From an uncultured bacterium (GTDB lineage Bacteria > Babelota > Babeliae > Babelales > Vermiphilaceae), in assembly GCA_963702025.1 (NCBI GenBank), contig OY969699.1, positions 1,532,034-1,596,033 of the forward strand: DNA of 64,000 nucleotides, given 5' to 3'. Position 1 is the first letter of the stretch. Every line of letters starts with the position of its first letter. The notes under the pieces were generated by a model. The model did not search any database and was not told where the DNA came from. It saw only the letters and a program-made list of their open reading frames with translations. Below are positions 1 to 64,000 of this stretch, in pieces. The position numbers and the translations under genes are program-made.

Positions 1-66
1 AGAAACAAGAAACAAAATAATTATACTAAATAACATAATGCGCTGATAAGATACTGAAAAACTCAT
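1..66 (-). CDS. 5' end of a gene running off the left edge; signal-peptide-like N-terminus
   Basis: ATG at 66 preceded by GAGGGAG; translates MSFSVSYQRIMLFSIIILFLVS, open to the edge. Confidence 0.6.
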   Translation of the reverse strand, partial: MSFSVSYQRIMLFSIIILFLVS

Positions 67-233
67 ATGCTCCCTCTTTACGCTCCCAATGAATTGTAAA
101 ATTACTTGTAAAATATCCCAACTTTTTATTCTTCACAACTGTAATTTTTCTTTTTTTTATTCGATCTAGACAAAACAATAGAAAATTAGTAATTCTTGAG
201 CATTACATTTTTTTAAAAAAGTATGGTATTAAA

Positions 234-1218
234 ATGAATACAAAAAATATTTCTTTAAGAAGTCTTGGCGTCTACACTCTTATTTGCAGCCAGGCACTCA
301 TAGCCGCTCCAACGTTTGAAAAACAGTGGCAATATGCAGCATGAATATAATCGCATATGCAATTCCCTTAAAAAGCAAGGTCTGGAAGAATTAGAAGAAA
401 CACATGTGCATCCGTATTGGCAAGCCGAGAAAGAAGAAATAAGAAATTTTATATTAGGCGCACCCGAAAGCAATTTTCTAAGTAACTGGCAAATCCGTTA
501 CAATATGGTCAGAAAAGAAATGGGGGCTGCTCAAACGTATGAAATATGTTACTTGGAACATTGCATCAGCGAAAAGACAAAAAAACAACTTGCGCTTTTT
601 AAAGAAAGTGATTTCGCACAACTTGATATAGACTGTTATCAATTCAATTGTTCAAGCAATACGCTCGGACATCTTTTTTATGCTGCAAAAGTCTTGGAAA
701 ACAAAAAAGATTTACCCATTAATACTATTGTTGAATTTGGTTCAGGATATGGAAACTTGGCACATATTTTTAAAACAATTTTACCCGACTCAACTATTTT
801 CCTCATTGATTTGCCGGAAGTATTAGCAATTCAGCTTCTTTTTTTAAAAGCAACAATGCCAAATGTTCCGGTATATTTTCATTCGGAAGCATGTGCTACA
901 TACCAAGAAAAAGCGATCCATCTACTACCAATACACCTTATTAAACAACTTACTATTAATACCGATCTTTTCATTTCCACTTTTGCGTTAAGCGAATCCA
1001 CACAAACCATACAAAGATTGGTCATAAAAAATAACTTTTTTAATGCCAAAATGGTGTATATTACCGGGCAAATTGATGGCTGGGGAAATCTCGATTTTGT
1101 ATCTCACCCAATCATCATCAGCGCAGTAAAAAGCTATTGTAAAACAACGCAGTGCCAACCAATGCATTATATTTTAGGAGATCGTGTTTCATACGAAATT
1201 TTAGGCACAACGTATTAA
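234..1218 (+). pseudogene. Putative sugar O-methyltransferase, frameshifted between signal peptide and catalytic domain
   Basis: ATG 234 gives MNTKNISLRSLGVYTLICSQALIAAPTFEKQWQYAA* (TGA 342-344). The body is in the +1 frame (316/334..1218) with IVEFGSGYG, LIDLPE and DLFISTFALSE motifs. Confidence 0.6.
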
Positions 1219-1989
1219 AATTGCATAAATAGAGAGCAGTAATGAGAATAATATCAAAAATTGGGATCCAACAGCTCGGTTTTTTATTCAGCATTTTTTT
1301 TATTGCAGCACTAACGGCAAATCCCCTCGGGGCAACAACAAACCAAACCGATTTGATTATTTATTCCTATGATCGCCCCATGCAACTCTACGCGCTGCTT
1401 GAATCAATCGAAAAGTATGTCACGGGACTAGCAACTATTTCTGTTATTTACCGCACCAGTAATCACGCATTTGAAGAGGCATACAAAGAGGTTCAAATCC
1501 ACTTTACCAACGCACATTTTTTCAAACAATCACCACCGTATGATGATCTTAAAACATTAACGTGCGCATGTTTTGCCCAAGCCAAGAGCCCGTATATCCT
1601 TTTTGGCGTTGACGATATTATTGTTAAAGATTTTATTAATCTTAATGAATGCATAGATGCGCTCGAAGAATCACATGCTCATGGCTTCTTCTTTCGGCTG
1701 GGGAAAAATCTTGATTTTTGCTACGCAATGAATTGTTCTCAACCTCTGCCACTTTTAAAAAATGTCCGGCCATGCATATATTCCTGGCATTTTAATGAAG
1801 GGCTTTATGATTGGCACTATCCTCATAACCTTGATTTTACCCTGTACTCTAAATCAGATTTTGAAAATCTGATTGAATCACTCGATTATAAAACTCCCTA
1901 CTCATTAGAATCACAACTCATGGGCCATGTGGAGTATAGTAGGATTGGACTTTGTTATGAATCATCAAAGATTGTTAACTTCCCTCTTA

Positions 1990-2913
1990 GAGCCTATCTG
2001 AAAACTAAATTTTCTTGATAATGATTATCTGGAAGGCGAATTGCACTAATGCAAGAAAGTTAATGGATAACTTTTCATAGCGAGTGAAAATGCGCCTAAA
2101 TCGATTTATCCAAGAAAAAGTTCTTTCAACTACCCATCGTTTTAAATCTTTCTCAGAAGCAACACGAGGTTTGTTTTTCGGCTTCTTTGGAGGCATGACA
2201 GGAGTAAAATTTCTTTTGATGGCTTCGGCCTTATTTTTTTTAGAAACAAAGCCTTTATCTGTGCGAAGATAATGATTTTTGGATTGTGGTATTTGTTGTT
2301 GCAAATTATCAATAAGGCTTACAAATACTTGCGTATCATGCCGATTGCCGCTCGCAATAGTGGCTCCAATCGGGATTCCTGCTTCTTCAACAACAAGATT
2401 TAATTTTGTTCCTAATTTTCTTCGATCCACAGGACTTTTTCCTGTTTTATCACCTCCTAAAGGCGATTTTTTATGGTTAGAGTCTATTGATTGATCATGA
2501 AGAGCTAGGCCTATTTTTCGATCATAAAGCATCAAAACTGTTTTCCAAATTTTTTGAAAAGCACCCGCTCGAATAAGTTCTTTAAATCTTTGATAAATAG
2601 TTTTTGATGGGCCAAAACATAATGGCAGAGCTTCCCATTGACATCCAGTTCTTAACAGATAATACATTCCAGCTATTAATGGTTCGTTATCCACACGAGG
2701 CCGCCCTGTTTTTTTTGGCGGAATATTTGCTGCTATAAAGTTATGAAATTCTTGCAAAAGTGGTTCAGGTATGACATATTTTGATGGTATAATTTCTTTG
2801 TAATTTAAAAGCTTCATATGAAAAATCCCTCTTTGTTTGTGTTGCTACTACAAGAGGGATTGTATTTTTTCTATCTATTTTTTCAACTGCCTACAGAGTT
2901 TTCAGATAGGCTC
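1990..2913 (-). mobile_element. IS5-family insertion sequence (IS1031-like), 924 bp
   Basis: Perfect 17-bp terminal IRs GAGCCTATCTGAAAACT (1990-2006, 2897-2913); TTA target duplication at 1987-1989 and 2914-2916. Confidence 0.95.
2005..2817 (-). CDS. IS5-family DDE transposase
   Basis: GRPR, YLLRTGCQWEALP, TDKGF and RWVVERTFSWINRFRR motifs. Confidence 0.95.
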   Translation of the reverse strand: MKLLNYKEIIPSKYVIPEPLLQEFHNFIAANIPPKKTGRPRVDNEPLIAGMYYLLRTGCQWEALPLCFGPSKTIYQRFKELIRAGAFQKIWKTVLMLYDRKIGLALHDQSIDSNHKKSPLGGDKTGKSPVDRRKLGTKLNLVVEEAGIPIGATIASGNRHDTQVFVSLIDNLQQQIPQSKNHYLRTDKGFVSKKNKAEAIKRNFTPVMPPKKPKNKPRVASEKDLKRWVVERTFSWINRFRRIFTRYEKLSINFLALVQFAFQIIIIKKI

Positions 2914-4526
2914 TTAATATCGTGCAAACCGATTGGCCAAACAATTGCGATAATAATTATGGCACCACGCAATTACTCGAACTTTTTAACCAAGATCTCA
3001 AAATTGACATAAAGCCCATTCATGGCATTGCCAATAAATCGGCCCATATCTCCGGCAATACATTAATTACCTTCGTACCCCGTAAACCGCTTGATGAGAA
3101 GCTTATTGTTATCGTAACCCCTTCGTATAATAATAAAGACTGGTGGGAGTGGAACCTTTCTTCTCTTTTGAATCAAAACTATAAGAATTATTACATTCTC
3201 ATCACCGATGATTGCTCAACGGACGGCACCGGCGATGCATTGGAAAATTATATTACAAGCAACAATCTTGAACACAAAGTAAAACTGATAAGAAATAAAA
3301 AACGCCGTGGGGCATTATATAACCACTATATGATGATTCATGGTTGCCCTAATGAGGCAATAATTGCAAACGTTGATGGGGATGACAAATTACCAGATGA
3401 TCCTGAAATATTAAATAGGCTTAATATGATTTATTCGTTGCAAGATGTCTGGCTCACCTATGGGCAATTTGTAGAATATCCTAGTGGCCAAAAAGGATGG
3501 TGCTGCCCTATTCCTGAAAATATAGTTAAAAATAACTCTTTTAGAGAATTTACCCATTTGCCATCACATTTGCGAACCTATTATACGTGGCTTTTTAAAT
3601 GTATAAAGCTTGAAGATCTCCTTGATCGCACCGGTAATTTTTATTCAATGACCTGCGATTATGCGATGATGCTCCCCATGATAGAAATGGCCGGGGAACG
3701 GCATCTCTGCATACAAGATCAAATTATGTATGTCTACAATAGTAGCAATAATCTCAGCGATCACAAAATCAGCAGACAACTCCAAGCTCATATTGCTCAA
3801 GTAATTTGCGCAAAAAAACGATACAACAGACTTCCTGAGAGTGCAGAATCTTTTGCTCAAAACCTTGAAAATGAAAAAGCTGATTGGATTATTTTTGCAG
3901 AAGATGCCAACCCTGAATTATTAGAACGATTTATCATATCAATACAACACAAAGTTACCGGAACCGGTGAGGTCTACATTCTTTATCTTTCATGGCCCAC
4001 AACCGTTGAAAAATACAAAGAATTAAAAGAAAGATATTCTACCGTTAACTTTCTTGCAATCGATGAAAACCGTACTAATTTTAAAGAACTACTCACAAAT
4101 CTGTATCATTATCAACTTAAGCATAATTATGTGCTCTTTTCTTTGGCAAATAATATTGTAGAACAACCAATTAATCTTACTGATTGCATTCAAGCATTAG
4201 AAGAAACGCAAGCATATTCATTTTCATTAAAACTTTCAAAAGAAAATTCCTGCTACCCGCTTCCTAAACATATGCCATTGCTTGAAATACACAATGATAT
4301 ATGCGCATGGAATTATGCGTGCGCAACTGATATGTGGGCATGTGCAAATAGCGTGGACCTAATGCTCTATCGCCGAAAAACACCAACTATTTCAAGTACT
4401 TTGCAAAACTATTGGATGTATTCGTGGATACATTTTGTTGGCTGGTGGTCACAAGAAGGTAATTTAGATAAAATTGGTCTTTGTTTTAAATATCCAAAAA
4501 TAGAAGAAGTAAAATAACGGCAAAAA

Positions 4527-5555
4527 ATGAGTATTTTTCTCAATAGAATCAATCTCTTATTACTATTATTTGTTTACATAGCCAACGCTTCAGATTTTTT
4601 TTTGACCGGTGATATTTCAGATCTTTCTTCAAATGCAAAACGAATTGCCTGCGATTTAGGTAAAATTACCGTGCTCACCCAACCAATTCACGAAGAAAGT
4701 TCACAAGCAATTCAAGGCCATTTTGCCGTTACGGGTAGTGTGCTGCGGGGGTTGAGAAAACTAGGTCTTCCTATGAATTATAACCCAAAAACTATTGATG
4801 AAGTTGGCGACCATCTCTTTGTACTGGTAAATATCGATGCTTTATATCAGGCAATAGAATTGAAACGGCAAAAAAAAATTAAAACTTTAACTGTAGGCCC
4901 GAATATCTTAAATAATCCTTCTGAATTTAATCATGTTTTAGGATCGCCAGAGATTGATTGGTATATCGCACCATGCAATTGGGCCCGAGATTGCAATGTT
5001 GAAGAAGAACCACTAATAAAAAACAAAACAGCTATTTGGTACGCGGGAGTTGATACTGAATATTGGAAACTACAGGAATCAAAAAAAGAAACAAAAACAA
5101 TGTTAGTTTATTGGAAAACTGAACCGGAAAGCTTTTGCATAGAAATAGAAAATATTTTACATAAGCATGGCTGGAAAACTAGGCGATTGCGCTATGGCAG
5201 CTATTCGCACGAAGTGTATAAACAAGTACTAAATGAAGTAGATGCTGCCATCTTTATTAGTTCCTCAGAATCACAAGGAATTGCACTTGCAGAGTGCTGG
5301 GCCATGGATGTGCCTACTTTGGTATGGAACCCGGGAAGAGTTTTCGTCCATAATCGATGGGTAGAGGCTAATTCAGCGCCTTATCTAACAGCGGCAACTG
5401 GATTTCTCTGGCAAACAATTACTGAATTTGAAGAATTATTGAATAATTTTGAACAACTAAAAAAAAAATTCAAGCCCCGTGCATGGATTATCGATTATAT
5501 GAGCGATGAGGCATCTATTTATTTATTACTAGATCTCATAAGATATTCGCTATAA
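4527..5555 (+). CDS. GT-B (GT4-like) glycosyltransferase with signal peptide
   Basis: SSSESQGIALAECWAMDVPTL (E-x7-E-type motif); hydrophobic N-terminus ending ANA. Confidence 0.75.
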   Translation: MSIFLNRINLLLLLFVYIANASDFFLTGDISDLSSNAKRIACDLGKITVLTQPIHEESSQAIQGHFAVTGSVLRGLRKLGLPMNYNPKTIDEVGDHLFVLVNIDALYQAIELKRQKKIKTLTVGPNILNNPSEFNHVLGSPEIDWYIAPCNWARDCNVEEEPLIKNKTAIWYAGVDTEYWKLQESKKETKTMLVYWKTEPESFCIEIENILHKHGWKTRRLRYGSYSHEVYKQVLNEVDAAIFISSSESQGIALAECWAMDVPTLVWNPGRVFVHNRWVEANSAPYLTAATGFLWQTITEFEELLNNFEQLKKKFKPRAWIIDYMSDEASIYLLLDLIRYSL

Positions 5556-5624
5556 CTTGTACCATTCATTTTTATATGGTAGAAAATTGCATATCATGTA
5601 AGCACAAAAAAAGGAAATCTAATT

Positions 5625-6410
5625 ATGTTCACTTTTTTTATCATTTTATTATTTAGTTCTTTTGCATATGCTGTAGAAGCACAAAATCTCTATTTAGATT
5701 TAATGAAAAAATGTTTAATCAATTCAATCTATCAAGACCCAGGCTGTAAAGAAGGAGAGGGCCCATATCAAAAAGAAATTCGAGAAAATGGACTTGATTG
5801 GCCTCATACGGCTCATACTATGATAGGCCTTGGCAGACTTAATAACCTTCAATTTTGTGTAGAAGAGGTATTAAAAAACAATATCCCTGGTGACTTAATA
5901 GAAACAGGAGTATGGCGTGGAGGGGCGACAATCTTCATGCGTGCTATCCTGAAAGCATATAATAATACAGAAAAAAAAGTGTGGGTAGCTGATTCATTTG
6001 AAGGGTTGCCAGCACCTAAACCATGGCTCTATCCCGCAGATACAGGCATTCAATTACACGCGTATAAACAATTAGCAATCTCATTAGAACGAGTAAAATC
6101 AAATTTTGAACGTTACGATTTGCTTGATAATCAAGTCTGTTTTTTAAAAGGATGGTTCTGCGATACATTGCCCACAGCACCTATAAAACAAATATCCGTT
6201 ATGCGTCTTGATGGCGATTTATACGAATCGACAATGGATGCATTAATAAATCTATACCCGAAGCTTTCAATTGGGGGCTATGTAATTATAGATGACTATG
6301 GGATGGAATCATGCCGCAATGCTGTATTGGATTTCAGAAAACAATTTGGAATCACTGATGAAATGCATTTTGTAGATCACACCGGTGCATTTTGGAAACG
6401 AGCTCAATAA
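5625..6410 (+). CDS. TylF/MycF/NovP-family sugar O-methyltransferase with signal peptide
   Basis: GDLIETGVWRGG, VWVADSFEGLP, RLDGDLYEST; N-terminus MFTFFIILLFSSFAYA. Confidence 0.9.
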   Translation: MFTFFIILLFSSFAYAVEAQNLYLDLMKKCLINSIYQDPGCKEGEGPYQKEIRENGLDWPHTAHTMIGLGRLNNLQFCVEEVLKNNIPGDLIETGVWRGGATIFMRAILKAYNNTEKKVWVADSFEGLPAPKPWLYPADTGIQLHAYKQLAISLERVKSNFERYDLLDNQVCFLKGWFCDTLPTAPIKQISVMRLDGDLYESTMDALINLYPKLSIGGYVIIDDYGMESCRNAVLDFRKQFGITDEMHFVDHTGAFWKRAQ

Positions 6411-6434
6411 TTAGTCTCTTTTTTCCAAAGAATC

Positions 6435-7100
6435 ATGAAAAAAATAATTATTTTGTTAGTCCTAACGTTAGCACAAAAAACATATTGCCAAGAAATAAAA
6501 ATCATTTGCACCGCTGCATTGATAGACCAAAATTTTGAAGAACGCAAAATTGAATATATTAACTCATTAGAAGTTTTATCTTCATATGGTTATAGTAATC
6601 CATACGTTATTGAAGCCATAAAATCAACTGGCCCTACCTTTTTAGACAATTATTCATGCAAGGTTATTTACACCAAGGTAAACAACTCTAATTTACACAA
6701 TAAAGGAGTTAATGAAGCGAAATCAATATTAGAAGCCTTGAAATACTTGTATATTGATGATAATGATATGTTAATTAAAATTACCGGAAGATATTTTTTT
6801 ACTTCGAATGCATTTCTTACACTAGTAAAAGAATCACCTGGATTTGATGGGTTCATCAAAACTGATAGCCATAATCAAGTCTTCACTGGTTGTTTTGCAC
6901 TACGGTATAAACATTTTAAAGAATTTCTCTATCAGCTTAATTTAGAATTTATGGAAAACAACATGATTAATATTGAATGGGAATTGGCACAATATATTAA
7001 TTCTTTAGAAACAAACCAAATAAAAATCATGAAAGTAGAAAATCTGGGTATTACTGCGAATATTTTTGGAAATGGTAATCCTATTCTGACTTATTGGTAA
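6435..7100 (+). CDS. Hypothetical secreted protein, probably glycosyltransferase-related
   Basis: Signal peptide MKKIIILLVLTLAQKTYC; NKGVNE and IKITGRY motifs; operon context. Confidence 0.55.
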   Translation: MKKIIILLVLTLAQKTYCQEIKIICTAALIDQNFEERKIEYINSLEVLSSYGYSNPYVIEAIKSTGPTFLDNYSCKVIYTKVNNSNLHNKGVNEAKSILEALKYLYIDDNDMLIKITGRYFFTSNAFLTLVKESPGFDGFIKTDSHNQVFTGCFALRYKHFKEFLYQLNLEFMENNMINIEWELAQYINSLETNQIKIMKVENLGITANIFGNGNPILTYW

Positions 7101-7115
7101 AATAAAAAGGATCTC

Positions 7116-7838
7116 GTGAAAAATCAATATATTTTCGGCACTATTTTAATGCTCATATTACGCATCGAGGCAAATCAGTCTCTTGATTCTTTAGGACTAG
7201 AATATGGAACCGACAAAAGCTCAATTTCTCACGCTTATACAAAAATCTACGAGAAGTACTTTTCACCATTAAAAGAAAAACCATTAAGATTTTTAGAAAT
7301 AGGATTTTTTCAAGGTAATTCAGCGCATATGTGGGAAAAATATTTTAGCGATGCACAGTTATTTTTTATAGATATAGATCCTTTAACAAGAAATTTTTTC
7401 CAAAACTTTGCCAGAGCCAAGCTTTCTATTGTAAACCAAGAAAATCCAAACGAACTTAGTAATTTTATTAGAGAAGTTGGTGGCGATTTTGATATTATTA
7501 TTGATGATGGCGGACATACAATGAATCAGCAAATCATTAGTTTTAAAGTTTTATTCCCATTCCTTAAATCAGGTGGGATCTACGTCATTGAAGATTTGCA
7601 TACATCGTATACTTATATCCCTGATTATGAGCGCTTCCATTATAATAATACGCAAGGGCAAACCGCCGTTGAATTTTTACAAAGTCTCATTCACTCAATT
7701 AATAATGTGGGTGCTAGAAATGGCTGCGCTGACTTTTCTAAATGCCCCGAATCTCTTTATTCGCTACTTTCCAAACATGAAAAAGAGATCGAATCACTAC
7801 ACTTTTATTGCTCTTTATGCTTTATATTTAAACGATAA
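7116..7838 (+). CDS. Class I SAM sugar O-methyltransferase (MycE-like) with signal peptide
   Basis: YGTDK, FLEIG, FDIIIDDGGH, GGIYVIEDLHTSY; GTG start after AAAGGA. Confidence 0.8.
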   Translation: MKNQYIFGTILMLILRIEANQSLDSLGLEYGTDKSSISHAYTKIYEKYFSPLKEKPLRFLEIGFFQGNSAHMWEKYFSDAQLFFIDIDPLTRNFFQNFARAKLSIVNQENPNELSNFIREVGGDFDIIIDDGGHTMNQQIISFKVLFPFLKSGGIYVIEDLHTSYTYIPDYERFHYNNTQGQTAVEFLQSLIHSINNVGARNGCADFSKCPESLYSLLSKHEKEIESLHFYCSLCFIFKR

Positions 7839-7848
7839 TAAGGAATTT

Positions 7849-8616
7849 ATGTATCTAACTATTATTTTGGGCATGCTATTAAATTGCATATCAATTTCTT
7901 GTCAAAATTATAGTCTACTACTACATACAAATAAAAATTTTCTTACAGAGTTAAAGGAATTATCTTTATGGCCTGAAAACATACCTTTAAAACTCCACTT
8001 AGGTTGTGGCGAAAATCATATCAATGGCTATATTAACATAGATTATCCCCCAGTAGAACATACTGTACAGGCTACCTCTGGCGCAGACATTTTTGCCGAC
8101 ATAACCACACTTCATCTTCCTCAAGAGAGTATTGACGAAATTCGCTCTCATCATGTTTTTGAACATTTTGACCGTCAACAGGCTCTCGCTCTCTTATGCA
8201 ACTGGCACCTACAACTGAAAATTGGTGGCACCCTTATTATCGAAACGCCTGATTTTGAAAGAAGCGCAAAATTAATACTTTTAGATGATGCTCTTTCTTA
8301 TAAAGAAAAACAAGCAATTTTAAGACATATTTTTGGCTCTCATGAAGCGCGATGGGCCATCCACTGTGATGGATGGTATGAAGCAAAATATCGGCACGTT
8401 CTACCGCTTTTGGGTTTTGAGGATATTACAATTGAACATTCTCGCTATTTAAATCTCTGCAATATAACCGTGTCGGCACGAAAAACAAAAAGTCTTTATT
8501 GCAATGAACTCATATGCATTGCGCAAGAAATTTTACAAGAAAGTCTTGTGGCTGAATGTGAAACAAAAATGTATCAAGTATGGTGTGAACAATTTAATAG
8601 GGCTATGTTTCAATGA
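7849..8616 (+). CDS. Class I SAM methyltransferase (type 11-like) with signal peptide
   Basis: KLHLGCG...GYINID, SHHVFEHF, LKIGGTLIIETPD. Start moved to ATG 7849 (AAGGAA upstream; avoids overlap with the previous gene). Confidence 0.8.
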   Translation: MYLTIILGMLLNCISISCQNYSLLLHTNKNFLTELKELSLWPENIPLKLHLGCGENHINGYINIDYPPVEHTVQATSGADIFADITTLHLPQESIDEIRSHHVFEHFDRQQALALLCNWHLQLKIGGTLIIETPDFERSAKLILLDDALSYKEKQAILRHIFGSHEARWAIHCDGWYEAKYRHVLPLLGFEDITIEHSRYLNLCNITVSARKTKSLYCNELICIAQEILQESLVAECETKMYQVWCEQFNRAMFQ

Positions 8617-10355
8617 AAAAAATTATAATTGTATCAAGTCTTCTTTTGTTGTTAAAGACGATAAACATCATAGCTTATACTATTTATGAAAATTCTGCTG
8701 AATATGTAAATGTAGGATTCGACAATTGTGACATGCATACAAATGGAGAAGAGGATATCATTTCTCATTTTATCAAAAATCGAGAAACGGTATTCGATAT
8801 TGGTGCGAATGTTGGATCCTGGAGCCAAAAAGTTCTAACGAAAGTTAATAGTCCTCTGATTTTTGCATTCGAACCCATTCCGGAGACTTTCAAAATATTA
8901 CAAAATAATTTGAATCATCCTAATGTTCACATTTTCAATTTTGCTTTTGCCGATATTAAAGGTTTCAAAAGCATTGCGTACTATGATGCATCTCTCATTT
9001 TAGCAGAACTTAGCTCTTTTTATCCTCGGCCTATTGTTGAAGAAATGCATCAAACCAAACCAACTTTTTTGAAAGTACCAACGCATTCAATAGATAGTTT
9101 TTGTAAAGAAAAAAAAATTAATAGAATCCATTTTTTAAAAATTGATACTGAAGGATCAGAACTAGACATTTTAAAAGGATCAATACAAGCATTAGCACAT
9201 AAAACAATCAATTGTATTCAATTTGAATATGGTGGGACTTACCAAGATGCAAAGACGACATTGCAAGAAGTTTATCAACTACTAACTCAAAATGGATATA
9301 TTGTATTTAGAATCATTCCAGAGGGCCTAATTAAGATATCACAATGGTCAAATGATTTAGAAAATTATCGCTATTCTAATTATTTAGCATTAGTAGATGA
9401 TGCTTTGTTAGCCACAGAGCAAAATTCACAACCAGCTATCATTTTACCTCTTTTACCAGTAAAATCAGGCAAACTCGGTTGGGCTGGTGGCCCGCTGAAC
9501 AAATCATTCTTGCAAACAATTCAAAAAATTTTTGATACATCGTTGCTTATCGAAACAGGCACATATAGAGGCGATAGTTCTGCAATTGCGGGAGATATAT
9601 TTGAACAAGTGTATACAATAGAATTAAGCCCTTCGCTCTATGAAAAGGCATGTCAACGTTTTATAAACGATCCTTCCATACTTCTTTATTGTGGAGATTC
9701 AGCAATAGTTCTGGAACAAATTTTGTCTTCTTTACAAAAGAAAGCAGTATTGTGGCTTGATGGGCATTGGAGTGGGGGAGAAACAGCAAAAGGAACAACT
9801 AACACCCCGATATTAGAAGAATTAAATGCGGTTAAAAAAAGTATGATAACAAATAGTATTATATTGATTGATGATATTCGTTTATTTCAAAAAAGTACGC
9901 AAAAAAATATTCATATATCTCTTGAAGGCTACCCGGAATTGAACATTATTATAGATGCCATTAGGCAAATAAACCCTAATTACTCGGTCTGGGTATATGG
10001 CGACATTTTAATCGCCTTTTCTGATTCAAATATTTCTGTAGCTCCTATTATTAGGGCAATGACAGTAAGTAGACTAAACATAGAAAATGAAAACAACCTT
10101 CTTGAAGCTGAAACAATAATAGCAAATGCTACAGAGGAAGAAATCTGCATTATAAAAGATTTATGCAATGATTTTGCGGATGATGGTGGATATGGCTTTA
10201 ATCGCTACTATCATTTTTGGTATGCCCTTACATTGTTAAAACGCAATGAAACTCTCGCATATAGTCATATGAAATTGGCCTCGCACGGAGGATGCCGAAG
10301 GGCAGAATACTATTTGCAATCTTGGCAATGGAGTCAAGATATTGAAACTTTTTGA
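8613..10355 (+). CDS. FkbM-family methyltransferase fused to a second methyltransferase-like domain, with signal peptide
   Basis: FDIGANVG, AFEP, LKIDTEGSE; second domain IETGTYRGD, WLDGHWSGG. Confidence 0.85.
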   Translation: MKKIIIVSSLLLLLKTINIIAYTIYENSAEYVNVGFDNCDMHTNGEEDIISHFIKNRETVFDIGANVGSWSQKVLTKVNSPLIFAFEPIPETFKILQNNLNHPNVHIFNFAFADIKGFKSIAYYDASLILAELSSFYPRPIVEEMHQTKPTFLKVPTHSIDSFCKEKKINRIHFLKIDTEGSELDILKGSIQALAHKTINCIQFEYGGTYQDAKTTLQEVYQLLTQNGYIVFRIIPEGLIKISQWSNDLENYRYSNYLALVDDALLATEQNSQPAIILPLLPVKSGKLGWAGGPLNKSFLQTIQKIFDTSLLIETGTYRGDSSAIAGDIFEQVYTIELSPSLYEKACQRFINDPSILLYCGDSAIVLEQILSSLQKKAVLWLDGHWSGGETAKGTTNTPILEELNAVKKSMITNSIILIDDIRLFQKSTQKNIHISLEGYPELNIIIDAIRQINPNYSVWVYGDILIAFSDSNISVAPIIRAMTVSRLNIENENNLLEAETIIANATEEEICIIKDLCNDFADDGGYGFNRYYHFWYALTLLKRNETLAYSHMKLASHGGCRRAEYYLQSWQWSQDIETF

Positions 10356-10401
10356 ATGTTCATTTTCAAACTAGCCCGAAATTAAATTCCTGCTCTTTCT
10401 T

Positions 10402-11232
10402 CTATTCTTTTTGCCCAAGGTAAAGGATAAAGGTTGCTGGGCTTGAGACGTCTTTAAATTCACAATAACGCATTGTTTTTACGCCAAGACTTTCATAGAG
10501 TCGGACATAATCAATGCCAATACAATTTAATGGTGACATACCAGATGGATTTATAACCGTCATATTATACCAATCACTACCTTCATTTTTGTTTTCAATA
10601 TGAAGTATATATTTTTTACTTACACGCACTATTTCTTGGGCTGATTTAACTGCGATGATAAAGGGAAGATGCATCATAACAGTACAAGTAAAAACTAAAT
10701 CATAACCATCAGATGGCAAAAATGATAAATCGGGCAGACAACCTTTAATAATTTTAGCTTTTACAGGGATATCCGGTTTAATAATCCCGGTATTGATCTC
10801 AAAATTTTCTTTTATCTGTGCTAAATGTCGGCTATTATGCTCAACGCAGGTGATATCCATACGAGGGTTACTTGCATATAAATACTTGGATAATTTTCCA
10901 CAACCCGCACCAAGATCGCATACGCTTGATATCCCTAACGGTAAAATAGTATCTAAAAGAATCCGATGAGTAGGATGAATATCCGGAAAGTCATATTCGA
11001 AAACATTCCATTCTGCAAGTGAAGAAATGCCTGAATAGTTAACTTCATTTGATAAAGCATTAGCATAGAGCTTTTCTTCATAGCCAACATTGCAAAGAAT
11101 GCCAATATCTTGCTTGGCAAGATTGCATTTAAGCAGTTGATTAAAATTATCCGTATGCGCAGACATTATTTGCACTATTAAGCAGCTTCCTGAAATAAAA
11201 TGCATTAAAAAATTTTTTCTTAGAAAGACCAT
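10402..11232 (-). CDS. Class I SAM methyltransferase
   Basis: VCDLGAGCG, YDLVFTCTVMMHL; N-terminal hydrophobic stretch. Confidence 0.75.
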   Translation of the reverse strand: MVFLRKNFLMHFISGSCLIVQIMSAHTDNFNQLLKCNLAKQDIGILCNVGYEEKLYANALSNEVNYSGISSLAEWNVFEYDFPDIHPTHRILLDTILPLGISSVCDLGAGCGKLSKYLYASNPRMDITCVEHNSRHLAQIKENFEINTGIIKPDIPVKAKIIKGCLPDLSFLPSDGYDLVFTCTVMMHLPFIIAVKSAQEIVRVSKKYILHIENKNEGSDWYNMTVINPSGMSPLNCIGIDYVRLYESLGVKTMRYCEFKDVSSPATFILYLGQKE

Positions 11233-11527
11233 ATAATACCCTTATTATTATTTAACATGAAAAAATAAACAGAAAAGAATGCATTGCATTGTCGGTTCAT
11301 TAACTCTACTGTTTTGGGATCAACCAAAAATTACTTTGGCTTATTCAAGCAATTTTTTTTTAAAATGAAAAGATGATTTTAAAGTAATATTCGTTTTCTT
11401 CTAGTAGAACCCTCCATTACTCAAAAATTCTATTCACTTGCAAAATTGTAGCAGTTTTAAATAAGCATATGCTATAAGAAAAAAGATCTTTCCAGGTAAT
11501 CAAAACTATCTCAGTAACGGGAGAAAT

Positions 11528-13111
11528 ATGGCTATGAAAATAAAAAAAGCATTTCTATTCTTTTATTTCATCGGATTTATTACCGGCTCAATTGAATTGT
11601 GCTCTGCGCATGACTATATAACGGTGCTTAAAAAAAACGTTTTATATAAATTCGTTCATTTTGACAAAGCAACGGATAATTTTACCCAAAATATATTCCC
11701 TTCATGGGAAAATGAAACTTTTGATGTTTTTGACCAAGTAAAAGATCCTCAGGGCATCGCCATCGATATCGGCGCATGGATCGGAACAACCGCCATTTGG
11801 TTGTCCAAAAATTTTTCTCATGTCATAGCAATTGACGCCGATAAAGTTTCTCTTAACTGTCTCCGATTAAATTTAGCCGCATCAGAATGTAACAATGTGA
11901 CTATTTGTGAACGGCCCATTGCGCAAACAAGTAAAAAATTTATTTTTGGGCCCCGCGGCGATGAATTAAATGAATCAATTTCATACATCAAAGAAGAACT
12001 GGGTGCTTCCCCAGCGCACAGTAATCATGATTATGTTGTGCGCGGATTAGCTTTTAAACAGCTGGTACATGATTATATATATGCAAATGATAAGTTAAAA
12101 TCACAAAAAATATCCTTTATTAAATGCGATATTGAGGGTGGCGAAGAAAATATTATTGAAGATTTATTGTATTTTGCGTATTACAATAAGGCAAGAGTCT
12201 ATTTGTCGTTCCATCTGAATTGGTGGAAATCGAAAAAAATAACGGATTTTGAATATCTCTTTAAGTTCTTTAAAACAAACTGCCCTGTCGCCAATATCTG
12301 CGAGTATGTTAATAACAACCCGTTTGCTTCCCTTCTTTTTGAACCACTGGAGAGCAAAGATGTTCTGATTAAGAAAAATATGCCGGTTGTGGTCATCGGT
12401 TATAATCAATATACCTATATAAAAAATATGGTCGCGCAATTGGAAAAATATACCTCTGATATCATCGTGGTTGATAATAATAGCACTTACAAGCCCTTAG
12501 TGGATTACTATGAAAAGGATTTTAAATACACGCTACTCAAACAAAAACGCAATTATGGCCACACGGTGTTTAAACAAAGCTTTGTGCAAAATTTAGTGGG
12601 TGATATCTATATTCTCACTGATCCGGATCTGGAATTTAACCCTAAACTCCCTACCAATTTTATTCAGGTTCTGATAGATGTTTCAAATTACTTTGGCTCT
12701 CATAAGACCGGCTTTGCCTTATTTATCGACGGCGATGATATACGAACCGACATTAAACTTGAGGGAAAATCAATTAAAGAATGGGAAAGCTCTAATTGGC
12801 AAAAGAAACTAAACTATCCGACCGCCCCTACTTTGGAGTTGTATAGAGCACCTCTTGATACTACGTTTTGCTTGGTCAATAAAAAACAGGGCGACTGGCA
12901 CCAAAATAATGTTCGTGTAGCGGGTAATTATACCTGTAAACATCTTCCATGGCACAAAAATTTCAAGGATGCGCTCCTTCCGGGCGAATATGAAGCATAC
13001 AAACAAAGCAACGTGTCGACCAACTGGTTTAAAAGAAATAAAATATTCACCAATGAGATGCTTTCCTTAATTTTTGAAAACATTGCAGCAATTGAGTTGT
13101 ACCGTCTTTAG
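11528..13111 (+). CDS. FkbM methyltransferase-GT2 glycosyltransferase fusion with signal peptide
   Basis: IDIGAWIG, FIKCDIEGGE; C-terminal VVDNNST, YILTDPD, LDTTF. Confidence 0.8.
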   Translation: MAMKIKKAFLFFYFIGFITGSIELCSAHDYITVLKKNVLYKFVHFDKATDNFTQNIFPSWENETFDVFDQVKDPQGIAIDIGAWIGTTAIWLSKNFSHVIAIDADKVSLNCLRLNLAASECNNVTICERPIAQTSKKFIFGPRGDELNESISYIKEELGASPAHSNHDYVVRGLAFKQLVHDYIYANDKLKSQKISFIKCDIEGGEENIIEDLLYFAYYNKARVYLSFHLNWWKSKKITDFEYLFKFFKTNCPVANICEYVNNNPFASLLFEPLESKDVLIKKNMPVVVIGYNQYTYIKNMVAQLEKYTSDIIVVDNNSTYKPLVDYYEKDFKYTLLKQKRNYGHTVFKQSFVQNLVGDIYILTDPDLEFNPKLPTNFIQVLIDVSNYFGSHKTGFALFIDGDDIRTDIKLEGKSIKEWESSNWQKKLNYPTAPTLELYRAPLDTTFCLVNKKQGDWHQNNVRVAGNYTCKHLPWHKNFKDALLPGEYEAYKQSNVSTNWFKRNKIFTNEMLSLIFENIAAIELYRL

Positions 13112-13226
13112 GCGCACAATCATACACTGGCACCATGTCCAGCCGAGCTCATTTTGAATACGTAAAAGCCCTTTATTTTTTTTGCTTTCTTTTCTATACT
13201 CTGGACAAAATAGAAAAGGGTGAGTA

Positions 13227-14486
13227 ATGATTTGCCGCAGGTACTGTATAATTTTTTCGATTATTTTTTCGGGTAGCGCTCACAGCATCACCGGTCCGGT
13301 GCTCCTTGTTGTCGGAACCCGGCCCGAGGGAATCAAAATGATACCTGTTTATATCGCACTTAAAGAAGAGCAGATTCCGGTCCTTTTATGCTCCACCGGA
13401 CAGCACACCGATCTTTTAGAAGATATTTTTGCCGCTTTTAGCGTTGAACCCGATTTTCGGTTCAATATTATGAAACCGGGCCAAGATCTTTTTTATATAA
13501 CCACGACCGTGCTTGATAAGATGAAAATGATTCTTCAAGAAATCAAGCCTTCATTAGTGATCGTGCAAGGCGATACCACCAGCGCAATGGCTGCCGCACT
13601 TGCTGCCTTTTATCTAAAGATCCCCGTTGGCCATGTTGAGGCAGGATTACGAACGGGCAATATAAATGCACCCTACCCGGAAGAAATGAACCGCACTTTT
13701 ATTAGTCTTATCGCTTCCTATCATTTTGCACCAACCGCCCTTTCAGTAAACAATTTACTCAAAGAGCATATTGATCCAACCACTATTTTTTGTGTTGGCA
13801 ATACCGTGGTTGATGCTCTTGCCATGATGAGCGAAACTATACGCGCCAAAGAAAATCTGATAAGCAAAGAGTTGGAAGAAACAATTTCTTGGTGCAAAAA
13901 AAATAATAAAAAAATCGTATTGCTCACCGCGCATCGCAGAGAATCATTTGATATCGGTCTAGTCTCAATTTTCAGGGCCATACAATATTTGTTACAGGAA
14001 CATTCAGATCTGGCAATTATTTATCCGATGCACCCCAATCCGATTATTAAGCGAAAATTTTTAGAAACTGATCTGAACCATTGTGCAAATATCTTTGTTA
14101 CTGCTCCCTTGAACTATACCGATATGATCTATCTATTAAATAATGTAGATTTTGTTGCCACTGATTCGGGGGGAATACAAGAAGAAGCGGTAAGCTTGGG
14201 CAAACCGGTGCTCGTATTGCGCAATGAAACTGATCGGCCCGAGGGGGTGCTCTATGGAGCGGCACAGTTGGTCGGCACTGATACGCAAACAATTATCGAT
14301 TCATGCAATCGACTTCTTACTGATACCCCATCAAAAGGGTATTCAACAATTTACGGTGATGGCACCGCATCAAAAAAAATTGCAAAAATAGTAACTTCCT
14401 TACTAAAAAAAGGGGAAACCGATGTACAAAAAAATGTTATTCATTCTTATAGGTCTGGTGTGTATAACCAACTACCGGCCCACTAA
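13227..14486 (+). CDS. wecB: UDP-N-acetylglucosamine 2-epimerase (non-hydrolysing) with N-terminal signal-peptide-like extension
   Basis: VVGTRPEGIKM, STGQH, VQGDT, HVEAGLRT, TDSGGIQEEA. Confidence 0.92.
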   Translation: MICRRYCIIFSIIFSGSAHSITGPVLLVVGTRPEGIKMIPVYIALKEEQIPVLLCSTGQHTDLLEDIFAAFSVEPDFRFNIMKPGQDLFYITTTVLDKMKMILQEIKPSLVIVQGDTTSAMAAALAAFYLKIPVGHVEAGLRTGNINAPYPEEMNRTFISLIASYHFAPTALSVNNLLKEHIDPTTIFCVGNTVVDALAMMSETIRAKENLISKELEETISWCKKNNKKIVLLTAHRRESFDIGLVSIFRAIQYLLQEHSDLAIIYPMHPNPIIKRKFLETDLNHCANIFVTAPLNYTDMIYLLNNVDFVATDSGGIQEEAVSLGKPVLVLRNETDRPEGVLYGAAQLVGTDTQTIIDSCNRLLTDTPSKGYSTIYGDGTASKKIAKIVTSLLKKGETDVQKNVIHSYRSGVYNQLPAH

Positions 14487-15330
14487 TTGCAAAGAAATTC
14501 AAAAAAAACGGGTATTGATTGGGAGCCCGATACGGCAAAAACCTGCTATTTTAAAAGAGTTTTTGCAATCATTGAAAGAATTGAATAATGAAACGTTTGA
14601 AGCGGATTACTTATTTGTTGATGATAATAACGATCCGGAATCATCATTAATGCTCAATACTTTTGTCAATGAAATACCCGAAGATTACGCCATTCTAAAA
14701 TGTAACAACCCGGAAGAAGATGCCTATGTATGCAATGAACGCACCCATTATTGGCACGAAAAAATTATTTGGAAGGTTGCCTATTTTAAAAATTGCATAA
14801 TCGATTATGCGCTGCAACATTCTTACGACTATCTTTTTTTAATTGATTCAGATATCGTTCTGAATCCTAAAACCATTGATCATTTAATCGAAACCAATAA
14901 AGATATTGTTTCTAATATTTTCTGGACACACTGGCAACCGGAAAATCCCAAATTGCCGCAAGTATGGCTCATCGATGAATATCAATTTTATATATCAGGC
15001 CGCAATGAAAAATTAACCCAAGATGAAATACATGCAAGAACCGTCACATTTTTACAGCAATTGTTATACCCGGGAACCTACGAAGTTGGCGGACTGGGCG
15101 CCTGCACCTTGCTTTCACAAAAAGCATTACAAACCGGCGTTAACTTCAAAAAAATAAAAAATCTGAGTTTTTGGGGAGAAGACAGACATTTTTGTATTCG
15201 CGCGGCGGCCCTTGGCATTGAGCTGTTTGTGGATACCTATTATCCGGCCTATCACATTTACCGTGAATCGGATCTGAACGGCATTCCTTTGTATAAACAA
15301 AATTGCGCAAATAACATTTACCAAATTTAA
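14422..15330 (+). CDS. GT2-like glycosyltransferase with signal peptide
   Basis: VLIGSPIRQKP, FVDDN, YDYLFLIDSD, VGGLGACTL, WGEDRHFC. Confidence 0.8.
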   Translation: MYKKMLFILIGLVCITNYRPTNCKEIQKKRVLIGSPIRQKPAILKEFLQSLKELNNETFEADYLFVDDNNDPESSLMLNTFVNEIPEDYAILKCNNPEEDAYVCNERTHYWHEKIIWKVAYFKNCIIDYALQHSYDYLFLIDSDIVLNPKTIDHLIETNKDIVSNIFWTHWQPENPKLPQVWLIDEYQFYISGRNEKLTQDEIHARTVTFLQQLLYPGTYEVGGLGACTLLSQKALQTGVNFKKIKNLSFWGEDRHFCIRAAALGIELFVDTYYPAYHIYRESDLNGIPLYKQNCANNIYQI

Positions 15331-15336
15331 AGGAAC

Positions 15337-16107
15337 ATGATGAACATACAAAAAATAACTTTTCTGATCATATGTTGTTTTTTTGGGGGAACGATCCATC
15401 CGAAAAAAAAACAGAAGCTTGTCTTTTCTATGATTATGAAAAATGAAGCAGGTAGAAAATTACGGGAGTGCTTAGAAGAAATTAATCACTATGCGGATCT
15501 TGCGGTAATAATAGACGATGCGAGTACGGATAACAGTATCGCAATAGCACAAGAAATACTCGGTGATAAACTGATCCTTATCAGAAATAGAGAGTCAAAA
15601 TTTTCCAATGAAATTGTTTTACGCAAACAACAATGGGAAGAAACTATAAAAACAAACCCGGATTGGATACTTAATATTGATGCCGATCAGATTTTTGAAA
15701 CAAAAATGAGGGATGAAATTTATCGGCTCATCAATCAAGATGAAATAGATGTGTGGTGTTTCCGCTTATACGATTTTTGGGATGAAACTCACTATCGAGA
15801 TGACCAGATGTGGTGCGCGCATAACACCTACCGCTCTTTCTTGATTAGGTATAAAAAAGATTTTAATTATACCTGGAAAGAAACGCCACAGCATTGCGGC
15901 CACTTCCCGCAAAGTATTTATTTTGGCGGATTGCGTATTGGCTATTCTCTTATGAGATTAAAGCACTATGGGTGGGCAAAAGAAGAGGATCGGATTGCAA
16001 AATATTATCGGTATATGAAACTTGATCCGGGCGCCAAATATGGCAACCAAGCACATTACGATTCTATTTTGGATACCAATCCTCATTTGCTCGAGTGGAT
16101 TGAGTAA
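15337..16107 (+). CDS. GT2 glycosyltransferase with signal peptide
   Basis: MIMKNEA, IIDDASTDNS, WILNIDAD, LKHYGW. Confidence 0.85.
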   Translation: MMNIQKITFLIICCFFGGTIHPKKKQKLVFSMIMKNEAGRKLRECLEEINHYADLAVIIDDASTDNSIAIAQEILGDKLILIRNRESKFSNEIVLRKQQWEETIKTNPDWILNIDADQIFETKMRDEIYRLINQDEIDVWCFRLYDFWDETHYRDDQMWCAHNTYRSFLIRYKKDFNYTWKETPQHCGHFPQSIYFGGLRIGYSLMRLKHYGWAKEEDRIAKYYRYMKLDPGAKYGNQAHYDSILDTNPHLLEWIE

Positions 16108-16143
16108 TATTTATTAAAATATATTTTTATTGTCTGGAATGCT

Positions 16144-17385
16144 ATGAAAAAAATACTTAAAATTGTACTACTCATTTTACCTCTCTCCATGATCGCACGC
16201 GATCCACATTCAAAATATGACGCAACCCTAATCGGCATGATCTCATATCAAAGCGCCTGTAAACTGCCAGGATTATGGATAGACAACTTATATAAAGATT
16301 GCTCAATTAATTTCATACCAACCTGTTTCATGAATCTCGATTCGGCATCTGAAGTAACCAAATTAATTGCACAAAACCCCGATAAAACTCCCGGCACCGT
16401 TAGTATATTGCTCGATAACGTAATTTGGACCCCTCAATATTGTTCATATACCTATGTACCAGATAGCCCTATTAAAATTGTTCTATCAATGCTGGAAGCA
16501 TCAAAAATGATTCCGCAATGTGTACAGATTTTAAATACCAAATTCGATGCGGTCATAGTGCCTGATGAATACTGGATTCCAGTCTACCGAGAATCCGGCG
16601 TAACAATTCCTATTTTTGTGCTGCCCTGCGGGCTTGATCTTGATGGCCTGTTATCAAAACCATTACCCCGTAGACCGCATACCACCTTTACCTTTGGATT
16701 TTCCGGCGCATTCTGGGAACGAAAAAATCATGTAAAAGTGCTTGAAGCATTTGCGCAAGAATTCGGCAATGATCCCCATGTTCAATTAAGACTTCATGGG
16801 CGCGGAGGCTACCAATCTATTCTTAATGATTTATCTAGCCTTATAAAAAAATACCGTCTGGATAATGTAGAGATATTTACGGATCAATTTAGTCAACGGC
16901 AATTTGAAGATTTTATGACATCTCTTGATGTGTATGTGTTAGTTTCAACTGCCGAAGGTTATTCGATCAGCCCCCGTGAAGCAATGGCGCTTGGCATTCC
17001 GTGTATATTATCAAACAACACCGCGCATATTACCCTATGCAACAGCGGATTTGTAAGGGCAGTAAAAGCGGAGATACCGCGCGATCCGGACCAATATGAA
17101 ACATTACGCGGCATTGTTGATCGCGGTATTCAATTTGATTGCACCGTTGAAGATGTACGCGCAGCGATGAGAGACGTCTATAACAATTATCAGTCATATT
17201 TAGAAAAAGCGGGCCCCGCTCGCCAGTGGGTAAGAAGATATTCATTTTCCACGCTTAAAGAAAAGCATCTTAACTTTATTAAGCCTCCCCGTGTAATTCT
17301 GGGGAATGAAAACAAAGTTGAAAATGATTATTTAATGACCAATGATGCGAAACTTTATAATAAATATCTACAGATTATACAGTAG
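16144..17385 (+). CDS. GT4 glycosyltransferase with signal peptide
   Basis: ERKN, STAEGYSISPREAMALGIPCI. Confidence 0.85.
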   Translation: MKKILKIVLLILPLSMIARDPHSKYDATLIGMISYQSACKLPGLWIDNLYKDCSINFIPTCFMNLDSASEVTKLIAQNPDKTPGTVSILLDNVIWTPQYCSYTYVPDSPIKIVLSMLEASKMIPQCVQILNTKFDAVIVPDEYWIPVYRESGVTIPIFVLPCGLDLDGLLSKPLPRRPHTTFTFGFSGAFWERKNHVKVLEAFAQEFGNDPHVQLRLHGRGGYQSILNDLSSLIKKYRLDNVEIFTDQFSQRQFEDFMTSLDVYVLVSTAEGYSISPREAMALGIPCILSNNTAHITLCNSGFVRAVKAEIPRDPDQYETLRGIVDRGIQFDCTVEDVRAAMRDVYNNYQSYLEKAGPARQWVRRYSFSTLKEKHLNFIKPPRVILGNENKVENDYLMTNDAKLYNKYLQIIQ

Positions 17386-17397
17386 TACGGGATCCCC

Positions 17398-18495
17398 ATG
17401 AAACAATCACTCATTTTAGCAATTTTGGTAAGCCTCTTGCCTAATTCACTTTTATCCAAGAGCGCATTAATCTTTGGCATTGCAGGGCAAGATGGCATAT
17501 ATCTAACTGAATTACTCCTGAGTAAAGGATATACAGTTCATGGTGTGGCAAGGAGATGTACAAATAAAAATCTAAAGCTACTCGATGTTTTTGCACAAAA
17601 TAGAAATCTTCAGACAAAACTTATTTTACACTTTGGGGATGTGACTGACCCTCTTAATATACGTGAACTTATCTCTCAAATAAATCCAGATGAAATATAC
17701 AATCTAGCTGCACAAAGCAATGTAAAACTATCCTTTGATACCGCATTTCATACCGCTCAAACAAATGCGCTCGGAACTCTTAATATTTTAGAAGCCATAC
17801 GGTCAATAAATACCAATATTCATTTCTACCAAGCATCGAGCGGTGAGATGTTTGGTAAAGCTGAAGGGTTACCTCAAAATGAAACTACTCCCTTCCATCC
17901 ACAATCTCCCTATGCAATCGCCAAACTTTATTCTTATTGGATAACGGTAAACTATCGGAACGCCTATGGCATTTTTGCCTGCAATGGCATTCTTTTTAAC
18001 CATGAATCCCATTTAAGAGATGAAACATTTGTCACCAAAAAAATAACCCGTTCCGTTGCCCGCATTTATTACGGACTGCAAGAAACATTGTATTTGGGAA
18101 ATCTTAATGCGCGGCGCGATTGGGGCTTTGCCAAGGATTATGTTGAAACAATGTGGCTCATGCTTCAACAAGAAAAACCTGCTGATTATGTTGTTGCCAC
18201 CGGCAAGAACCATTCGGTTCGCGAGTTTGTTGAACATGCATTTAATGAAGTAGACGTTGAAATTGAATGGCAAGGGGAGGGAACAGAAGAAAAAGGCATA
18301 GATAAAAAAACAGGCAAAATTATTGTTGCCGTTGATCCCGCCTATTTTAGACCAACAGAAGTAGAATATTCCATCGGTGACCCGTCCAAGGCAATTGCAG
18401 AGTTACGATGGCAACCAAAAACTGATTTCGCATCGTTGGTTACCCTTATGGTGCAGCATGATTTGGCCGAAACTAAAGAAGAAATGAAAAAATAG
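17398..18495 (+). CDS. gmd: GDP-mannose 4,6-dehydratase (copy 1) with signal peptide
   Basis: [44 protein letters not shown]. Confidence 0.92.
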   Translation: MKQSLILAILVSLLPNSLLSKSALIFGIAGQDGIYLTELLLSKGYTVHGVARRCTNKNLKLLDVFAQNRNLQTKLILHFGDVTDPLNIRELISQINPDEIYNLAAQSNVKLSFDTAFHTAQTNALGTLNILEAIRSINTNIHFYQASSGEMFGKAEGLPQNETTPFHPQSPYAIAKLYSYWITVNYRNAYGIFACNGILFNHESHLRDETFVTKKITRSVARIYYGLQETLYLGNLNARRDWGFAKDYVETMWLMLQQEKPADYVVATGKNHSVREFVEHAFNEVDVEIEWQGEGTEEKGIDKKTGKIIVAVDPAYFRPTEVEYSIGDPSKAIAELRWQPKTDFASLVTLMVQHDLAETKEEMKK

Positions 18496-18510
18496 TAAAA
18501 AAGGATTTTT

Positions 18511-19509
18511 ATGAAAAAAATACTATTACTAACATTTTGTATCACTCTCAATGCAATCGCATTGAAAATTCCTACCAGCAGCAATTCACCTCATTTACGT
18601 TTCATAAATTGCAAGTCTTGGGATTTATGCACGCTCGATGAATCATTTATCGCTATGCTCGCTCGTGCCTTTAAGCCGGTAAATTTTGTAGAAACAGGCA
18701 CATTTAAAGGTGACACCACTGATCGAGCATGCCGCTATTTTCCATTTAAATATACCATTGAGTTAAGCAAAGAATTGTATGACGGAGTCACCCAAAGATT
18801 CATGCATGACAAAACTGTATTTCCGTATCATGGTGATTCTGTTGAAATTTTACCAATGATAATTCAATCATTAAAAGGAAAAACGCTCTTTTTTCTCGAT
18901 GCGCATTTTAGTGGCAACGGAACGGCTAAGGGTTCAACTAATACTCCAATTTTGTCCGAACTTGAGATTATTAAGAAGGCAGGTGTTACCGATGGCATAA
19001 TTGTGGTTGATGATACCCGTATGTTTTACGAACACAATGCCTCTGTACAGGGAAGCATAATGGAAGGATATCCATCGTTAGCAGCGATTATAAATAAAAT
19101 TTTGGAAATAAACCCTGATTACTCCTTTGCAATCATCGCTGACGATTTAGTGGCATACCCGGCATCTGAAAATATAACGGTCTCCGCAGTAACCCGAGCA
19201 GTAACTATTAGTAGAGTTTATGATGGCAACAATTTCACGGTTGATGAAGTTTTAGCTGCAGAACAAATTATTGCAAAAGCAACCGGAGATGAACGTGCTA
19301 CCATTCAAATGCTGGCAGAACATTGTACTGAACCGTGGAGTAAAAAAGCAGGACTTTCCCGCCATTATCCTCTATGGTACGGACTCATTTTATTTAATGA
19401 GAATAACCATGGTAGAGCAGAGTTATTTTTGCAAGAAGCAAAACAACGAGGGCTAAAACATCCATATATTGATTCTTATTTCAAACCACAATCATACAGT
19501 TTTCTTTAA
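18511..19509 (+). CDS. Methyltransferase-like protein with signal peptide; paralog of the C-terminal half of 8613..10355
   Basis: FVETGTFKGD and FFLDAHFSGNGTAKGSTNTPIL match IETGTYRGD and WLDGHWSGGETAKGTTNTPIL. Confidence 0.75.
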   Translation: MKKILLLTFCITLNAIALKIPTSSNSPHLRFINCKSWDLCTLDESFIAMLARAFKPVNFVETGTFKGDTTDRACRYFPFKYTIELSKELYDGVTQRFMHDKTVFPYHGDSVEILPMIIQSLKGKTLFFLDAHFSGNGTAKGSTNTPILSELEIIKKAGVTDGIIVVDDTRMFYEHNASVQGSIMEGYPSLAAIINKILEINPDYSFAIIADDLVAYPASENITVSAVTRAVTISRVYDGNNFTVDEVLAAEQIIAKATGDERATIQMLAEHCTEPWSKKAGLSRHYPLWYGLILFNENNHGRAELFLQEAKQRGLKHPYIDSYFKPQSYSFL

Positions 19510-19519
19510 TAAAATACTT

Positions 19520-20302
19520 TTACTTATATAGTTGCTCGTAATTAGCTTTATCCCAATACCAAGCCGGCGACTCTTCATAACGGGGTATATGATAAAATCC
19601 TAATTCATTATCTTTCCACGATGAATGGTGATAATCAATTTTATAAGGATTTGATAATCGATTTACAATATGTTTAGTAAAATATTCTTCACAAAAATGG
19701 TAGTCCCCTTTAACGAACTTCTCGATCTCGGGATGATTTTTAAATAATTCGCGAGCGCAAGACACCTTAATAAAAAAGCAATCGGTATGGCAATAATCTT
19801 TAAGATGAGTTCGATCTTCTCTATCTTCAAATCCGATCCAATTCTTAATAACAATATCATGACCATCGATAATTTTGCCAACCGCTTTTTTAATCAGATT
19901 CATATCATTAATAAATACTGATTCATGTTTAAAAAGTATAATATCCTCATCGGCGCATGCCGGATCATTTACTGCAATTTTTATTGAATTGATAATGCAA
20001 TTTAAACAATCCAATTGTTTATCTCTGGATTGAAAAACCATACATGCCGGTTTTTGACCATTAAATTCTACATCCACATTTTGAGCGTCATTTGTTGCCA
20101 CAAATATCTTTTTAAAGGGAATTAATGCCATATCCTTCTGGGTTGTTTCGATAAGTAATTGCTTACGGCCATATGAGGGCCCGGTACACAGAATAATTTT
20201 ATGTTTTAATACATAATCAATGGCATTTTGACTTGGAATGACTGCCCCATAAGAAAGATTGCACATTAAAATGAGAGCAGTAATTATCAAGTGCTTTTTC
20301 AT
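19520..20302 (-). CDS. Hypothetical secreted protein
   Basis: 260-aa ORF with signal peptide MKKHLIITALILMCNLSYG; in line with upstream minus-strand genes. Confidence 0.6.
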   Translation of the reverse strand: MKKHLIITALILMCNLSYGAVIPSQNAIDYVLKHKIILCTGPSYGRKQLLIETTQKDMALIPFKKIFVATNDAQNVDVEFNGQKPACMVFQSRDKQLDCLNCIINSIKIAVNDPACADEDIILFKHESVFINDMNLIKKAVGKIIDGHDIVIKNWIGFEDREDRTHLKDYCHTDCFFIKVSCARELFKNHPEIEKFVKGDYHFCEEYFTKHIVNRLSNPYKIDYHHSSWKDNELGFYHIPRYEESPAWYWDKANYEQLYK

Positions 20303-20322
20303 TGACCAACCCTTATTTGTTA

Positions 20323-21021
20323 TTAATTGTTCGATCCTTTTGCTTTAAAGACCACCCAAATACGCGGTTGATCTTTATCGAGCAATACAGAAATACCTTT
20401 TTTACCAAAAAATTCATTAACGGCACGCGGCACTCCCGGATGACGGGTGGCATAATCATCACCGGCCATAACACCACCCTCTTTTATTTTGGGCCACCAT
20501 GCTTCCAAATCTTTAAGAACTTCTTCATAATTATGGTTTGCATCTAAAAATACGATATCAATTTCCCCGTCTTCAAAACGCCGCGCAGCATTAAGCGAAA
20601 AATCACGAATTAATTCGAAGCGATCCCCAAATACGCTCAATTTATTTTTTACCTTATGGAAAAATATTTCGTAATAATTATCTGATGTCACAAGATTGGT
20701 AGAATCCCCATAATTTAAATAAGGATCAATACCATATAATTTCTTAATATTTGTTGCTTCCAATATTCTTTTGCAATGTGATCCAAAGGAAATACCTATT
20801 TCTATGGCCGTATGAAAACCATACTGATTTATCAATCGCGGCACTATATTATAATAGACCCCCCAATCCGCATCACATCCCGCTTCCATTTTATCTAGAT
20901 AGTCAAGAGCTTGATTAATTTCTATTAACGGTATTCTTGTTTGTACATGCAATTCATGCCTGTCTAAATAGGCACAAAGTTTTATGCTTACCAATAACAA
21001 TATTATTATTAATTTTTTCAT
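20323..21021 (-). CDS. Class I SAM methyltransferase (type 24-like) with signal peptide
   Basis: IEIGISFG, GIDPY, VFLDANHNYE, GGVMAGDDY. Confidence 0.85.
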   Translation of the reverse strand: MKKLIIILLLVSIKLCAYLDRHELHVQTRIPLIEINQALDYLDKMEAGCDADWGVYYNIVPRLINQYGFHTAIEIGISFGSHCKRILEATNIKKLYGIDPYLNYGDSTNLVTSDNYYEIFFHKVKNKLSVFGDRFELIRDFSLNAARRFEDGEIDIVFLDANHNYEEVLKDLEAWWPKIKEGGVMAGDDYATRHPGVPRAVNEFFGKKGISVLLDKDQPRIWVVFKAKGSNN

Positions 21022-21865
21022 ATGAACCCTTTTTATTTATTAACGATTATTTTCTTTAACCAACCTTATTTGACGTGTCTATAAATCCGGATTTGGCATA
21101 TGTTTCTTGATTATTAAATATGAATTTTGGATAGGTTTCATCTATTTTGACTAAAGGAAAGGATGCGATTCTCTTTTCCATATTTTTTCGATCCTTATTG
21201 GTCGGCGTGTCATATTCAGCATGCGCCCATGATGTTAGTTTGGTTACTACTCGATCATAACCACCCATATAGGTAAGATGCCAACCCGCGTTATTAATGC
21301 CAGGAACCATTCTGCGTTGTGCTAAACTTCTACAATAATCCGGTGCAAATTTTTTTAAATCTTTATAAAAGACGCCTATCGATCCGGGCCACGGGGAATC
21401 TTTTGCGTCAAAACGATTAAAATAATATCTATACATTGCTTGGTTACAAAGGACCACTCTATGCCTAACGGAGTCAGGCATTTCTTCAAGTGTTTTTTTA
21501 ATTTCCGGAATAACTGATGGTCTTATAATCTCATCCGCATCTGAAATTAAAATTAAATCATCCGGCTCACAATCCTTGAGGCCCCTCATAATCTGATCAC
21601 GTTGATAACGATCCCTCACCCAAGCATCATTTGTTGTGATCCGCTCATCAACAATAACATGAACTATTTTATCTAAAAATTTTTCAAAATGTTGCTTATT
21701 CGCTTCAAAATAGAGCGGCTTAGGGTTACCCCTAAAGGTTTCACGTGATTCTACTAAAACAAATTTATCCACATGATCATACAGTTCATGAAATCGAACC
21801 TCTAGAAGCTCGAGCTCATTAAAGAATAAAAAACAATCATAAATTTTTGCATAACCCATATTACT

Positions 21866-23193
21866 CAATACTCCGGACAGTTTTAACATCTAATCATCCC
21901 GAATTTAATTGCACTTTTTAACCCTGGATCGAATTTTATTAAATTCGGGTCCAATCCTAACTTTGAAATAATCTGTTTTGTGAGCATTTCATTGTAGTTT
22001 TTGCGCTTATGACTTGCCATGGAAAAAGGAACTTTTTCCGGCAAGCTTTTCTTGGCTTCAACCTCCTGAACCTTGGCTATTGTAAGAGCGGAAAAAGAGG
22101 CATTAAAGTGATGATTGAGCTTTTCTTTGCTGCGCGCTTGAGATTCGGTAAGTCCTGTAAATTGTTTCGCATCACGAAAAACAAACTCAATTTGAAAACG
22201 TGCCTTGTAAAAGTCATAAATATCACGCGCGCTTAACGAAAAATCTGTTGAAAAAAGAAGACAAATAGATTCTTTGTTTTTAACACATACAACTCGAACC
22301 GTTCGCTTAAGACTTATGCTGTAATAATCAGCAAAATACAATGAAATGTGTTCATCAATTTTATCTGAAAAATTAAAATTGCTGAGATCTTTTACATCAA
22401 CTTTCTTTCCGTACTTTCTTGGCCTTCCGCGACCTCTATTTTGCTCAAAAACTAAATATCGTAAATTAGCATCAGATCGCAATCGACTTATTACATGATA
22501 ATTATCAGATCTCATCGCCGATACAAATTGTTCTTTTGCAAAATAAGCATCACAAACTAAAAACTTTATATCAAATTTTTCTTTGATTTTGGGAAGCTGC
22601 CCTTGAAGGCTATGAATATAAAAATTGATTCGAGTTGCATCAGATTTGCCAATTATTTGAACAATTTCATCTTTTGGTGGTGTTTGCTGAACAGAAAGCG
22701 GATATCCAATATTTTCGTCAACATCGATTAATGCTAGCCCGCTTGCCTCTAATCCTTTTTCAGATTTGCTTTGTGAACCATTCCAGAATGATTCTCTACC
22801 GTAAGTTTTTTTGCCTGATTTTTCTATGAAAAATGGATCAAATGCCAAGATCAGTCGCTTTTCTTGAATGATTATTCTTTTCACCGCAATGAGGTTGAAT
22901 TGAAGATAATCAAAGCATTTAGCAAAGTTTCGAGAAAAAGTTTTTTCGCTCATATCAGCATATCTAGCCATGTTGGCAAAATTTACGCGACCAGCCATCG
23001 AAAGTATCGTGCTCATCAGGTCATTTACAAACTTTTTTTGAGGTTTCGAAATTTTTGTCATTTTTTCCAAAATTTCCTGTATAATTTTCATTGCCGCATT
23101 TCCCTTTTTTGAGGAAGTTTGATTGACTCCCACTAATTATGGATATGCGGCCTAAACTTTCAAGTCACTTTCAAAAAACTGTCCGAACTATTG
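21866..23193 (-). mobile_element. IS4-like insertion sequence, 1328 bp
   Basis: 19-bp IRs with 2 mismatches (CAATACTCCGGACAGTTTT at 21866-21884; 23175-23193); 8-bp target duplication ATATTACT at 21858-21865 and 23194-23201. Confidence 0.92.
21883..23091 (-). CDS. DDE transposase (IS4/IS701-like)
   Basis: LAFDPFFIEKSGK, LVCDAYF, YKARFQIEFVFRDAKQFTGL (YREK-like); likely start MKIIQEIL. Confidence 0.9.
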   Translation of the reverse strand: MKIIQEILEKMTKISKPQKKFVNDLMSTILSMAGRVNFANMARYADMSEKTFSRNFAKCFDYLQFNLIAVKRIIIQEKRLILAFDPFFIEKSGKKTYGRESFWNGSQSKSEKGLEASGLALIDVDENIGYPLSVQQTPPKDEIVQIIGKSDATRINFYIHSLQGQLPKIKEKFDIKFLVCDAYFAKEQFVSAMRSDNYHVISRLRSDANLRYLVFEQNRGRGRPRKYGKKVDVKDLSNFNFSDKIDEHISLYFADYYSISLKRTVRVVCVKNKESICLLFSTDFSLSARDIYDFYKARFQIEFVFRDAKQFTGLTESQARSKEKLNHHFNASFSALTIAKVQEVEAKKSLPEKVPFSMASHKRKNYNEMLTKQIISKLGLDPNLIKFDPGLKSAIKFGMIRC

Positions 23194-23375
23194 ATATTAC
23201 TCAGAAACAATAATATAAATCCACTTACGATTTTGTTCATTATATCTCCTTTTTAAAAATTGCAGATCATGACAAAGCTACTAAACAAATTATCTTCATG
23301 CAATCGAGGTACATAGTTTGTGAAATTCTTTATAATAATTTGCATTGTTTATAAGCAGAATCGTATTGTCGTAGC

Positions 23376-23514
23376 CCGTTCGTGCTGAGCTTGTCGAAGC
23401 ATGATGAATTGCAGGAGATAATACAGAAAAACCAGTTGGCATACAAAAAATAAGCATACCATTAGCGCAAAAAAGTCATTTAAAAAAATGCTTCGACAAG
23501 CTCAGCACGAACGG
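23376..23514. repeat. Perfect 27-bp inverted repeat pair with 85-bp spacer (REP-doublet/MITE-like)
   Basis: CCGTTCGTGCTGAGCTTGTCGAAGCAT at 23376-23402 and its exact reverse complement at 23488-23514. Confidence 0.85.
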
Positions 23515-23617
23515 AGGGGACGCTGGATAACTTAGAATCAAACATATAACTACTTTGTCAACGCATTCAAAAATAGCTATGCTATGAAAAAAATATTTAC
23601 ACTAAAAAAGGTGCAGA

Positions 23618-24733
23618 ATGAACACTTGCTCAAGAATTATTCTATCTCTTTTACTGAGCATAATTCCCACATCCTCTTTCTCTCATATCAAAAAAATTGC
23701 ACTTATTTTTGGCATCACGGGCCAAGATGGGGCCTATCTTGCCGAATTTCTTCTGGACAAAGGGTATGAAGTGCATGGTGTTAAACGGCGATCATCAAGT
23801 TTTAATACCGCCCGAATAGACCATCTTTATCAAGATCCGCATCATAATAACAAAAAATTTAGTCTCCATTATGGGGATCTATCAGATAGCGCCAACATTG
23901 CAAAACTGATTCAAGAAATTGAACCGGATGAAGTCTATAATTTAGGCGCGCAAAGCCATGTACGCGTTTCTTTTGATATCCCTGAGTATACCGCAGATAT
24001 TGATGCGCTGGGCACCTTACGCATTCTAGAAGCGATTCATGTATCAAAAAAGAAGATCAAATTTTATCAGGCATCAAGCAGCGAAATGTTTGGCAAAGTA
24101 GCAGAAATTCCTCAAACGGAAAAAACTCCCTTTTATCCCCGGTCACCTTATGGCTGCGCCAAAGTTTTTGCGTACTGGATCACGGTCAACTATCGTGAAG
24201 CGTATAGCATTTTTGCCTGCAATGGCATTTTGTTTAACCACGAATCACCCATCCGAGGAGAAACCTTTGTAACGCGAAAAATTACCCGCGCCGTTTCCAA
24301 TATTTATCGCGGCTTACAAGAGACTCTTTATTTGGGCAATCTTGATGCACAACGGGATTGGGGGTACGCAAAAGATTATGTGGAGGCTATGTGGCTCATG
24401 CTCCAACAAGATGAACCGAGCGATTATGTGATTGCCACCGGAGAAACTCATTCGGTGCGAGAATTTTGCGAATGCGCCTTTAAAGAAGTTGGCATAGAAA
24501 TAGAATGGCACGGCACCGGATCGGATGAAAAAGGCATCGACAAAAAAACCGGCAAAGTGGTCGTCGCAATCGATCCAATCTATTTCCGTCCGTCGGAAGT
24601 TGATCTCTTAATCGGTGATGCAACATACGCGAAAGAAAAGCTCAACTGGCACCCCCGAACTGATTTTAAAGGACTGGTGAAGATTATGCTTGATCACGAT
24701 TTGGGGATGACGAAAAAAATGAAGGATATCTAA
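23618..24733 (+). CDS. gmd: GDP-mannose 4,6-dehydratase (copy 2) with signal peptide
   Basis: [58 protein letters not shown]. Confidence 0.95.
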
Positions 24734-25530
24734 TATATCAAATTTTCTTCGGCATACCGATCCTGCAAATACGTCTTCCAGATTGCCGGATGCAACTCTT
24801 TGATCCACTGATCAATCTGTTTTCTATATTCAGCATCAATTAATTTTGAATGGAACAACAGATCATCACCGTGTGATTGCGATTCTCGATACAAATCAAT
24901 CGCTTTTTTCTTGTGAAAATCATAGTGATTCATAAAATCATCAATATAATCAAGCGGTTCGCCGAGGAACATAATCGCTCTCACCAGAGTTTGAATCGGT
25001 CTTGAAAGAAGGTCCTCATAATAAATTAGAAGCCGATTTTCCGGCGCCCATTCATCAAACAAGGCAATATTATCAAAATATATACGAGGATCGTCATTAC
25101 CCTTTGCCTGCTGCCCCAACAACATCGGTAGGGTAATTTCTCTACCGCCGTGCCTGCTTAATGCTTCCTTGGGATTACGAACAATCAAAATGAGTTTATC
25201 ATTAACAAAATCACCACCACTTTTACGAATTTCTTTACGCACGTGGACTTTTTCGATGGGTGGCCTGGTACAATCGATCTCAAATCCGGCCAACCAACCG
25301 ATCGGATGGTCACGTTTATTATTCCTATTAAAACGATGAAATGTTGGCCGACCCGTATTATATTCCAGACAATAGCGCATCCAAGTATTTCCCGAACGCG
25401 GATAAGATGCCAAAAAAGTTCTTTGCCCATCATAGGCACATAAAATATCAAGTAGCTGGTCAGCGTTGCTGTGGACTGTTGCACTTCCACTACAAATAAA
25501 ACACAACATAAGATAGAAAAATTTCCCCAT
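24730..25530 (-). CDS. PAPS-dependent sulfotransferase with signal peptide
   Basis: [11 protein letters not shown] (5'-PSB loop), [11 protein letters not shown] (3'-PB), YEDL. Confidence 0.85.
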
Positions 25531-25628
25531 TACAACTCCTTTTCTTTTTAGTTAAAAAACACGTAATTTTTTGTCAAGACCATTAAAAATATGTATTTTG
25601 TTAGAGATAACAAAAAAAAGGCTCAATA

Positions 25629-26552
25629 ATGAATCATTTTGTATTAATTTCCATAGTCTCAGTGGCGTTTACTGCTGCCGCATACGAAAAAGATTTTACC
25701 ACACTACGACCAGTAACCATCGCCATATTAGCAAAAGATAAGGCACATTGTTTACCGCTTTATCTTTCCTGCATTGAAAAACAGACATGGCCCAAATCTA
25801 TGACCTATTTGTATATCCGAACCAATGACAATAATGACAATAGCGCACAAATATTGCATGATTGGGTTAATAAAGTTAAGGATCAGTATTTAGGCATCTT
25901 TTTTGATGATTCCGATGCGCCGATTAGTGTAAAACAATACGTTCAACATGAATGGAACTGTACTCGGTTCAAAGTATTAGGTGCAATACGTCAAGCTTCT
26001 TTGGATTGGGCTTACGAACATGGGTCACATTATTTTGTGATTGACTGTGATAACTTTATATTTCCCCATACGGTTGAAACAATGGTATACACGAATCTTC
26101 CTATAGTGGCGCCTTTGCTTCATAGCAATTGCGCATATTCAAACTTTCATGCGGATATCGACTCTAACGGTTACCTAAAAGATTCGCCATTTTATCTACC
26201 ATTAGTAAATAGAGAAATAAAAGGGCATGTACAAGTTCCGGTAGCTCATTGCACCTATTTTATTCGACATGAAGTATTACCGGAGATGAGTTACGATGAT
26301 GAAAGTTATCGCTACGAATATGTTATTTTTAGTGACAATGCACGGAAAAAAGAGATTCCACAATATCTTGATACCACCGATGTGTTTGGCTATGTTTCAT
26401 TTGCCGAAAACTCAAATGATCTGGTCAAAGAGCCATGGTTTTTGCCATTTACTATGAAATTACATAGTTTTAACCCTTCGAGACCCGTCTTCGCCAAGGC
26501 TACGCCGGGCACCGCGCACGCTCCTCAGCCTGCCCGCCATAGCTCTGAATGA
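25629..26552 (+). CDS. GT-A glycosyltransferase resembling the N-terminal domain of collagen galactosyltransferase COLGALT/PLOD; signal peptide; C-terminus recoded by a repeat
   Basis: IAILAKDKAHCLP, RTNDNNDNSAQILHDW, RQASL, VIDCDNFI, IVAPLL..AYSNF, VPVAHCTY. Confidence 0.75.
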   Translation: MNHFVLISIVSVAFTAAAYEKDFTTLRPVTIAILAKDKAHCLPLYLSCIEKQTWPKSMTYLYIRTNDNNDNSAQILHDWVNKVKDQYLGIFFDDSDAPISVKQYVQHEWNCTRFKVLGAIRQASLDWAYEHGSHYFVIDCDNFIFPHTVETMVYTNLPIVAPLLHSNCAYSNFHADIDSNGYLKDSPFYLPLVNREIKGHVQVPVAHCTYFIRHEVLPEMSYDDESYRYEYVIFSDNARKKEIPQYLDTTDVFGYVSFAENSNDLVKEPWFLPFTMKLHSFNPSRPVFAKATPGTAHAPQPARHSSE

Positions 26553-26574
26553 GCGACGGCTGGGGATGAGCGGA
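26473..26574 (+). repeat. Nested composite of palindromic repeat units
   Basis: CCCTTCGAGAC...CTCCTCAG|GGATGAGCGG frame containing CCCGTCTTCGCCAAGGCTACGCCGGG and CCTGCCCGCCATAGCTC...GAGCGACGGCTGG. Confidence 0.75.
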
Positions 26575-26575
26575 T

Positions 26576-27120
26576 ACATTTTTATAACTCAATATTCCTT
26601 AATATTGCTTTAAGAGCAAAAAAATTAAAGAGATTGGCCAAACATTTTAATAATTTCTTTATAAGCGGTAAAAATTATTCCAAGTACAAATAGGCAAAAG
26701 ATTAACAAATAAAAATATTTATGTGGTTTAGGCGTTTCATGATACAATCTGCTTTTTATTAAATAATCAAGCCCAATGTTAAAACCCAAGAGCAATGAAA
26801 ATAAGATACAAGAAAATCCTAAAATTTTTTCTATACTCGGAAGGTTTTTTAAAAATTGAAATTCAATAGTCAAAAAAGAGACAATGGATGCAAATATGCC
26901 AAAGATCGTGATTAAAGTCGCTTTATCAGTCTGAATTTGTTTAGCCATTTCATCTTTAGCTTCTTGAACTGCTTTATTTTTTGCAGTTTCGATCATCTGT
27001 TTAACGTCATCAAGGTTAAGTTCCGGCTGCCCCTTGGTTTTAGCAGAAGTTTTTTGTTCAATTTTAAATGACATTTTTATAACTCAATATTTTTTAATAT
27101 CGCCTTAAGAGCAAAAAAAT
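26576..27120. repeat. 50-bp direct repeat (46/50 identical) at 26576-26625 and 27071-27120
   Basis: ACATTTTTATAACTCAATAT...AAGAGCAAAAAAAT occurs twice, flanking ORF 26625..27074. Confidence 0.85.
26625..27074 (-). CDS. Hypothetical membrane protein (coiled coil plus about 3 TM helices)
   Basis: ITIFGIFASIVSFL and two further hydrophobic segments. Confidence 0.65.
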   Translation of the reverse strand: MSFKIEQKTSAKTKGQPELNLDDVKQMIETAKNKAVQEAKDEMAKQIQTDKATLITIFGIFASIVSFLTIEFQFLKNLPSIEKILGFSCILFSLLLGFNIGLDYLIKSRLYHETPKPHKYFYLLIFCLFVLGIIFTAYKEIIKMFGQSL

Positions 27121-27340
27121 AAATACGCCCACTTTCATTGCCAATTAACATTATCATTGGGACCATTGGCCCACCAAGAACATATGTATTAGAATACTCT
27201 TTACTAAATGGTTCACTTACAAAGCCCTCAAGTAATGTGACTGATTCGGTTATGCCGATTTTATCAGACCTTTTTTGAAGCTCTTCAATAAGACTTTGTT
27301 TGACGTCTTCAAATTTGATTACTTTTTTCTTGTCATCCAT
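27077..27340 (-). CDS. Hypothetical protein
   Basis: 87-aa ORF ending 2 bp before the next gene's start. Confidence 0.6.
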   Translation of the reverse strand: MDDKKKVIKFEDVKQSLIEELQKRSDKIGITESVTLLEGFVSEPFSKEYSNTYVLGGPMVPMIMLIGNESGRIYFFALKAILKNIEL

Positions 27341-27453
27341 TTTATTTTTTTTTTTGTCAGGGAAAGCAGAAGATGCATTTTTATTTGATTATAAAGGCTT
27401 TTTTAAAAAAATCACTATCCCTAGGCGCTTCGGCACTCACCAGGAAAGGGTAA

Positions 27454-28143
27454 TTAAACAAAATCAGCACGAACAAAAATATCATCAACATGAAGATGAG
27501 TAATCAGAATAAATCCCTTTGAGCAAAGAAAATCCTGAATATACGGCTCATTATAATTATTTTCTACGGTAATAACATCGATAGTAATTTTTGAAAAATC
27601 TATTGTTTTCAAGATCTCAAGTTCACTACCTTCTGTATCTAATGACATAAAGTCAATATGAGTGATCCCATATTTCCCTAGGAGAGTATCAAACCGCATC
27701 GCCGGCAGTTGTAATATTTTTGCTTCACCACCAAATTGGGCAATGTCATTCATTACTATAGCTAGTTGCCGCTCATCATAGGTGCCACACATGCCACTGA
27801 GCATTTCATCGCAACAATCCAAGTGTAAAAACGGCACCGTTCCTTCAGTGGAGCATACACAAGCATTAATGCACACACAACTACGGCATTGTTGTAATTT
27901 TTTAAAAAGATGTGGCAACGGTTCAATTGCTATACCTTTCCAACCCAAACGGTCAAAATAGTAGGTGTTACTAAAACTTTCACCGTCATGAGCCCCGATA
28001 TCCAAATAAAAACCATCTTTCTTATCATGAAAAAAAATCTCATTTACAAACTTGTCTTGCCCAGCTTGGCTCTTATAATTGTCGTCAGCAGAAACGGAGA
28101 ATGCCATCAAAAACAAAGAGAGTATGAGTAGTTTATTGTTCAT
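27454..28143 (-). CDS. FkbM-family methyltransferase with signal peptide
   Basis: SQAGQD, YLDIGAHDG...SNT, GWKGIAIEP, FMSLDTEGSE; start MNNKLLILSLFLMAFSVSA. Confidence 0.9.
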   Translation of the reverse strand: MNNKLLILSLFLMAFSVSADDNYKSQAGQDKFVNEIFFHDKKDGFYLDIGAHDGESFSNTYYFDRLGWKGIAIEPLPHLFKKLQQCRSCVCINACVCSTEGTVPFLHLDCCDEMLSGMCGTYDERQLAIVMNDIAQFGGEAKILQLPAMRFDTLLGKYGITHIDFMSLDTEGSELEILKTIDFSKITIDVITVENNYNEPYIQDFLCSKGFILITHLHVDDIFVRADFV

Positions 28144-28234
28144 TTTTTTCCTTATTAAATCCCCAAACAGGTGCAAAATTAATGGGCGAATGAGGAATTC
28201 ATTCGCCTGCTTGTAATATTATTCTATTTCACAC

Positions 28235-29476
28235 TCAGGCAAAAGCATTTTGTTGGGCAAGCTTACGATTTAAATAAAAAGAGAGATTCGTAAAAAGATG
28301 CGGATAATTATCATGCGTCTTCAATGCAGCACGAACCTCTTGCTCGCCCATGTCGAATTCACCGACGTACCAGGCGCATTGACCAAGAATATCATGACGA
28401 ACATAATCATATGCCTCTTTTTCTACAAAAAGTGTGTCATTGGCCGGATAAGGAACCTGACAAGCTCGTTGCGCAAACAAAAAGGCACATGCATGATTAC
28501 CTTCATGTAAATAATGTTGCGCTACACGAATAAGTGGCTCAACCCGGATCGGTCTCATCGTAAATGCTTGCAAATAATGATCAAGCGCTTCGGCCCAACA
28601 AGAACTGCCATCAGGATTTTTCATACGCTCAGTTACCGTTGCCAAACGATAGCGTGCCATAAAATCTTCCTCACACCAGCCAATTAAATGGGTACGTAAT
28701 TCATAGTAGTAATAGGCATTATCAAGATCACCTAGACAATCAAATGTTTGCGCCAAATAGAAGCAGGTACGAGAATCTTGGGGATTAGCTAAGAATGCTT
28801 TAAGAAGCAATTCTTTATCACGCATCCATCGCCGCTGCGTTTTTTCGGCGCCAGCCCGTTCAACTTTTAGCTCAAAATAAATGCTATTGGGTGTCTTAAA
28901 CTGTGTGCCTATCATAATCGTTTCGTGCACAACGCCGCCAAATCTCAAACTGGAACCGCCGCGCAAAAGACGTTGTGTACCAAAATCCAGGTCAGGTGAA
29001 ACGATTCGCACCAAATATGAAGTATGCTCAGGATGTTCAAGCTCCCGTTCGCAAAAAGCAAGCAACTCTTCAACCCCATGCAAATACCATTCGGCATCTG
29101 GCATTAACATATATCCCGCGTGAGGGAATTTTTCTCCCACCAAATCGAGCGCCCGATTACGGGAAGTGGCAAAATCAACAAACGGTTCTTGAATTATGAA
29201 ATAATTGGTCAAATGGTAATCCATAAAGAGCTCTTCGGCCTTGATCATCGTGGGCGATCGTGGATCAAGCCCCGTATCATAAACCACGTAGGCAATCTTT
29301 TCTCCCCGGGGATCTGCCTTGCAATACATTTCCAGAGTTTGTCTAATAACCGTTTCTTCATCTTTTACCATTATAACAACAACCAAAAGGGGATCGGGCT
29401 TGGCGGTTTGTGCATAGGATGACTCAATAAAACATGCTAGAAATAAGATAGCGCACAGCGCAGAAAGAAACTTCAT
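28235..29476 (-). CDS. GT2 glycosyltransferase with C-terminal TPR repeats and signal peptide
   Basis: IMVKDE, YDTG, DFATSRNRAL, MPDAE, GVVHE; FYLAQT and further TPR-like helices. Confidence 0.85.
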   Translation of the reverse strand: MKFLSALCAILFLACFIESSYAQTAKPDPLLVVVIMVKDEETVIRQTLEMYCKADPRGEKIAYVVYDTGLDPRSPTMIKAEELFMDYHLTNYFIIQEPFVDFATSRNRALDLVGEKFPHAGYMLMPDAEWYLHGVEELLAFCERELEHPEHTSYLVRIVSPDLDFGTQRLLRGGSSLRFGGVVHETIMIGTQFKTPNSIYFELKVERAGAEKTQRRWMRDKELLLKAFLANPQDSRTCFYLAQTFDCLGDLDNAYYYYELRTHLIGWCEEDFMARYRLATVTERMKNPDGSSCWAEALDHYLQAFTMRPIRVEPLIRVAQHYLHEGNHACAFLFAQRACQVPYPANDTLFVEKEAYDYVRHDILGQCAWYVGEFDMGEQEVRAALKTHDNYPHLFTNLSFYLNRKLAQQNAFA

Positions 29477-29608
29477 TTTTCTACTTCCTTTTTTTTTACT
29501 ACTGACTTGCTGCTATTTATAAAACAAGAATTTTAAAATGTCTACCGCTTAATTGATTTTAAGTTATACTGAAACTTGCTACTTACTTTTATAACCCTTG
29601 GACAATTA

Positions 29609-30532
29609 ATGTTTTTAATAATTATTTTATATGGCCTTTTTGGCGCATCATTTCCCCTAAGTAAAACACTTCTTGGGTTCGCCGACCCAATTTTCTATAC
29701 GGGCATCAGAATGTTTATTGCCGGTTCTATTCTTTTGATTTACCAATATTGTTATGCGCATCGTCATCTTAAATTTAACTGGCACAATAAGTGGTACTAT
29801 TTGCAAATTATTTTTTTTGGTATCTACTTAACCTATATTTTACGATTCATTGGACTTGGAACGTTAACCTCTTCCAAAACAGCCTTTTTGTTTAACCTTA
29901 TGCCCTTTTTCTCAGCATTTTATTCATTTTTAATGTTTAAGGAGAAGTTAACGCGCCAACAATGGCTTGGCCTAGCGATAGGCTTTGTTGGTTTTATACC
30001 AATACTCAAAACAACTTCACCACTAGAAAAGAGCTTGGGGGAAATTTTTTTTATTTCGTGGCCCGAATTGGCCGTTTTGGCAGCAGTGGCGGCACAAAGC
30101 TATAGCTGGATAATTATGCGAAAATTGGTAAAAGAAAAAAGTTATGCGCCGAGCATGATTAATGGCATGACTATGACGGCCGGCGGTATCCTTGCTCTTA
30201 TCACCGCCTATTTTTGGGAAGGCAAACAAGAAATGGCCGACCCGGGCGCTTTTTTGAGCTTACTCATTCTGGTGATTTTAATTAGTAATATTATTTGCCA
30301 TAACCTCTATGCCTATCTGCTCAAACGCTATACTGCAACATTCTTGGCATTCGCCGGCTTTTTAGGGCCATTGTTTTCAGCATTTTATGGCTGGCTTTTT
30401 TTGGCAGAAAAAATTACCTGGCATTTTTATGTCTCGGCAATCATCGTGTTTATCGGCCTATACCTTTTCTATCAACATGAACTGGAAGTAGTTGGTATTG
30501 CCAATGAAAAAAAGCACTTAATTCATGATTAG
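29609..30532 (+). CDS. EamA/DMT-family transporter
   Basis: About 10 TM helices; GIRMFIAG, KEKL...GLAIGFVG; ATG 29609 preferred over TTG 29576. Confidence 0.85.
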   Translation: MFLIIILYGLFGASFPLSKTLLGFADPIFYTGIRMFIAGSILLIYQYCYAHRHLKFNWHNKWYYLQIIFFGIYLTYILRFIGLGTLTSSKTAFLFNLMPFFSAFYSFLMFKEKLTRQQWLGLAIGFVGFIPILKTTSPLEKSLGEIFFISWPELAVLAAVAAQSYSWIIMRKLVKEKSYAPSMINGMTMTAGGILALITAYFWEGKQEMADPGAFLSLLILVILISNIICHNLYAYLLKRYTATFLAFAGFLGPLFSAFYGWLFLAEKITWHFYVSAIIVFIGLYLFYQHELEVVGIANEKKHLIHD

Positions 30533-31186
30533 AAATGTTTGTTTAATAAAATAATAAGAATTAAAAGTTAAAACTTTTTCGCCTCTTGCGTTAAAAGGAG
30601 GCTTTGATAAGTCTAAGGGACGATAGTCTCCCCTACCGATATCATAATTATCACTTGATAGCGTGGAAGCATCGAGACCATTAGTAATAAGAATGTATTT
30701 ATATTTGTGAAATTGCTTCATAACTCTGAAAATATCAGCATTTGTTAAATGCTGCAAAACATCTTTGCAAACCAGAAGATCCGCTACCGGAAGCTCACTA
30801 TTTAAAGCATCGGCTTGAAAAAAATGAATATTTTCTTTCTCGAAACGAGATTTATTACGGACTATAACTGATGCAACAACATCGTATCCTTTATAATCAA
30901 CCCCATCCCAATTCATGAATCGAGTAAATTCCCAATCACCACAACCGAGATCTACAACACTTTTTATACTATTTTTTTCTATAAAATTTTGCAGAAATTC
31001 ACGATATATTATCGTCACTTGATCGTCGGAACCCTCTCCACTCCAGCCAATACCTTCACAATTTTCTCCCCATACTTTATTAGCATAGATCTCAGAAAAG
31101 ATTTCTTGTGCCAGTTTGTTTTGACTCACATCTGCCTGAACAGCAAGACAGAGCAGTATTCCTAAAATACCCGTTAGACTACGCAT
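30518..31186 (-). CDS. Class I SAM methyltransferase with signal peptide
   Basis: FSEIY..W...SGEGS, VVDLGCGD, KDVLQHL. Confidence 0.85.
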   Translation of the reverse strand: MRSLTGILGILLCLAVQADVSQNKLAQEIFSEIYANKVWGENCEGIGWSGEGSDDQVTIIYREFLQNFIEKNSIKSVVDLGCGDWEFTRFMNWDGVDYKGYDVVASVIVRNKSRFEKENIHFFQADALNSELPVADLLVCKDVLQHLTNADIFRVMKQFHKYKYILITNGLDASTLSSDNYDIGRGDYRPLDLSKPPFNARGEKVLTFNSYYFIKQTFLIMN

Positions 31187-31204
31187 TTCTCTCTCCTCAT
31201 TAAA

Positions 31205-32257
31205 TTAGTTTATTTTAAAAAAACTTTTAACATACTGCAATGGATGAAAGGCTCCATGACTAATCTGATTAATTTCATCTTGATAAAAGATCAATAAACC
31301 AATAAAAGTCACGAATGACGCGTATAAGAAATTGAGGGTGAGTGGTTCGCCAAGGAGAATATTACTAAATAAGTACACATACAATGGTACTGAAAACCCG
31401 GCAAGCGAAACAAAGGTTGCAGTATGCCTTTTGAGAAAGTGCGCATACATTGTGTAGCCGATCACGTTACCGATAATAATCGTGTAAAGAACTGCAAAAA
31501 TTATTATATGGAGATTTGTGTCTGGCGTTACCGCTACATGCAAAAATTGTGTTGCATCAGAAAATGTATACGGTGCAAAATAACCCTTCATAAAAGGAAT
31601 TTTTTCTATTATAAAATTAGTACCTGCCCACAAAAAAGGAGTAACAAACGCAAGGATCCCACTTATGGTCATCAACAAACCATTTGCTTCGGGTGGTGTA
31701 TAACGGTCTTTGCGTAATAATTGCTGTACCAACATCCATCCTATCCGGCCAATGGCCATGGCAAGCAGTGCGGCAATTTCCGGGTATGAGAATATTGACC
31801 AAGCAATAAGCTGATTTTCTCCCGTTGATGATGAAATAAGCAAAATGAGTGTCCCGGCAAAGCCGAGAATAATGCCAATTATTTTTTTCTTAGTAAGCCG
31901 TTCAGCCCAAAAAAGATACGCGTATAAGGCAGTTACAAAGGGGTCAAGACTCGCCAAGAATGCAGCTTTTGAGGTGAGCATATTTTTTAATGCATATGCT
32001 TTAAAAAGTGCCGGCACCAGCATAGTTAATAATGAAATACCCAACAGAATAAAAAGATCTTGTTTAAAATAGGCAAAAGAAAGCCGATGACTCTTTTTGC
32101 GATAATACAACAAAAGAATTATCCCCGCGCCCAACATGCGCAGACCGACCATTAATGAAAGAGAAAGCGCTGAAAGCGCATATTTATTGGCAACTGTTGC
32201 ACTTGCTAAAAACGCAAAACCGAGAAAAACATCAAACATTACGGACAACCTTTGCAA
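31205..32257 (-). CDS. EamA/DMT-family transporter (paralog of 29609..30532)
   Basis: GLRMLGAG, SKAAFLASLDPF, FSYPE, YAHFLKRHTATF. Confidence 0.85.
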   Translation of the reverse strand: MQRLSVMFDVFLGFAFLASATVANKYALSALSLSLMVGLRMLGAGIILLLYYRKKSHRLSFAYFKQDLFILLGISLLTMLVPALFKAYALKNMLTSKAAFLASLDPFVTALYAYLFWAERLTKKKIIGIILGFAGTLILLISSSTGENQLIAWSIFSYPEIAALLAMAIGRIGWMLVQQLLRKDRYTPPEANGLLMTISGILAFVTPFLWAGTNFIIEKIPFMKGYFAPYTFSDATQFLHVAVTPDTNLHIIIFAVLYTIIIGNVIGYTMYAHFLKRHTATFVSLAGFSVPLYVYLFSNILLGEPLTLNFLYASFVTFIGLLIFYQDEINQISHGAFHPLQYVKSFFKIN

Positions 32258-32351
32258 GTGCTATCAAATTTATTTAATATTATTTCCTTTAAAAGACTGG
32301 CCGCGCCCGCCATAGCTCGTTAGGTCGAGATAATTCATTTCGATGCAATGA

Positions 32352-32568
32352 GTCCAGCCTTCGCTTTTTTCTAGCCAGCTCATTAGTTCTAGCATTGAAG
32401 CTACGGCGGACAGCCTACGCTAGTTCTATCAAGCCCAAATTATTTCTATATCAATCCGTTAAAAAACTGGCCGTGCCAGCCGTCCTTCGAGACGCAGCTT
32501 ACGCTGCTCCTCAGGATGAGCGGAAGGACGCGTTTACTCCTGAGCTTGCCGAAGGGCTTGGCGTAGGC
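32352..32568 (-). repeat. tRNA-trailer hairpin element downstream of tRNA-Leu(CAG), containing a 90-bp repeat
   Basis: CA-GCCTACGC pairs with GCGTAGGC-TG (32411-32420); distal unit GTCCAGCCTTCGCTT...AAGCTACGGCGGAC. Confidence 0.75.
32468..32556. repeat. About 90-bp dispersed repeat, copy 1
   Basis: TGGCCGTGCCAGCCGTCCTTCGA...CTCAGGATGAGCGGAAGGACGCGTTTACTCC, shared with 36890-36972 (reverse) and 54823-54911. Confidence 0.85.
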
Positions 32569-32655
32569 TGGTGCCGAGAGCCGGATTCGAACCGGCACAG
32601 TGTTGCCACCGCAGGCACCTGAAGCCTGTGCGTCTACCAATTTCGCCATCTCGGC
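32569..32655 (-). tRNA. tRNA-Leu(CAG)
   Basis: GCCGAGA acceptor; CAGGC-TTCAGGT-GCCTG anticodon arm; long variable arm; GGTTCGAATCC; encoded CCA. Confidence 0.96.
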
Positions 32656-32726
32656 ATATTTTCAATTAAGATTAGAATAAAGCAGTTATAAGAAAATGCA
32701 AAGAATAGTTTAAATAGGCCTATTTT

Positions 32727-33071
32727 TTAAAATTCTGCAAATTTCTTGCCTGCAAGAAAATGGATATGACTATGAAAAACCACCTGCCCTGCATCAGCCC
32801 CATTATTCACCAATAATTTAAATGATTGGGACCCTGATAACCCTTTTGCTAATTGTTTTGCCATTAGTAGCATTTGACCAGCAAGATTGGTGTCAGAATC
32901 TTGAAATTCGGTAATATCAGCAATATGCCTTTTGGGCAGAATCAAATAGTGGATTGGCGCCTTGGGATTAATATCTTTAATCACAATAATTTCTTGATTC
33001 TCTGCAATAATTGTTGCTGGTAATTCTCGAGCAATTATTTTACAAAAGATACATGAAGACATGTTATTCAA
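32727..33071 (-). CDS. hinT: HIT-family nucleotide-binding protein
   Basis: CIFCKII, DINPKAPIHYLILPK, AGQVVFHSHIH. Confidence 0.9.
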   Translation of the reverse strand: MNNMSSCIFCKIIARELPATIIAENQEIIVIKDINPKAPIHYLILPKRHIADITEFQDSDTNLAGQMLLMAKQLAKGLSGSQSFKLLVNNGADAGQVVFHSHIHFLAGKKFAEF

Positions 33072-33127
33072 TCCAAAAATATTTTTATTATTATTTAAAA
33101 GAAGCTGACGGCTCTAGGTTGCTGCTC

Positions 33128-33306
33128 GTCCGTCTACGCTTTCACTTCGTCAATATCAATTACTAAAGAAGTTTGTGCTTCCCAGCCGTCGCTCTTCGAG
33201 CTATGGCGGGCAGGGCTGCCGGACAGTCTTCGCATCCTGCTTTTCAAATTTTTTGTTCTACCTTATAGGGTTGGCGAAGCCAGGCGTAGCCCGCTAGGGC
33301 GAAGAC
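33128..33306 (-). repeat. tRNA-trailer hairpin element downstream of tRNA-Leu(CAA), with a nested unit
   Basis: GTCTTCGCCCTAGCGGGCTACGCCTGGCT immediately after CCA (identical to the tRNA-Ser(TGA) trailer); GCGAAGACTGTCCGGCA; nested unit at 33181-33214. Confidence 0.8.
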
Positions 33307-33394
33307 TGGTGCCGGGGGTCGGACTCGAACCGACATGATGTCAAACATCGCTGGATTTTGAGTCCAGTGCGTCTACCAATTCCGCCATCCCGGC
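33307..33394 (-). tRNA. tRNA-Leu(CAA)
   Basis: GCCGGGA acceptor; CTGGA-CTCAAAA-TCCAG; GGTTCGAGTCC; CCA. Confidence 0.96.
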
Positions 33395-33471
33395 ATTAAA
33401 ATATGCTATTAATAATAGCGCAAATTACGCTATCGTCAATAAAAAACATCCCCTGTCTATATGCTTATTGT

Positions 33472-34662
33472 TCAGATAACAAAGGCAACGTTCATGATTG
33501 GTGTATAAATCGCAACGATAAGTGTCCCAATCATAAGACCCAGAAATACCAGAAGACATGGACCAAAAAGTGCATTCGCGCGCGTCAAATTTTTTAAAAG
33601 GCGTTCTTCATGAAATTCGGCGATCCGAGTCAATATTTCTGTGAGCATCCCTGTCTCTTGCGCCACCTGCAAGAGCGCAATTGTTTCTTGATCACACAAA
33701 GTGGTACTTTCTTTCAATGCATGGGCCATTGTGTTGCCTGCTTTTACCTGATCGAATGCCCCATGTAATTGCTTTCTTATATGCTGATTTGCAACAGACT
33801 CTTTTACAATATTGCATGCCTGAATAAGTGATGTGCCGCCTTCTAATAAAAGCGCCAGCGATTTAAAAAATGTTGCCATTGTATTTGCCGTATAAATTGC
33901 CGCTAAAAAAGGAACTCGCAATGTCAGAGCATCAATTCGCGATTTCCCCGAAGCGGTAGCTGCATAAATTTTGGCACCATAAAAAGCTGCCGCACCGATG
34001 AGCATAAGCAAGATCATCTGCCAACTTTGAATAAAATTACTTACTCCAATTAAGAATTTGGTGCTACCGGGCAACTCTTTGTGCAACGACCCAAAAACAG
34101 CCGTTAGTTGAGGCACCACAACAACTAAAATAATGGCAGTAACCAGTACAAAAAAAGCGGCAGTTACTAACGGCAAAAGAAGCGCGCTGCGTAACTTTTT
34201 TTTAAATTCAGCAACCGATTCAAGATGTTTGCATAATACCTGCAGGGAACCTATGATATTCCCCGATTCTTGTCCCACGCTCATCATTTGAACCATTATC
34301 GGACTAAAGAACTTGGGGAATTGGCACAACGCCTGCGATAAAAAGATACCATTATTAACTTGATGGGCAACGCCAGATGTTGCCGAGCCAAACCCGGTAT
34401 GCGCGGTCTGGTGCGCAAGCAGAAAAAGTGCTTCAGGAAGCCGCATTCCTGATTTAATCAGCATAGTAAGTTGGGTGAAATAATGTATTTTATCCTGCAA
34501 ACTCATCTGTTTTGATAGTCTAAATTTTTTCTGGCGGCAAGAAAGCAGCGCAACCTCTTGCTTTAATAATACTCCATCGAGTTCTTCAGGAGTTCGCGCA
34601 AAATATATTCCTTTTTTTGTTCCTGCTTGCAGGGTAATGCCTTTCCATGAAAAATAGGGCAT
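33472..34662 (-). CDS. Type II secretion/type IV pilus inner-membrane platform protein (GspF/PilC family)
   Basis: QLTMLIKSG, VGQESG, LRSALLLP, LLEGG, IVAIYTPI; duplicated F domains. Confidence 0.88.
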   Translation of the reverse strand: MPYFSWKGITLQAGTKKGIYFARTPEELDGVLLKQEVALLSCRQKKFRLSKQMSLQDKIHYFTQLTMLIKSGMRLPEALFLLAHQTAHTGFGSATSGVAHQVNNGIFLSQALCQFPKFFSPIMVQMMSVGQESGNIIGSLQVLCKHLESVAEFKKKLRSALLLPLVTAAFFVLVTAIILVVVVPQLTAVFGSLHKELPGSTKFLIGVSNFIQSWQMILLMLIGAAAFYGAKIYAATASGKSRIDALTLRVPFLAAIYTANTMATFFKSLALLLEGGTSLIQACNIVKESVANQHIRKQLHGAFDQVKAGNTMAHALKESTTLCDQETIALLQVAQETGMLTEILTRIAEFHEERLLKNLTRANALFGPCLLVFLGLMIGTLIVAIYTPIMNVAFVI

Positions 34663-34674
34663 AGCTCTCCTTGT

Positions 34675-34962
34675 TTAGAATACGGTAAGTTGACGCTCAA
34701 TTCCCAATGCTGCCAGCAATTGTTCATAGGTAATATTCGTATCAATTTTTATTCTTTTATTGCGATCGGTTGCTCCCGAAACAATTGTTATATGATTTTG
34801 CGTAATTCGTAATGCCTTTGCAATAGTTTTAACGAGCTCCTCATTGGCAAGCCCGCGCTCGGCAGGATTCTTTAAATAACCTTTAAGAATGCCTGATTTA
34901 TCAATGATCCATCTGCTTTGCCCTGAAGAAGGAACCACTTTTATCTGAACAATTAATGCCAT
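34675..34962 (-). CDS. DUF167/YggU-family protein
   Basis: IKVVPSS, PAERGLANEELV, IVSGATDRNKRIKI. Confidence 0.85.
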   Translation of the reverse strand: MALIVQIKVVPSSGQSRWIIDKSGILKGYLKNPAERGLANEELVKTIAKALRITQNHITIVSGATDRNKRIKIDTNITYEQLLAALGIERQLTVF

Positions 34963-35054
34963 GATGTTCCTTTACAATTATGCTTTATCATAGACAATGC
35001 TTGCATAAAATCGCAAATAATTTATTCTTTTTGTATCTTTGAAAAATAAGTTAA

Positions 35055-35145
35055 GGAGAGATGGCTGAGTGGCCTAAAGCGCTTGCCTGCTAAGCAAGAG
35101 CTCCAGAAATGGGGCACGAGGGTTCGAATCCCTCTCTCTCCACCA
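35055..35145 (+). tRNA. tRNA-Ser(GCT)
   Basis: GGAGAGA acceptor; CTTGC-CTGCTAA-GCAAG; long variable arm; CCA. Confidence 0.96.
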
Positions 35146-35268
35146 TACTTCGCTAAAGCTTCGTATGGCAGGCCAGTTTCTTTTAAGGATTGGCTTAATT
35201 AAAATTTTGACATTAATAGCACTAAGCGAAGTATGCCCTTCGAAGCTCCGAAAGGAGCGAAGTAGGGC
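35146..35268 (+). repeat. tRNA-trailer hairpin element downstream of tRNA-Ser(GCT)
   Basis: CCATAC-TTC-GCTAAAGC-TTC-GTATGG; GCGAAGTATG at 35226; GCCCT..GCTCCGAAAGGAGC..AGGGC. Confidence 0.8.
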
Positions 35269-35318
35269 CTGGCGCAGCCTGGACTATTATGCTAAAGAGC
35301 AATTTTTAAAGATTTCAT

Positions 35319-35395
35319 GCGCCTATAGCTCAATTGGATAGAGCGTCAGACTACGGATCTGAAGGTTTAAGGTTCGACTCCTTATAGGCGCACCA
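35319..35395 (+). tRNA. tRNA-Arg(ACG)
   Basis: GCGCCTA acceptor; TCAGA-CTACGGA-TCTGA; GGTTCGACTCC; CCA. Confidence 0.96.
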
Positions 35396-35586
35396 GTCTT
35401 CGCCTACGTGGGCTAGACTTCGAAGTATAAACACGGCTACGCCTGGCGCGGCCAGTCAATTATAGGGCGGAGTTTATCCTGAGCGAAGTCGAAGGGCCTG
35501 GCAGGCCAGTCTTTAAGGAAGCAAAATAAATTATAATAGCAAAATGCGAAGACTGTCCGGCATAGCCCGTATGGGCGACGACGGAC
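35396..35586 (+). repeat. tRNA-trailer hairpin element downstream of tRNA-Arg(ACG)
   Basis: GTCTTCGC...GGCTACGCCTGG; GCGAAGACTGTCCGGCATAGCCCGTATGGGCGACGACGGAC (35546-35586). Confidence 0.8.
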
Positions 35587-35621
35587 TAGCTGGCATCTAT
35601 TAAAGTTTTTTACCTAATAAC

Positions 35622-35885
35622 ATGATGCATTACGTATATATATTAAGATCTGTAAATTTTCGTAACCAGATTTACATTGGTGTAACTGTAAATCTGAAGA
35701 AAAGACTCTCAGACCATAATTGTGGAAATTCTGCTCACACTTCAAAATATAAGCCATGGGAATTAAATTCTTATCATGCATTTAGCAATGAAAATACTGC
35801 TATAGCTTTTGAGAAGTATCTTAAGACACATTCTGGTAGAGCTTTTCTTAGCAAAAGATTAGTATCAAATAACATTCGCCCGTAA
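35622..35885 (+). CDS. Small stand-alone GIY-YIG nuclease
   Basis: YVYIL...IYIGVT, RLSDHN, HTSKYKPWEL, AIAFEKYLK. Confidence 0.92.
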   Translation: MMHYVYILRSVNFRNQIYIGVTVNLKKRLSDHNCGNSAHTSKYKPWELNSYHAFSNENTAIAFEKYLKTHSGRAFLSKRLVSNNIRP

Positions 35886-35997
35886 AGGGCTTGCATCATC
35901 GCCCTTCGAATACTTCTACCTCTTGCAAATTGTGCCTCAAATAGTGTAATTTTTATATATCTAATCAATCCATTATTATTTAAAGCAGGAGAATTTT

Positions 35998-36369
35998 ATG
36001 AAAAAAATACTTTTATCCTTAGCATTGCTTGCCTGTCCTTTTTTGTGGTCGGCAACAGAATTAACTGAGTCAAATGCTCAAAGCTTTATTGAATCATCCA
36101 AGGGTATATTAGTTGTTGATTTTTATGCACATTGGTGCCCACCATGCAAACAGATGAAGCCAATTTTTGAGAGCTTGGCAGATGAATATAAGGGAAAGTA
36201 CACTTTTGCAGAAGTAGATATCGCTACTTATCCAGCTGTGGGAAGAATGTACAATATACAGGCGATGCCAACGTTTGTAATCTTTAAAAATGGTAAAAAA
36301 GTCGCCACTTCACAAGGTGGAAGATCAAAAGAAGATCTTCTGAGCTGGATTGAGAAAAATACCAAGTAA
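35998..36369 (+). CDS. Thioredoxin with signal peptide
   Basis: VDFYAHWCPPCK, MPTF; N-terminus MKKILLSLALLACPFLWS. Confidence 0.9.
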   Translation: MKKILLSLALLACPFLWSATELTESNAQSFIESSKGILVVDFYAHWCPPCKQMKPIFESLADEYKGKYTFAEVDIATYPAVGRMYNIQAMPTFVIFKNGKKVATSQGGRSKEDLLSWIEKNTK

Positions 36370-36384
36370 TTAACTTTAATCTTG

Positions 36385-36415
36385 AAAAAGGCAGTTATTG
36401 TAACTGCCTTTTTTT
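36385..36415 (+). terminator. Rho-independent terminator
   Basis: AAAAAGGCAGTTA-TTG-TAACTGCCTTTTTTT after the thioredoxin stop. Confidence 0.85.
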
Positions 36416-36421
36416 ATTCGA

Positions 36422-36604
36422 GTTAGCGAGCGCTTGGCTCAGTACAACAATGGGAGTTCATTTCATACTTCCAAATATTCCCCTTGGGAACTCGAAGTAT
36501 ACGTTGCTTTCAAAGACGCACAAGTTGCTATTAAGTTCGAAAAATATCTTAAATCTTGCTCAGGTAGAGCCTTTATTCGTAACCGATTACAAACTTCGAA
36601 TTGA
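36422..36604 (+). pseudogene. N-terminally truncated GIY-YIG nuclease paralog
   Basis: Translates VSERLAQYNNGSSFHTSKYSPWEL...AIKFEKYLKSCSGRAFIRNRLQTSN*; no start and no GIY/YIG motifs; absent from the ORF track. Confidence 0.85.
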
Positions 36605-36645
36605 TTTTTCTATTAATATAATTAATAATATTACTTATTATTTTC

Positions 36646-36737
36646 GGAGAGATGGCAGAGCGGTTGAATGCGGCGGTCTTGAAAACCGTTATTCCGTGAG
36701 AACGGAATCGTGGGTTCGAATCCCACTCTCTCCTCCA
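36646..36737 (+). tRNA. tRNA-Ser(TGA)
   Basis: GGAGAGA acceptor; GCGGT-CTTGAAA-ACCGT; long variable arm; CCA. Confidence 0.95.
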
Positions 36738-36849
36738 GTCTTCGCCCTAGCGGGCTACGCCTGGCTGCGCCGCTTAATAAGGCAGAACAAAAAAGATTGA
36801 AATCAATGCGCGAAGACTGTCCGGCATAGCCCGAAGGGCGACGACGGAC
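36738..36849 (+). repeat. tRNA-trailer hairpin element downstream of tRNA-Ser(TGA)
   Basis: GTCTTCGCCCTAGCGGGCTACGCCTGG; GCGAAGACTGTCCGGCATAGCCCGAAGGGCGACGACGGAC. Confidence 0.8.
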
Positions 36850-36889
36850 AAACGGCCAGAATTAAAAGAAATTTTTTCGCTCTTACGAT

Positions 36890-37007
36890 CCTTCGACCGG
36901 GAGTAAACGCGTCCTTCCGCTCATCCTGAGTAGAAAACGCAGTTTTCGTATCGAAGGACGGTTGGCACGGCCTGCTCTTCGTAGCTGCTTAGGCAGCGAA
37001 GTAGAGC
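36890..37007. repeat. About 90-bp repeat copy 2 (reverse orientation) plus an adjacent hairpin unit
   Basis: Reverse complement of the 32468 and 54823 copies, then GCTCT-TC-GTA-GCTGC-TTAG-GCAGC-GAA-GT-AGAGC. Confidence 0.8.
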
Positions 37008-37083
37008 CAGCATATTGCAGCCCTTCTTTACTTGAAATCAATAAACCTCATTTGTAACATACATTACTACTTCAGGTTCTATC

Positions 37084-37299
37084 ATGAAAAAATCCACTTC
37101 AACTAAGCTTCTCCTCGCTTTCATTTTAATCGGATTACAATCACCAACCCTTCAAGCTATTTCATTCACAGAAATAGTTAAAAATCATTCAAAAGCGGCT
37201 TTTTCTGCTACGCTTGCTGCTTTTTCATATGATCAGATTGTGGCTGAAACATTTAAAAATGGCAGAAGCGAAAGAAAACCAGTATTCTCTGTGGGGTAG
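37084..37299 (+). CDS. Short hypothetical protein with signal peptide, possibly frameshift-truncated
   Basis: MKKSTSTKLLLAFILIGLQSPTLQA; a hydrophobic continuation lies in another frame to 37388. Confidence 0.45.
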   Translation: MKKSTSTKLLLAFILIGLQSPTLQAISFTEIVKNHSKAAFSATLAAFSYDQIVAETFKNGRSERKPVFSVG

Positions 37300-37607
37300 G
37301 GCTTACTTTTGCGTTCATTTCTTTTTGCTGCTTTTGCGATTATTTTTTTCCGATGAGTGCTAAAAAAAATGAAGTGCACAAGCCTTGAAAAATCCCGTTT
37401 TGGGCTGTAAAAAAGCTTACCTTGAACAGGGCAATTCTTAAGTTTTTATCACCAAAAAAAGCTGTTCTTATGTTTTTTCCCCGTATTTAACCTAAAATTA
37501 ATCTTTTACCAATAGAATCCTCCTCCTTGACAAATTATTTCTATTTGGTAATTTTAATATTAAGATAGCTAAATATAGATAAACTAATTACTTTTTGGAG
37601 GATTCTT

Positions 37608-38330
37608 ATGGAATTTTTACGAATAACTACTTTTTTGCCACTATTTGGCATGTTTCCTGTTTTAGCTATGGAGATGCCTAAATCAAATAATAATGCGATC
37701 CATGTCATCGAAGTTCTTGTCGAAAAAATTGCCACACAGCAACAATCGCCAGCCTCGATTCAAGAGGGTGACGAGTCGACTATGAGCGACAACGATGCAA
37801 ATACGCCTAACTTGCATCGGGCAACACCAAGTATCACTCTTAATATTCTTGATGAAAATAGTAATGCTAAATCTGGATATAATAAGGGTAAAAAATATAA
37901 TTGCGACATCTGTAATTATGAAACAAACAGTTTCATTTCATTAGGCCGCCATAAAAAAACGCACAATGAAGAAAAACATTGCGATGTTCCAGGTTGCACA
38001 GTTGTCTGTTATACTAAATACGGACTTACAAAACACCAAAATTCTTGCCACCAAGAATTACAATATGCCTGTGATTACCCAGACTGCCCCTATAGTGGCA
38101 GTATACGTGCCGTTTCTGATCACAAAAAAACTCACCATGAAAAAAATTATTATTGCGATTATGAAGGATGTGAATTCTCAACTGCTAGCAAAACAGGTCT
38201 TACCCTACATCAGAATAGGCGCCACAAAGAAAAAAAATATCATTGCAATCAACAAGGTTGTGAATATAGCACCAGTACCGAAAGTGCTCTTTCAGCACAT
38301 AAAGCGCAAAAACATAACATCTTCAAATGA
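37608..38330 (+). CDS. Secreted protein with five tandem C2H2 zinc fingers
   Basis: C-x2/4-C-x11/12-H-x3/4-H five times (CDICNY, CDVPGC, CDYPDC, CDYEGC, CNQQGC); signal peptide ending VLA-ME. Confidence 0.88.
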   Translation: MEFLRITTFLPLFGMFPVLAMEMPKSNNNAIHVIEVLVEKIATQQQSPASIQEGDESTMSDNDANTPNLHRATPSITLNILDENSNAKSGYNKGKKYNCDICNYETNSFISLGRHKKTHNEEKHCDVPGCTVVCYTKYGLTKHQNSCHQELQYACDYPDCPYSGSIRAVSDHKKTHHEKNYYCDYEGCEFSTASKTGLTLHQNRRHKEKKYHCNQQGCEYSTSTESALSAHKAQKHNIFK

Positions 38331-38475
38331 ATGCCAACTTTATCTGGTTTAGCGAGAGTGATAAGATGAAAAAGCTCCATAGCCCCGAAAGCAAAAGTTA
38401 AAATTCTTGAAATACTCTCATTCATAGAGCTATCCTACTTCATGTATCTTTTTCTTTGAACTATGAGGATAGAAT

Positions 38476-38949
38476 ATGGAAACTAATATTGGTATATCAC
38501 CAAAACACCGAAAAGAAATTGCCAAGATGTTAAATGCACTTTTGGCCGATGAATATCTTTTATATACCAAAGCACTCAAATATCACTGGAACGTTTATGG
38601 AATAGTTTTCCATGATTTTCATGCGCTTTTTAAAGAACAATATGAAGCGCTACTTGATATTGCCGATGAAATAGCCGAACGTATCCGAGCTCTTGGCGAA
38701 CCCACGCAAGCCACGTTAGAGGAATTTATCAAACTTACGCGGCTCAAAGAAGAACCGGGCAAAGTTGCCAATGCAATCGGCATGATTAAACATTTATTGC
38801 ATGATCATGAACAGATTATTCGTCAAATGAGAGAAGATCTTGAAACTGCTGCAAAGCTCGGCGATATGGGAACTAATAATTTCTTGACCGAAATTATGGA
38901 ACGGCATGAAAAGTTTGCGTGGATGCTGCGAGCAACTGCCCAAAAATAG
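38476..38949 (+). CDS. dps: Dps/ferritin-like DNA-protection protein
   Basis: YHWNVYG, FHDFHALFKEQY, DEIAERIRALG, EKFAWML. Confidence 0.93.
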   Translation: METNIGISPKHRKEIAKMLNALLADEYLLYTKALKYHWNVYGIVFHDFHALFKEQYEALLDIADEIAERIRALGEPTQATLEEFIKLTRLKEEPGKVANAIGMIKHLLHDHEQIIRQMREDLETAAKLGDMGTNNFLTEIMERHEKFAWMLRATAQK

Positions 38950-39064
38950 TTAAAAAACTCCTTTTTCTCCGCACTAATTAATACTCTTAATAGTTTTTAT
39001 TGCAAATAGAAAATAATTAATGGTATTTTTATTAGTGACTATAAAATATAAAAAGGAGAAAAGG

Positions 39065-39808
39065 ATGAATAATCGTGTTATTGCTTTTATTATCGCCGTA
39101 ATTCTGGCAATTATGACCAGTTACTGTCAAATTGCGGATCAACTTCCCTCGCTGCCCGTGCCACCTGTCATGGAGCAACCGCAAGTAATGCCGGCCCAAC
39201 CAGTAAGAATAATACCACTAGAACAACAGCAATCCCAACCGACGCTCGTTACGGTCATAGAAGAATCACCCATCTTACCGGAACCACCTAAAATGGAAGA
39301 ACTAAGACCCGCTCCTCAAGAAGAATTAACCCGAAATGGTATCAATATCGGACTTTCATCCCAAGTTCGTCAAAAAGTTGCAACGCTACTCAATAAATTA
39401 CTTTCGGATGAATATGTTCTCTATACCAAAACGCTTAAATATCACTGGAACGTACAGGGTATTGTTTTCCATGATTTTCACGCCATGTTCAAAGAACAAT
39501 ATGAAGCACTCTTTGATATCGTTGATCTGGTTGCAGAACGTGCCCGTGCTTTAGGGGCACCTGCATTAGGAAGTTTGCAAGATTTTTCTGCCAATACGCG
39601 CTTAAAAGAGATCAATGGGCAAAATCTGAGCCCCGTTCAAATGGTTACCAATCTTCTGGCCGATCACGAATCAATAATTAGAACCGTACGGGTAGAAATT
39701 ACCACTACCGCGGAACTTGATGATCAAGGAACGAGCAATTTATTACAGGAAATAATTCTAAAGCATGAAAAGTTTGCCTGGATGCTACGCGCAACCCTTC
39801 AAAAATAG
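39065..39808 (+). CDS. Dps paralog with signal peptide and Pro/Gln-rich linker
   Basis: MNNRVIAFIIAVILAIMTSYC, a P/Q-rich segment, then YHWNVQG...VAERARALG...EKFAWML. Confidence 0.88.
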   Translation: MNNRVIAFIIAVILAIMTSYCQIADQLPSLPVPPVMEQPQVMPAQPVRIIPLEQQQSQPTLVTVIEESPILPEPPKMEELRPAPQEELTRNGINIGLSSQVRQKVATLLNKLLSDEYVLYTKTLKYHWNVQGIVFHDFHAMFKEQYEALFDIVDLVAERARALGAPALGSLQDFSANTRLKEINGQNLSPVQMVTNLLADHESIIRTVRVEITTTAELDDQGTSNLLQEIILKHEKFAWMLRATLQK

Positions 39809-39916
39809 ATAAATTTTGGGGCCTTTTTGCCGTATTTCAAATTGTCTGAATCACTCTTTTTTGCTAGACTTGCGGTGACATAAGCATAGTAATCAATAAA
39901 AAGAGAATAGCCCATC

Positions 39917-41398
39917 ATGACACAGTTATTTAGTATTCTCCTTGTATCAGTATCCATTTTTTTAACAGCAAACCCAACCAAGGAAAATAACTCCGCAAAA
40001 TTCACCCACCAGTTAGGCTTTTGCTCACTCAAAAAAGAATCACATAACCAAAAGTTAACGGTGCATGGATCAATCCCGGAATGGCTCAATGGATCATTTA
40101 TCAGTATCGGTCCGGGCGAATTTGAAATAAATAATACGGTTGCTCAAAACTGGCTGGATGGATTTGGTATGATTCACCAGTTTGCCATTGCCAAGGGAGC
40201 AGTAAGCTATAGCAACAAGCTCGTTAATTCCGCTTATTATCAAGAATGCTGCAAAACCGGCAAAATACGCGGCAGCAAACCGGAGCAAAAAAAATCAACC
40301 TGGTCAAAGTTAACCTCAGCCGTTACTAATGCGCCGCGGCCAGTTTATGATAATGCCAACATAACCGTTCAGCGCTTTAATGATCAATTGATTGCGGCAA
40401 CTGAAACGCCTCACTGCATTAAAATTGATCCGCGTACCCTTGAAAGCAAAAGTGGCTACGCGTTTGATGATAAACTCGATTACCATTTTTGTGCCGCACA
40501 CTCACTTTTTGATCCTGCAACACAAGAATGGTTTGGCCTTGGCATACAATTTGCTCACATGAGCAACTATATTATCTATAAAATGAATCAAAATTGCGCC
40601 AAGCGAACAGCTTTGGCAACCATCCCGGTTGGTTACCCGGCGTATATGCATAGCTTCGCCCTCACTCAAAATTACATCGTCTTGACCGAACATCCGTATG
40701 TAGTGAGCCCATATGATCTTTTGCTCAGTGATGATTCATTTATCGATAACTTTATCTGGAAACCCCAAAACGGCACCACTTTTTTGGTGTTTGACCGTAA
40801 AACAGGTAAGAAAATAGGCAGTTTTAAAACTGATGCTTTTTTTACGCTGCATCATGTTAACGCGTTTGAAAAAGAGAATACTATCATTATCGATCTGATT
40901 GCCCATAAAGATGCCGAAATTCTTATGAGAGGATTTAATTATAAAGATCTGTGCAAGGGCAAATATTATAGATCGTTGGCGCACCTTAAAAGATATACCC
41001 TTGACCTAAAAACCAATAAAGTTACCGGGACGCTAGTAACATCACATATATTGGAACTGCCACATATAAATAGCACGCGATTAATGCATGATTACCAATA
41101 TTTGTATGGAACAACCGGCGAACATGCTCTTGCAAATCAACTCATTAAATTTGATCTTCACTCAAAACGGCATCTCACGTGGCACGCTAAAGATTGTTAC
41201 CCAACAGAGCCTATTTTTGCCGCAAAACCTCATGCAAAAGATGAAGATGATGGCGTGATACTTTCAACTGTCTTAGATTGCCATAAAGGAACCTCTTTCT
41301 TGCTGGTGCTTGATGCAAAAACAATGAAAGAGTTAGGGCGGGCATACGTGGCGCATCACATCCCATTTACCGCCCATAGCAAATTTTTTAAGGAGTAG
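39917..41398 (+). CDS. Carotenoid oxygenase (RPE65/CCD family) with signal peptide
   Basis: GSIPEWLNG, CAAH, YMHSFALT, FFTLHHVNAFE, EPIF, EDDGVIL, IPFTAH (four Fe-binding His). Confidence 0.9.
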   Translation: MTQLFSILLVSVSIFLTANPTKENNSAKFTHQLGFCSLKKESHNQKLTVHGSIPEWLNGSFISIGPGEFEINNTVAQNWLDGFGMIHQFAIAKGAVSYSNKLVNSAYYQECCKTGKIRGSKPEQKKSTWSKLTSAVTNAPRPVYDNANITVQRFNDQLIAATETPHCIKIDPRTLESKSGYAFDDKLDYHFCAAHSLFDPATQEWFGLGIQFAHMSNYIIYKMNQNCAKRTALATIPVGYPAYMHSFALTQNYIVLTEHPYVVSPYDLLLSDDSFIDNFIWKPQNGTTFLVFDRKTGKKIGSFKTDAFFTLHHVNAFEKENTIIIDLIAHKDAEILMRGFNYKDLCKGKYYRSLAHLKRYTLDLKTNKVTGTLVTSHILELPHINSTRLMHDYQYLYGTTGEHALANQLIKFDLHSKRHLTWHAKDCYPTEPIFAAKPHAKDEDDGVILSTVLDCHKGTSFLLVLDAKTMKELGRAYVAHHIPFTAHSKFFKE

Positions 41399-41400
41399 TC

Positions 41401-41823
41401 ATGATTACTATTATATTTGGCGCAATCACCAACAATACCAATTCTACGGTTCTTCTGTATGATTATGAATATAAAAAAGGAACCATTGCTGAAAAAAAAT
41501 TAATTGCCACTATCGAAAGTGGCCAAACTAGGACCTCTGATGCTCCCATTGCTCTCAATTGGGTAGACACTATGATCGCAAGCGGTTCATTTATCGTGCA
41601 GCGCGCATCGGATGAAGGCATTGAACTATTACTAAATATCACTTGGGGCGAAGCTCTTTTTATTGATATGACAGCACAAAATCAGATTTCCGATCACATA
41701 ATTGATTTGCCTACCATTGTTAAAAAAATAACGGCAACAAAAAACAGCTGCGCAACAATTGATCTTATCCTTGCCGGTGATCAATTTGAGCAATCAACAA
41801 TTGCTACCACTAATTGCCAGTAG
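41401..41823 (+). CDS. Hypothetical protein, similar to the domain in 44449..45030
   Basis: Starts 2 bp after the oxygenase stop; NNTN and IDLILAGDQFEQS resemble KNKTN and IQLTLDGENLENS. Confidence 0.55.
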   Translation: MITIIFGAITNNTNSTVLLYDYEYKKGTIAEKKLIATIESGQTRTSDAPIALNWVDTMIASGSFIVQRASDEGIELLLNITWGEALFIDMTAQNQISDHIIDLPTIVKKITATKNSCATIDLILAGDQFEQSTIATTNCQ

Positions 41824-43801
41824 TTATCGTGAGAGCCTGTGGCCCTTGTTTTTGGCGCATTTTTTCCAGCATTGACGGCTGTCTTTGCGGCCCTAATATC
41901 TGAACCTGCACGTTTTCGTGCTTTGGTGTCACTGCCGTCCAGTTTTCCTCTTCTTCAAGCTCTGCCAGTTCTTCCTCAGATTCTGCTGGCGAGAGTGGCT
42001 CTTCCTCATTTATTTCTTGTTGCTCGGCAAGCTGCTCTTGAGCCGCTTGTGCTTGCTGTTGTTCTGCCATTTTTTCTTGTTCAATAACCGTACTCATAAT
42101 TGCCGGTTGTTTTTGCTCTGTTCCCATTTTTTCTTTTTCTTGTATTGTTTCCAATAATTCAACCGCTTTTAGTTGGGCAGGACTTGCGCCGGGAGCTCTT
42201 TTGGTAGTTTCAATAACGGAGGCTACTGCCGGCGCGTTAGAGAGCGACAACATTTCTTTGGTGGCCTCAGGACAATATAATAGCTTTTCTTGGCCGGGAA
42301 ATTTTGCAAGTGGCGTTCTCATTTGGCTCGCTTTTAATGCCTTTTCATCTAACCCCGAATCGTTTCTGGCAATACGCACATTTTTCACTAAATAATCGGA
42401 GAATTTGTTCTCATAATCACCCGGATTCTGGGGGCTAATGTTAAAGGCAAGGAAGTTACCTTTGGTAGTTTTTGGAACATAGGTATAGGTAAATTGGGGC
42501 GGCAATCCATCCAATTCCGGAACAGTGTCAGTGCATAATGCAACGCGGGATCGCGCGTGGAACAGTTCCCCACGTACAAACAAACCGGCAAGTGTTGAGA
42601 GTGGTGTTAGGAAAAATAGTTGCCGCTCGGGGCTATCAGGTATTAAATAATTTGCTTTATCAATCAACAATCCATATCCAATAAATGATTTTTTCATCAT
42701 ATATTTAAATGCCATAGCATCAATATCATTGCGTCCGGCAAATAAACTATTACCATAAGAATTTGAATAATATTTAGCCAAAATTGAAACCCCCGTACCG
42801 GTCGGCTCTATCGATAATTTAATGGTGGCATCAATAAATTTTTGATCCGGCACATCATTATATTCAGCAGCCGTCATTTCAGTTTTATCAGTAAGTGGAC
42901 TTGAATACCGGTTTGTTCCGCGCCAAATTATTTTTTTGTTATTCTTCTGCGCATCAAAATCAAGAGCAACTGCACCCTGAAGCAATTGTTTTCCTTGATC
43001 ATGAAAATGAGCAAAGCTTAACCTACTTGAAGCTTGCGAGAGTCTTAACACATTGCCTGAATCACGCCCATCATACATTTCATCCATCAAAGCAACGGCA
43101 AGCTTTTGGGCCGCGGGTACATTTAAATCTTGGAGATTGAAATTGAGTCGCGTTACAATTTTATTGTTCACAGAAAAATAGAGATCTTTGATGCCATCAA
43201 GATAATTGCTAGACAAGAAGCTTAACAAAAATAGCTTAAGGTCCCCATTGCGTGAAGCGATTTGAGCAAGCTCAGTAAGCTTCTCTACATCATTAAGAAT
43301 CTTAGCTTGTTCTTTATCCGATATTTTATTAAGCGTTAGCAGCGCAAACATTTCAAACAATGTTGTGGGAACATAAGCGATTCCAAAATTGGCATTGATC
43401 TGTTTCATTTTAGATTGTATAAATTCTTGTTCTTTGGTTGCCAGCGAAGATTTTTCATCACCAAGCGGATTTAAAGAGCCTATTTTTTGTAAAATGTCAG
43501 TTGCTACTTTAAGATCGGCGTTGATATATTTCTTTTCATCACCCTTAAGTTTTTTATACTCACCAATTTTCTGATTAAATTCTGCAATACTTGCAGCATT
43601 ATAGCTATAGGGATTACTGGTAAGTGGAAATTGATAACGCATTAAAACCGGGTATACTTGCGCAAATTCTGCTTGATTCAAAGCACTTTTTTGCCCTTGA
43701 GAATCTGTCTTAAAAACAAGATATTCAGCATTTATCTGGCAAATGCTCATACTTATTAAGAAAATTGCGATTACTGAGTAATAATGCTGAAAAACATTCA
43801 T
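41810..43801 (-). CDS. Hypothetical secreted protein with acidic Gln/Glu-rich C-terminus
   Basis: 663-aa ORF; signal peptide ending INA. Confidence 0.75.
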   Translation of the reverse strand: MNVFQHYYSVIAIFLISMSICQINAEYLVFKTDSQGQKSALNQAEFAQVYPVLMRYQFPLTSNPYSYNAASIAEFNQKIGEYKKLKGDEKKYINADLKVATDILQKIGSLNPLGDEKSSLATKEQEFIQSKMKQINANFGIAYVPTTLFEMFALLTLNKISDKEQAKILNDVEKLTELAQIASRNGDLKLFLLSFLSSNYLDGIKDLYFSVNNKIVTRLNFNLQDLNVPAAQKLAVALMDEMYDGRDSGNVLRLSQASSRLSFAHFHDQGKQLLQGAVALDFDAQKNNKKIIWRGTNRYSSPLTDKTEMTAAEYNDVPDQKFIDATIKLSIEPTGTGVSILAKYYSNSYGNSLFAGRNDIDAMAFKYMMKKSFIGYGLLIDKANYLIPDSPERQLFFLTPLSTLAGLFVRGELFHARSRVALCTDTVPELDGLPPQFTYTYVPKTTKGNFLAFNISPQNPGDYENKFSDYLVKNVRIARNDSGLDEKALKASQMRTPLAKFPGQEKLLYCPEATKEMLSLSNAPAVASVIETTKRAPGASPAQLKAVELLETIQEKEKMGTEQKQPAIMSTVIEQEKMAEQQQAQAAQEQLAEQQEINEEEPLSPAESEEELAELEEEENWTAVTPKHENVQVQILGPQRQPSMLEKMRQKQGPQALTITTGN

Positions 43802-43995
43802 AGTAAAACCCTTTTTCTACTTTATATTATATTCTATTTGAATTATATCATAGAAAGAGAGGGCAAAACAAGAGTTTTTTGAGCAGGCTTAGAAGGGCAA
43901 AGTGCTAATTTTTATACATTGCCTTCTGGCTCAATGGCCCAACACATTTTTCATCAAAGGCAGCGACGTGAATAGAAAGATTAATTTTGTATACA

Positions 43996-44292
<297 letters not shown>

Positions 44293-44448
44293 TTATCAAA
44301 TTTACCACCTTCCCCAGGCATTTTTCCCTGGAAAAATAGCTAAAACCCTGAACTATTGCATTCTAAGCCCCTTCCTTTGTTATAATTACAATTAGAAATA
44401 GCCCAATGGTTGAGCTATAAAATACTCTATGTACAAAAAGGATACAAA

Positions 44449-45030
44449 ATGAAAAATAGTATAATTTATACCTTAGCAGGAATTTTATTGGGACTTTTTA
44501 TGGGTTCCAGCCTCACTGCTATGAGCGCCTTTGATGAGTTTAATTTTTCCCCCGAACAACAGCAGATATCAGCCAAAAATCAACCCGGGCAAACATTATT
44601 AACGTATGTAAAAAATAAAACAAACAAAGACTATGTAATTTTTGTTAATGATAAACCATTTGCTCGAATTCCCAAAAATAGTGACCAAAAATTAAATAAA
44701 CCAATCTCTTGGGATATCAAAAAGGGACAATATTTTATTAAATTGAATGTATATTCTCCGGAAAATACCAACAATTCGTTAATTAGGGTGAAAATGGCGC
44801 GTGTTCCAACTTTTGATCATGACAGAAAAACGGTAACCGGTTTTCTTGCCAATGCCAGCATGAAATTTGGAAGTGAATATGGGGAAGGTTGGTTTCAAGG
44901 GTTTAGCGCAGGACCTCTTGAAAAAGACTCATATGTAATTCAATTAACGTTGGACGGTGAAAATTTAGAAAATTCCATAGCTGACTTTATTCAGTCAAAA
45001 AGTGGCACATCACCCCATCAAGCACAATAA
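44449..45030 (+). CDS. Hypothetical secreted protein
   Basis: MKNSIIYTLAGILLGLFMGSSLTA-M; AAGGA upstream. Confidence 0.7.
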   Translation: MKNSIIYTLAGILLGLFMGSSLTAMSAFDEFNFSPEQQQISAKNQPGQTLLTYVKNKTNKDYVIFVNDKPFARIPKNSDQKLNKPISWDIKKGQYFIKLNVYSPENTNNSLIRVKMARVPTFDHDRKTVTGFLANASMKFGSEYGEGWFQGFSAGPLEKDSYVIQLTLDGENLENSIADFIQSKSGTSPHQAQ

Positions 45031-45040
45031 CTACCGATGA

Positions 45041-45093
45041 TTAATTAAGAGTAAAAAGGCGGAAAGAAATTCCGCCTTTTTACTCTTAATTAA
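45041..45093. terminator. Bidirectional intrinsic terminator (perfect 24-bp stem)
   Basis: TTAATTAAGAGTAAAAAGGCGGAA-AGAAA-TTCCGCCTTTTTACTCTTAATTAA between convergent genes. Confidence 0.88.
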
Positions 45094-45099
45094 AAATTA

Positions 45100-46848
45100 T
45101 TATTTATAATAAGCCGTACCAACCACATAGCTGGTGCCATCTTTTTCAACTAAATCAATCAAGGCAACTCGTTCAAAGCCATTAATTTTGTAACTCACTT
45201 GACCAGGGCCTTGCTTTACGGTGTTGATAAACACTTGAATGTATGGCTTGCCCGCATCATCTTTGGCATCCATAATATTGCGCCAAATAAGCTCATACAT
45301 ATCGCCCCATACTTTGACCACGCCGTCAAAGCCAACAACAAAAGTAAACAGATCGCCACGCACAAATTTGCCGTTGGGATTGGTAAATTCACTAAACGCC
45401 TCTTCGCGCGAATGCGTTTCTAAGTAGCCGGCCGCGCTTCGTGATAATAAGAGCGCGGTTTCACGTTTTGAAATTGGGTATAATCCGGAGGCTATCACAA
45501 ACGAATCGGTACCTAGATCCACCGTTTCGACATAAATTGATTGGAATGCGTTGCGCAGTTTAAAATCCACCCAACCGCCGCCACTCTTTGCTTTTTCAAT
45601 GATTTCTTGTACAAACAGTTTACCATCTTCATCTTTGAGATCCCATTGGCTCACACCAATAGCATCAAGATTGGCACCATTTGCAATAACTTTGCCTTTC
45701 ATATCCCAGATCGTTAAATAGAGATCACCATAGCGGAAGGTGTCACTTTGGCGAGTGCTAAATTCATTCACGGCGGCAGTGAGCCCATGTTTTTTCATAA
45801 ATTCGTAGCCGTTTTTAACAAGGTCAACTGCCTTATTTGGAGTCGCGCCTGGGTAATAACCAGCCGCTATAAAGAATTCTCTACCATCCCTATCGGCAAC
45901 CTTTTCGGCGTACGCCATTTTTTTGGCATTTTTGGAAATGTATTCAATCCAAACACCATCAGTGGAATTCTTGAGTTTTTTTACTATTTCTTGATTTAAA
46001 AGCTTACCTTCTGAATCTCGCGCCATCCAAACGTTTGAGCCAATGAGCCCAGGGCGATCGCCATTCGCCATCATCTGCCCCTTAAAATCAAGAGCATACA
46101 GATAAAGATCGCCCATCACAAATCTTCCGGCCGGATAGCTCAGCGTGCTAAACACTTCGTCAACGGGGAACCCTTTTTCTATAACTACCTCATTAAAGTA
46201 AGCGGCAGCAGCTTTTACCAAACCGATTACAATATCATGTTTTGAATGAGGGTAATAGCCGGCGCCGATCGCATATTCCTTGCCATCTTTCACAAATGAG
46301 CGAATATAGGAATTTTTCGTTGCATTGCGCCATTGATAGACCACCCAACCGCCACCCTCTTTGGCTTTGTCGATAACCGTTCTAATAATATACGTGCCAA
46401 ACGGATCACGCATATCGATAACATTTCTCCAGACAAGCCGTTCATCTTGACCGTTGGCAAATTCAAAACCATTATAATCATAGACAAAAAGATAGAGCTC
46501 GCCACGGATGAAATCTCGTCCATGAGTAAATGCGCTCATGGCTCTATCAAAGGTATTATTATTTACAAATGAAATGGCCTCTTCCACAAGTTGAATAACC
46601 TGTTTTCTTTTTTGCTCGTCTTCCTCTTCACTTTCTTTTTCTTTACTTGCGAGCTCTTTAGTCATGGTATCGATAGTCTCAGATGCGGTCGCCTCACTAA
46701 TTGGCTCTTCATTCACGACCGCCTGAACATCCATGCATGTGTTCAGATCATTGCTGTGGCTACGTGAATTTTTATACAAAGAAAGCAGCAAGGGCAAACT
46801 CACCCCTGCTGCTATAATAATTGCTCCAAAACGGATATTGCTTTTCAT
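45100..46848 (-). CDS. Membrane-anchored protein with four tandem single-Cache (sCache_2-like) domains
   Basis: Four repeats: GELYLFVYD/GDLYLYALD/GDLYLTIWD/GDLFTFVVG, each ending GAGYY/AAGYY/ASGLY/GTAYY; one N-terminal TM. Confidence 0.85.
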   Translation of the reverse strand: MKSNIRFGAIIIAAGVSLPLLLSLYKNSRSHSNDLNTCMDVQAVVNEEPISEATASETIDTMTKELASKEKESEEEDEQKRKQVIQLVEEAISFVNNNTFDRAMSAFTHGRDFIRGELYLFVYDYNGFEFANGQDERLVWRNVIDMRDPFGTYIIRTVIDKAKEGGGWVVYQWRNATKNSYIRSFVKDGKEYAIGAGYYPHSKHDIVIGLVKAAAAYFNEVVIEKGFPVDEVFSTLSYPAGRFVMGDLYLYALDFKGQMMANGDRPGLIGSNVWMARDSEGKLLNQEIVKKLKNSTDGVWIEYISKNAKKMAYAEKVADRDGREFFIAAGYYPGATPNKAVDLVKNGYEFMKKHGLTAAVNEFSTRQSDTFRYGDLYLTIWDMKGKVIANGANLDAIGVSQWDLKDEDGKLFVQEIIEKAKSGGGWVDFKLRNAFQSIYVETVDLGTDSFVIASGLYPISKRETALLLSRSAAGYLETHSREEAFSEFTNPNGKFVRGDLFTFVVGFDGVVKVWGDMYELIWRNIMDAKDDAGKPYIQVFINTVKQGPGQVSYKINGFERVALIDLVEKDGTSYVVGTAYYK

Positions 46849-46884
46849 TACCTACTCCCTTTCAAACTAGATAGAAACCATTGA

Positions 46885-47589
46885 TTAATTTTCTCTTCGT
46901 CTACCCATAAACTGCAAGAGATAGAGAAAAAGATTCACAAAATCAAGATAGAGGGTCATCGCGCCAACAATGGTTACTTTGGCCATTGTTTCTTTGTCTT
47001 CGAGCATATCTTGGGTCATGCGCTTAATTTTTTGCACATCATAGGCAGTTAAAAGAGTAAAAACCAAAACACCGATGGCAGAAAGCACATAATTAAATTT
47101 TTCACTATGCAAAAACATATTAACAAAACCACCAATAATCAGACCAATAAGGGCCATAAATAGAAAGCTACCCATTGAGGTTAGATCTGCTTTGGTCACA
47201 TAACCATAAATGGCCATCGCACCAAACATCCCTGAAGCCACTAAGAAGGTGCTAAAAATTGATTGCAAAGTAAACGCAATAAAAATAACTGACAATGTGA
47301 CGCCCATAGAAAGAGCAAAGAGAGAAAATAAAATAACTGCACTTGAAAAAGTCATCTTTTGAATAAATGCACTTAATGCGATCACTAAGCCAATTTGAAT
47401 CAGAAAGAGAACCATTGGAATAATAAAAGAATGATCATGGAAAATTAGTTTCATGATAGCCGGAGATGAAGCCACATAATAGGCGGTTGCTGTAGTAAGT
47501 AGTAATCCATAGCACATCCATGCATACACCCGATACATTAAATTAGTCTCGCGTGCATAATAAATAGGTTTAGAGTAGTTATCTGACAT
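46885..47589 (-). CDS. Bax inhibitor-1/YccA family membrane protein
   Basis: VYAWMCYGLLLT, TKADLTSMG, AYDVQKIK, AMTLYLDFVNLFLYLL. Confidence 0.92.
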   Translation of the reverse strand: MSDNYSKPIYYARETNLMYRVYAWMCYGLLLTTATAYYVASSPAIMKLIFHDHSFIIPMVLFLIQIGLVIALSAFIQKMTFSSAVILFSLFALSMGVTLSVIFIAFTLQSIFSTFLVASGMFGAMAIYGYVTKADLTSMGSFLFMALIGLIIGGFVNMFLHSEKFNYVLSAIGVLVFTLLTAYDVQKIKRMTQDMLEDKETMAKVTIVGAMTLYLDFVNLFLYLLQFMGRRREN

Positions 47590-47625
47590 AATTGTCTCCT
47601 TATGACATTAAAGTAATTATATTTT

Positions 47626-47654
47626 AAGATAATCGCGCAATTATCGCTTGTCCA
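47626..47654 (-). promoter_or_regulatory. Putative sigma70 promoter for the BI-1/YccA gene (duplicated at 49570-49598)
   Basis: Minus strand TGGACA-N17-TATCTT. Confidence 0.45.
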
Positions 47655-47702
47655 ACAATTTTAACCTCTTTTCTTGCACTGTAAAACCAACCTGATACGA
47701 GA

Positions 47703-48509
47703 TTATGTTATTATCGCTCTAAAGAGCTTATCCCCTTTGATTAATTGCTCATCGCTTATAATCACCGGTCCATAATCCTTTGGTTGCTCAGATAGTAATG
47801 ATACAATAAAAGAATCAATAAGGGGGCTGCGTGAAATTTTTTGTTCTTCTTGTGCCGTTGCTTTTATAGCAATCATTTCATCGATTGTATGTTCTAGTTT
47901 TGAATCTTTAATCAGTGCGCATGCAAGAGAATGCATATCCATCGGAGGCACTGAGTTAAATTGATTAAGCCATTGCAACATAAGAGCAGGTCGTAAACCA
48001 TAACAATAAAGCTTGACCTTTACCTGATGTGGATCTTCTTCAATTTGTCTCCAGGCATTAAAAGCAAGTTTATAATAATGATTTTTTATCAAATCCAGAT
48101 TTGCATTTTCTTTGCAGAATTCAAATAATGCTTGAATCGAACTTTCATCAACTCCATATTGTATTGGAGACTGAATCCACTCAAAGAGAACAGGATTTGA
48201 TTTAATAGCCAGATATAATGCCTTACGAATATCCCATCCATTTAAGTCCTCAAGAGTACCCAACGAGGACTCATATTGTATCTGAGTTTCTATAACATCC
48301 CGAAATTCCTTTATTGAAAGATATTCGTCAGGATGGCGAGCATATATAAATCTTACATCATAATCACTATTGATTGAGGGAAAACCCCACGCACGACTAC
48401 CGGATTCTACAGCAAGCAAAATACGAATCTTATGAACTTGCGCAATTTCTTGTAATTTTTTTTGAATAATCGCCTTTGCAGCATTTGTAATGCTGGATGG
48501 TTGTATCAT
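47703..48509 (-). CDS. RlaP/YcgL-like Pol-beta-fold nucleotidyltransferase
   Basis: AVESGSRAWGFPSINSDYDVRFIY, DLNGWDIRKAL, SNPVLFEW. Confidence 0.88.
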   Translation of the reverse strand: MIQPSSITNAAKAIIQKKLQEIAQVHKIRILLAVESGSRAWGFPSINSDYDVRFIYARHPDEYLSIKEFRDVIETQIQYESSLGTLEDLNGWDIRKALYLAIKSNPVLFEWIQSPIQYGVDESSIQALFEFCKENANLDLIKNHYYKLAFNAWRQIEEDPHQVKVKLYCYGLRPALMLQWLNQFNSVPPMDMHSLACALIKDSKLEHTIDEMIAIKATAQEEQKISRSPLIDSFIVSLLSEQPKDYGPVIISDEQLIKGDKLFRAIIT

Positions 48510-49486
48510 AGATATGCCTTTTTAACCTGTTGCAAATAAAGATGCTCTATAAAATCATCAATAATCTTCTGATCATAAGTTTCTGGCAACAGCGAACATT
48601 TTTTTGCATCTTCAATTTGAGCAAGTAATTCTTCTATCTCTTGGGAAACCTCTGTAAAAGGGATTTTTCCTTGCTTTATTGCAAGCAAATGCTGCGCTTC
48701 TGGCCGTGGGAACGTAATATGTTGATATTTCAGAAACTCAAGAGCCTGATAGCCAATACGGACCGCATGTGAAAGAGCCTTCCAATCTACGCCTTCATTC
48801 AGAGCGGCAGCGCGTGCGCGCTGACCATATTCTTCTAGTAAATTTTGAACAATAGCACGAGCCGTTTTAATAGAGCTGGTAAAAAGAGCTCTTTTGCCTC
48901 CAATATCAAAATATTCGATCTTGTTTCCCGTTAATGTGTCTTGAACGCCTAATTTAAAAGCCTCATTCTGTACAGCAAATTCTTTTAAGGTATTGGCTAT
49001 TTGGTTTAGCTTTGAAGAAGGTCCATACTGTACTTCTGCTTTTAGAAGAATCTCAAGAAGGCGTTGTGCTGTTTCTATACGGGCCCCCTTCATGCCATAT
49101 TTATTCGCCTGCACCTTGCAATAGCTTACAAAAGAAGCTGCTTGCTTTGTTAGAATTTGAGAAGCTAAAGATTGTATAGATTTCCATATAGGAGATGTAT
49201 CAAGCAATGCACTTTCTGGCGCATAAAGCATGTCTAATGCCACCATTTGACCCTGAGAAAGTAGCGAAAGAAATTTTGTCGGGCTATACAATTCATAATC
49301 GACATCATGCGCAGTATTTTTTTCACCGAAAGCTTTTGTTCTTTTTTGATACACTACCGGTTGAACTTGCTGCAAAAGTATATCTCTGGCACTTGGTAAA
49401 TAAATACCTTTAATATCAAGATCTGATTGTTCGGTCGCAGTACCATAAAGATGCGAACCGTAGGTGATAAGAACAATGACATGCAT
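48506..49486 (-). CDS. RlaP-like (phage-type) nucleotidyltransferase
   Basis: GSHLYGTATEQSDLDIKGIYLP, GVDWKALSHAVR, LLAIKQG; start moved to MHVIVL at 49486. Confidence 0.85.
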   Translation of the reverse strand: MHVIVLITYGSHLYGTATEQSDLDIKGIYLPSARDILLQQVQPVVYQKRTKAFGEKNTAHDVDYELYSPTKFLSLLSQGQMVALDMLYAPESALLDTSPIWKSIQSLASQILTKQAASFVSYCKVQANKYGMKGARIETAQRLLEILLKAEVQYGPSSKLNQIANTLKEFAVQNEAFKLGVQDTLTGNKIEYFDIGGKRALFTSSIKTARAIVQNLLEEYGQRARAAALNEGVDWKALSHAVRIGYQALEFLKYQHITFPRPEAQHLLAIKQGKIPFTEVSQEIEELLAQIEDAKKCSLLPETYDQKIIDDFIEHLYLQQVKKAYL

Positions 49487-49693
49487 AAAAATTATTAATA
49501 AAATATGAAATAAATATTGTATATTATAGTAATAGAATAGCCAATAATGAAAAATATGCAAAGCCAATGAAGATAATCGCGCAATGAGTGCTTGTCCAAC
49601 AATTTTAACCTCTTTTCTTGCACTGTAAAACCAACCTGATACAGTATTAGTATTATATTTAAAAAAATTCTTATTGAAACCGGGAGCTTTATC

Positions 49694-50014
49694 ATGGCAA
49701 TATCAATTACCAAAGATAATTTTGAAAAAGAAATAGTGCAAGCTACCATGCCGATTGTAATGGACGTCTATGCAGTCTGGTGTGGCCCTTGCCAACAGAT
49801 GGCGCCTCATTTTGAAGCATTGGAAAAAGAGCTCAAAGATAGCTATAAATTTGCCAAACTAAATGTTGACGAAGCACGTGATATTTCTATTAAATATGGT
49901 GTTACTTCTGTTCCTACCTTTATCTTTATTCACAATAACCAAGTAAAAGGCAAAGTAACGGGTTATATGAGCAAGGCAGATTTGAAAGCACGTATTGAAG
50001 AATATTTGGGCTAA
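49694..50014 (+). CDS. trxA: Thioredoxin
   Basis: WCGPC, KLNVDE, YGVTSVPT. Confidence 0.92.
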   Translation: MAISITKDNFEKEIVQATMPIVMDVYAVWCGPCQQMAPHFEALEKELKDSYKFAKLNVDEARDISIKYGVTSVPTFIFIHNNQVKGKVTGYMSKADLKARIEEYLG

Positions 50015-50017
50015 AAG

Positions 50018-50311
50018 ATGGCAGTAAAAGAAGAATATAAGCGCAAACTTATTAAGGCCATCGAGTATCATTATCCTGAAGCAAAAATATATCTTTTTGG
50101 CTCATGGGCCACGGGAAAAAATAAGCCTTTTTCTGATATTGATCTTGCCATTGATACCAGTCAACAGATTCCTTTAAGAGAGATTGACCGAATAGAAAAA
50201 ACAATTGAAAATCTCGATTTACATAATATGGTAGATATTGTTGATATGAATAATATTCCCGAAGACTTAAAACAAAATATACTACGAGATAAGATTGTAT
50301 GGAAAGATTAA
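50018..50311 (+). CDS. Minimal nucleotidyltransferase (MNT) antitoxin
   Basis: IYLFGSWATGKNKPFSDIDLAID, VDIVD. Confidence 0.88.
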   Translation: MAVKEEYKRKLIKAIEYHYPEAKIYLFGSWATGKNKPFSDIDLAIDTSQQIPLREIDRIEKTIENLDLHNMVDIVDMNNIPEDLKQNILRDKIVWKD

Positions 50312-50461
50312 AAATACGATTCGATGTGTTTCTTAAAGCCCTAAAGACTCTTAAAAAGCCTATAAAAACCATTAAAGATATAGGTAAAGATGATTATATT
50401 TATGACATGATTGTCCGCGATCGCAAAACGGCTTGAAAATACGATTCCAAAAATCAAATAA
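50299..50461 (+). pseudogene. Internally deleted HEPN (HI0074-like) toxin remnant
   Basis: Overlaps the MNT stop; MERLKIRFDVFLKALKTL...DMIVRD then stop at 50436; AIAKRLENTIPKIK* in another frame. Confidence 0.6.
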
Positions 50462-50704
50462 TCACCGAATCGGCAAACGGCCCCTTTGCAAATACGGGTA
50501 AGCCTTTTGAGGCATTTCTTCTGATTTTTTAGGAGTTTTATTTGCCGGTACCGGTGCCGATTTTTGATTTTGAAGGAGAGCCGCAATATATCTGCTCAAC
50601 AATGTATGCTCAAAATCAGGGGATATGCTTAATTGGGTAGAATCTTTATTCATGGCGTGAGTTATTTTTGCCAAAAGCATAAAAAATATTAATAATTTTT
50701 TCAT
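50462..50704 (-). CDS. Small hypothetical secreted protein
   Basis: MKKLLIFFMLLAKITHA-M; CAGGAG upstream. Confidence 0.6.
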   Translation of the reverse strand: MKKLLIFFMLLAKITHAMNKDSTQLSISPDFEHTLLSRYIAALLQNQKSAPVPANKTPKKSEEMPQKAYPYLQRGRLPIR

Positions 50705-50732
50705 GGGTAATCTCCTGAAATTTTTTCAACAT

Positions 50733-50921
50733 CTAATTTTTGTGAGTTTTTAACATACGTAAACGATAGTCCGCCCCATACTCCATCACCTTTTTTATTT
50801 TTAGAAATTTGAATTTCTTCAAGAATAGCTTTGGTTTTTTCTGCGGTTCGGGTTCAGATTGCTGCGGTGCCTGCATCGGATCACTACACAGTGGAAGTAA
50901 TACTATCAAAAACTTTCTCAT
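50733..50921 (-). CDS. Small hypothetical protein
   Basis: 62-aa ORF with hydrophobic N-terminus; AAAGG upstream. Confidence 0.4.
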   Translation of the reverse strand: MRKFLIVLLPLCSDPMQAPQQSEPEPQKKPKLFLKKFKFLKIKKVMEYGADYRLRMLKTHKN

Positions 50922-50932
50922 AAATTGCCTTT

Positions 50933-50961
50933 AAAAAAGGCGGCATCTTGGTACCGCCTTT
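50933..50961 (-). terminator. Intrinsic terminator
   Basis: AAAGGCGG...CCGCCTTT stem with U-tract on the minus strand, after the 789-aa gene. Confidence 0.65.
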
Positions 50962-50975
50962 AGCTATCTCAAGAT

Positions 50976-53345
50976 TTAACTGACCAGTGCGCACAAAAAT
51001 TGATACAGTTCATCAATTTTTTGAGCATTATGTTTTGTTTGTTCAGTCAGTGATGCAACTTGCGTTTGCAAAGTCTGAATAACTTTTTCAGGCTCACTAT
51101 CAAGCGCAAGTGAGCGACCGGCAACAGTTCCTAATTTACCACTGGAATCAATCAAAACAGGTAATGCGCTTGTACCGACCGTTGCGCCAAAGATGCCATT
51201 TAAATAAACCCCTGTTGAACCAGTAGGGCCGCTAATACCAGTCACGGCAGTGTTGCCGGTGTTGCCCGTTGCTCCACTTACCCCGGTATGCCCTGTTGCC
51301 CCGGTAGGGCCAGTTACACCAGTTGGATTTGGTGCTTGGATGCTCAAAACAGATGCTGATGTTTGTTGCCCGTCGGGATTGATCACCGTAACAGAATGTA
51401 CACCGGCTGTTGCATTGGTAGTATCAACAACTGCTGTTATCGTGGTTGGATTAACATAATTCACCGATTTAACTACAATGCCACCTGGAATTGACACCTG
51501 TAGGCGATTGGCAAATCCTACACCCGGATCATAAAAACCTGACCCATTATTACTTTGTCCATTGATTGTTATCGCTTGAGATGATTGACCAGCCTGAACT
51601 GATGATGGGCTTATGGTGAGAATTGTCGCCGGTGGTGGTGCCAATAATTGTGCAACTTCCAATCCCCATGAATTAGAGGCATTGCAAAACTCCTGTGTTG
51701 CCCACATGGTCATATTATCATTCGGGTCAATGGAAACAGTAGAATAATCGCCCCAGCGATGTGAGCCATAAATTGGATAATCCCAATTAATATTATAAGC
51801 AGAATTACTATTGGTAAGATTAACTGGTAGTTCAAGAGAACCAGCGCTATCGGAAGCAAGATGCCCGTCGATTATGGCATTAAGATATGAGTTTATGCCA
51901 CCAACCGTTGCACCAAGGAGCATATGGCCTTGCCCTGAAGTCATTACCCCGCCAACAAAATAACTCAACTCATTAGTATCATTGTTTGCGGTTGCGTTGT
52001 ATAAAGTGCCATATTGCACTATTGCTGGCGCATTAGGATTGGTAAGATCAAGTTCATACCAACGCACCCCGTCACGGCTCACAGTGCCTGATGAGCTGCC
52101 AACATTATTCACACCGATCGCATTGTGACAGGTCCATAACTTTCCATTGCGAATGTGGGACCAATTTAAACGATCATCGGTTGGACCGATAAGACCTTGA
52201 GAACCATAAATATTACCTTTGTGCTGCACCAGTATAGGCGCAGCAGTCGGCGCTACCGGAATCATTATTGGTGCAGAAATAGTCGGATGTGTTGATCCGG
52301 GACTATTAATAATATTCAACACCAGTGCGCCCAAATAGAATGCGCTTATACCGATAAAATAGCCCTGCGTAGGATTGGCATCAAAGTTATTTACGCCAAC
52401 CGGCGATACTTGTCCGGTACCGGCAGTATTATTAATCAGATTCGTAAATGCGGTATAAAAGATTGGCCCACCATTTAAGAGCGAACTTTTTTGAATAACT
52501 ACCGCAACACTATTTACAAAATTGCCATTAGCATCAAAAAGATTTGCACCGGTGTAAAGGGCATTGCTATCGCTTCCTAACGTTGGATAATCCAATTCGA
52601 GCCCGCCAGAAAAGGTGCCGGTAGTTATAGAGAAAAAATTAAAGTAGGTTTGTCTGGTAATTGAACTTGCTTGACTTACTGCGATCACAATACATTCGTT
52701 GGCAGTATTTGACGATCTACCCAAAACAAAAAAGCGTTGCGCCGATGTATCATAAAAAACGCGAATATCACCAACAAAGCTTCCTGCGGGTAACACTGAA
52801 GCAAAAAAGTTATCCAGACTAGTATCAATAACGCCATCAAGCGCACCGGTTGTTTTATTAAATGTTTTTACAATTCCTGATGCAACAAGAAAATATTGTG
52901 TTGGCCCAACGGCACCATCCGCGTCGGGCGGCACAAAACCACTTTCAGAATACTGTGCTCCTAAAAAATTAAGACCAATTCTTTGAACCGTCGGAACTGA
53001 CCGAGGCACCAAACCTCGTTGCGCAGATTCTAAAAAACGATGCTCCACAGCTTCTGATTGCGGGTGCACCGGAAGATTCTCACGGTGAATGCGATGGCGG
53101 GGCCTTGTTATTTGCTTTTGCGCAATAGTTGCGTATTGGCTGGTTGGCGGCCGGGCCATGATATCATCAACTGATTCTATCACTGCCGCATCACCAACAA
53201 ATGAAACACCTTCACTCGCCCAATTACTAAGGGAAGGAATTGTAGGTTTATTATAGTGCTCGTGCCCAAGATGCGCACCTACTGAGCCATACATCCAAAA
53301 CAAAATAGACGCTATAGTTAGAATTTTAGTTTTAATAATCTTCAT
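50976..53345 (-). CDS. Secreted beta-rich protein with IPT/Ig-like domain, short collagen-like segment and C-terminal coiled coil
   Basis: PPDADGAVGP, DYPTLG, RWGDYS, VTVINPDGQ; G-X-T repeats GVTGPTGATGHTGVSGATGNTGNT. Confidence 0.8.
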   Translation of the reverse strand: MKIIKTKILTIASILFWMYGSVGAHLGHEHYNKPTIPSLSNWASEGVSFVGDAAVIESVDDIMARPPTSQYATIAQKQITRPRHRIHRENLPVHPQSEAVEHRFLESAQRGLVPRSVPTVQRIGLNFLGAQYSESGFVPPDADGAVGPTQYFLVASGIVKTFNKTTGALDGVIDTSLDNFFASVLPAGSFVGDIRVFYDTSAQRFFVLGRSSNTANECIVIAVSQASSITRQTYFNFFSITTGTFSGGLELDYPTLGSDSNALYTGANLFDANGNFVNSVAVVIQKSSLLNGGPIFYTAFTNLINNTAGTGQVSPVGVNNFDANPTQGYFIGISAFYLGALVLNIINSPGSTHPTISAPIMIPVAPTAAPILVQHKGNIYGSQGLIGPTDDRLNWSHIRNGKLWTCHNAIGVNNVGSSSGTVSRDGVRWYELDLTNPNAPAIVQYGTLYNATANNDTNELSYFVGGVMTSGQGHMLLGATVGGINSYLNAIIDGHLASDSAGSLELPVNLTNSNSAYNINWDYPIYGSHRWGDYSTVSIDPNDNMTMWATQEFCNASNSWGLEVAQLLAPPPATILTISPSSVQAGQSSQAITINGQSNNGSGFYDPGVGFANRLQVSIPGGIVVKSVNYVNPTTITAVVDTTNATAGVHSVTVINPDGQQTSASVLSIQAPNPTGVTGPTGATGHTGVSGATGNTGNTAVTGISGPTGSTGVYLNGIFGATVGTSALPVLIDSSGKLGTVAGRSLALDSEPEKVIQTLQTQVASLTEQTKHNAQKIDELYQFLCALVS

Positions 53346-53410
53346 CGGTCTCCTTTTTTTGAAAAAACTTCGGTTTTTTTGATTATTCTACTTCGCAGCC
53401 GTTGTGCGCT

Positions 53411-54757
53411 TCATTTTTTGTCCTGAACCTCATAGCCAAGCGTACGTAGCTCTTCACGCAATTCGTCGGCTTTTTTCCATTCTTTTGCAGCGCGTGCCTG
53501 CTCACGTTCTTTAATCAGCTGTGCCATTTCTGGCGTAATTTCTATTTCTTTTTCGGGCAACGGAATTAATGTTAAGCCAAGCACGTTTTGAATAAATGCT
53601 TTTACCAAACAAAGTTCATCCCTATTTTTTTGCAGATTTGGCAATGCTTCAAAAAGCGCACCCCACATGCCAGGAGTATTTAAATCATCGCGAAGAAATT
53701 CAAGCATTTTTTGTACCGTTACGGATTCTTGAATCTTCAGATCGCTGGCCGGCACGCACTCAGCATCAAATGCCTTGCACAAACGTATGTACGTTTTTTG
53801 TATTGCCTGCAGATCATCAAATGAAAAATCCAACGGCGCTTTATATTGATGGTTCAACAGATAGAATCTGATTACCATCGGATCAAATTGCTTAAAAACA
53901 TCGCGCAATGTAAAGAAATTACCCAGCGATTTTGACATTTTTTCTTGATTGATCCGCACAAAACCATTATGTAACCAGTAGCAGACAAAAGTTTTTGCAT
54001 GTAACCCCTCCGATTGGGCTATCTCATTTTCATGATGTGGGAAAATTAAATCCATACCACCCGCATGCATATCAATTGTTTCTCCCAGAAATTTCTGGGC
54101 CATTGCCGAACATTCAATGTGCCATCCGGGCCGCCCATGGCCCCAGGGAGAATCCCAGCCGGGCTCATTCTTTTCCGCGTTTTTCCATAATGCAAAATCG
54201 AGTGGACTCCGTTTTTTTTCATTCACCTCAACCCGTGCACCAGCAATGAGATCATCCAATTTTTGTTTTGATAATGCACCATAAGCAGGAAATTTGGCAA
54301 TTTCAAAATAAACATCGCCATTCACTTCATAAGCCTTACCAGTTTCAATTAGCCCCTGCACAAAGGCAATAATTTCCGGCATTGTTTGAGTTACCCGTGG
54401 CTCATAGTTTGGTGATAAACAGTTGAGCGACTTCATATCTTGCTCAAAAGTAGCAATATATTTTTTGCTAATTTCTTCAAATTTACTGGGATCGCCCAGC
54501 TCTTTTTGCGCGCGCGCAATAATTTTATCATCAATATCGGTAAAATTGCGGCAATAGACTATCTTGTAGCCCAAAAATTGCAGCAATCGGTACAACGTGT
54601 CAAAGGTAACATACACCCTTCCATGCCCAATATGCGCGTAATCATAGGGAGTGATCCCGCAGACATAGAGAGTTACCTTTTCAGGATTAAGGGGCCTTAA
54701 TAGTTCTTTTTTTCCACTTAAGGTGTTGGTTACAGTAATCATAATCTCATTCGGCAT
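53411..54757 (-). CDS. cysS: Cysteine--tRNA ligase
   Basis: YVCGITPYDYAHIGH, GRPGWHIECSAM, FPHHENE, KMSKS. Confidence 0.97.
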   Translation of the reverse strand: MPNEIMITVTNTLSGKKELLRPLNPEKVTLYVCGITPYDYAHIGHGRVYVTFDTLYRLLQFLGYKIVYCRNFTDIDDKIIARAQKELGDPSKFEEISKKYIATFEQDMKSLNCLSPNYEPRVTQTMPEIIAFVQGLIETGKAYEVNGDVYFEIAKFPAYGALSKQKLDDLIAGARVEVNEKKRSPLDFALWKNAEKNEPGWDSPWGHGRPGWHIECSAMAQKFLGETIDMHAGGMDLIFPHHENEIAQSEGLHAKTFVCYWLHNGFVRINQEKMSKSLGNFFTLRDVFKQFDPMVIRFYLLNHQYKAPLDFSFDDLQAIQKTYIRLCKAFDAECVPASDLKIQESVTVQKMLEFLRDDLNTPGMWGALFEALPNLQKNRDELCLVKAFIQNVLGLTLIPLPEKEIEITPEMAQLIKEREQARAAKEWKKADELREELRTLGYEVQDKK

Positions 54758-54822
54758 TTAAAAAATTATTAATTAGCTTGATTCTACCTCATTCCTTTTT
54801 TTTGAGAAGCGGTAGAAAAAGC

Positions 54823-54911
54823 TGGCCGTGCCAGCCGTCCTTCGATACGAAAACTGCGTTTTCTACTCGGGATGAGCGGAGGACGCGTTTACTCCCGAGC
54901 AAAGTCGAGGG
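54823..54911. repeat. About 90-bp dispersed repeat, copy 3
   Basis: TGGCCGTGCCAGCCGTCCTTCGATACGAAAACTGCGTTTTCTACTCGGGATGAGCGGAGGACGCGTTTACTCC. Confidence 0.85.
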
Positions 54912-55017
54912 GGTTGCCGAGTCGTAAGACCCGGACAAGCGTAAGCTGGTGAATTTTTTAAAAAAGAGTATTATTAAAATCAACTTTTTTAAGATCCGCC
55001 AGGAGTATAATATCAAA

Positions 55018-57603
55018 ATGATCAGCATGAGACGCTTATTGCATCACGCCATTCTTATTCTATGCGCAAGCCTTGTTGGAGCTACTTTGGCTCAACAAGG
55101 GCCCGATAAAGATGCTATTGAAGAAATTGATGAGATCAATCTTCCTGAAAATGATGAAATTGAAACCACAAAAGAGGCAACTCTTGATGATGCCCAAGGC
55201 CAAGAGGAAGAAGAAGTAATCACCGCTCAAGATCTTGCCGGTCGCCTTATCAACGATATTATCATTATTGGCAATAAACAGGTAACCTCACAAGCAATTT
55301 TGAATAAAATTCCCTATCGCAAGGGGCAAAAATTCGATCCGCTCAAAACACGCGAATTGATTCGCAATTTGTATTACGACTTCAAACGATTCCGCACCAT
55401 TAACTTGTTTGCCGAGCCGATTGACAACGATATGATCAATCTTGAGATTCATATTGAAGAAAAAATACCACTCAAAGAGATCATTTTTGAGGGTAATTCA
55501 GCAGTTACTCAAAAAGAGATTAATGAAAAGGTCCCTACGCTCGAAACTCCTGCATTTGATCCGGAAGAATTAAAAAGTTTCGCCGTCGGCATAAAAAAAC
55601 TCTATCTTGAACGGGGCTACTATAACGCGCAGATAAACCCTGAACTGATCGTTGACCAGAATGGCAAAGGAACCATTATCTTTCATATTATCGAAGGCAG
55701 AAAATCCCTGGTCAAAAGAATTTCGTTTATCGGCAATAAAAATGTCAGCGGCAAAACACTGCGCAGCATAATTTATACCCGCGAAGATTGGTTGCTCAGC
55801 TTCTTGGATAAATCAGGCACTTTTTTACCTGAGCGGCTTGAAGGTGATAAGCATGCCATTGAAATGTACTATCAAAGTAATGGCTATTTAAATGCAAAAG
55901 TAGCCGCAATAACTCCTCAAATGGATCCTTGCACCAATAACTTCAACCTTCTTTTTGAAATTCAAGAAGGCGACTTGTATCGCATAGGGTGCATAAAAGT
56001 ACCCGGCAATGATCTGATCGATGAAGAACGCTTGCTTAAAGTTGTTCCCATCAAATCGGGAGATTTGTATTCACGTGAAAAAATTGTGGATGCGATTAAG
56101 AATTTGGAATTGGTGTGGGGTAGCTTTGGGTATTTATACGCGCACATTGAACCATCAATCAATCCAAATGATGATACAAAAATAGTTGATTTAGCTTTTC
56201 ATAGCGATCTGGGCAAACAGATCACTTTGGGTAAGTTAACCGTTCGTGGAAATTTAAAAACGCGTGATAAAATTATTCGGCGCCAGATCATCTTTTGCGA
56301 AGGGGATCTATTGACCAATACGCGCATGGAACAATCTAAAGAACGGCTTCAATCACTTGGCTATTTTGATCAGCGTGACGGGGTTAACTGGCGCATCATT
56401 CGCACCGGAGATCAAACTGCCGATCTCGATTTAATGCTCAAAGAAGCAAAAACCGGACACTTTGGTTTCCAATTAGGATTTGCCGGTGATCCCAATAGTT
56501 TCCGCACACCGCTTAAGGGCATGTCATTACAGCTTGATATTGGCGATACCAATTTATTGGGAACAGGTTTGCGCACCAGTCTTAACAGCCGTTTTTCGCA
56601 TGAAGATTTTTCTCTCGGGTTCAATATCACACAACCATGGCTTTTTGATCGCCCAATTCTTGCTGCTTTGGATGTGGTTCATAAGCGAGTGGCCTATGAA
56701 GAGTTTAATTTTACCACCCCCATCAATGAAGCAGATACCGGATTCTTGGTAACCGGCGGATTTGTGACAAGTTGGTATGATAACTTTTTAAGAGATACAC
56801 TTATTCGCGCTTCCTTGGGTATTGATAAAATCACCTATCAGCCAGAATTTCCGGTTGCGCACATTCAAGAACTTCGTGGCCCGGAACAGATTGAAGCTCA
56901 ACGGCAATACACCATAATATTACAAAAAATGTTCCAACCGGGTAATTATGGATCATTGAGTGTCAACATGGGCCAAGATCGGAGAAGCCATCCTATTCAT
57001 CCGGTAACCGGATATAGCTGGCTGATTAAAAGTTTGGTCACCTTTAGTTTCACGCAACGCTGTCTTGGATTCTCAAAGTTTGATGTGGATGCTCACTGGT
57101 ATACCCCATTGATTGGCAACTATGATTTAATCTTCCATATTCGTGGCTATTTAGGCATTGTGGTACCATTTAAAAACAAATTAATTCCGTATCGCGAACT
57201 GTATCATATTGGCGGCCCTGCTAGTGTCCGTGGATTCTTGTTTGGTGAAATCGGCCCGCAATTCAACATCTATGATCCTATTTCCGGCCCAACGCGGGGC
57301 GATTCTATTGGTGGCACCAAAGCAACCTGGATCAATGCGGAGCTCATTTTCCCCGTAACTGCCGACATGAACTTAAAAGGCGTGCTCTTTTATGATGGTG
57401 GGGCGGGCTGGGATAACCCCTACACTCATTGCGTTGATCGCAAGTTTATTCGCAACAATCATTTCAATTACCGCCATGCTGTTGGCTTTGGCATACGCAT
57501 GTATCAACCAATGCCACTCAAAATTGATTGGGGCTTTAAGCTTGATCCACGCAAAAATGAACCGGCATACGAGGTGCACTTTAATAGCTCCTATGAGTGG
57601 TAG
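55018..57603 (+). CDS. bamA: Outer-membrane protein assembly factor BamA
   Basis: POTRA repeats (GN...), GNLKTRDKIIRR, SVRGF, FYDGG; C-terminal aromatic residue. Confidence 0.93.
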   Translation: MISMRRLLHHAILILCASLVGATLAQQGPDKDAIEEIDEINLPENDEIETTKEATLDDAQGQEEEEVITAQDLAGRLINDIIIIGNKQVTSQAILNKIPYRKGQKFDPLKTRELIRNLYYDFKRFRTINLFAEPIDNDMINLEIHIEEKIPLKEIIFEGNSAVTQKEINEKVPTLETPAFDPEELKSFAVGIKKLYLERGYYNAQINPELIVDQNGKGTIIFHIIEGRKSLVKRISFIGNKNVSGKTLRSIIYTREDWLLSFLDKSGTFLPERLEGDKHAIEMYYQSNGYLNAKVAAITPQMDPCTNNFNLLFEIQEGDLYRIGCIKVPGNDLIDEERLLKVVPIKSGDLYSREKIVDAIKNLELVWGSFGYLYAHIEPSINPNDDTKIVDLAFHSDLGKQITLGKLTVRGNLKTRDKIIRRQIIFCEGDLLTNTRMEQSKERLQSLGYFDQRDGVNWRIIRTGDQTADLDLMLKEAKTGHFGFQLGFAGDPNSFRTPLKGMSLQLDIGDTNLLGTGLRTSLNSRFSHEDFSLGFNITQPWLFDRPILAALDVVHKRVAYEEFNFTTPINEADTGFLVTGGFVTSWYDNFLRDTLIRASLGIDKITYQPEFPVAHIQELRGPEQIEAQRQYTIILQKMFQPGNYGSLSVNMGQDRRSHPIHPVTGYSWLIKSLVTFSFTQRCLGFSKFDVDAHWYTPLIGNYDLIFHIRGYLGIVVPFKNKLIPYRELYHIGGPASVRGFLFGEIGPQFNIYDPISGPTRGDSIGGTKATWINAELIFPVTADMNLKGVLFYDGGAGWDNPYTHCVDRKFIRNNHFNYRHAVGFGIRMYQPMPLKIDWGFKLDPRKNEPAYEVHFNSSYEW

Positions 57604-57668
57604 AATTCTCTTTTTTCTATACTTTTGGGCAAACGTTTTGCTAAAAGTAAAAAAAAAGGGGAACAAAT

Positions 57669-58217
57669 ATGGGAAAAAATTTCTTTATTTTGGTCTGCCT
57701 GCCGCTGAGCATGGCAAGTATGCATAACAACTTGAAAAAGGCAATAGCCAACGGGCACCTGGAAGAAGTTGAAAGAATTCTTGAAGCTCACGCCGATAAA
57801 AGCAAAGTCTCTTGCGAAACAGAATCACTTTTGGAATCAAATCCGGTTGATTGGGAAGACATAATCAAGGATGCCACTCATCTATTGGCGTGCAAAAAAC
57901 AATCAATGAACACTCTCCACAACACCAACGTATATCGTAGAATGGCCATAGGGCTGGCCTCTATTGGCTTTGGTTGCTATAGCATTGGCTCATATTTTTA
58001 CAATTCTGCCCATTCACATAAATGGGGTACCGTTGAAAAAACGATTGCAGAACTATCGGCGGCTGGTGGGCTCATTATTCACGGTTGTGATCAATTAAGA
58101 CTGGGAATCACCAACCATGATTCTAAACAAGAGCATGCTAAGTTCGCTGCAATCCACAAAACATTACATTTGGCAAAAAGCAGTGCATCGGCCAAAGAAG
58201 CACATTTTTTACAATAA
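57669..58217 (+). CDS. Hypothetical protein (signal peptide, two hydrophobic segments)
   Basis: 182-aa ORF; GGGG upstream. Confidence 0.6.
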   Translation: MGKNFFILVCLPLSMASMHNNLKKAIANGHLEEVERILEAHADKSKVSCETESLLESNPVDWEDIIKDATHLLACKKQSMNTLHNTNVYRRMAIGLASIGFGCYSIGSYFYNSAHSHKWGTVEKTIAELSAAGGLIIHGCDQLRLGITNHDSKQEHAKFAAIHKTLHLAKSSASAKEAHFLQ

Positions 58218-58280
58218 CTTTCTTTTTTTAGCATTCTTGCAGTAAGACTGTACTATAATGGCTTATTACCGAGGTACTGC

Positions 58281-58568
58281 ATGAAGCAATCAACTTTTCT
58301 TGCGCTATTTATCACCGCAAACATTTCATTTATTTTTTTACAGGTTCATAAGCACAGCAAACGGATCAAACTTTCCTACACCAAACAGATCATTGAGAAT
58401 CAAAAAATATCTTTAATAAAACAAAAGCAGGAACTCACTCATAATCTTTACACACTCAATGATCGAGCAAGCATTAAACAATATATTAAAGAAAATAAAG
58501 ATACTCTCGCATTGGTACCCGTTCGCATTAATCAAATTAAAAAGGTTCCCGATGACGCACATACATAA
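58281..58568 (+). CDS. FtsL-like cell division protein
   Basis: TM plus coiled coil directly upstream of, and overlapping, the PBP gene. Confidence 0.6.
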   Translation: MKQSTFLALFITANISFIFLQVHKHSKRIKLSYTKQIIENQKISLIKQKQELTHNLYTLNDRASIKQYIKENKDTLALVPVRINQIKKVPDDAHT

Positions 58569-60180
58569 AAATAGAAGTATCTTAATTTTGTTATTTTTCT
58601 TTATTGGCTACCTTATTGCAGTTATAAATCTGGTCTATCTGCAACTGGTGCAACATCAATTTTTTGTACAGCTGGGCCAAAAACAATATCAGACCTCCAT
58701 TACCAGTCTACCGCCGCGGGGGCTCATTATTGATAGAACAGGAAAACATTTTTTAGCGCTGAACAAAGATTCAATTGCCGCATTTATACTGCCCCGTCAG
58801 CTGGAAATGAAACCGCAACTACAAAAGTTTCTGGCAAAATATTTTCCGCATGCCAATGAACGTCTGGCTACCCATTCTCATGCCCATTTTTTATATGTGC
58901 AGCGCAAATTAACCCCGCAACAAATTGATCTGATTACCAACAGTGGTATCACCGACATAAAATTTTTAAATGAACCGAGCCGTTACTACCCCCTTCCTGC
59001 ATCTGCCAGCCTTATTGGGCTTACCGATATCGATAATAAAGGATTATTTGGCCTCGAACTAGAATTTGATCAACAACTATCAGGCACACCAAGCACTGTT
59101 GTCCTTGAAAAAGATGCGCGATCGGGCCATTTTTATTTTAGCCGCCATTTAGATCAAGAGGGATCGAGTGCGCAGCAACTCCAACTCACCATAGATAGCG
59201 ATTTGCAATACTTGGTGTATGAAACGCTCCTCGAAACGGTTGCCAAATATAATGCAAAAGAAGGTGCGGCAATTATCATCGATCCGCAAAACGGTGACAT
59301 TCTGGCAATGGTAAATGTACCGAGTTTTGACCCTAATAATTTTAAAGATATCGATCCGGCTCTCACTAAAAATACCTGCGTAACCGAAGCATATGAACTG
59401 GGATCGGTATTTAAAATCTGCACCGCGCTTGCCGCCCTTGAAGAAAACGTGGTGACGCCCGATGAACTGATTGATTGTAAAAACACCAAAACAACCTATA
59501 TTGACGGCCGTAAAATTAATACGGTGCATGAAGCGGGCATTATTCCTTTTGAACAGGTGATTGCGCAATCGAATAATATCGGTATCGCACAGGTTGCCAA
59601 ACGGCTCGATACTAAATTATATAATCATTATCTGCGGCTCGGGTTTAGCAAAAAAACCGGCATTCCGTTTCCGGGTGAAAATAAAGGGTTTATCAATCCC
59701 CCGGCAAATTGGTCCAAGCAATCAATCATCTCATTATCCTACGGCTATGAAGTAACTGCTAATTTACTTCAACTGGCACGCGCATTTTCTATCATTGCCA
59801 ATGGCGGCTACTGGATAGATCCTCGGCTCACTTTTGATCGTCAACAAACCAAGCAAAAATTATATCATGATGAACCGATTGCGATTGTGAAAAATATGCT
59901 GGAACAAACAACAGCACAAGGAACAGCACGCAAGGCACATATTAAGGGCTATCGGGTTATGTGCAAAACCGGCACGGCAAATATGCTGGAAGATGGTCAT
60001 TATAACCCGGACCGCAATATTTTTACCTGTGCCGGCATCATTGAAAAAAATGGCTATCAACGAGTAATTATCACCTTTATCAAAGAAGCTGCACAAAAAG
60101 ATTTATATGCATCAATGGTTGCTGCGCCGCTCTTTGAACAGATTGCTGAAAAAATGCTCATCAAGGATCGGATTATTTAG
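58552..60180 (+). CDS. ftsI: Class B penicillin-binding protein (FtsI/PBP3)
   Basis: RGLIIDR, RYYP, GLFGLE, LTID, GSVFK (SxxK), SNN (SxN), KTGTA. Confidence 0.88.
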   Translation: MTHIHKNRSILILLFFFIGYLIAVINLVYLQLVQHQFFVQLGQKQYQTSITSLPPRGLIIDRTGKHFLALNKDSIAAFILPRQLEMKPQLQKFLAKYFPHANERLATHSHAHFLYVQRKLTPQQIDLITNSGITDIKFLNEPSRYYPLPASASLIGLTDIDNKGLFGLELEFDQQLSGTPSTVVLEKDARSGHFYFSRHLDQEGSSAQQLQLTIDSDLQYLVYETLLETVAKYNAKEGAAIIIDPQNGDILAMVNVPSFDPNNFKDIDPALTKNTCVTEAYELGSVFKICTALAALEENVVTPDELIDCKNTKTTYIDGRKINTVHEAGIIPFEQVIAQSNNIGIAQVAKRLDTKLYNHYLRLGFSKKTGIPFPGENKGFINPPANWSKQSIISLSYGYEVTANLLQLARAFSIIANGGYWIDPRLTFDRQQTKQKLYHDEPIAIVKNMLEQTTAQGTARKAHIKGYRVMCKTGTANMLEDGHYNPDRNIFTCAGIIEKNGYQRVIITFIKEAAQKDLYASMVAAPLFEQIAEKMLIKDRII

Positions 60181-63100
60181 TAATTATCAAGCAAATTATC
60201 AAGACCTTGAATGAATTGTTCAACCTTATCCTTCCTGGCTTTTTCTTTTGATAATAATTTCACAATTTCTTTAGCATCGCCAACGGCAGTCAGTAATTCG
60301 ATGCGTTCTTTTAAACGTGGATTTTGTTTTAATTCCTCATTGGCTTCTTCTTGTGATAATAATTTCACAATTGCTTTCGCCTCACCAATAGCCATTAGTA
60401 ATTCAGTGCATTCCTTTAAACGTCGATTTTGTTTTTTTAATTCCTCACAAGCCTGCTTAATATTTTTTAAAACACAATTCAATTTTTTCTTGTCCAGTGC
60501 ACTTTTAGCAGTATCTATGATTACTTCAATAGCCGTCATAAAGAAAGATTTTTTTTGAACAGCAAGTCCTTTAGTTTTATTGAAATATTCAAGCGAATCG
60601 TCATCATAACTTTCTCTGACAACACCGGATTCCGCAAGAGTACGTCCCATAATCAGATTAGCGGATGCTATGACATTGTATGTCCGAGCTAATATATTTT
60701 TATCTAACTCATTATGTGATGCTTTATAGCGCTTCTCAATTTTTTGTGACCATTTTTTTAATTCATCCAAAAATTTATCCGAAAGACAAAGAGAAGTGAG
60801 CGCAGCATTGGTCACCCTATTTTTGACCATGCAACTGAGAAGGCTCCTATCTAAATAATCCAAAAGACGTTGTTCACTGCGTAAAGGATCATTTTCTTGG
60901 AATGATTCCGGATGCGATAACCCGAGATATGCTTGGATAAGACGTGTGGATTGCGTAAATGTTTCATCCTTACCGGCAAGCTCAAGAAAGTTGCAGATTT
61001 CGCGGTAATTTTTACTTGTGTCAGCGTTATATAATAATGCATGACCCAACAAATAAAGAGATTTCCTGTCCGCCGGATCAATTAAGATTGCACGTCTTAA
61101 ATATTCTTCTGCTTCTTTAAATTTATCATCTTCAATAAGCGCCTCGGCCAACTCGATCATAGCACCATGATTGTGATAGTCTCCGGCTAGTTTTTCCAGT
61201 ATTGCTTTCCCTTTATTTTTCTCAAAGCGAGGCGACAATTTTACGGTGTATAAATGGAGATGAGCAAGTGCCAACCCAGCCTCCTCACTCCCATTTTTTG
61301 CAGCAATTTCCAGCAATTGTATTCCGTGATTCAGATCTGCCCATGGCATCTCTTGCAAAGATCCCATAACATGGAGCATTCCGAGCACACCATTAAATTC
61401 TGGATCAACTTCGGCGAGTTCAACGGTGGAATCAAGTATTTTTATCGTTTCAGCTGCTACTTGAGTAACGGTGCAATCCTTGATCCCTTTAACCGTATTT
61501 ACCAAGAGGCCCATTAATTTCTTTTGAGCGAACACAAGAGTTTCATAATCTTTATTGTTTTTCGGTTTACCTAATTCGAGCAATCTATATCTTGTAATTA
61601 ACAGTGCAGTACTCAGAATCTGTGCATCATTGTCGGCATCACAAAAATCATTAATCGCATCTGCCAACCCCGAAGAGAAAAAAAGATTTTTTTCTTCATC
61701 AGATTTACTCTTAAATGCTATGATTTCTGCATCATTAATCTTCGAAAAAATATTTTCAATAGTACTTTCATGCCGATTTAAGTCTTGTGAGCCCGTTGTT
61801 AAGAATACCATTTGCGGAAACATCTGTTGCAAAGATTTACTCAGTTCTTTAAATCGAACGCAACCAATCGCAAACTTTGCAATGGCGATGCGTGCATTAA
61901 GATCCTCACCAAAAAGCTCCTCTAAACACATGGCAGCATTCTGCAATATTGTATAATATTGGATATGCCGATGATCCCACTGCAATAATGCAGTAATAAA
62001 AGATCTCTTTGCTGCTTGCAATGACTGTTCACTGCCTAAGCCATCACGTTGCATAATACCCAAATATGCTATTGCACCCACATTGACACGGGCCGCTTCT
62101 TGTCTGAATTGGTTATAGGCAAGAGCAAAGTTGCCGGATTCAAGATTTTTAATTGCCTGCTCATACAGAGAAACATTCGCTTGCATTTGTATTGCATTAT
62201 TTTCTTTGTCAGCGGCCTCCTGCGCACTGTTGTTTTCTTTCGGATTTGTTTTTTCAACGGCAATCAATGCCTTATTAATCATTGATCGCATTTCATTGGT
62301 GACATATCCACCACAGCCAAATTTATAGCCAAATCCCTGCTGATAGATATCCTGTAATACATTATGCGAAGGCTTATATCCCAGCGTTGTTGCTTCTATC
62401 AAATTTTCTAGCGCGCGCAACGCAAACTGTTGTCCTTTGCCAACTGTTCCCAATAAATTGAGTATTCCGAACTTCTGCAACCCTGCCGGAAATTTTTTGA
62501 GTGCTGATTGTTCAAAATAGGTGATCGCCTTTGCCATTATATCTTTGTTTTTAAGTTCACCGGCCATAATCTCTAGCTGGGAGCCGTTGATTAAATCCAA
62601 TTCACCCAATGCTATTTTATTCCCACTATAAGGAAACGGCGCATTCTTTGCCTTTTGAATTAATTCTTGCACTTCTTTCACCATCTTGAGTCTTTCTGCC
62701 GGTTTGCGCCATTCAAGCTTTTCATTAAGTGGCAACCGATTAAATATGGTGATTGCTCGCGCATAGGAGGCCCATCCTTTTCCTTGTTGTTCAAGCTTCT
62801 TTAAATAATCGGCGCATCCGATACGCTCAAATAGTTCGAAATTATTTTTTTTAGACGCATTCTCTTCAGCTTTGAGAAAAGCCATATACGCAACGCGCTC
62901 ATCCCATTCACCCAATCCCATGGTAAAGTGATAAAAAAGATCCGGATTGGCAAAATCTGTTTTGATACGCTCATCTGCGTTTTGAGTATTTATCCCCATA
63001 ACAAGAACACATTGGGTCATTAATTTTTGCGATAGCACCTTTTTAAGCTCTTTTTCTTCCGGTTTACAGATGTTAATGGCTTGTGAAAAAAAGGTAGCAG

Positions 63101-64000
63101 CTTTGAGAAAGGCCTGCCCATTAAAGGGAATAACATTATAGGTAGTCGAATCTTTCAATGCGTTGATAGCCGGCAAATATCCTTGCCGTGCCGCTTGATC
63201 CAAATAGAATTCACCAAGTTTTTTTGGTTCGGATATGGCATTAACAAAATAGCGCTCCGGCATATTTGTTAAAAATGCATGCGCAGCCATTGCCGCACTT
63301 GAACTCTCCTCTTGATCCGCGTCGCCTTCATCAGCTTTTTTGATAAGCGTTTTAAGCGCCCTGTTAAAGAGCAAAACAGTATTTTCATCATTTTCATTGC
63401 TTTTATCATTGCATAGTTCCGGAAGGGCTTGCGTAGCAAGAAGCAGCAAATCATCATGATCCATGCAATATTCAATCAGTTGTTTTTTAAATAGAATGTT
63501 CGGCGTGGTCAGAGCATGTTGCATATAGCGGTGGGCCATCTGGCGATATTGGTCATTTTTTCTTTTACCATTTTTGTACAGATCGTTAAATGCGGTAAAA
63601 CTTGCCCGATGATCTTTTAGGCGCCCCACTACTCGTTCATGTATTGCAAGATCAGTAGCATGTAGGGCTACATTCTTCATCGCCAATTGCATGTCATCGG
63701 CCAATTCATTTTGCGCAACCATATCAAGAGCATCAGTTTTAGTAAATAAATCATCAAGAAATCCGATTATTTTTTTTTGATCAATATTAGTTAATGCGAG
63801 TAATTTACATCCGGCGCGAATGTGACCCTTGGCATAGGCATCAGCAAAAGTTGGGGCCGCATGCTCAATGCATTCTGCGTCAACCATCTCAAGCGCAAGA
63901 GAATAAAGCTGCCATCCACTCAGATTTTTTTTATACTCAGCAATGCAATCGCTAGCAAAAAGTTTTGATTTTACTATTTTTGCTTCTGATTTTTTTTCTT
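60177..64000 (-). CDS. Large Sel1/TPR-repeat-like protein; N-terminus beyond the right edge
   Basis: AARQGYLPA, AYLGIMQRDGLG, AAKNGSEEA, YLRRAILIDP; the frame stays open from 63887 to 64000. Confidence 0.78.
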   Translation of the reverse strand, partial: EKKSEAKIVKSKLFASDCIAEYKKNLSGWQLYSLALEMVDAECIEHAAPTFADAYAKGHIRAGCKLLALTNIDQKKIIGFLDDLFTKTDALDMVAQNELADDMQLAMKNVALHATDLAIHERVVGRLKDHRASFTAFNDLYKNGKRKNDQYRQMAHRYMQHALTTPNILFKKQLIEYCMDHDDLLLLATQALPELCNDKSNENDENTVLLFNRALKTLIKKADEGDADQEESSSAAMAAHAFLTNMPERYFVNAISEPKKLGEFYLDQAARQGYLPAINALKDSTTYNVIPFNGQAFLKAATFFSQAINICKPEEKELKKVLSQKLMTQCVLVMGINTQNADERIKTDFANPDLFYHFTMGLGEWDERVAYMAFLKAEENASKKNNFELFERIGCADYLKKLEQQGKGWASYARAITIFNRLPLNEKLEWRKPAERLKMVKEVQELIQKAKNAPFPYSGNKIALGELDLINGSQLEIMAGELKNKDIMAKAITYFEQSALKKFPAGLQKFGILNLLGTVGKGQQFALRALENLIEATTLGYKPSHNVLQDIYQQGFGYKFGCGGYVTNEMRSMINKALIAVEKTNPKENNSAQEAADKENNAIQMQANVSLYEQAIKNLESGNFALAYNQFRQEAARVNVGAIAYLGIMQRDGLGSEQSLQAAKRSFITALLQWDHRHIQYYTILQNAAMCLEELFGEDLNARIAIAKFAIGCVRFKELSKSLQQMFPQMVFLTTGSQDLNRHESTIENIFSKINDAEIIAFKSKSDEEKNLFFSSGLADAINDFCDADNDAQILSTALLITRYRLLELGKPKNNKDYETLVFAQKKLMGLLVNTVKGIKDCTVTQVAAETIKILDSTVELAEVDPEFNGVLGMLHVMGSLQEMPWADLNHGIQLLEIAAKNGSEEAGLALAHLHLYTVKLSPRFEKNKGKAILEKLAGDYHNHGAMIELAEALIEDDKFKEAEEYLRRAILIDPADRKSLYLLGHALLYNADTSKNYREICNFLELAGKDETFTQSTRLIQAYLGLSHPESFQENDPLRSEQRLLDYLDRSLLSCMVKNRVTNAALTSLCLSDKFLDELKKWSQKIEKRYKASHNELDKNILARTYNVIASANLIMGRTLAESGVVRESYDDDSLEYFNKTKGLAVQKKSFFMTAIEVIIDTAKSALDKKKLNCVLKNIKQACEELKKQNRRLKECTELLMAIGEAKAIVKLLSQEEANEELKQNPRLKERIELLTAVGDAKEIVKLLSKEKARKDKVEQFIQGLDNLLDNY

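Follow-up and report, generated by a model that had tools for sequence, protein, structure and literature searches.

Bacterial glycans are, in the textbook scheme, built by nucleotide-sugar, SAM and PAPS chemistry confined to the cytoplasm, and the sugars are exported on a lipid carrier. The locus described here lies at positions 234-32257 of the window (the whole stretch of DNA analysed, 64,000 nucleotides) from a bacterium of the Dependentiae that is likely a parasite of protists. It raises the question of where its enzymes work and on whose donors. It holds 25 genes for soluble enzymes, together with two transposases, two EamA transporters and two small unrelated ORFs. The features are as follows (window coordinates, strand, description).

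234-1218, +, putative sugar O-methyltransferase (TIGR04371) with a frameshift near 316-344
1242-4517, +, one leadered gene with GT2-like, GT2 and GT2-like domains, split by IS5
1984-2910, -, IS5-family element, transposase at 2005-2817
4527-5555, +, leadered protein with no Pfam match, GT4-like by eye
5625-6410, +, TylF O-methyltransferase, leadered, motifs intact
6435-7100, +, uncharacterised protein, leadered
7116-7838, +, Methyltransf_24, leadered
7849-8616, +, methyltransferase (Methyltransf_11), leadered
8613-10355, +, FkbM plus second methyltransferase-like domain, leadered
10402-11232, -, methyltransferase, borderline leader (score 1.85)
11528-13111, +, FkbM + GT2 fusion, leadered; a chlamydia-like genome has a leadered protein with 57% identity over 499 aa
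13227-14486, +, WecB (UDP-GlcNAc 2-epimerase), leadered, motifs intact
14422-15330, +, GT-A protein, leadered; Anp1 match, weak COLGALT1 match
15337-16107, +, GT2, leadered
16144-17385, +, GT4, leadered
17398-18495, +, Gmd, divergent leadered copy on a long branch, 62% identity to the other Gmd
18511-19509, +, unassigned leadered protein, methyltransferase-like by eye
19520-20302, -, uncharacterised, leadered; phage clusters are the nearest in the Atlas, with a GT-like lead
20323-21021, -, Methyltransf_24, leadered
21056-23240, -, GT17, severed by an IS from its leader, which starts at 23240
21866-23194, -, IS with DDE transposase at 21883-23133 and 8-bp target duplication
23618-24733, +, Gmd, leadered; the Rossmann motif precedes any other possible start
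24730-25530, -, sulfotransferase, leadered, PAPS-binding motif intact
25629-26552, +, GT-A protein, leadered; matches human COLGALT1 residues 14-254
27454-28176, -, FkbM methyltransferase, leadered, start at the 12th codon
28235-29476, -, GT2-TPR, leadered, SunS/ThuS/GmaR-like, candidate initiating protein O-glycosyltransferase
29576-30532, +, EamA/DMT transporter, backbone family
30518-31186, -, methyltransferase, leadered
31205-32257, -, second EamA/DMT transporter
50976-53345, -, leadered protein, minor candidate acceptor through a short stretch of G-x-T collagen repeats

The main family assignments of an earlier, sequence-only reading (TylF, GT2s, GT4, GT17, WecB, two Gmd and a sulfotransferase) were upheld by Pfam, NCBIfam and PDB matches, as were FkbM domains in three island genes, other SAM methyltransferases and a COLGALT1-like gene (E 2e-32). 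Catalytic motifs are intact in 9/9 island enzymes inspected for family motifs. Beyond the upstream edge of the window the island continues for ~8 kb, where a GT2, a GT6, a methyltransferase and an unassigned gene lie, all with leaders. The same reading had described about 25 clustered, leadered enzyme genes and this count stands, with three broken genes that it did not mention: 22 are intact, two carry IS insertions and one is frameshifted. In the frameshifted gene at 234 the leader sits in the 234 frame and the body in the 316 frame, while its relatives are unbroken and leadered. The gene at 1242-4517 is interrupted by IS5; its relatives L134 and L163 are intact at ~780 aa, and the empty site is joined in a contig of public run X2. 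The GT17 remnant (21056-21889) now lacks a leader, the original start lying across an IS of which an identical copy is found at genome position 861145. Six GT17 paralogues are encoded elsewhere in the genome, five of them scored as leadered.

Leaders were called by our own rule, which is not SignalP: a stretch of 10 residues without charge that begins within residues 2-18 and has a mean hydropathy of at least 1.9. Internal Met-started windows pass at a background of 2.6% (85/3249). Of the intact ORFs 21/22 pass, the exception being the gene at 10402-11232, and with the 22 intact and 3/3 broken genes taken together a leader is, or originally was, present in 25/25. The leaders precede the normal family N-termini: position 1 of the Gmd family model aligns at residues 24 and 29, and the TylF match begins at residue 27. 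In the Gmd at 23618 the next start codon comes no earlier than residue 51, behind the GxxGxxG motif at residue 32. SecA, SecY, SecD/F and YidC are encoded, and signal peptidase I was found in 3/3 genomes and TatC in 0/3; with n-h-c leaders, as called by our rule, the proteins have the features of Sec/signal peptidase I substrates.

Leaders are a habit of the lineage rather than a peculiarity of the island, since 679/1096 soluble proteins of at least 120 aa (62%) pass the rule. Some housekeeping genes score as leadered too (Lon, GlmU, PGI, G6PD, RNase HII, Ku), as do 4/14 UppS, three of these with a real-looking hydrophobic extension. The island GT2 family is leadered in 67/73 bacterial loci (Babelota and chlamydial) versus 2/56 viral loci. 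Among Babelota Gmds 48/82 are leadered; leader state is not scattered over the tree but clustered (9 changes, against 26 when shuffled; 0/500), and G035, G036, G044 and G080 each have a leadered copy adjacent to a leaderless one. By this homologue comparison the leaders are lineage-specific additions. Signal peptides have been predicted for 44% of CDS in C. destructans and for 79/126 ankyrin proteins in B. massiliensis (PMC6561590, PMC4378268), and a type II system is the sole secretion system reported in the latter (PMC4378268). The available text of these secretome papers describes no glycosyltransferase, exported donor pathway or Met+1 subclass (see below), and we found no paper on an exported, leadered glycosylation pathway.

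We then asked which donors and carriers the genome (95% complete) could provide. It gave no match to MetK, which also had none in 59/61 genomes of the phylum, to ManC (10 queries), to Fcl (15 queries) or to APS kinase; NDP-sugar, SAM and PAPS donors are therefore likely host-derived. The sole NTP-transferases are a GalU-like protein and GlmU, both called leaderless, and UDP-Glc and UDP-GlcNAc could thus arise in the cytoplasm. A leadered Ugd and three TLC translocases are encoded elsewhere.

The sequence-only reading had recognised no Wzx, Wzy, ABC flippase or initiating phosphoglycosyl transferase. PF01943 (Wzx), PF02397 and PMT_2 (PF13231) had no match genome-wide, LpxC had none, and no Wzy appeared in a Pfam scan limited to the 76 polytopic proteins. 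One of these 76 matches PF00953 and is read as MraY; no polytopic GT-C was detected among them at 1e-14, several being unassigned. The two ABC2 matches are ATPase/permease pairs distant from the glycosylation genes. The Wzx/Wzy, ABC (Wzm/Wzt) and GT-C/Gtr systems use the same families (Gmd, WecB, GT2, GT4, FkbM, TylF), probably with the same surface-glycan purpose, but rely on cytoplasmic NDP-sugar steps and an undecaprenyl carrier; no gene for loading that carrier, or for the flipping or polymerising steps, was found here. A Wzx/Wzy or ABC pathway does not fit, given leadered enzymes, no second PF00953 protein among the 76 and no linked Wzm/Wzt, and neither does lipid-donor periplasmic glycosylation of the GT-C/Gtr type, given the lack of a PF13231 match and of a GT-C at 1e-14 among the same 76.

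The GT2-TPR protein suggests what the glycan is attached to. Its predicted structure (pLDDT 92) has an N-terminal GT-A fold followed by TPRs, an architecture of the SgtA/SunS/GmaR type; the best Foldseek matches are SunS/ThuS (E 1e-12), and its profile matches SunS and GmaR. On this model it is a candidate initiating protein O-glycosyltransferase. In C. difficile, SgtA is a soluble, NDP-sugar-dependent GT-A + TPR enzyme that glycosylates collagen-like G-x-T repeats without a lipid carrier, and its gene adjoins the G-x-T gene bclA3 (PMC7157674). Babelota GT2-TPR genes have a G-x-T/S run within 1.5 kb in 10/29 relatives' loci, compared to 0/29 Gmd and 0/29 EamA control loci, making the BclA-like neighbours candidate acceptors. 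The linkage holds in 4/19 genera when counted strictly (7/10 loci belong to one genus) and in 6/19 loosely; the neighbouring proteins have collagen and weak BclA_C domains, with matches below the Pfam cut-off. In this genome the large G-x-T gene is ~38 kb from GT2-TPR and the main candidate acceptors lie upstream of the window (G000:C1:1509028-1523352); only 2/73 GT2 loci have a G-x-T gene within 7 kb. The glycan probably coats collagen-like surface fibres, as far as gene neighbourhood can tell. SgtA works in the mother-cell cytoplasm on the cell's own donors, whereas the present organism is a diderm intracellular parasite in which, as read from the genes, enzyme and fibre alike have Sec-like leaders.

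Leaders on 25/25 enzymes, together with the missing donor genes, make it likely that the pathway draws on host metabolites and runs beyond the bacterial cytoplasm, in line with the non-canonical extracytoplasmic pathway first suggested. The explanation we favour, whose probability we place at an even balance, is that the enzymes are Sec-exported to the periplasm or envelope and build a surface glycan from host donors, probably on BclA-like fibres. They would be exported unfolded and their leaders cut by signal peptidase I; with Sec export and TatC not found, NADP(H), SAM and metals would have to be acquired outside the cytoplasm. NADP(H) exceeds the usual porin cut-off in size, a point against this explanation. 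Host metabolites would pass the outer membrane; ATP and SAM have to do likewise if they are to reach the TLC translocases and the EamA family. Gmd, WecB and Ugd would re-tailor host GDP-Man, UDP-GlcNAc and UDP-Glc in situ, GT2-TPR would add the first sugar to Thr/Ser of the G-x-T repeats, the remaining glycosyltransferases would lengthen the chain, and methyl- and sulfotransferases would cap it. The product would be a variable coat replacing the missing LPS.

A less probable reading, which we doubt but take seriously, is that the enzymes, once exported by Sec, leave the cell through type II secretion or in vesicles. In the lumen of the vacuole or the cytosol of the host they would then glycosylate either the bacterial surface, from its outer side, or host targets. 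Two secretins, two T2SSF proteins and GspE are encoded, and leaders of the same kind are found on RING/RBR E3 ligases and on WD40, LRR and ankyrin proteins. The glycogen enzymes of C. trachomatis use host UDP-Glc in the inclusion lumen (PMC4829429). Gmd requires NADP(H), and Fcl is not encoded; the host cytosol would provide both, although Fcl may be dispensable, as the bifunctional Gmd A118R of PBCV-1 makes GDP-D-Rha possible without it (PMC9614988). The evidence against release into the cytosol is a Met tag, defined as small residue-Met-[EDQN] directly after the leader. The 'envelope' and 'effector' sets were assembled by eye, drawing on 300 of the 663 leadered proteins and adding a few genes of the window; in these sets the tag occurs in 15/22 eukaryote-like repeat/E3 proteins and 1/28 envelope proteins; it is present in 38/67 of the ankyrin family and in 0/38 glyco-enzymes of this genome and 1/274 of relatives. 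The residue before the Met is A/G/S/P/C/T in 248/265 of an unbiased set, and the Met is therefore residue +1. Mature effectors beginning Met-Glu/Asp/Gln/Asn would mimic stable eukaryotic N-termini; the predicted mature N-termini of the glyco-enzymes are mostly residues that we take to be destabilised by eukaryotic N-degron pathways. The tag is not a clean sorter, being absent in its strict form from 7/22 eukaryote-like proteins, and untagged leadered proteins include GNATs, DOT1, NDK and LigD; in relatives, 11/15 Fcl have a Met close to the leader. A vacuole-lumen site needs no tag, so the tag does not count against that version. B. massiliensis apparently grows inside a vacuole (PMC4378268), as do chlamydiae (PMC3104491), and access to cytosolic donors is thus not automatic. 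Of the two sites first left open, periplasm or host compartment, the location leans to periplasm or envelope rather than host cytosol, by the tag comparison.

It is improbable that the leaders remain uncleaved and serve as anchors, or are neutral extensions, with the catalytic domains still cytoplasmic and supplied with imported donors. Hydrophobic N-termini are freely added in Babelota (the 62% of soluble proteins and 3/14 UppS noted above), donors could be imported through the multi-copy EamA family, and 11/15 Fcl of relatives retain the old start Met, so that translation could begin internally. Against this, 40/48 leadered Gmds have no Met at 8 residues or less from the core, Gmd paralogues with and without leader coexist, the leader sequences are diverse yet retained across many genera, and the search for a flippase or exporter that could move a cytoplasmic glycan outwards found none. 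The short hydrophobic cores are mostly preceded by basic residues, which fits export and not a cytoplasm-facing anchor.

In a Golgi-like manner, as once suggested, donors would be made or collected in the cytoplasm and pumped to the periplasm by the two island EamA transporters. The EamA family has several copies in 40/41 Babeliales genomes, some of which lack Gmd; its best loci lack a glycosylation neighbour in 29/29 relatives, and it occurs in 0/73 GT2 loci. SAM importers of chlamydiae and rickettsiae belong to the same transporter family (PMC3104491), the island pair belongs to the backbone, and EamA 29576 is likely a SAM or metabolite importer. Golgi-like feeding is thus unsupported and very improbable, despite a weak nucleotide-sugar-transporter match of EamA 29576 (PF04142, E 8e-5, below cut-off), the EamA-EamA-GT2TPR-FkbM order conserved in a same-genus genome (L312) and cytoplasmic GalU and GlmU, since GDP-Man, SAM and PAPS lack a cytoplasmic source and Gmd, WecB and Ugd themselves carry leaders.

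If the favoured periplasmic pathway is true, a host-fed route that includes donor tailoring beyond the inner membrane would be a new way to a surface coat, and would account for the coat of an LPS-less protist parasite and for part of its very large secretome. The link between GT2-TPR and G-x-T proteins makes the first glycosylation step testable in vitro. Should the Met+1 tag hold, host-targeted effectors could be picked by a simple rule of sequence from the hundreds of signal-peptide proteins in the phylum. Tentatively, and with somewhat more doubt than belief, we propose for Babelota and partly for environmental chlamydiae a complete lipid-carrier-free glycan pathway on BclA-like fibres and host donors, run in a periplasm that has the metabolite pool of the host in common with it, with a Sec secretome sorted into envelope enzymes and Met-Glu/Asp/Gln/Asn effectors.

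The C. trachomatis glycogen enzymes likewise take a nucleotide sugar of the host as substrate beyond the bacterium's own cytoplasm, but they are few, leave by type III secretion and make a storage polymer (PMC4829429); here Sec-type leaders are found on ~29 glycosyltransferases, methyltransferases, a sulfotransferase and donor-tailoring enzymes, and the product is probably a surface glycan. Chlorovirus PBCV-1 (glycosyltransferases, Gmd A118R) and phage glycan islands use soluble glycosyltransferases, Gmd and methyltransferases on host donors without a lipid carrier (PMC9614988). The giant-virus parallel drawn earlier is no more than conceptual; the viral enzymes are leaderless in 54/56 loci, whereas the bacterium must export its own across a membrane. 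The island GT2 and two island unknowns have close viral relatives, and the Atlas clusters nearest to the island are mostly those of tailed phages.

The 25 soluble enzyme genes of the island (234..32257) bear out the sequence-only reading of some 25 clustered enzymes with export leaders. By our hydropathy rule for Sec-like leaders, which 85/3249 internal Met windows pass as false positives, 21 of the 22 intact ORFs are leadered, one falls just below the threshold, and the three broken genes were formerly leadered. The family models start downstream of the leaders, which thus do precede the normal family N-termini, as had been claimed. Both Gmds, WecB, the sulfotransferase, TylF, FkbM, GT4, GT17 and an upstream GT6 retain their catalytic motifs. 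The island is AT-richer than the genome (GC 34-38% vs 39%) and extends upstream of the window by four further leadered genes. The gene at genome 1531110-1532099 resembles GT11 by a motif only; with no match in Pfam or PDB, we leave it unassigned. The broken genes, and the leadered loci that lie elsewhere in the genome along with a second leadered sulfotransferase, are as follows.

234/316: frameshifted gene; relatives' copies are intact and leadered
1242-4517: gene interrupted by an IS5 element
23240: leader from which GT17 has been cut off by an IS
G000:C1:496861-503326 (the genome's contig): six tandem GT17 paralogues
G000:C1:165200-169081: Ugd with two GT2s

Since the contigs examined from the sequencing run leave 234-344 uncovered, the frameshift may be a sequencing error. 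The IS5 element (1984-2910) is seemingly polymorphic: public run X2 has element-bearing contigs and one contig in which the empty site is joined, a possible source of coat variation.

Leaders are not specific to the island, as 679/1096 soluble proteins of the genome pass the rule. This share is in line with Chromulinavorax, for which signal peptides are predicted in 44% of CDS (PMC6561590). Among soluble proteins outside the island, Pfam was run on 300/663 leadered ones, at least six of them false positives of the rule, and NCBIfam on 150/429 leaderless ones; core housekeeping proteins belong to the latter set, at a rate that is not independent because the set was preselected as leaderless. 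Against the background of their enzyme families, by contrast, the leaders do stand out. For GT2, an alignment-based contig scan worked where a scan with a single sequence found nothing, and the best 80 of 199 matches gave 73 bacterial loci. Leaders were present at 18/19 Babelota-titled, 12/13 Chlamydiota-titled, 6/6 'Verrucomicrobia'-titled and 31/35 unlabelled loci. Among viral loci the figure was 2/56, each of the two leaders sitting on a distant upstream domain. For Gmd, 48 of 82 distinct sequences were leadered, 40 of the 48 with the nearest Met more than 8 residues from the core. Leader state is clustered on a quick Gmd tree (9 changes vs 26 in shuffles); only 2 changes are required by its starred branches, and the tree thus does not fix the number of gains. 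Four genomes carry leadered and leaderless Gmds side by side. The leaderless ones often adjoin membrane proteins that by eye are candidate GT-C-like proteins, and MetK was found in just 2 of 61 genomes, both from a family showing this arrangement. Leadered Fcl proteins (L003-L030 and L111-L183) retain the old start Met just past the leader in 11/15 cases, which could be a relic or a dual start.

UppS was dropped as a second exported pathway; in most cases the open frame leaves no room for a leader. A motif search caught 14/30 loci, of which 4 scored as leadered and 3 have a leader-like extension without internal Met in Babeliales; with so few scorable and such short frames, UppS is a weak control. 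Leader-like N-termini also occur in LigD, in an ATP-dependent DNA ligase and in the genome's sole UppS (L036:10782-12221, L060:8502-9524, L064:4062-4910), and two adjacent genes, Dps-like by eye, are one leadered and one leaderless (window 38476-39808).

A single contig of 1.596 Mb makes up the genome (95% complete), and the window is its final 64 kb. LpxC had no match in the genome, which encodes T2SS parts and three TLC ATP/ADP translocases. These features are consistent with what is published on Babeliales: most LPS genes are missing from them (PMC4776705), and they have an intracellular life in protists (PMC6561590, PMC12172432, PMC4378268), growth in a vacuole being described for B. massiliensis (PMC4378268). 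The named homologues of the EamA transporters and of the GT2-TPR protein discussed below are from Dependentiae/Babeliales. Family searches of the genome, whose targets were found in 10/14 and 11/14 control genomes, gave no match for MetK, APS kinase, ManC or Fcl, and its only NTP-transferases are a GalU-like protein and GlmU, both leaderless. The two intact Gmds, about eleven methyltransferases and the sulfotransferase are therefore left with no GDP-Man, SAM or PAPS source of the bacterium's own. Wzx, PGT and PMT_2 were also not found genome-wide; the flippase and initiating transferase that the first reading did not recognise had no match beyond the window either. With SPase I present and TatC not found, exported enzymes would cross unfolded and load cofactors outside. 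We consider it likely that the enzymes are exported and fed by host donors. Host GDP-Fuc could make up for the Fcl that was not found, as could a bifunctional Gmd that produces GDP-D-Rha in the manner of PBCV-1 A118R (PMC9614988). At L037:9761-10819 two nucleoside-diphosphate kinases are adjacent, one leaderless and one leadered; the latter could recycle UDP/GDP outside the cytoplasm.

Where exported enzymes would act is addressed by a Met tag, by which the leadered proteins divide into two classes: Met-[EDQN] right after the predicted leader occurs at residues 15-33 in 265 of the 679. The preceding residue is A/G/S/P/C/T in 248/265 and the -3 residue L/A/I/V/T/S/C in 238/265, and cleavage would thus most likely leave the Met as the first residue. 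The strict tag is carried by 38/67 ankyrin-family and 6/8 LRR proteins, and by 15/22 hand-picked eukaryote-like proteins vs 1/28 hand-picked envelope proteins. Among glyco-enzymes it was seen in 0/38 here and in 1/223 and 0/51 in relatives. Met-acidic N-termini are stable and acetylated in the eukaryotic cytosol, whereas most of the mature N-termini predicted for the island enzymes would not be. Lack of the tag and these mature starts group the enzymes, by correlation, with the envelope class. Given export, we lean towards the periplasm or envelope rather than a host compartment. The correlation has its limits: the strict tag is missing from a third of effectors, GNATs, DOT1, NDK and LigD are leadered but untagged, and enzymes in a vacuole lumen would not need it. 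NADP(H) is large for porin passage; this and the vacuolar growth of B. massiliensis are among the main weak points of the periplasm reading. Genome-wide the tag marks most ankyrin, LRR, WD40 and RBR proteins (for example window 37608-38330), and from sequence it is possibly a host-targeting or N-degron-avoidance signal. We found no literature report of it, supplements lying outside the search. Also leadered are E3-ligase-like proteins of the RBR (IBR) and RING types and a methyltransferase resembling DOT1 (L034:15642-18807, L033:16663-17493, L037:12957-13637). A weak APH(6)-family phosphotransferase match lies under the NCBIfam cut-off (L033:13798-14688).

Golgi-like feeding by transporters, the other supply route initially proposed, fares poorly: the EamA family at the island edge had a glyco neighbour within 1.5 kb at 0/29 relatives' loci, was at 0/73 GT2 loci, and occurs in 40/41 Babeliales genomes, often multi-copy, including those without Gmd. 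Synteny speaks against EamA as a dedicated island transporter; several relatives' loci adjoin a HIT gene, as here. Given the missing MetK and the precedent of chlamydial CTL843, a SAM importer of this family (PMC3104491), SAM import would be the simpler reading, and host SAM would then pass through the periplasm.

One candidate acceptor emerged from the neighbours of the GT2-TPR gene.

28235-29476 (-): GT-A domain plus TPR; model pLDDT 92

SunS and ThuS are its best fold matches, and its profile matches SunS and GmaR. The family is present in 52/151 genomes of the phylum, with 27/30 scored copies leadered. Within 1.5 kb, 10/29 loci carry a G-x-T/S collagen run (a looser count gives 13/29), in 4/19 genera (6/19 loose), 7 of the 10 strict loci being from one genus; control loci gave 0/29 for Gmd and 0/29 for EamA. 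The neighbouring genes encode collagen proteins with weak BclA_C matches below the Pfam cut-off; wherever the start is visible, they are leadered. Here, G-x-T genes lie immediately before the island, about 38 kb from GT2-TPR, one with 264 G-x-T/S triplets. C. difficile SgtA, which has the same GT-A plus TPR architecture, is encoded next to bclA3 and attaches O-GlcNAc to the Thr in GPT repeats (PMC7157674). Collagen-like fibres are, on balance, plausibly among the acceptors. A COLGALT1-like island gene matches human COLGALT1 residues 14-254; the G-x-T runs lack lysine, so hydroxylysine galactosylation of such fibres is unlikely. Just upstream of the window, at G000:C1:1504332-1526834, leadered genes for surface proteins of the delta-60 beta-propeller, G-x-T collagen and BclA_C-like kinds are clustered in tandem.

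By membership tests the island falls outside the Wzx/Wzy, ABC and GT-C pathways. Its system would work in the way of virus-encoded glycosylation and SgtA/BclA3, and like the C. trachomatis glycogen enzymes (PMC4829429) it would draw on host donors beyond the bacterium's own cytoplasm; unlike all three, it has Sec-type leaders on the entire pathway. Our literature search, which left supplements aside, turned up no description of an exported glycan pathway for Dependentiae or environmental chlamydiae. Leadered glycosyltransferases may nevertheless be listed among the signal peptides tabulated with PMC4378268 (Additional file 9) and PMC6561590. An enzyme assay exists for a Parachlamydia GT6, and no mention of a leader was seen in PMC3516806.

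Similar leadered GT2/GT6/FkbM/Ugd/GT2-TPR clusters occur in chlamydia-like genomes (L147, L148, L160, L140, L176), and all five such genomes checked encode an SctV/FlhA-family protein. The 'Gmd' at two chlamydial loci proved to be distant epimerases (24-26% identity), so the exported donor enzymes there would be a Ugd-like protein and epimerases; true Gmd was found in 1/5 of these genomes, leaderless. One chlamydia-like protein is 57% identical to that of window 11528-13111, which, with the similar clusters, suggests exchange between the two parasite phyla.

Follow-up and report, generated by a model that had tools for sequence, protein, structure and literature searches.

The window, a 64,000-nt stretch of DNA analysed at its full length, contains exactly five tRNA genes, on which ARAGORN and Rfam agree, and behind each of them lies a copy of a palindromic element that begins at the CCA of the tRNA itself (Table 1). 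At all five genes a 10-base proximal arm starts with the last CA of the tRNA and has a single exact reverse complement 75-152 bases downstream, as the first-pass annotation of this DNA had reported. That annotation had also described a local hairpin, interrupted by a 3x3 internal loop, and an inverted copy of this hairpin after the distal arm, and we find both. It had missed the GIY-YIG gene that immediately follows the Arg element.

Table 1. Features of the five tRNA loci (positions are those of the window)
Feature	Position	Strand	Basis and parts
tRNA-Leu(CAG), host target gene	32569..32655	-	ARAGORN, Rfam
Leu-CAG element copy	32352..32571	-	proximal arm 32570-32561, distal arm 32420-32411; loop filled by nested second repeat (~32474-32556), then spacer; inverted unit ends at 32352
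Tandem decayed second module (spacer + distal arm) behind Leu-CAG copy	32240..32345	-	repeat families D10, D12; beyond the range of the first-pass annotation
tRNA-Leu(CAA), host target gene	33307..33394	-	ARAGORN, Rfam
Leu-CAA element copy	33128..33309	-	proximal arm 33308-33299, distal arm 33233-33224; nested hairpins in inverted unit
tRNA-Ser(GCT), host target gene	35055..35145	+	ARAGORN, Rfam
Ser-GCT element copy	35143..35268	+	proximal arm 35144-35153, distal arm 35226-35235; local hairpin 35143-35168; inverted unit 35235-35268
tRNA-Arg(ACG), host target gene	35319..35395	+	ARAGORN, Rfam
Arg-ACG element copy	35393..35586	+	proximal arm 35394-35403, distal arm 35546-35555, inverted unit 35555-35586; spacer start duplicated; copy is the leader of the GIY-YIG nuclease gene
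Intact 87-aa single-domain GIY-YIG nuclease gene	35622..35885	+	PF01541, E 2e-17
Decayed hairpin unit over nuclease stop codon	35872..35897	+	inferred by eye; resembles Arg-TCG copy
5'-truncated second GIY-YIG copy just before tRNA-Ser(TGA)	36401..36604	+	query residues 18-84, one internal stop
tRNA-Ser(TGA), host target gene	36646..36737	+	ARAGORN, Rfam
Ser-TGA element copy	36735..36849	+	proximal arm 36736-36745, distal arm 36810-36819, inverted unit 36819-36849
Rearranged second module that follows Ser-TGA	36850..37010	+	repeat families I4, I5, D6; nested second repeat ~36900-36960; inverted unit 36974-37008

Architecture and predicted folds

The element runs from the target CCA through a hairpin unit with the 3x3 internal loop, an AT-rich spacer of about 50 nt and an inverted half-unit to an inverted full unit; complete copies also have the nuclease gene, 20-60 nt further on. 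The internal loop is unpaired and pyrimidine-rich in nearly all units. The spacers, previously taken to be unrelated to one another, have features in common: 47 of 57 are 42-63 nt long, 45 of 53 have a GCCA box after the local hairpin (shuffle mean 3.6), and 21 of 53 contain a TTGAT/CA-type word (shuffle mean 2.3). An IHF-type site was found exactly in 5 of 53 spacers (shuffle mean 0.3) and with one mismatch in 17 of 53 (5.6 expected). With exact matches in so few, the site is at most a subfamily trait and was rejected as a defining part of the element. Inspection of the spacer by eye revealed no consistent -35/-10 promoter spacing. As to terminal inverted repeats of the MITE type, 10-bp inverted arms are present, the element extends past the distal arm, and bases of the target form part of the left arm; no target-site duplication was seen when CCA-end copies were compared with empty loci.

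Compensatory change, already proposed from the window alone, holds across a wider sample: of 64 elements drawn from 38 genomes, 46 have matching bases at each of the four variable positions, compared with 7.7 by shuffling, and more than a dozen compensatory variants were found. G-U pairs occupy 3 of 380 cells of the long-range helix, along with 9 mismatches, and 0 of 304 cells of the local helix. A distal arm lies within 170 nt in 64 of the 204 elements collected, a count lowered by nested inserts, cut loci and decay. In the present genome this arm is mismatched or lost at Cys, Leu-TAG, Ser-CGA, Gly-GCC, Val-TAC and Leu-GAG. The five window tRNAs are the best cases, and at many loci the long-range arm is decayed or absent. 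Also, where two mutually exclusive folds had been envisaged, three competing ones are predicted, as the first hairpin can additionally pair with its inverted copy (at Ser-TGA, and at 51% for Leu-CAG).

Distribution, turnover and the linked nuclease gene

Two checks that had been suggested with the first-pass annotation, enrichment at CCA ends genome-wide and the existence of empty as well as filled tRNA loci, both gave positive results. The 1.6-Mb host genome has, over its two strands, 65 occurrences of the CCA-anchored motif, and since 30 of these fall exactly at tRNA/tmRNA ends, the placement is not a matter of chance; 30 of the 40 tRNA/tmRNA calls are followed by the element and 10 are not. 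The 3' ends of RNase P RNA and SRP RNA are without it, and a general stable-RNA trailer was rejected on that ground. Trailers at unrelated tRNAs of the host genome are 85-99% alike (identical over 84 nt for Leu-TAG and Lys-CTT, 89% for Cys and Ser-GCT); the orthologous Ser-GCT trailer in seven relatives is 49-65% alike, being of another subtype, decayed or empty. Filled and empty versions of orthologous tRNA loci both exist among relatives, and five near-complete nuclease-free genomes of the host's family have bare tRNA trailers with a few relics. At the level of sequence comparison, spread between tRNA loci, turnover and loss of the element are shown.

tRNA genes are the usual landing sites of islands and the sites at which integration into bacterial chromosomes is most frequent. 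At Arg-TCT and Asp, serine-recombinase islands separate the CCA from the element, having integrated exactly at the junction of the two. Copies are also retained at island ends distant from any tRNA. Some copies begin at a stem or discriminator CCA (Ser-GCT of locus L092, a tmRNA-like call at 182484, L023 and L025), and others are insertions within tRNA genes (L092, L011 and L015), with 36-58 nt of the tRNA 5' part duplicated. The unit before a second nuclease gene, at genome position 1019229, is a non-CCA copy with a TTC-based hairpin foot. No circular or excised form was detected in four DNA runs, which were thin, mixed with other organisms and assembled in short contigs. Two features of these runs, a joint from the Ser-GCT end to just before the Arg gene with 9 other bases (X3) and a Leu-CAG trailer that differs (X4), are probably derived from other organisms or strains and carry no evidential weight.

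The 87-aa protein matches PF01541 over residues 2-73, with conserved residues Y6, Y18, G20, R28 and E64. It has a Slx1/UPF0213-like fold: of the solved structures, the branched-DNA nucleases Slx1/HIGLE and UPF0213 match it best in both sequence and fold (TM 0.57-0.72 by query), and its family has its own C-terminal helix beyond the catalytic domain; NCBIfam yielded no significant family for it. The gene is present in 56 of 80 genomes of the host's family, patchily and with several copies per genome, and truncated or stop-bearing copies are frequent. A same-strand tRNA/tmRNA lies 123-502 nt upstream in 24 of 30 nuclease loci of that family, with 11 kinds of target; of the other six, five begin at CCA and a hairpin unit and the last is truncated at a contig end. 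In GTDB nuclease loci from many phyla, the sequence just upstream contains a tRNA/tmRNA end or fragment in at least 27 of 31. One culturable carrier is Chthoniobacter flavus, in which the copy is linked to tmRNA (L021). Among 44 genomes of the host's family, which as kin are not independent, 22 have both element and nuclease, 15 neither, 2 the element only and 5 the nuclease only. Downstream of the gene lies a further unit at some loci and unrelated sequence at most; with no shared right end, the boundary of the mobile unit is not defined.

Several candidate vehicles and classes were set aside. No relative of the nuclease was found in collections of phages (50,697 records) or plasmids, which speaks against a vehicle of either kind. 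In the host genome, which is 95% complete, we found no reverse transcriptase (PF00078), as a tRNA-CCA-primed retroelement would call for, and no Y1/RAYT gene (PF01797; the control matched in 6 of 14 genomes), as a RAYT-driven REP would. At gathering score, Rfam 15 identified tRNA alone in the window and just tRNA/tmRNA in 18 related loci; a theta/HDV-like ribozyme was set aside for want of an Rfam match.

Explanations for the element at tRNA ends

We think it probable that this is a selfish, REPIN/BIME-like DNA element of tRNA/tmRNA ends, partnered by a free-standing putative GIY-YIG nuclease of about 80 aa. Of the two possibilities raised by the first-pass annotation, one was a palindromic mobile element directed at the 3' ends of tRNAs, and it is the one to which the CCA enrichment, the filled and empty loci, the near-identical copies and the linked nuclease gene point. 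In single-stranded DNA the nuclease would bind to the hairpin unit, in the manner of SsnA and its own repeat, and would nick beside it, with the inverted arrangement offering one unit per strand. The nick could then be repaired by template switching or one-sided strand invasion, for which the conserved T-arm/acceptor/CCA end would serve as the anchor, so that a different tRNA end acquires a copy. The arms would covary as inverted copies of one recognition unit, copied and corrected together with no selection for a pre-tRNA helix, and folding of the transcript over the CCA would be a tolerated by-product. A further, rather doubtful idea is that the hairpin foot bases serve as a DNA guide: where a tRNA gene is folded as single-stranded DNA, they would pair with its target CCA. 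The 80-residue GIY-YIG protein would be the sole encoded enzyme, tRNA/tmRNA ends of any identity would be found by shape and three paired bases, and the mode of DNA mobility would be new; what suggests it is that the hairpin foot varies with the flank at non-CCA copies, such as that at 1019229.

Strong covariation beside tRNAs does not necessarily denote structured RNA. The other early suggestion was a structured trailer controlling tRNA maturation; in its present form, the RNA would mask the CCA and steer pre-tRNA 3' maturation or turnover by a local/long-range switch, with the nuclease as a passenger or processing enzyme. In predicted folds of tRNA plus trailer the cloverleaf is indeed preserved and the trailer is strongly paired (z about -4.3 with the tRNA counted in), the element lies amid same-strand tRNAs in the clusters Ser-Arg and Tyr-Gly-Thr and so is probably transcribed, and a search of the host genome gave no RNase Z that scored above the family cut-off. 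However, nearly all tRNA ends of the five same-family genomes, and a quarter of the calls here, do without such a trailer, and copies are located inside tRNA genes, at stem or discriminator CCAs and at island ends without a tRNA. Moreover, the second unit, as an inverted copy, has its 'sense' form on the non-transcribed strand, G-U pairs are few, and SsnA was described as binding single-stranded DNA and not RNA (main text of PMC11893778). We therefore regard RNA control as improbable.

A domesticated nuclease-repeat pair that would guard tRNA genes, by cutting incoming hairpin-bearing single-stranded DNA or modulating recombination, has a precedent in SsnA, which modulates transformation in Neisseria (PMC11893778), and would suit a gene this common with conserved active-site residues. 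It is nevertheless unlikely, given that islands at Arg-TCT and Asp entered between CCA and element, so that integration was not blocked, and that frequent broken copies, multiple copies per genome and patchy presence fit a selfish element. Ordinary gene conversion of similar tRNA 3' ends with quasi-palindrome correction might also spread a neutral repeat, in some copies of which the nuclease hitch-hikes: adjacent loci are the most alike (Leu-TAG/Lys-CTT), and template switching by itself yields complementary arms without selection. Yet correction would erase the internal loop, which is retained in nearly all units, the pairing of nuclease and element recurs across phyla, and nuclease-free genomes mostly lack the element; neutral spread thus has little probability.

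Relation to known repeat and nuclease systems

With REP/REPIN/BIME sequences and their RAYTs (PMC3733652, PMC3184786) the element shares short GC-rich imperfect hairpins, inverted pairs around a spacer, as in REPINs, and mosaics; some of its spacers fit an IHF-type site, and BIMEs bind IHF (PMC3184786). It differs in having no detectable Y1/RAYT gene, no GTAG or CGTC tag and a strict tRNA/tmRNA-end position, and PMC3733652 has no passage on tRNA-end repeats or GIY-YIG. Compared with Slx1/HIGLE/UPF0213 (YhbQ-type) proteins, the present protein is the catalytic domain alone plus the family-specific helix. Slx1 is a larger eukaryotic branched-DNA nuclease that acts with a partner. Phage T4 SegB likewise is a self-spreading GIY-YIG gene among tRNA genes, with a site that includes the conserved T-loop motif; its substrate for cutting is double-stranded DNA, its homing is between allelic regions of phages, and the abstract describing it mentions no hairpin repeats or gene-less copies (PMC2330249), whereas the present element moves between non-allelic chromosomal tRNAs and had no relative in the phage records searched.

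No description of the element was found in the literature searched; a related motif may be among the 224 candidate RNAs in the supplement of PMC5737381. The original impression that it belongs to no named family agrees with the literature searches and with Rfam 15; it needs qualification in that the Ssn nucleases with their hairpin repeats are of the same general kind (PMC11893778). SsnA (cd10448) is also a single-domain GIY-YIG protein of <100 aa, encoded beside its own hairpin repeats, of which many are gene-less, and the 87-aa protein falls under the Ssn definition of single-domain GIY-YIG proteins of <150 aa; the Ssn authors liken their layout to IS200/IS605-REP. In contrast, the present unit contains a 3x3 internal loop, extends over the target CCA and forms an inverted set around a fixed-length spacer, and tRNA and tmRNA are never mentioned in the main text of the Ssn paper. 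The published SRM pattern matches twice in the genome, neither near a tRNA, not at all at the window nuclease locus and at 4 of 70 nuclease loci; the gene is not flanked by SRM-pattern repeats, and SRM membership was rejected.

The findings thus describe a small, widespread and apparently undescribed element that resembles Ssn/SRM, though the SRM motif is absent and targeting of tRNAs is not described in the main text of that work. It occupies three quarters of the tRNA/tmRNA ends in its genome and occurs with the nuclease in many phyla. Its defined target, the tRNA CCA, its natural empty and filled alleles and its >12 compensatory variants are assets for mapping specificity, and it may yield new sequence-specific single-stranded DNA nucleases. 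As insertion of DNA by a lone Ssn-type nuclease is not established in PMC11893778, the element also provides a minimal test case for how a single small GIY-YIG nuclease spreads hairpin repeats, the question left open there for Ssn.

The element at tRNA and tmRNA ends

The hairpin element is real and widespread, and apparently undescribed so far. ARAGORN and Rfam placed five tRNA genes in the window, and at all five a single exact reverse complement of the 10-mer starting at the final CA lies 75-152 bases 3', as the first-pass annotation had reported; the local hairpin and inverted copy that it also claimed were both seen in the window sequence. Its statement that the spacers are unrelated does not hold, as these have boxes and length in common. 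The genome is a single contig of 1,596,033 bases and contains, over both strands, 65 occurrences of the CCA-anchored motif. Its enrichment at CCA ends was substantiated, with 30 of the 65 lying exactly at ends of the 40 ARAGORN tRNA/tmRNA calls. The ten motif-free calls are Arg-TCT, Gln, Asp, Glu, Arg-CCT, Pro, Val-GAC, Trp and the rRNA-operon Ile and Ala.

Behind each of the Arg-TCT, Asp and Gln tRNAs is an island that ends at the tRNA and carries a gene for a recombinase-like protein, which from its N-terminal motif we take to be a serine recombinase. For Arg-TCT and Asp the element resurfaces beyond the island (27 kb and 7.5 kb away, respectively) behind a 4-6 base tRNA-end repeat, and thus these islands inserted exactly between CCA and element. 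The island-side flank at Asp was found again in the loci L076/L006 and L078. Also, two tmRNA calls lie 9.6 kb apart, the first resembling the displaced end of an island that sits in tmRNA. At tRNA-Gly(TCC), the stem of an inverted unit takes the tRNA 5' end as one arm, with a similar arrangement in L027-L029; elements therefore also abut tRNA 5' ends. Partial tRNA duplications occur as well: in the tandem repeats behind tRNA-Arg(CCT), each repeat fuses the last 31 bases of the tRNA to an inverted hairpin unit, and in L092, L011 and L015 a 36-58 nt 5' tRNA fragment precedes the element, with a whole copy of that tRNA downstream. Additionally, the tRNA-element loops harbour a second family of hairpin repeats, and similar copies flank a different, frameshifted GIY-YIG gene; this genome seems to hold two nuclease-repeat pairs, one riding in the other.

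Coordinates of features in the window and in the whole contig (genome)
Feature	Window	Genome	Observation
87-aa GIY-YIG gene	35622..35885 (+)		behind Arg element
Third nuclease copy		1019370	intact
Island, tRNA-Arg(TCT)		44501-71566	
Island, tRNA-Asp		1238936-1246414	
Island, tRNA-Gln		986549-997365	
Decayed tRNA-like sequence		1246480-1246570	behind displaced Asp element
tRNA-Arg(CCT)		1144031-1144338	no encoded CCA; then 2 tandem 125-base repeats
Two tmRNA calls		182482-192477	element of different subtype behind each
Inverted unit, tRNA-Gly(TCC)		1405991	
Second repeat family	32474-32556, 36900-36960, 35470-35510		
Frameshifted GIY-YIG gene		1332.5 kb (1332000-1332900)	
Glycosyltransferase ORF	25629-26552	1558516 (hairpin unit)	C-terminal peptide apparently read through unit of element family
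240-aa ORF	37608-38330		tandem C2H2-type zinc fingers; unusual in a bacterium

Covariation of the arms

Among 278 distinct tRNA/tmRNA calls from all loci fetched, 204 carried the proximal motif, a ratio distinct from prevalence since most loci were selected for motif or nuclease. With the distal arm located from invariant bases only, it was found within 170 nt in 64 of the 204 elements. The compensatory changes proposed from the window were borne out: 46 of these 64 elements are complementary at every one of the four variable positions, versus 7.7 in global shuffles (maximum 21). Within-genome shuffles gave 8.5 fully complementary elements against 22 of 32 observed, and with one element per genome the figures were 4.4 shuffled and 27.7 of 38 observed. 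In an alignment of 38 simple copies, the long-range helix (380 cells) had 41 doubly changed cells, 3 G-U and 9 mismatches, and the local hairpin (304 cells) had 28, 0 and 13, the mismatches at one column; relatedness of the copies inflates these covariation counts. For the commonest proximal variant, the distal arm matches in 18 of 21 copies and the local partner in 2 of 21. Because matches exceed shuffles and most of the fifteen different proximal variants have a matching partner, the two arms are evidently maintained as inverted copies of each other.

Turnover and the linked nuclease

A search of 121 genomes of the class with a strict T-arm/CCA/unit pattern matched 58 of them and gave no control matches. 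Of 44 family genomes covered by both searches, 22 had element and nuclease, 15 neither, 2 the element only and 5 the nuclease only, in a table where kin are not independent and the strict pattern under-counts the element. Five family genomes (1-3 contigs) lacking both have bare AT-rich trailers at the tRNA ends listed, with 2-3 relics. Of seven relatives compared at the orthologous Ser-GCT locus, three carry other element subtypes, one has a decayed copy and three have no element; the Arg-ACG site is decayed or empty in every one of the six relatives where it was seen. Trailer identity is 81-99% for the best 22 paralogous pairs within the genome and 49-65% between relatives for orthologous Ser-GCT.

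The GIY-YIG gene starts 35 bases 3' of the Arg element; a truncated copy precedes Ser-TGA, and the third copy has the same element in front. The predicted structure is confident (pLDDT 91), its fold matches UPF0213 and Slx1/HIGLE, and the residues at its active-site positions are conserved among 30 homologues. The gene is present in 56 of 80 family genomes. Among the 30 best family loci, 24 have a same-strand tRNA/tmRNA 123-502 nt upstream, of eleven target kinds, five lack a whole tRNA and start at a CCA followed by the unit, and one is cut. Furthermore, a tRNA/tmRNA end or fragment lies directly upstream in at least 27 of 31 GTDB loci, a set that includes the near-duplicates L006/L076, L009-L011 and L003/L004; L024, L026 and L031 are exceptions with no such end upstream, and the 27 were counted without L017. 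By record title, these loci belong to Alphaproteobacteria, Desulfobacterales, Cloacimonadales, Melioribacteraceae, Kangiellaceae, Thermovirgaceae, Lentisphaerae, Chthoniobacter, Pirellulales, Woesebacteria, Magasanikbacteria and Babeliales. The window itself probably belongs to a Babeliae (Dependentiae) bacterium, judging by gene content and the title of locus L020. In L009-L011 and L014, true SRM-pattern repeats (the published hairpin repeats of Ssn nucleases) occur no more than 500 bases from the nuclease linked to the tRNA, separate from the element.

Proposed mechanism and relation to known systems

Given the demonstrated layout, tRNA-end target, turnover and association with an intact nuclease gene, our best reading is a selfish, REPIN-like DNA element spread by the nuclease. 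SsnA, according to PMC11893778, binds its oriented hairpin only when the DNA is single-stranded, and the cut lies a few bases upstream. By analogy, the nuclease would recognise the unit in single-stranded form and nick next to it. If it nicked 5' of the first unit, the break would be located at the 3' end of the tRNA, and the opposite strand would be nicked equivalently through the inverted unit. With the conserved tRNA end as anchor, repair might then copy the element to other tRNAs, which would account for the tandem modules and partial tRNA duplications. Counting against this mechanism, no common right end of a mobile unit was found at nuclease loci, no excised form in four thin, mixed DNA runs, and no vehicle for the nuclease in the phage or plasmid collections searched. 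A rival is an RNA trailer that controls tRNA maturation. Since the precursor is expected from predicted folds to fold over the CCA, such a trailer may act on it as a secondary effect, but it cannot be a step that maturation requires; the scarcity of G-U pairs is modest evidence for DNA-level identity over an RNA helix.

Searches of openly accessible papers found no description of the element, nor did passages of PMC3733652, PMC6429828, PMC3184786 and PMC2267715 contain one. Its CCA-end copies show no target-site duplication when compared with empty loci. It differs from Ssn/SRM in that its units do not match the SRM pattern, and from REPIN/RAYT in that no RAYT gene was found in this genome. 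Nevertheless, element and nuclease would operate as Ssn/SRM and REPIN/RAYT pairs do, and the preference for tRNA genes is common to the element and SegB.
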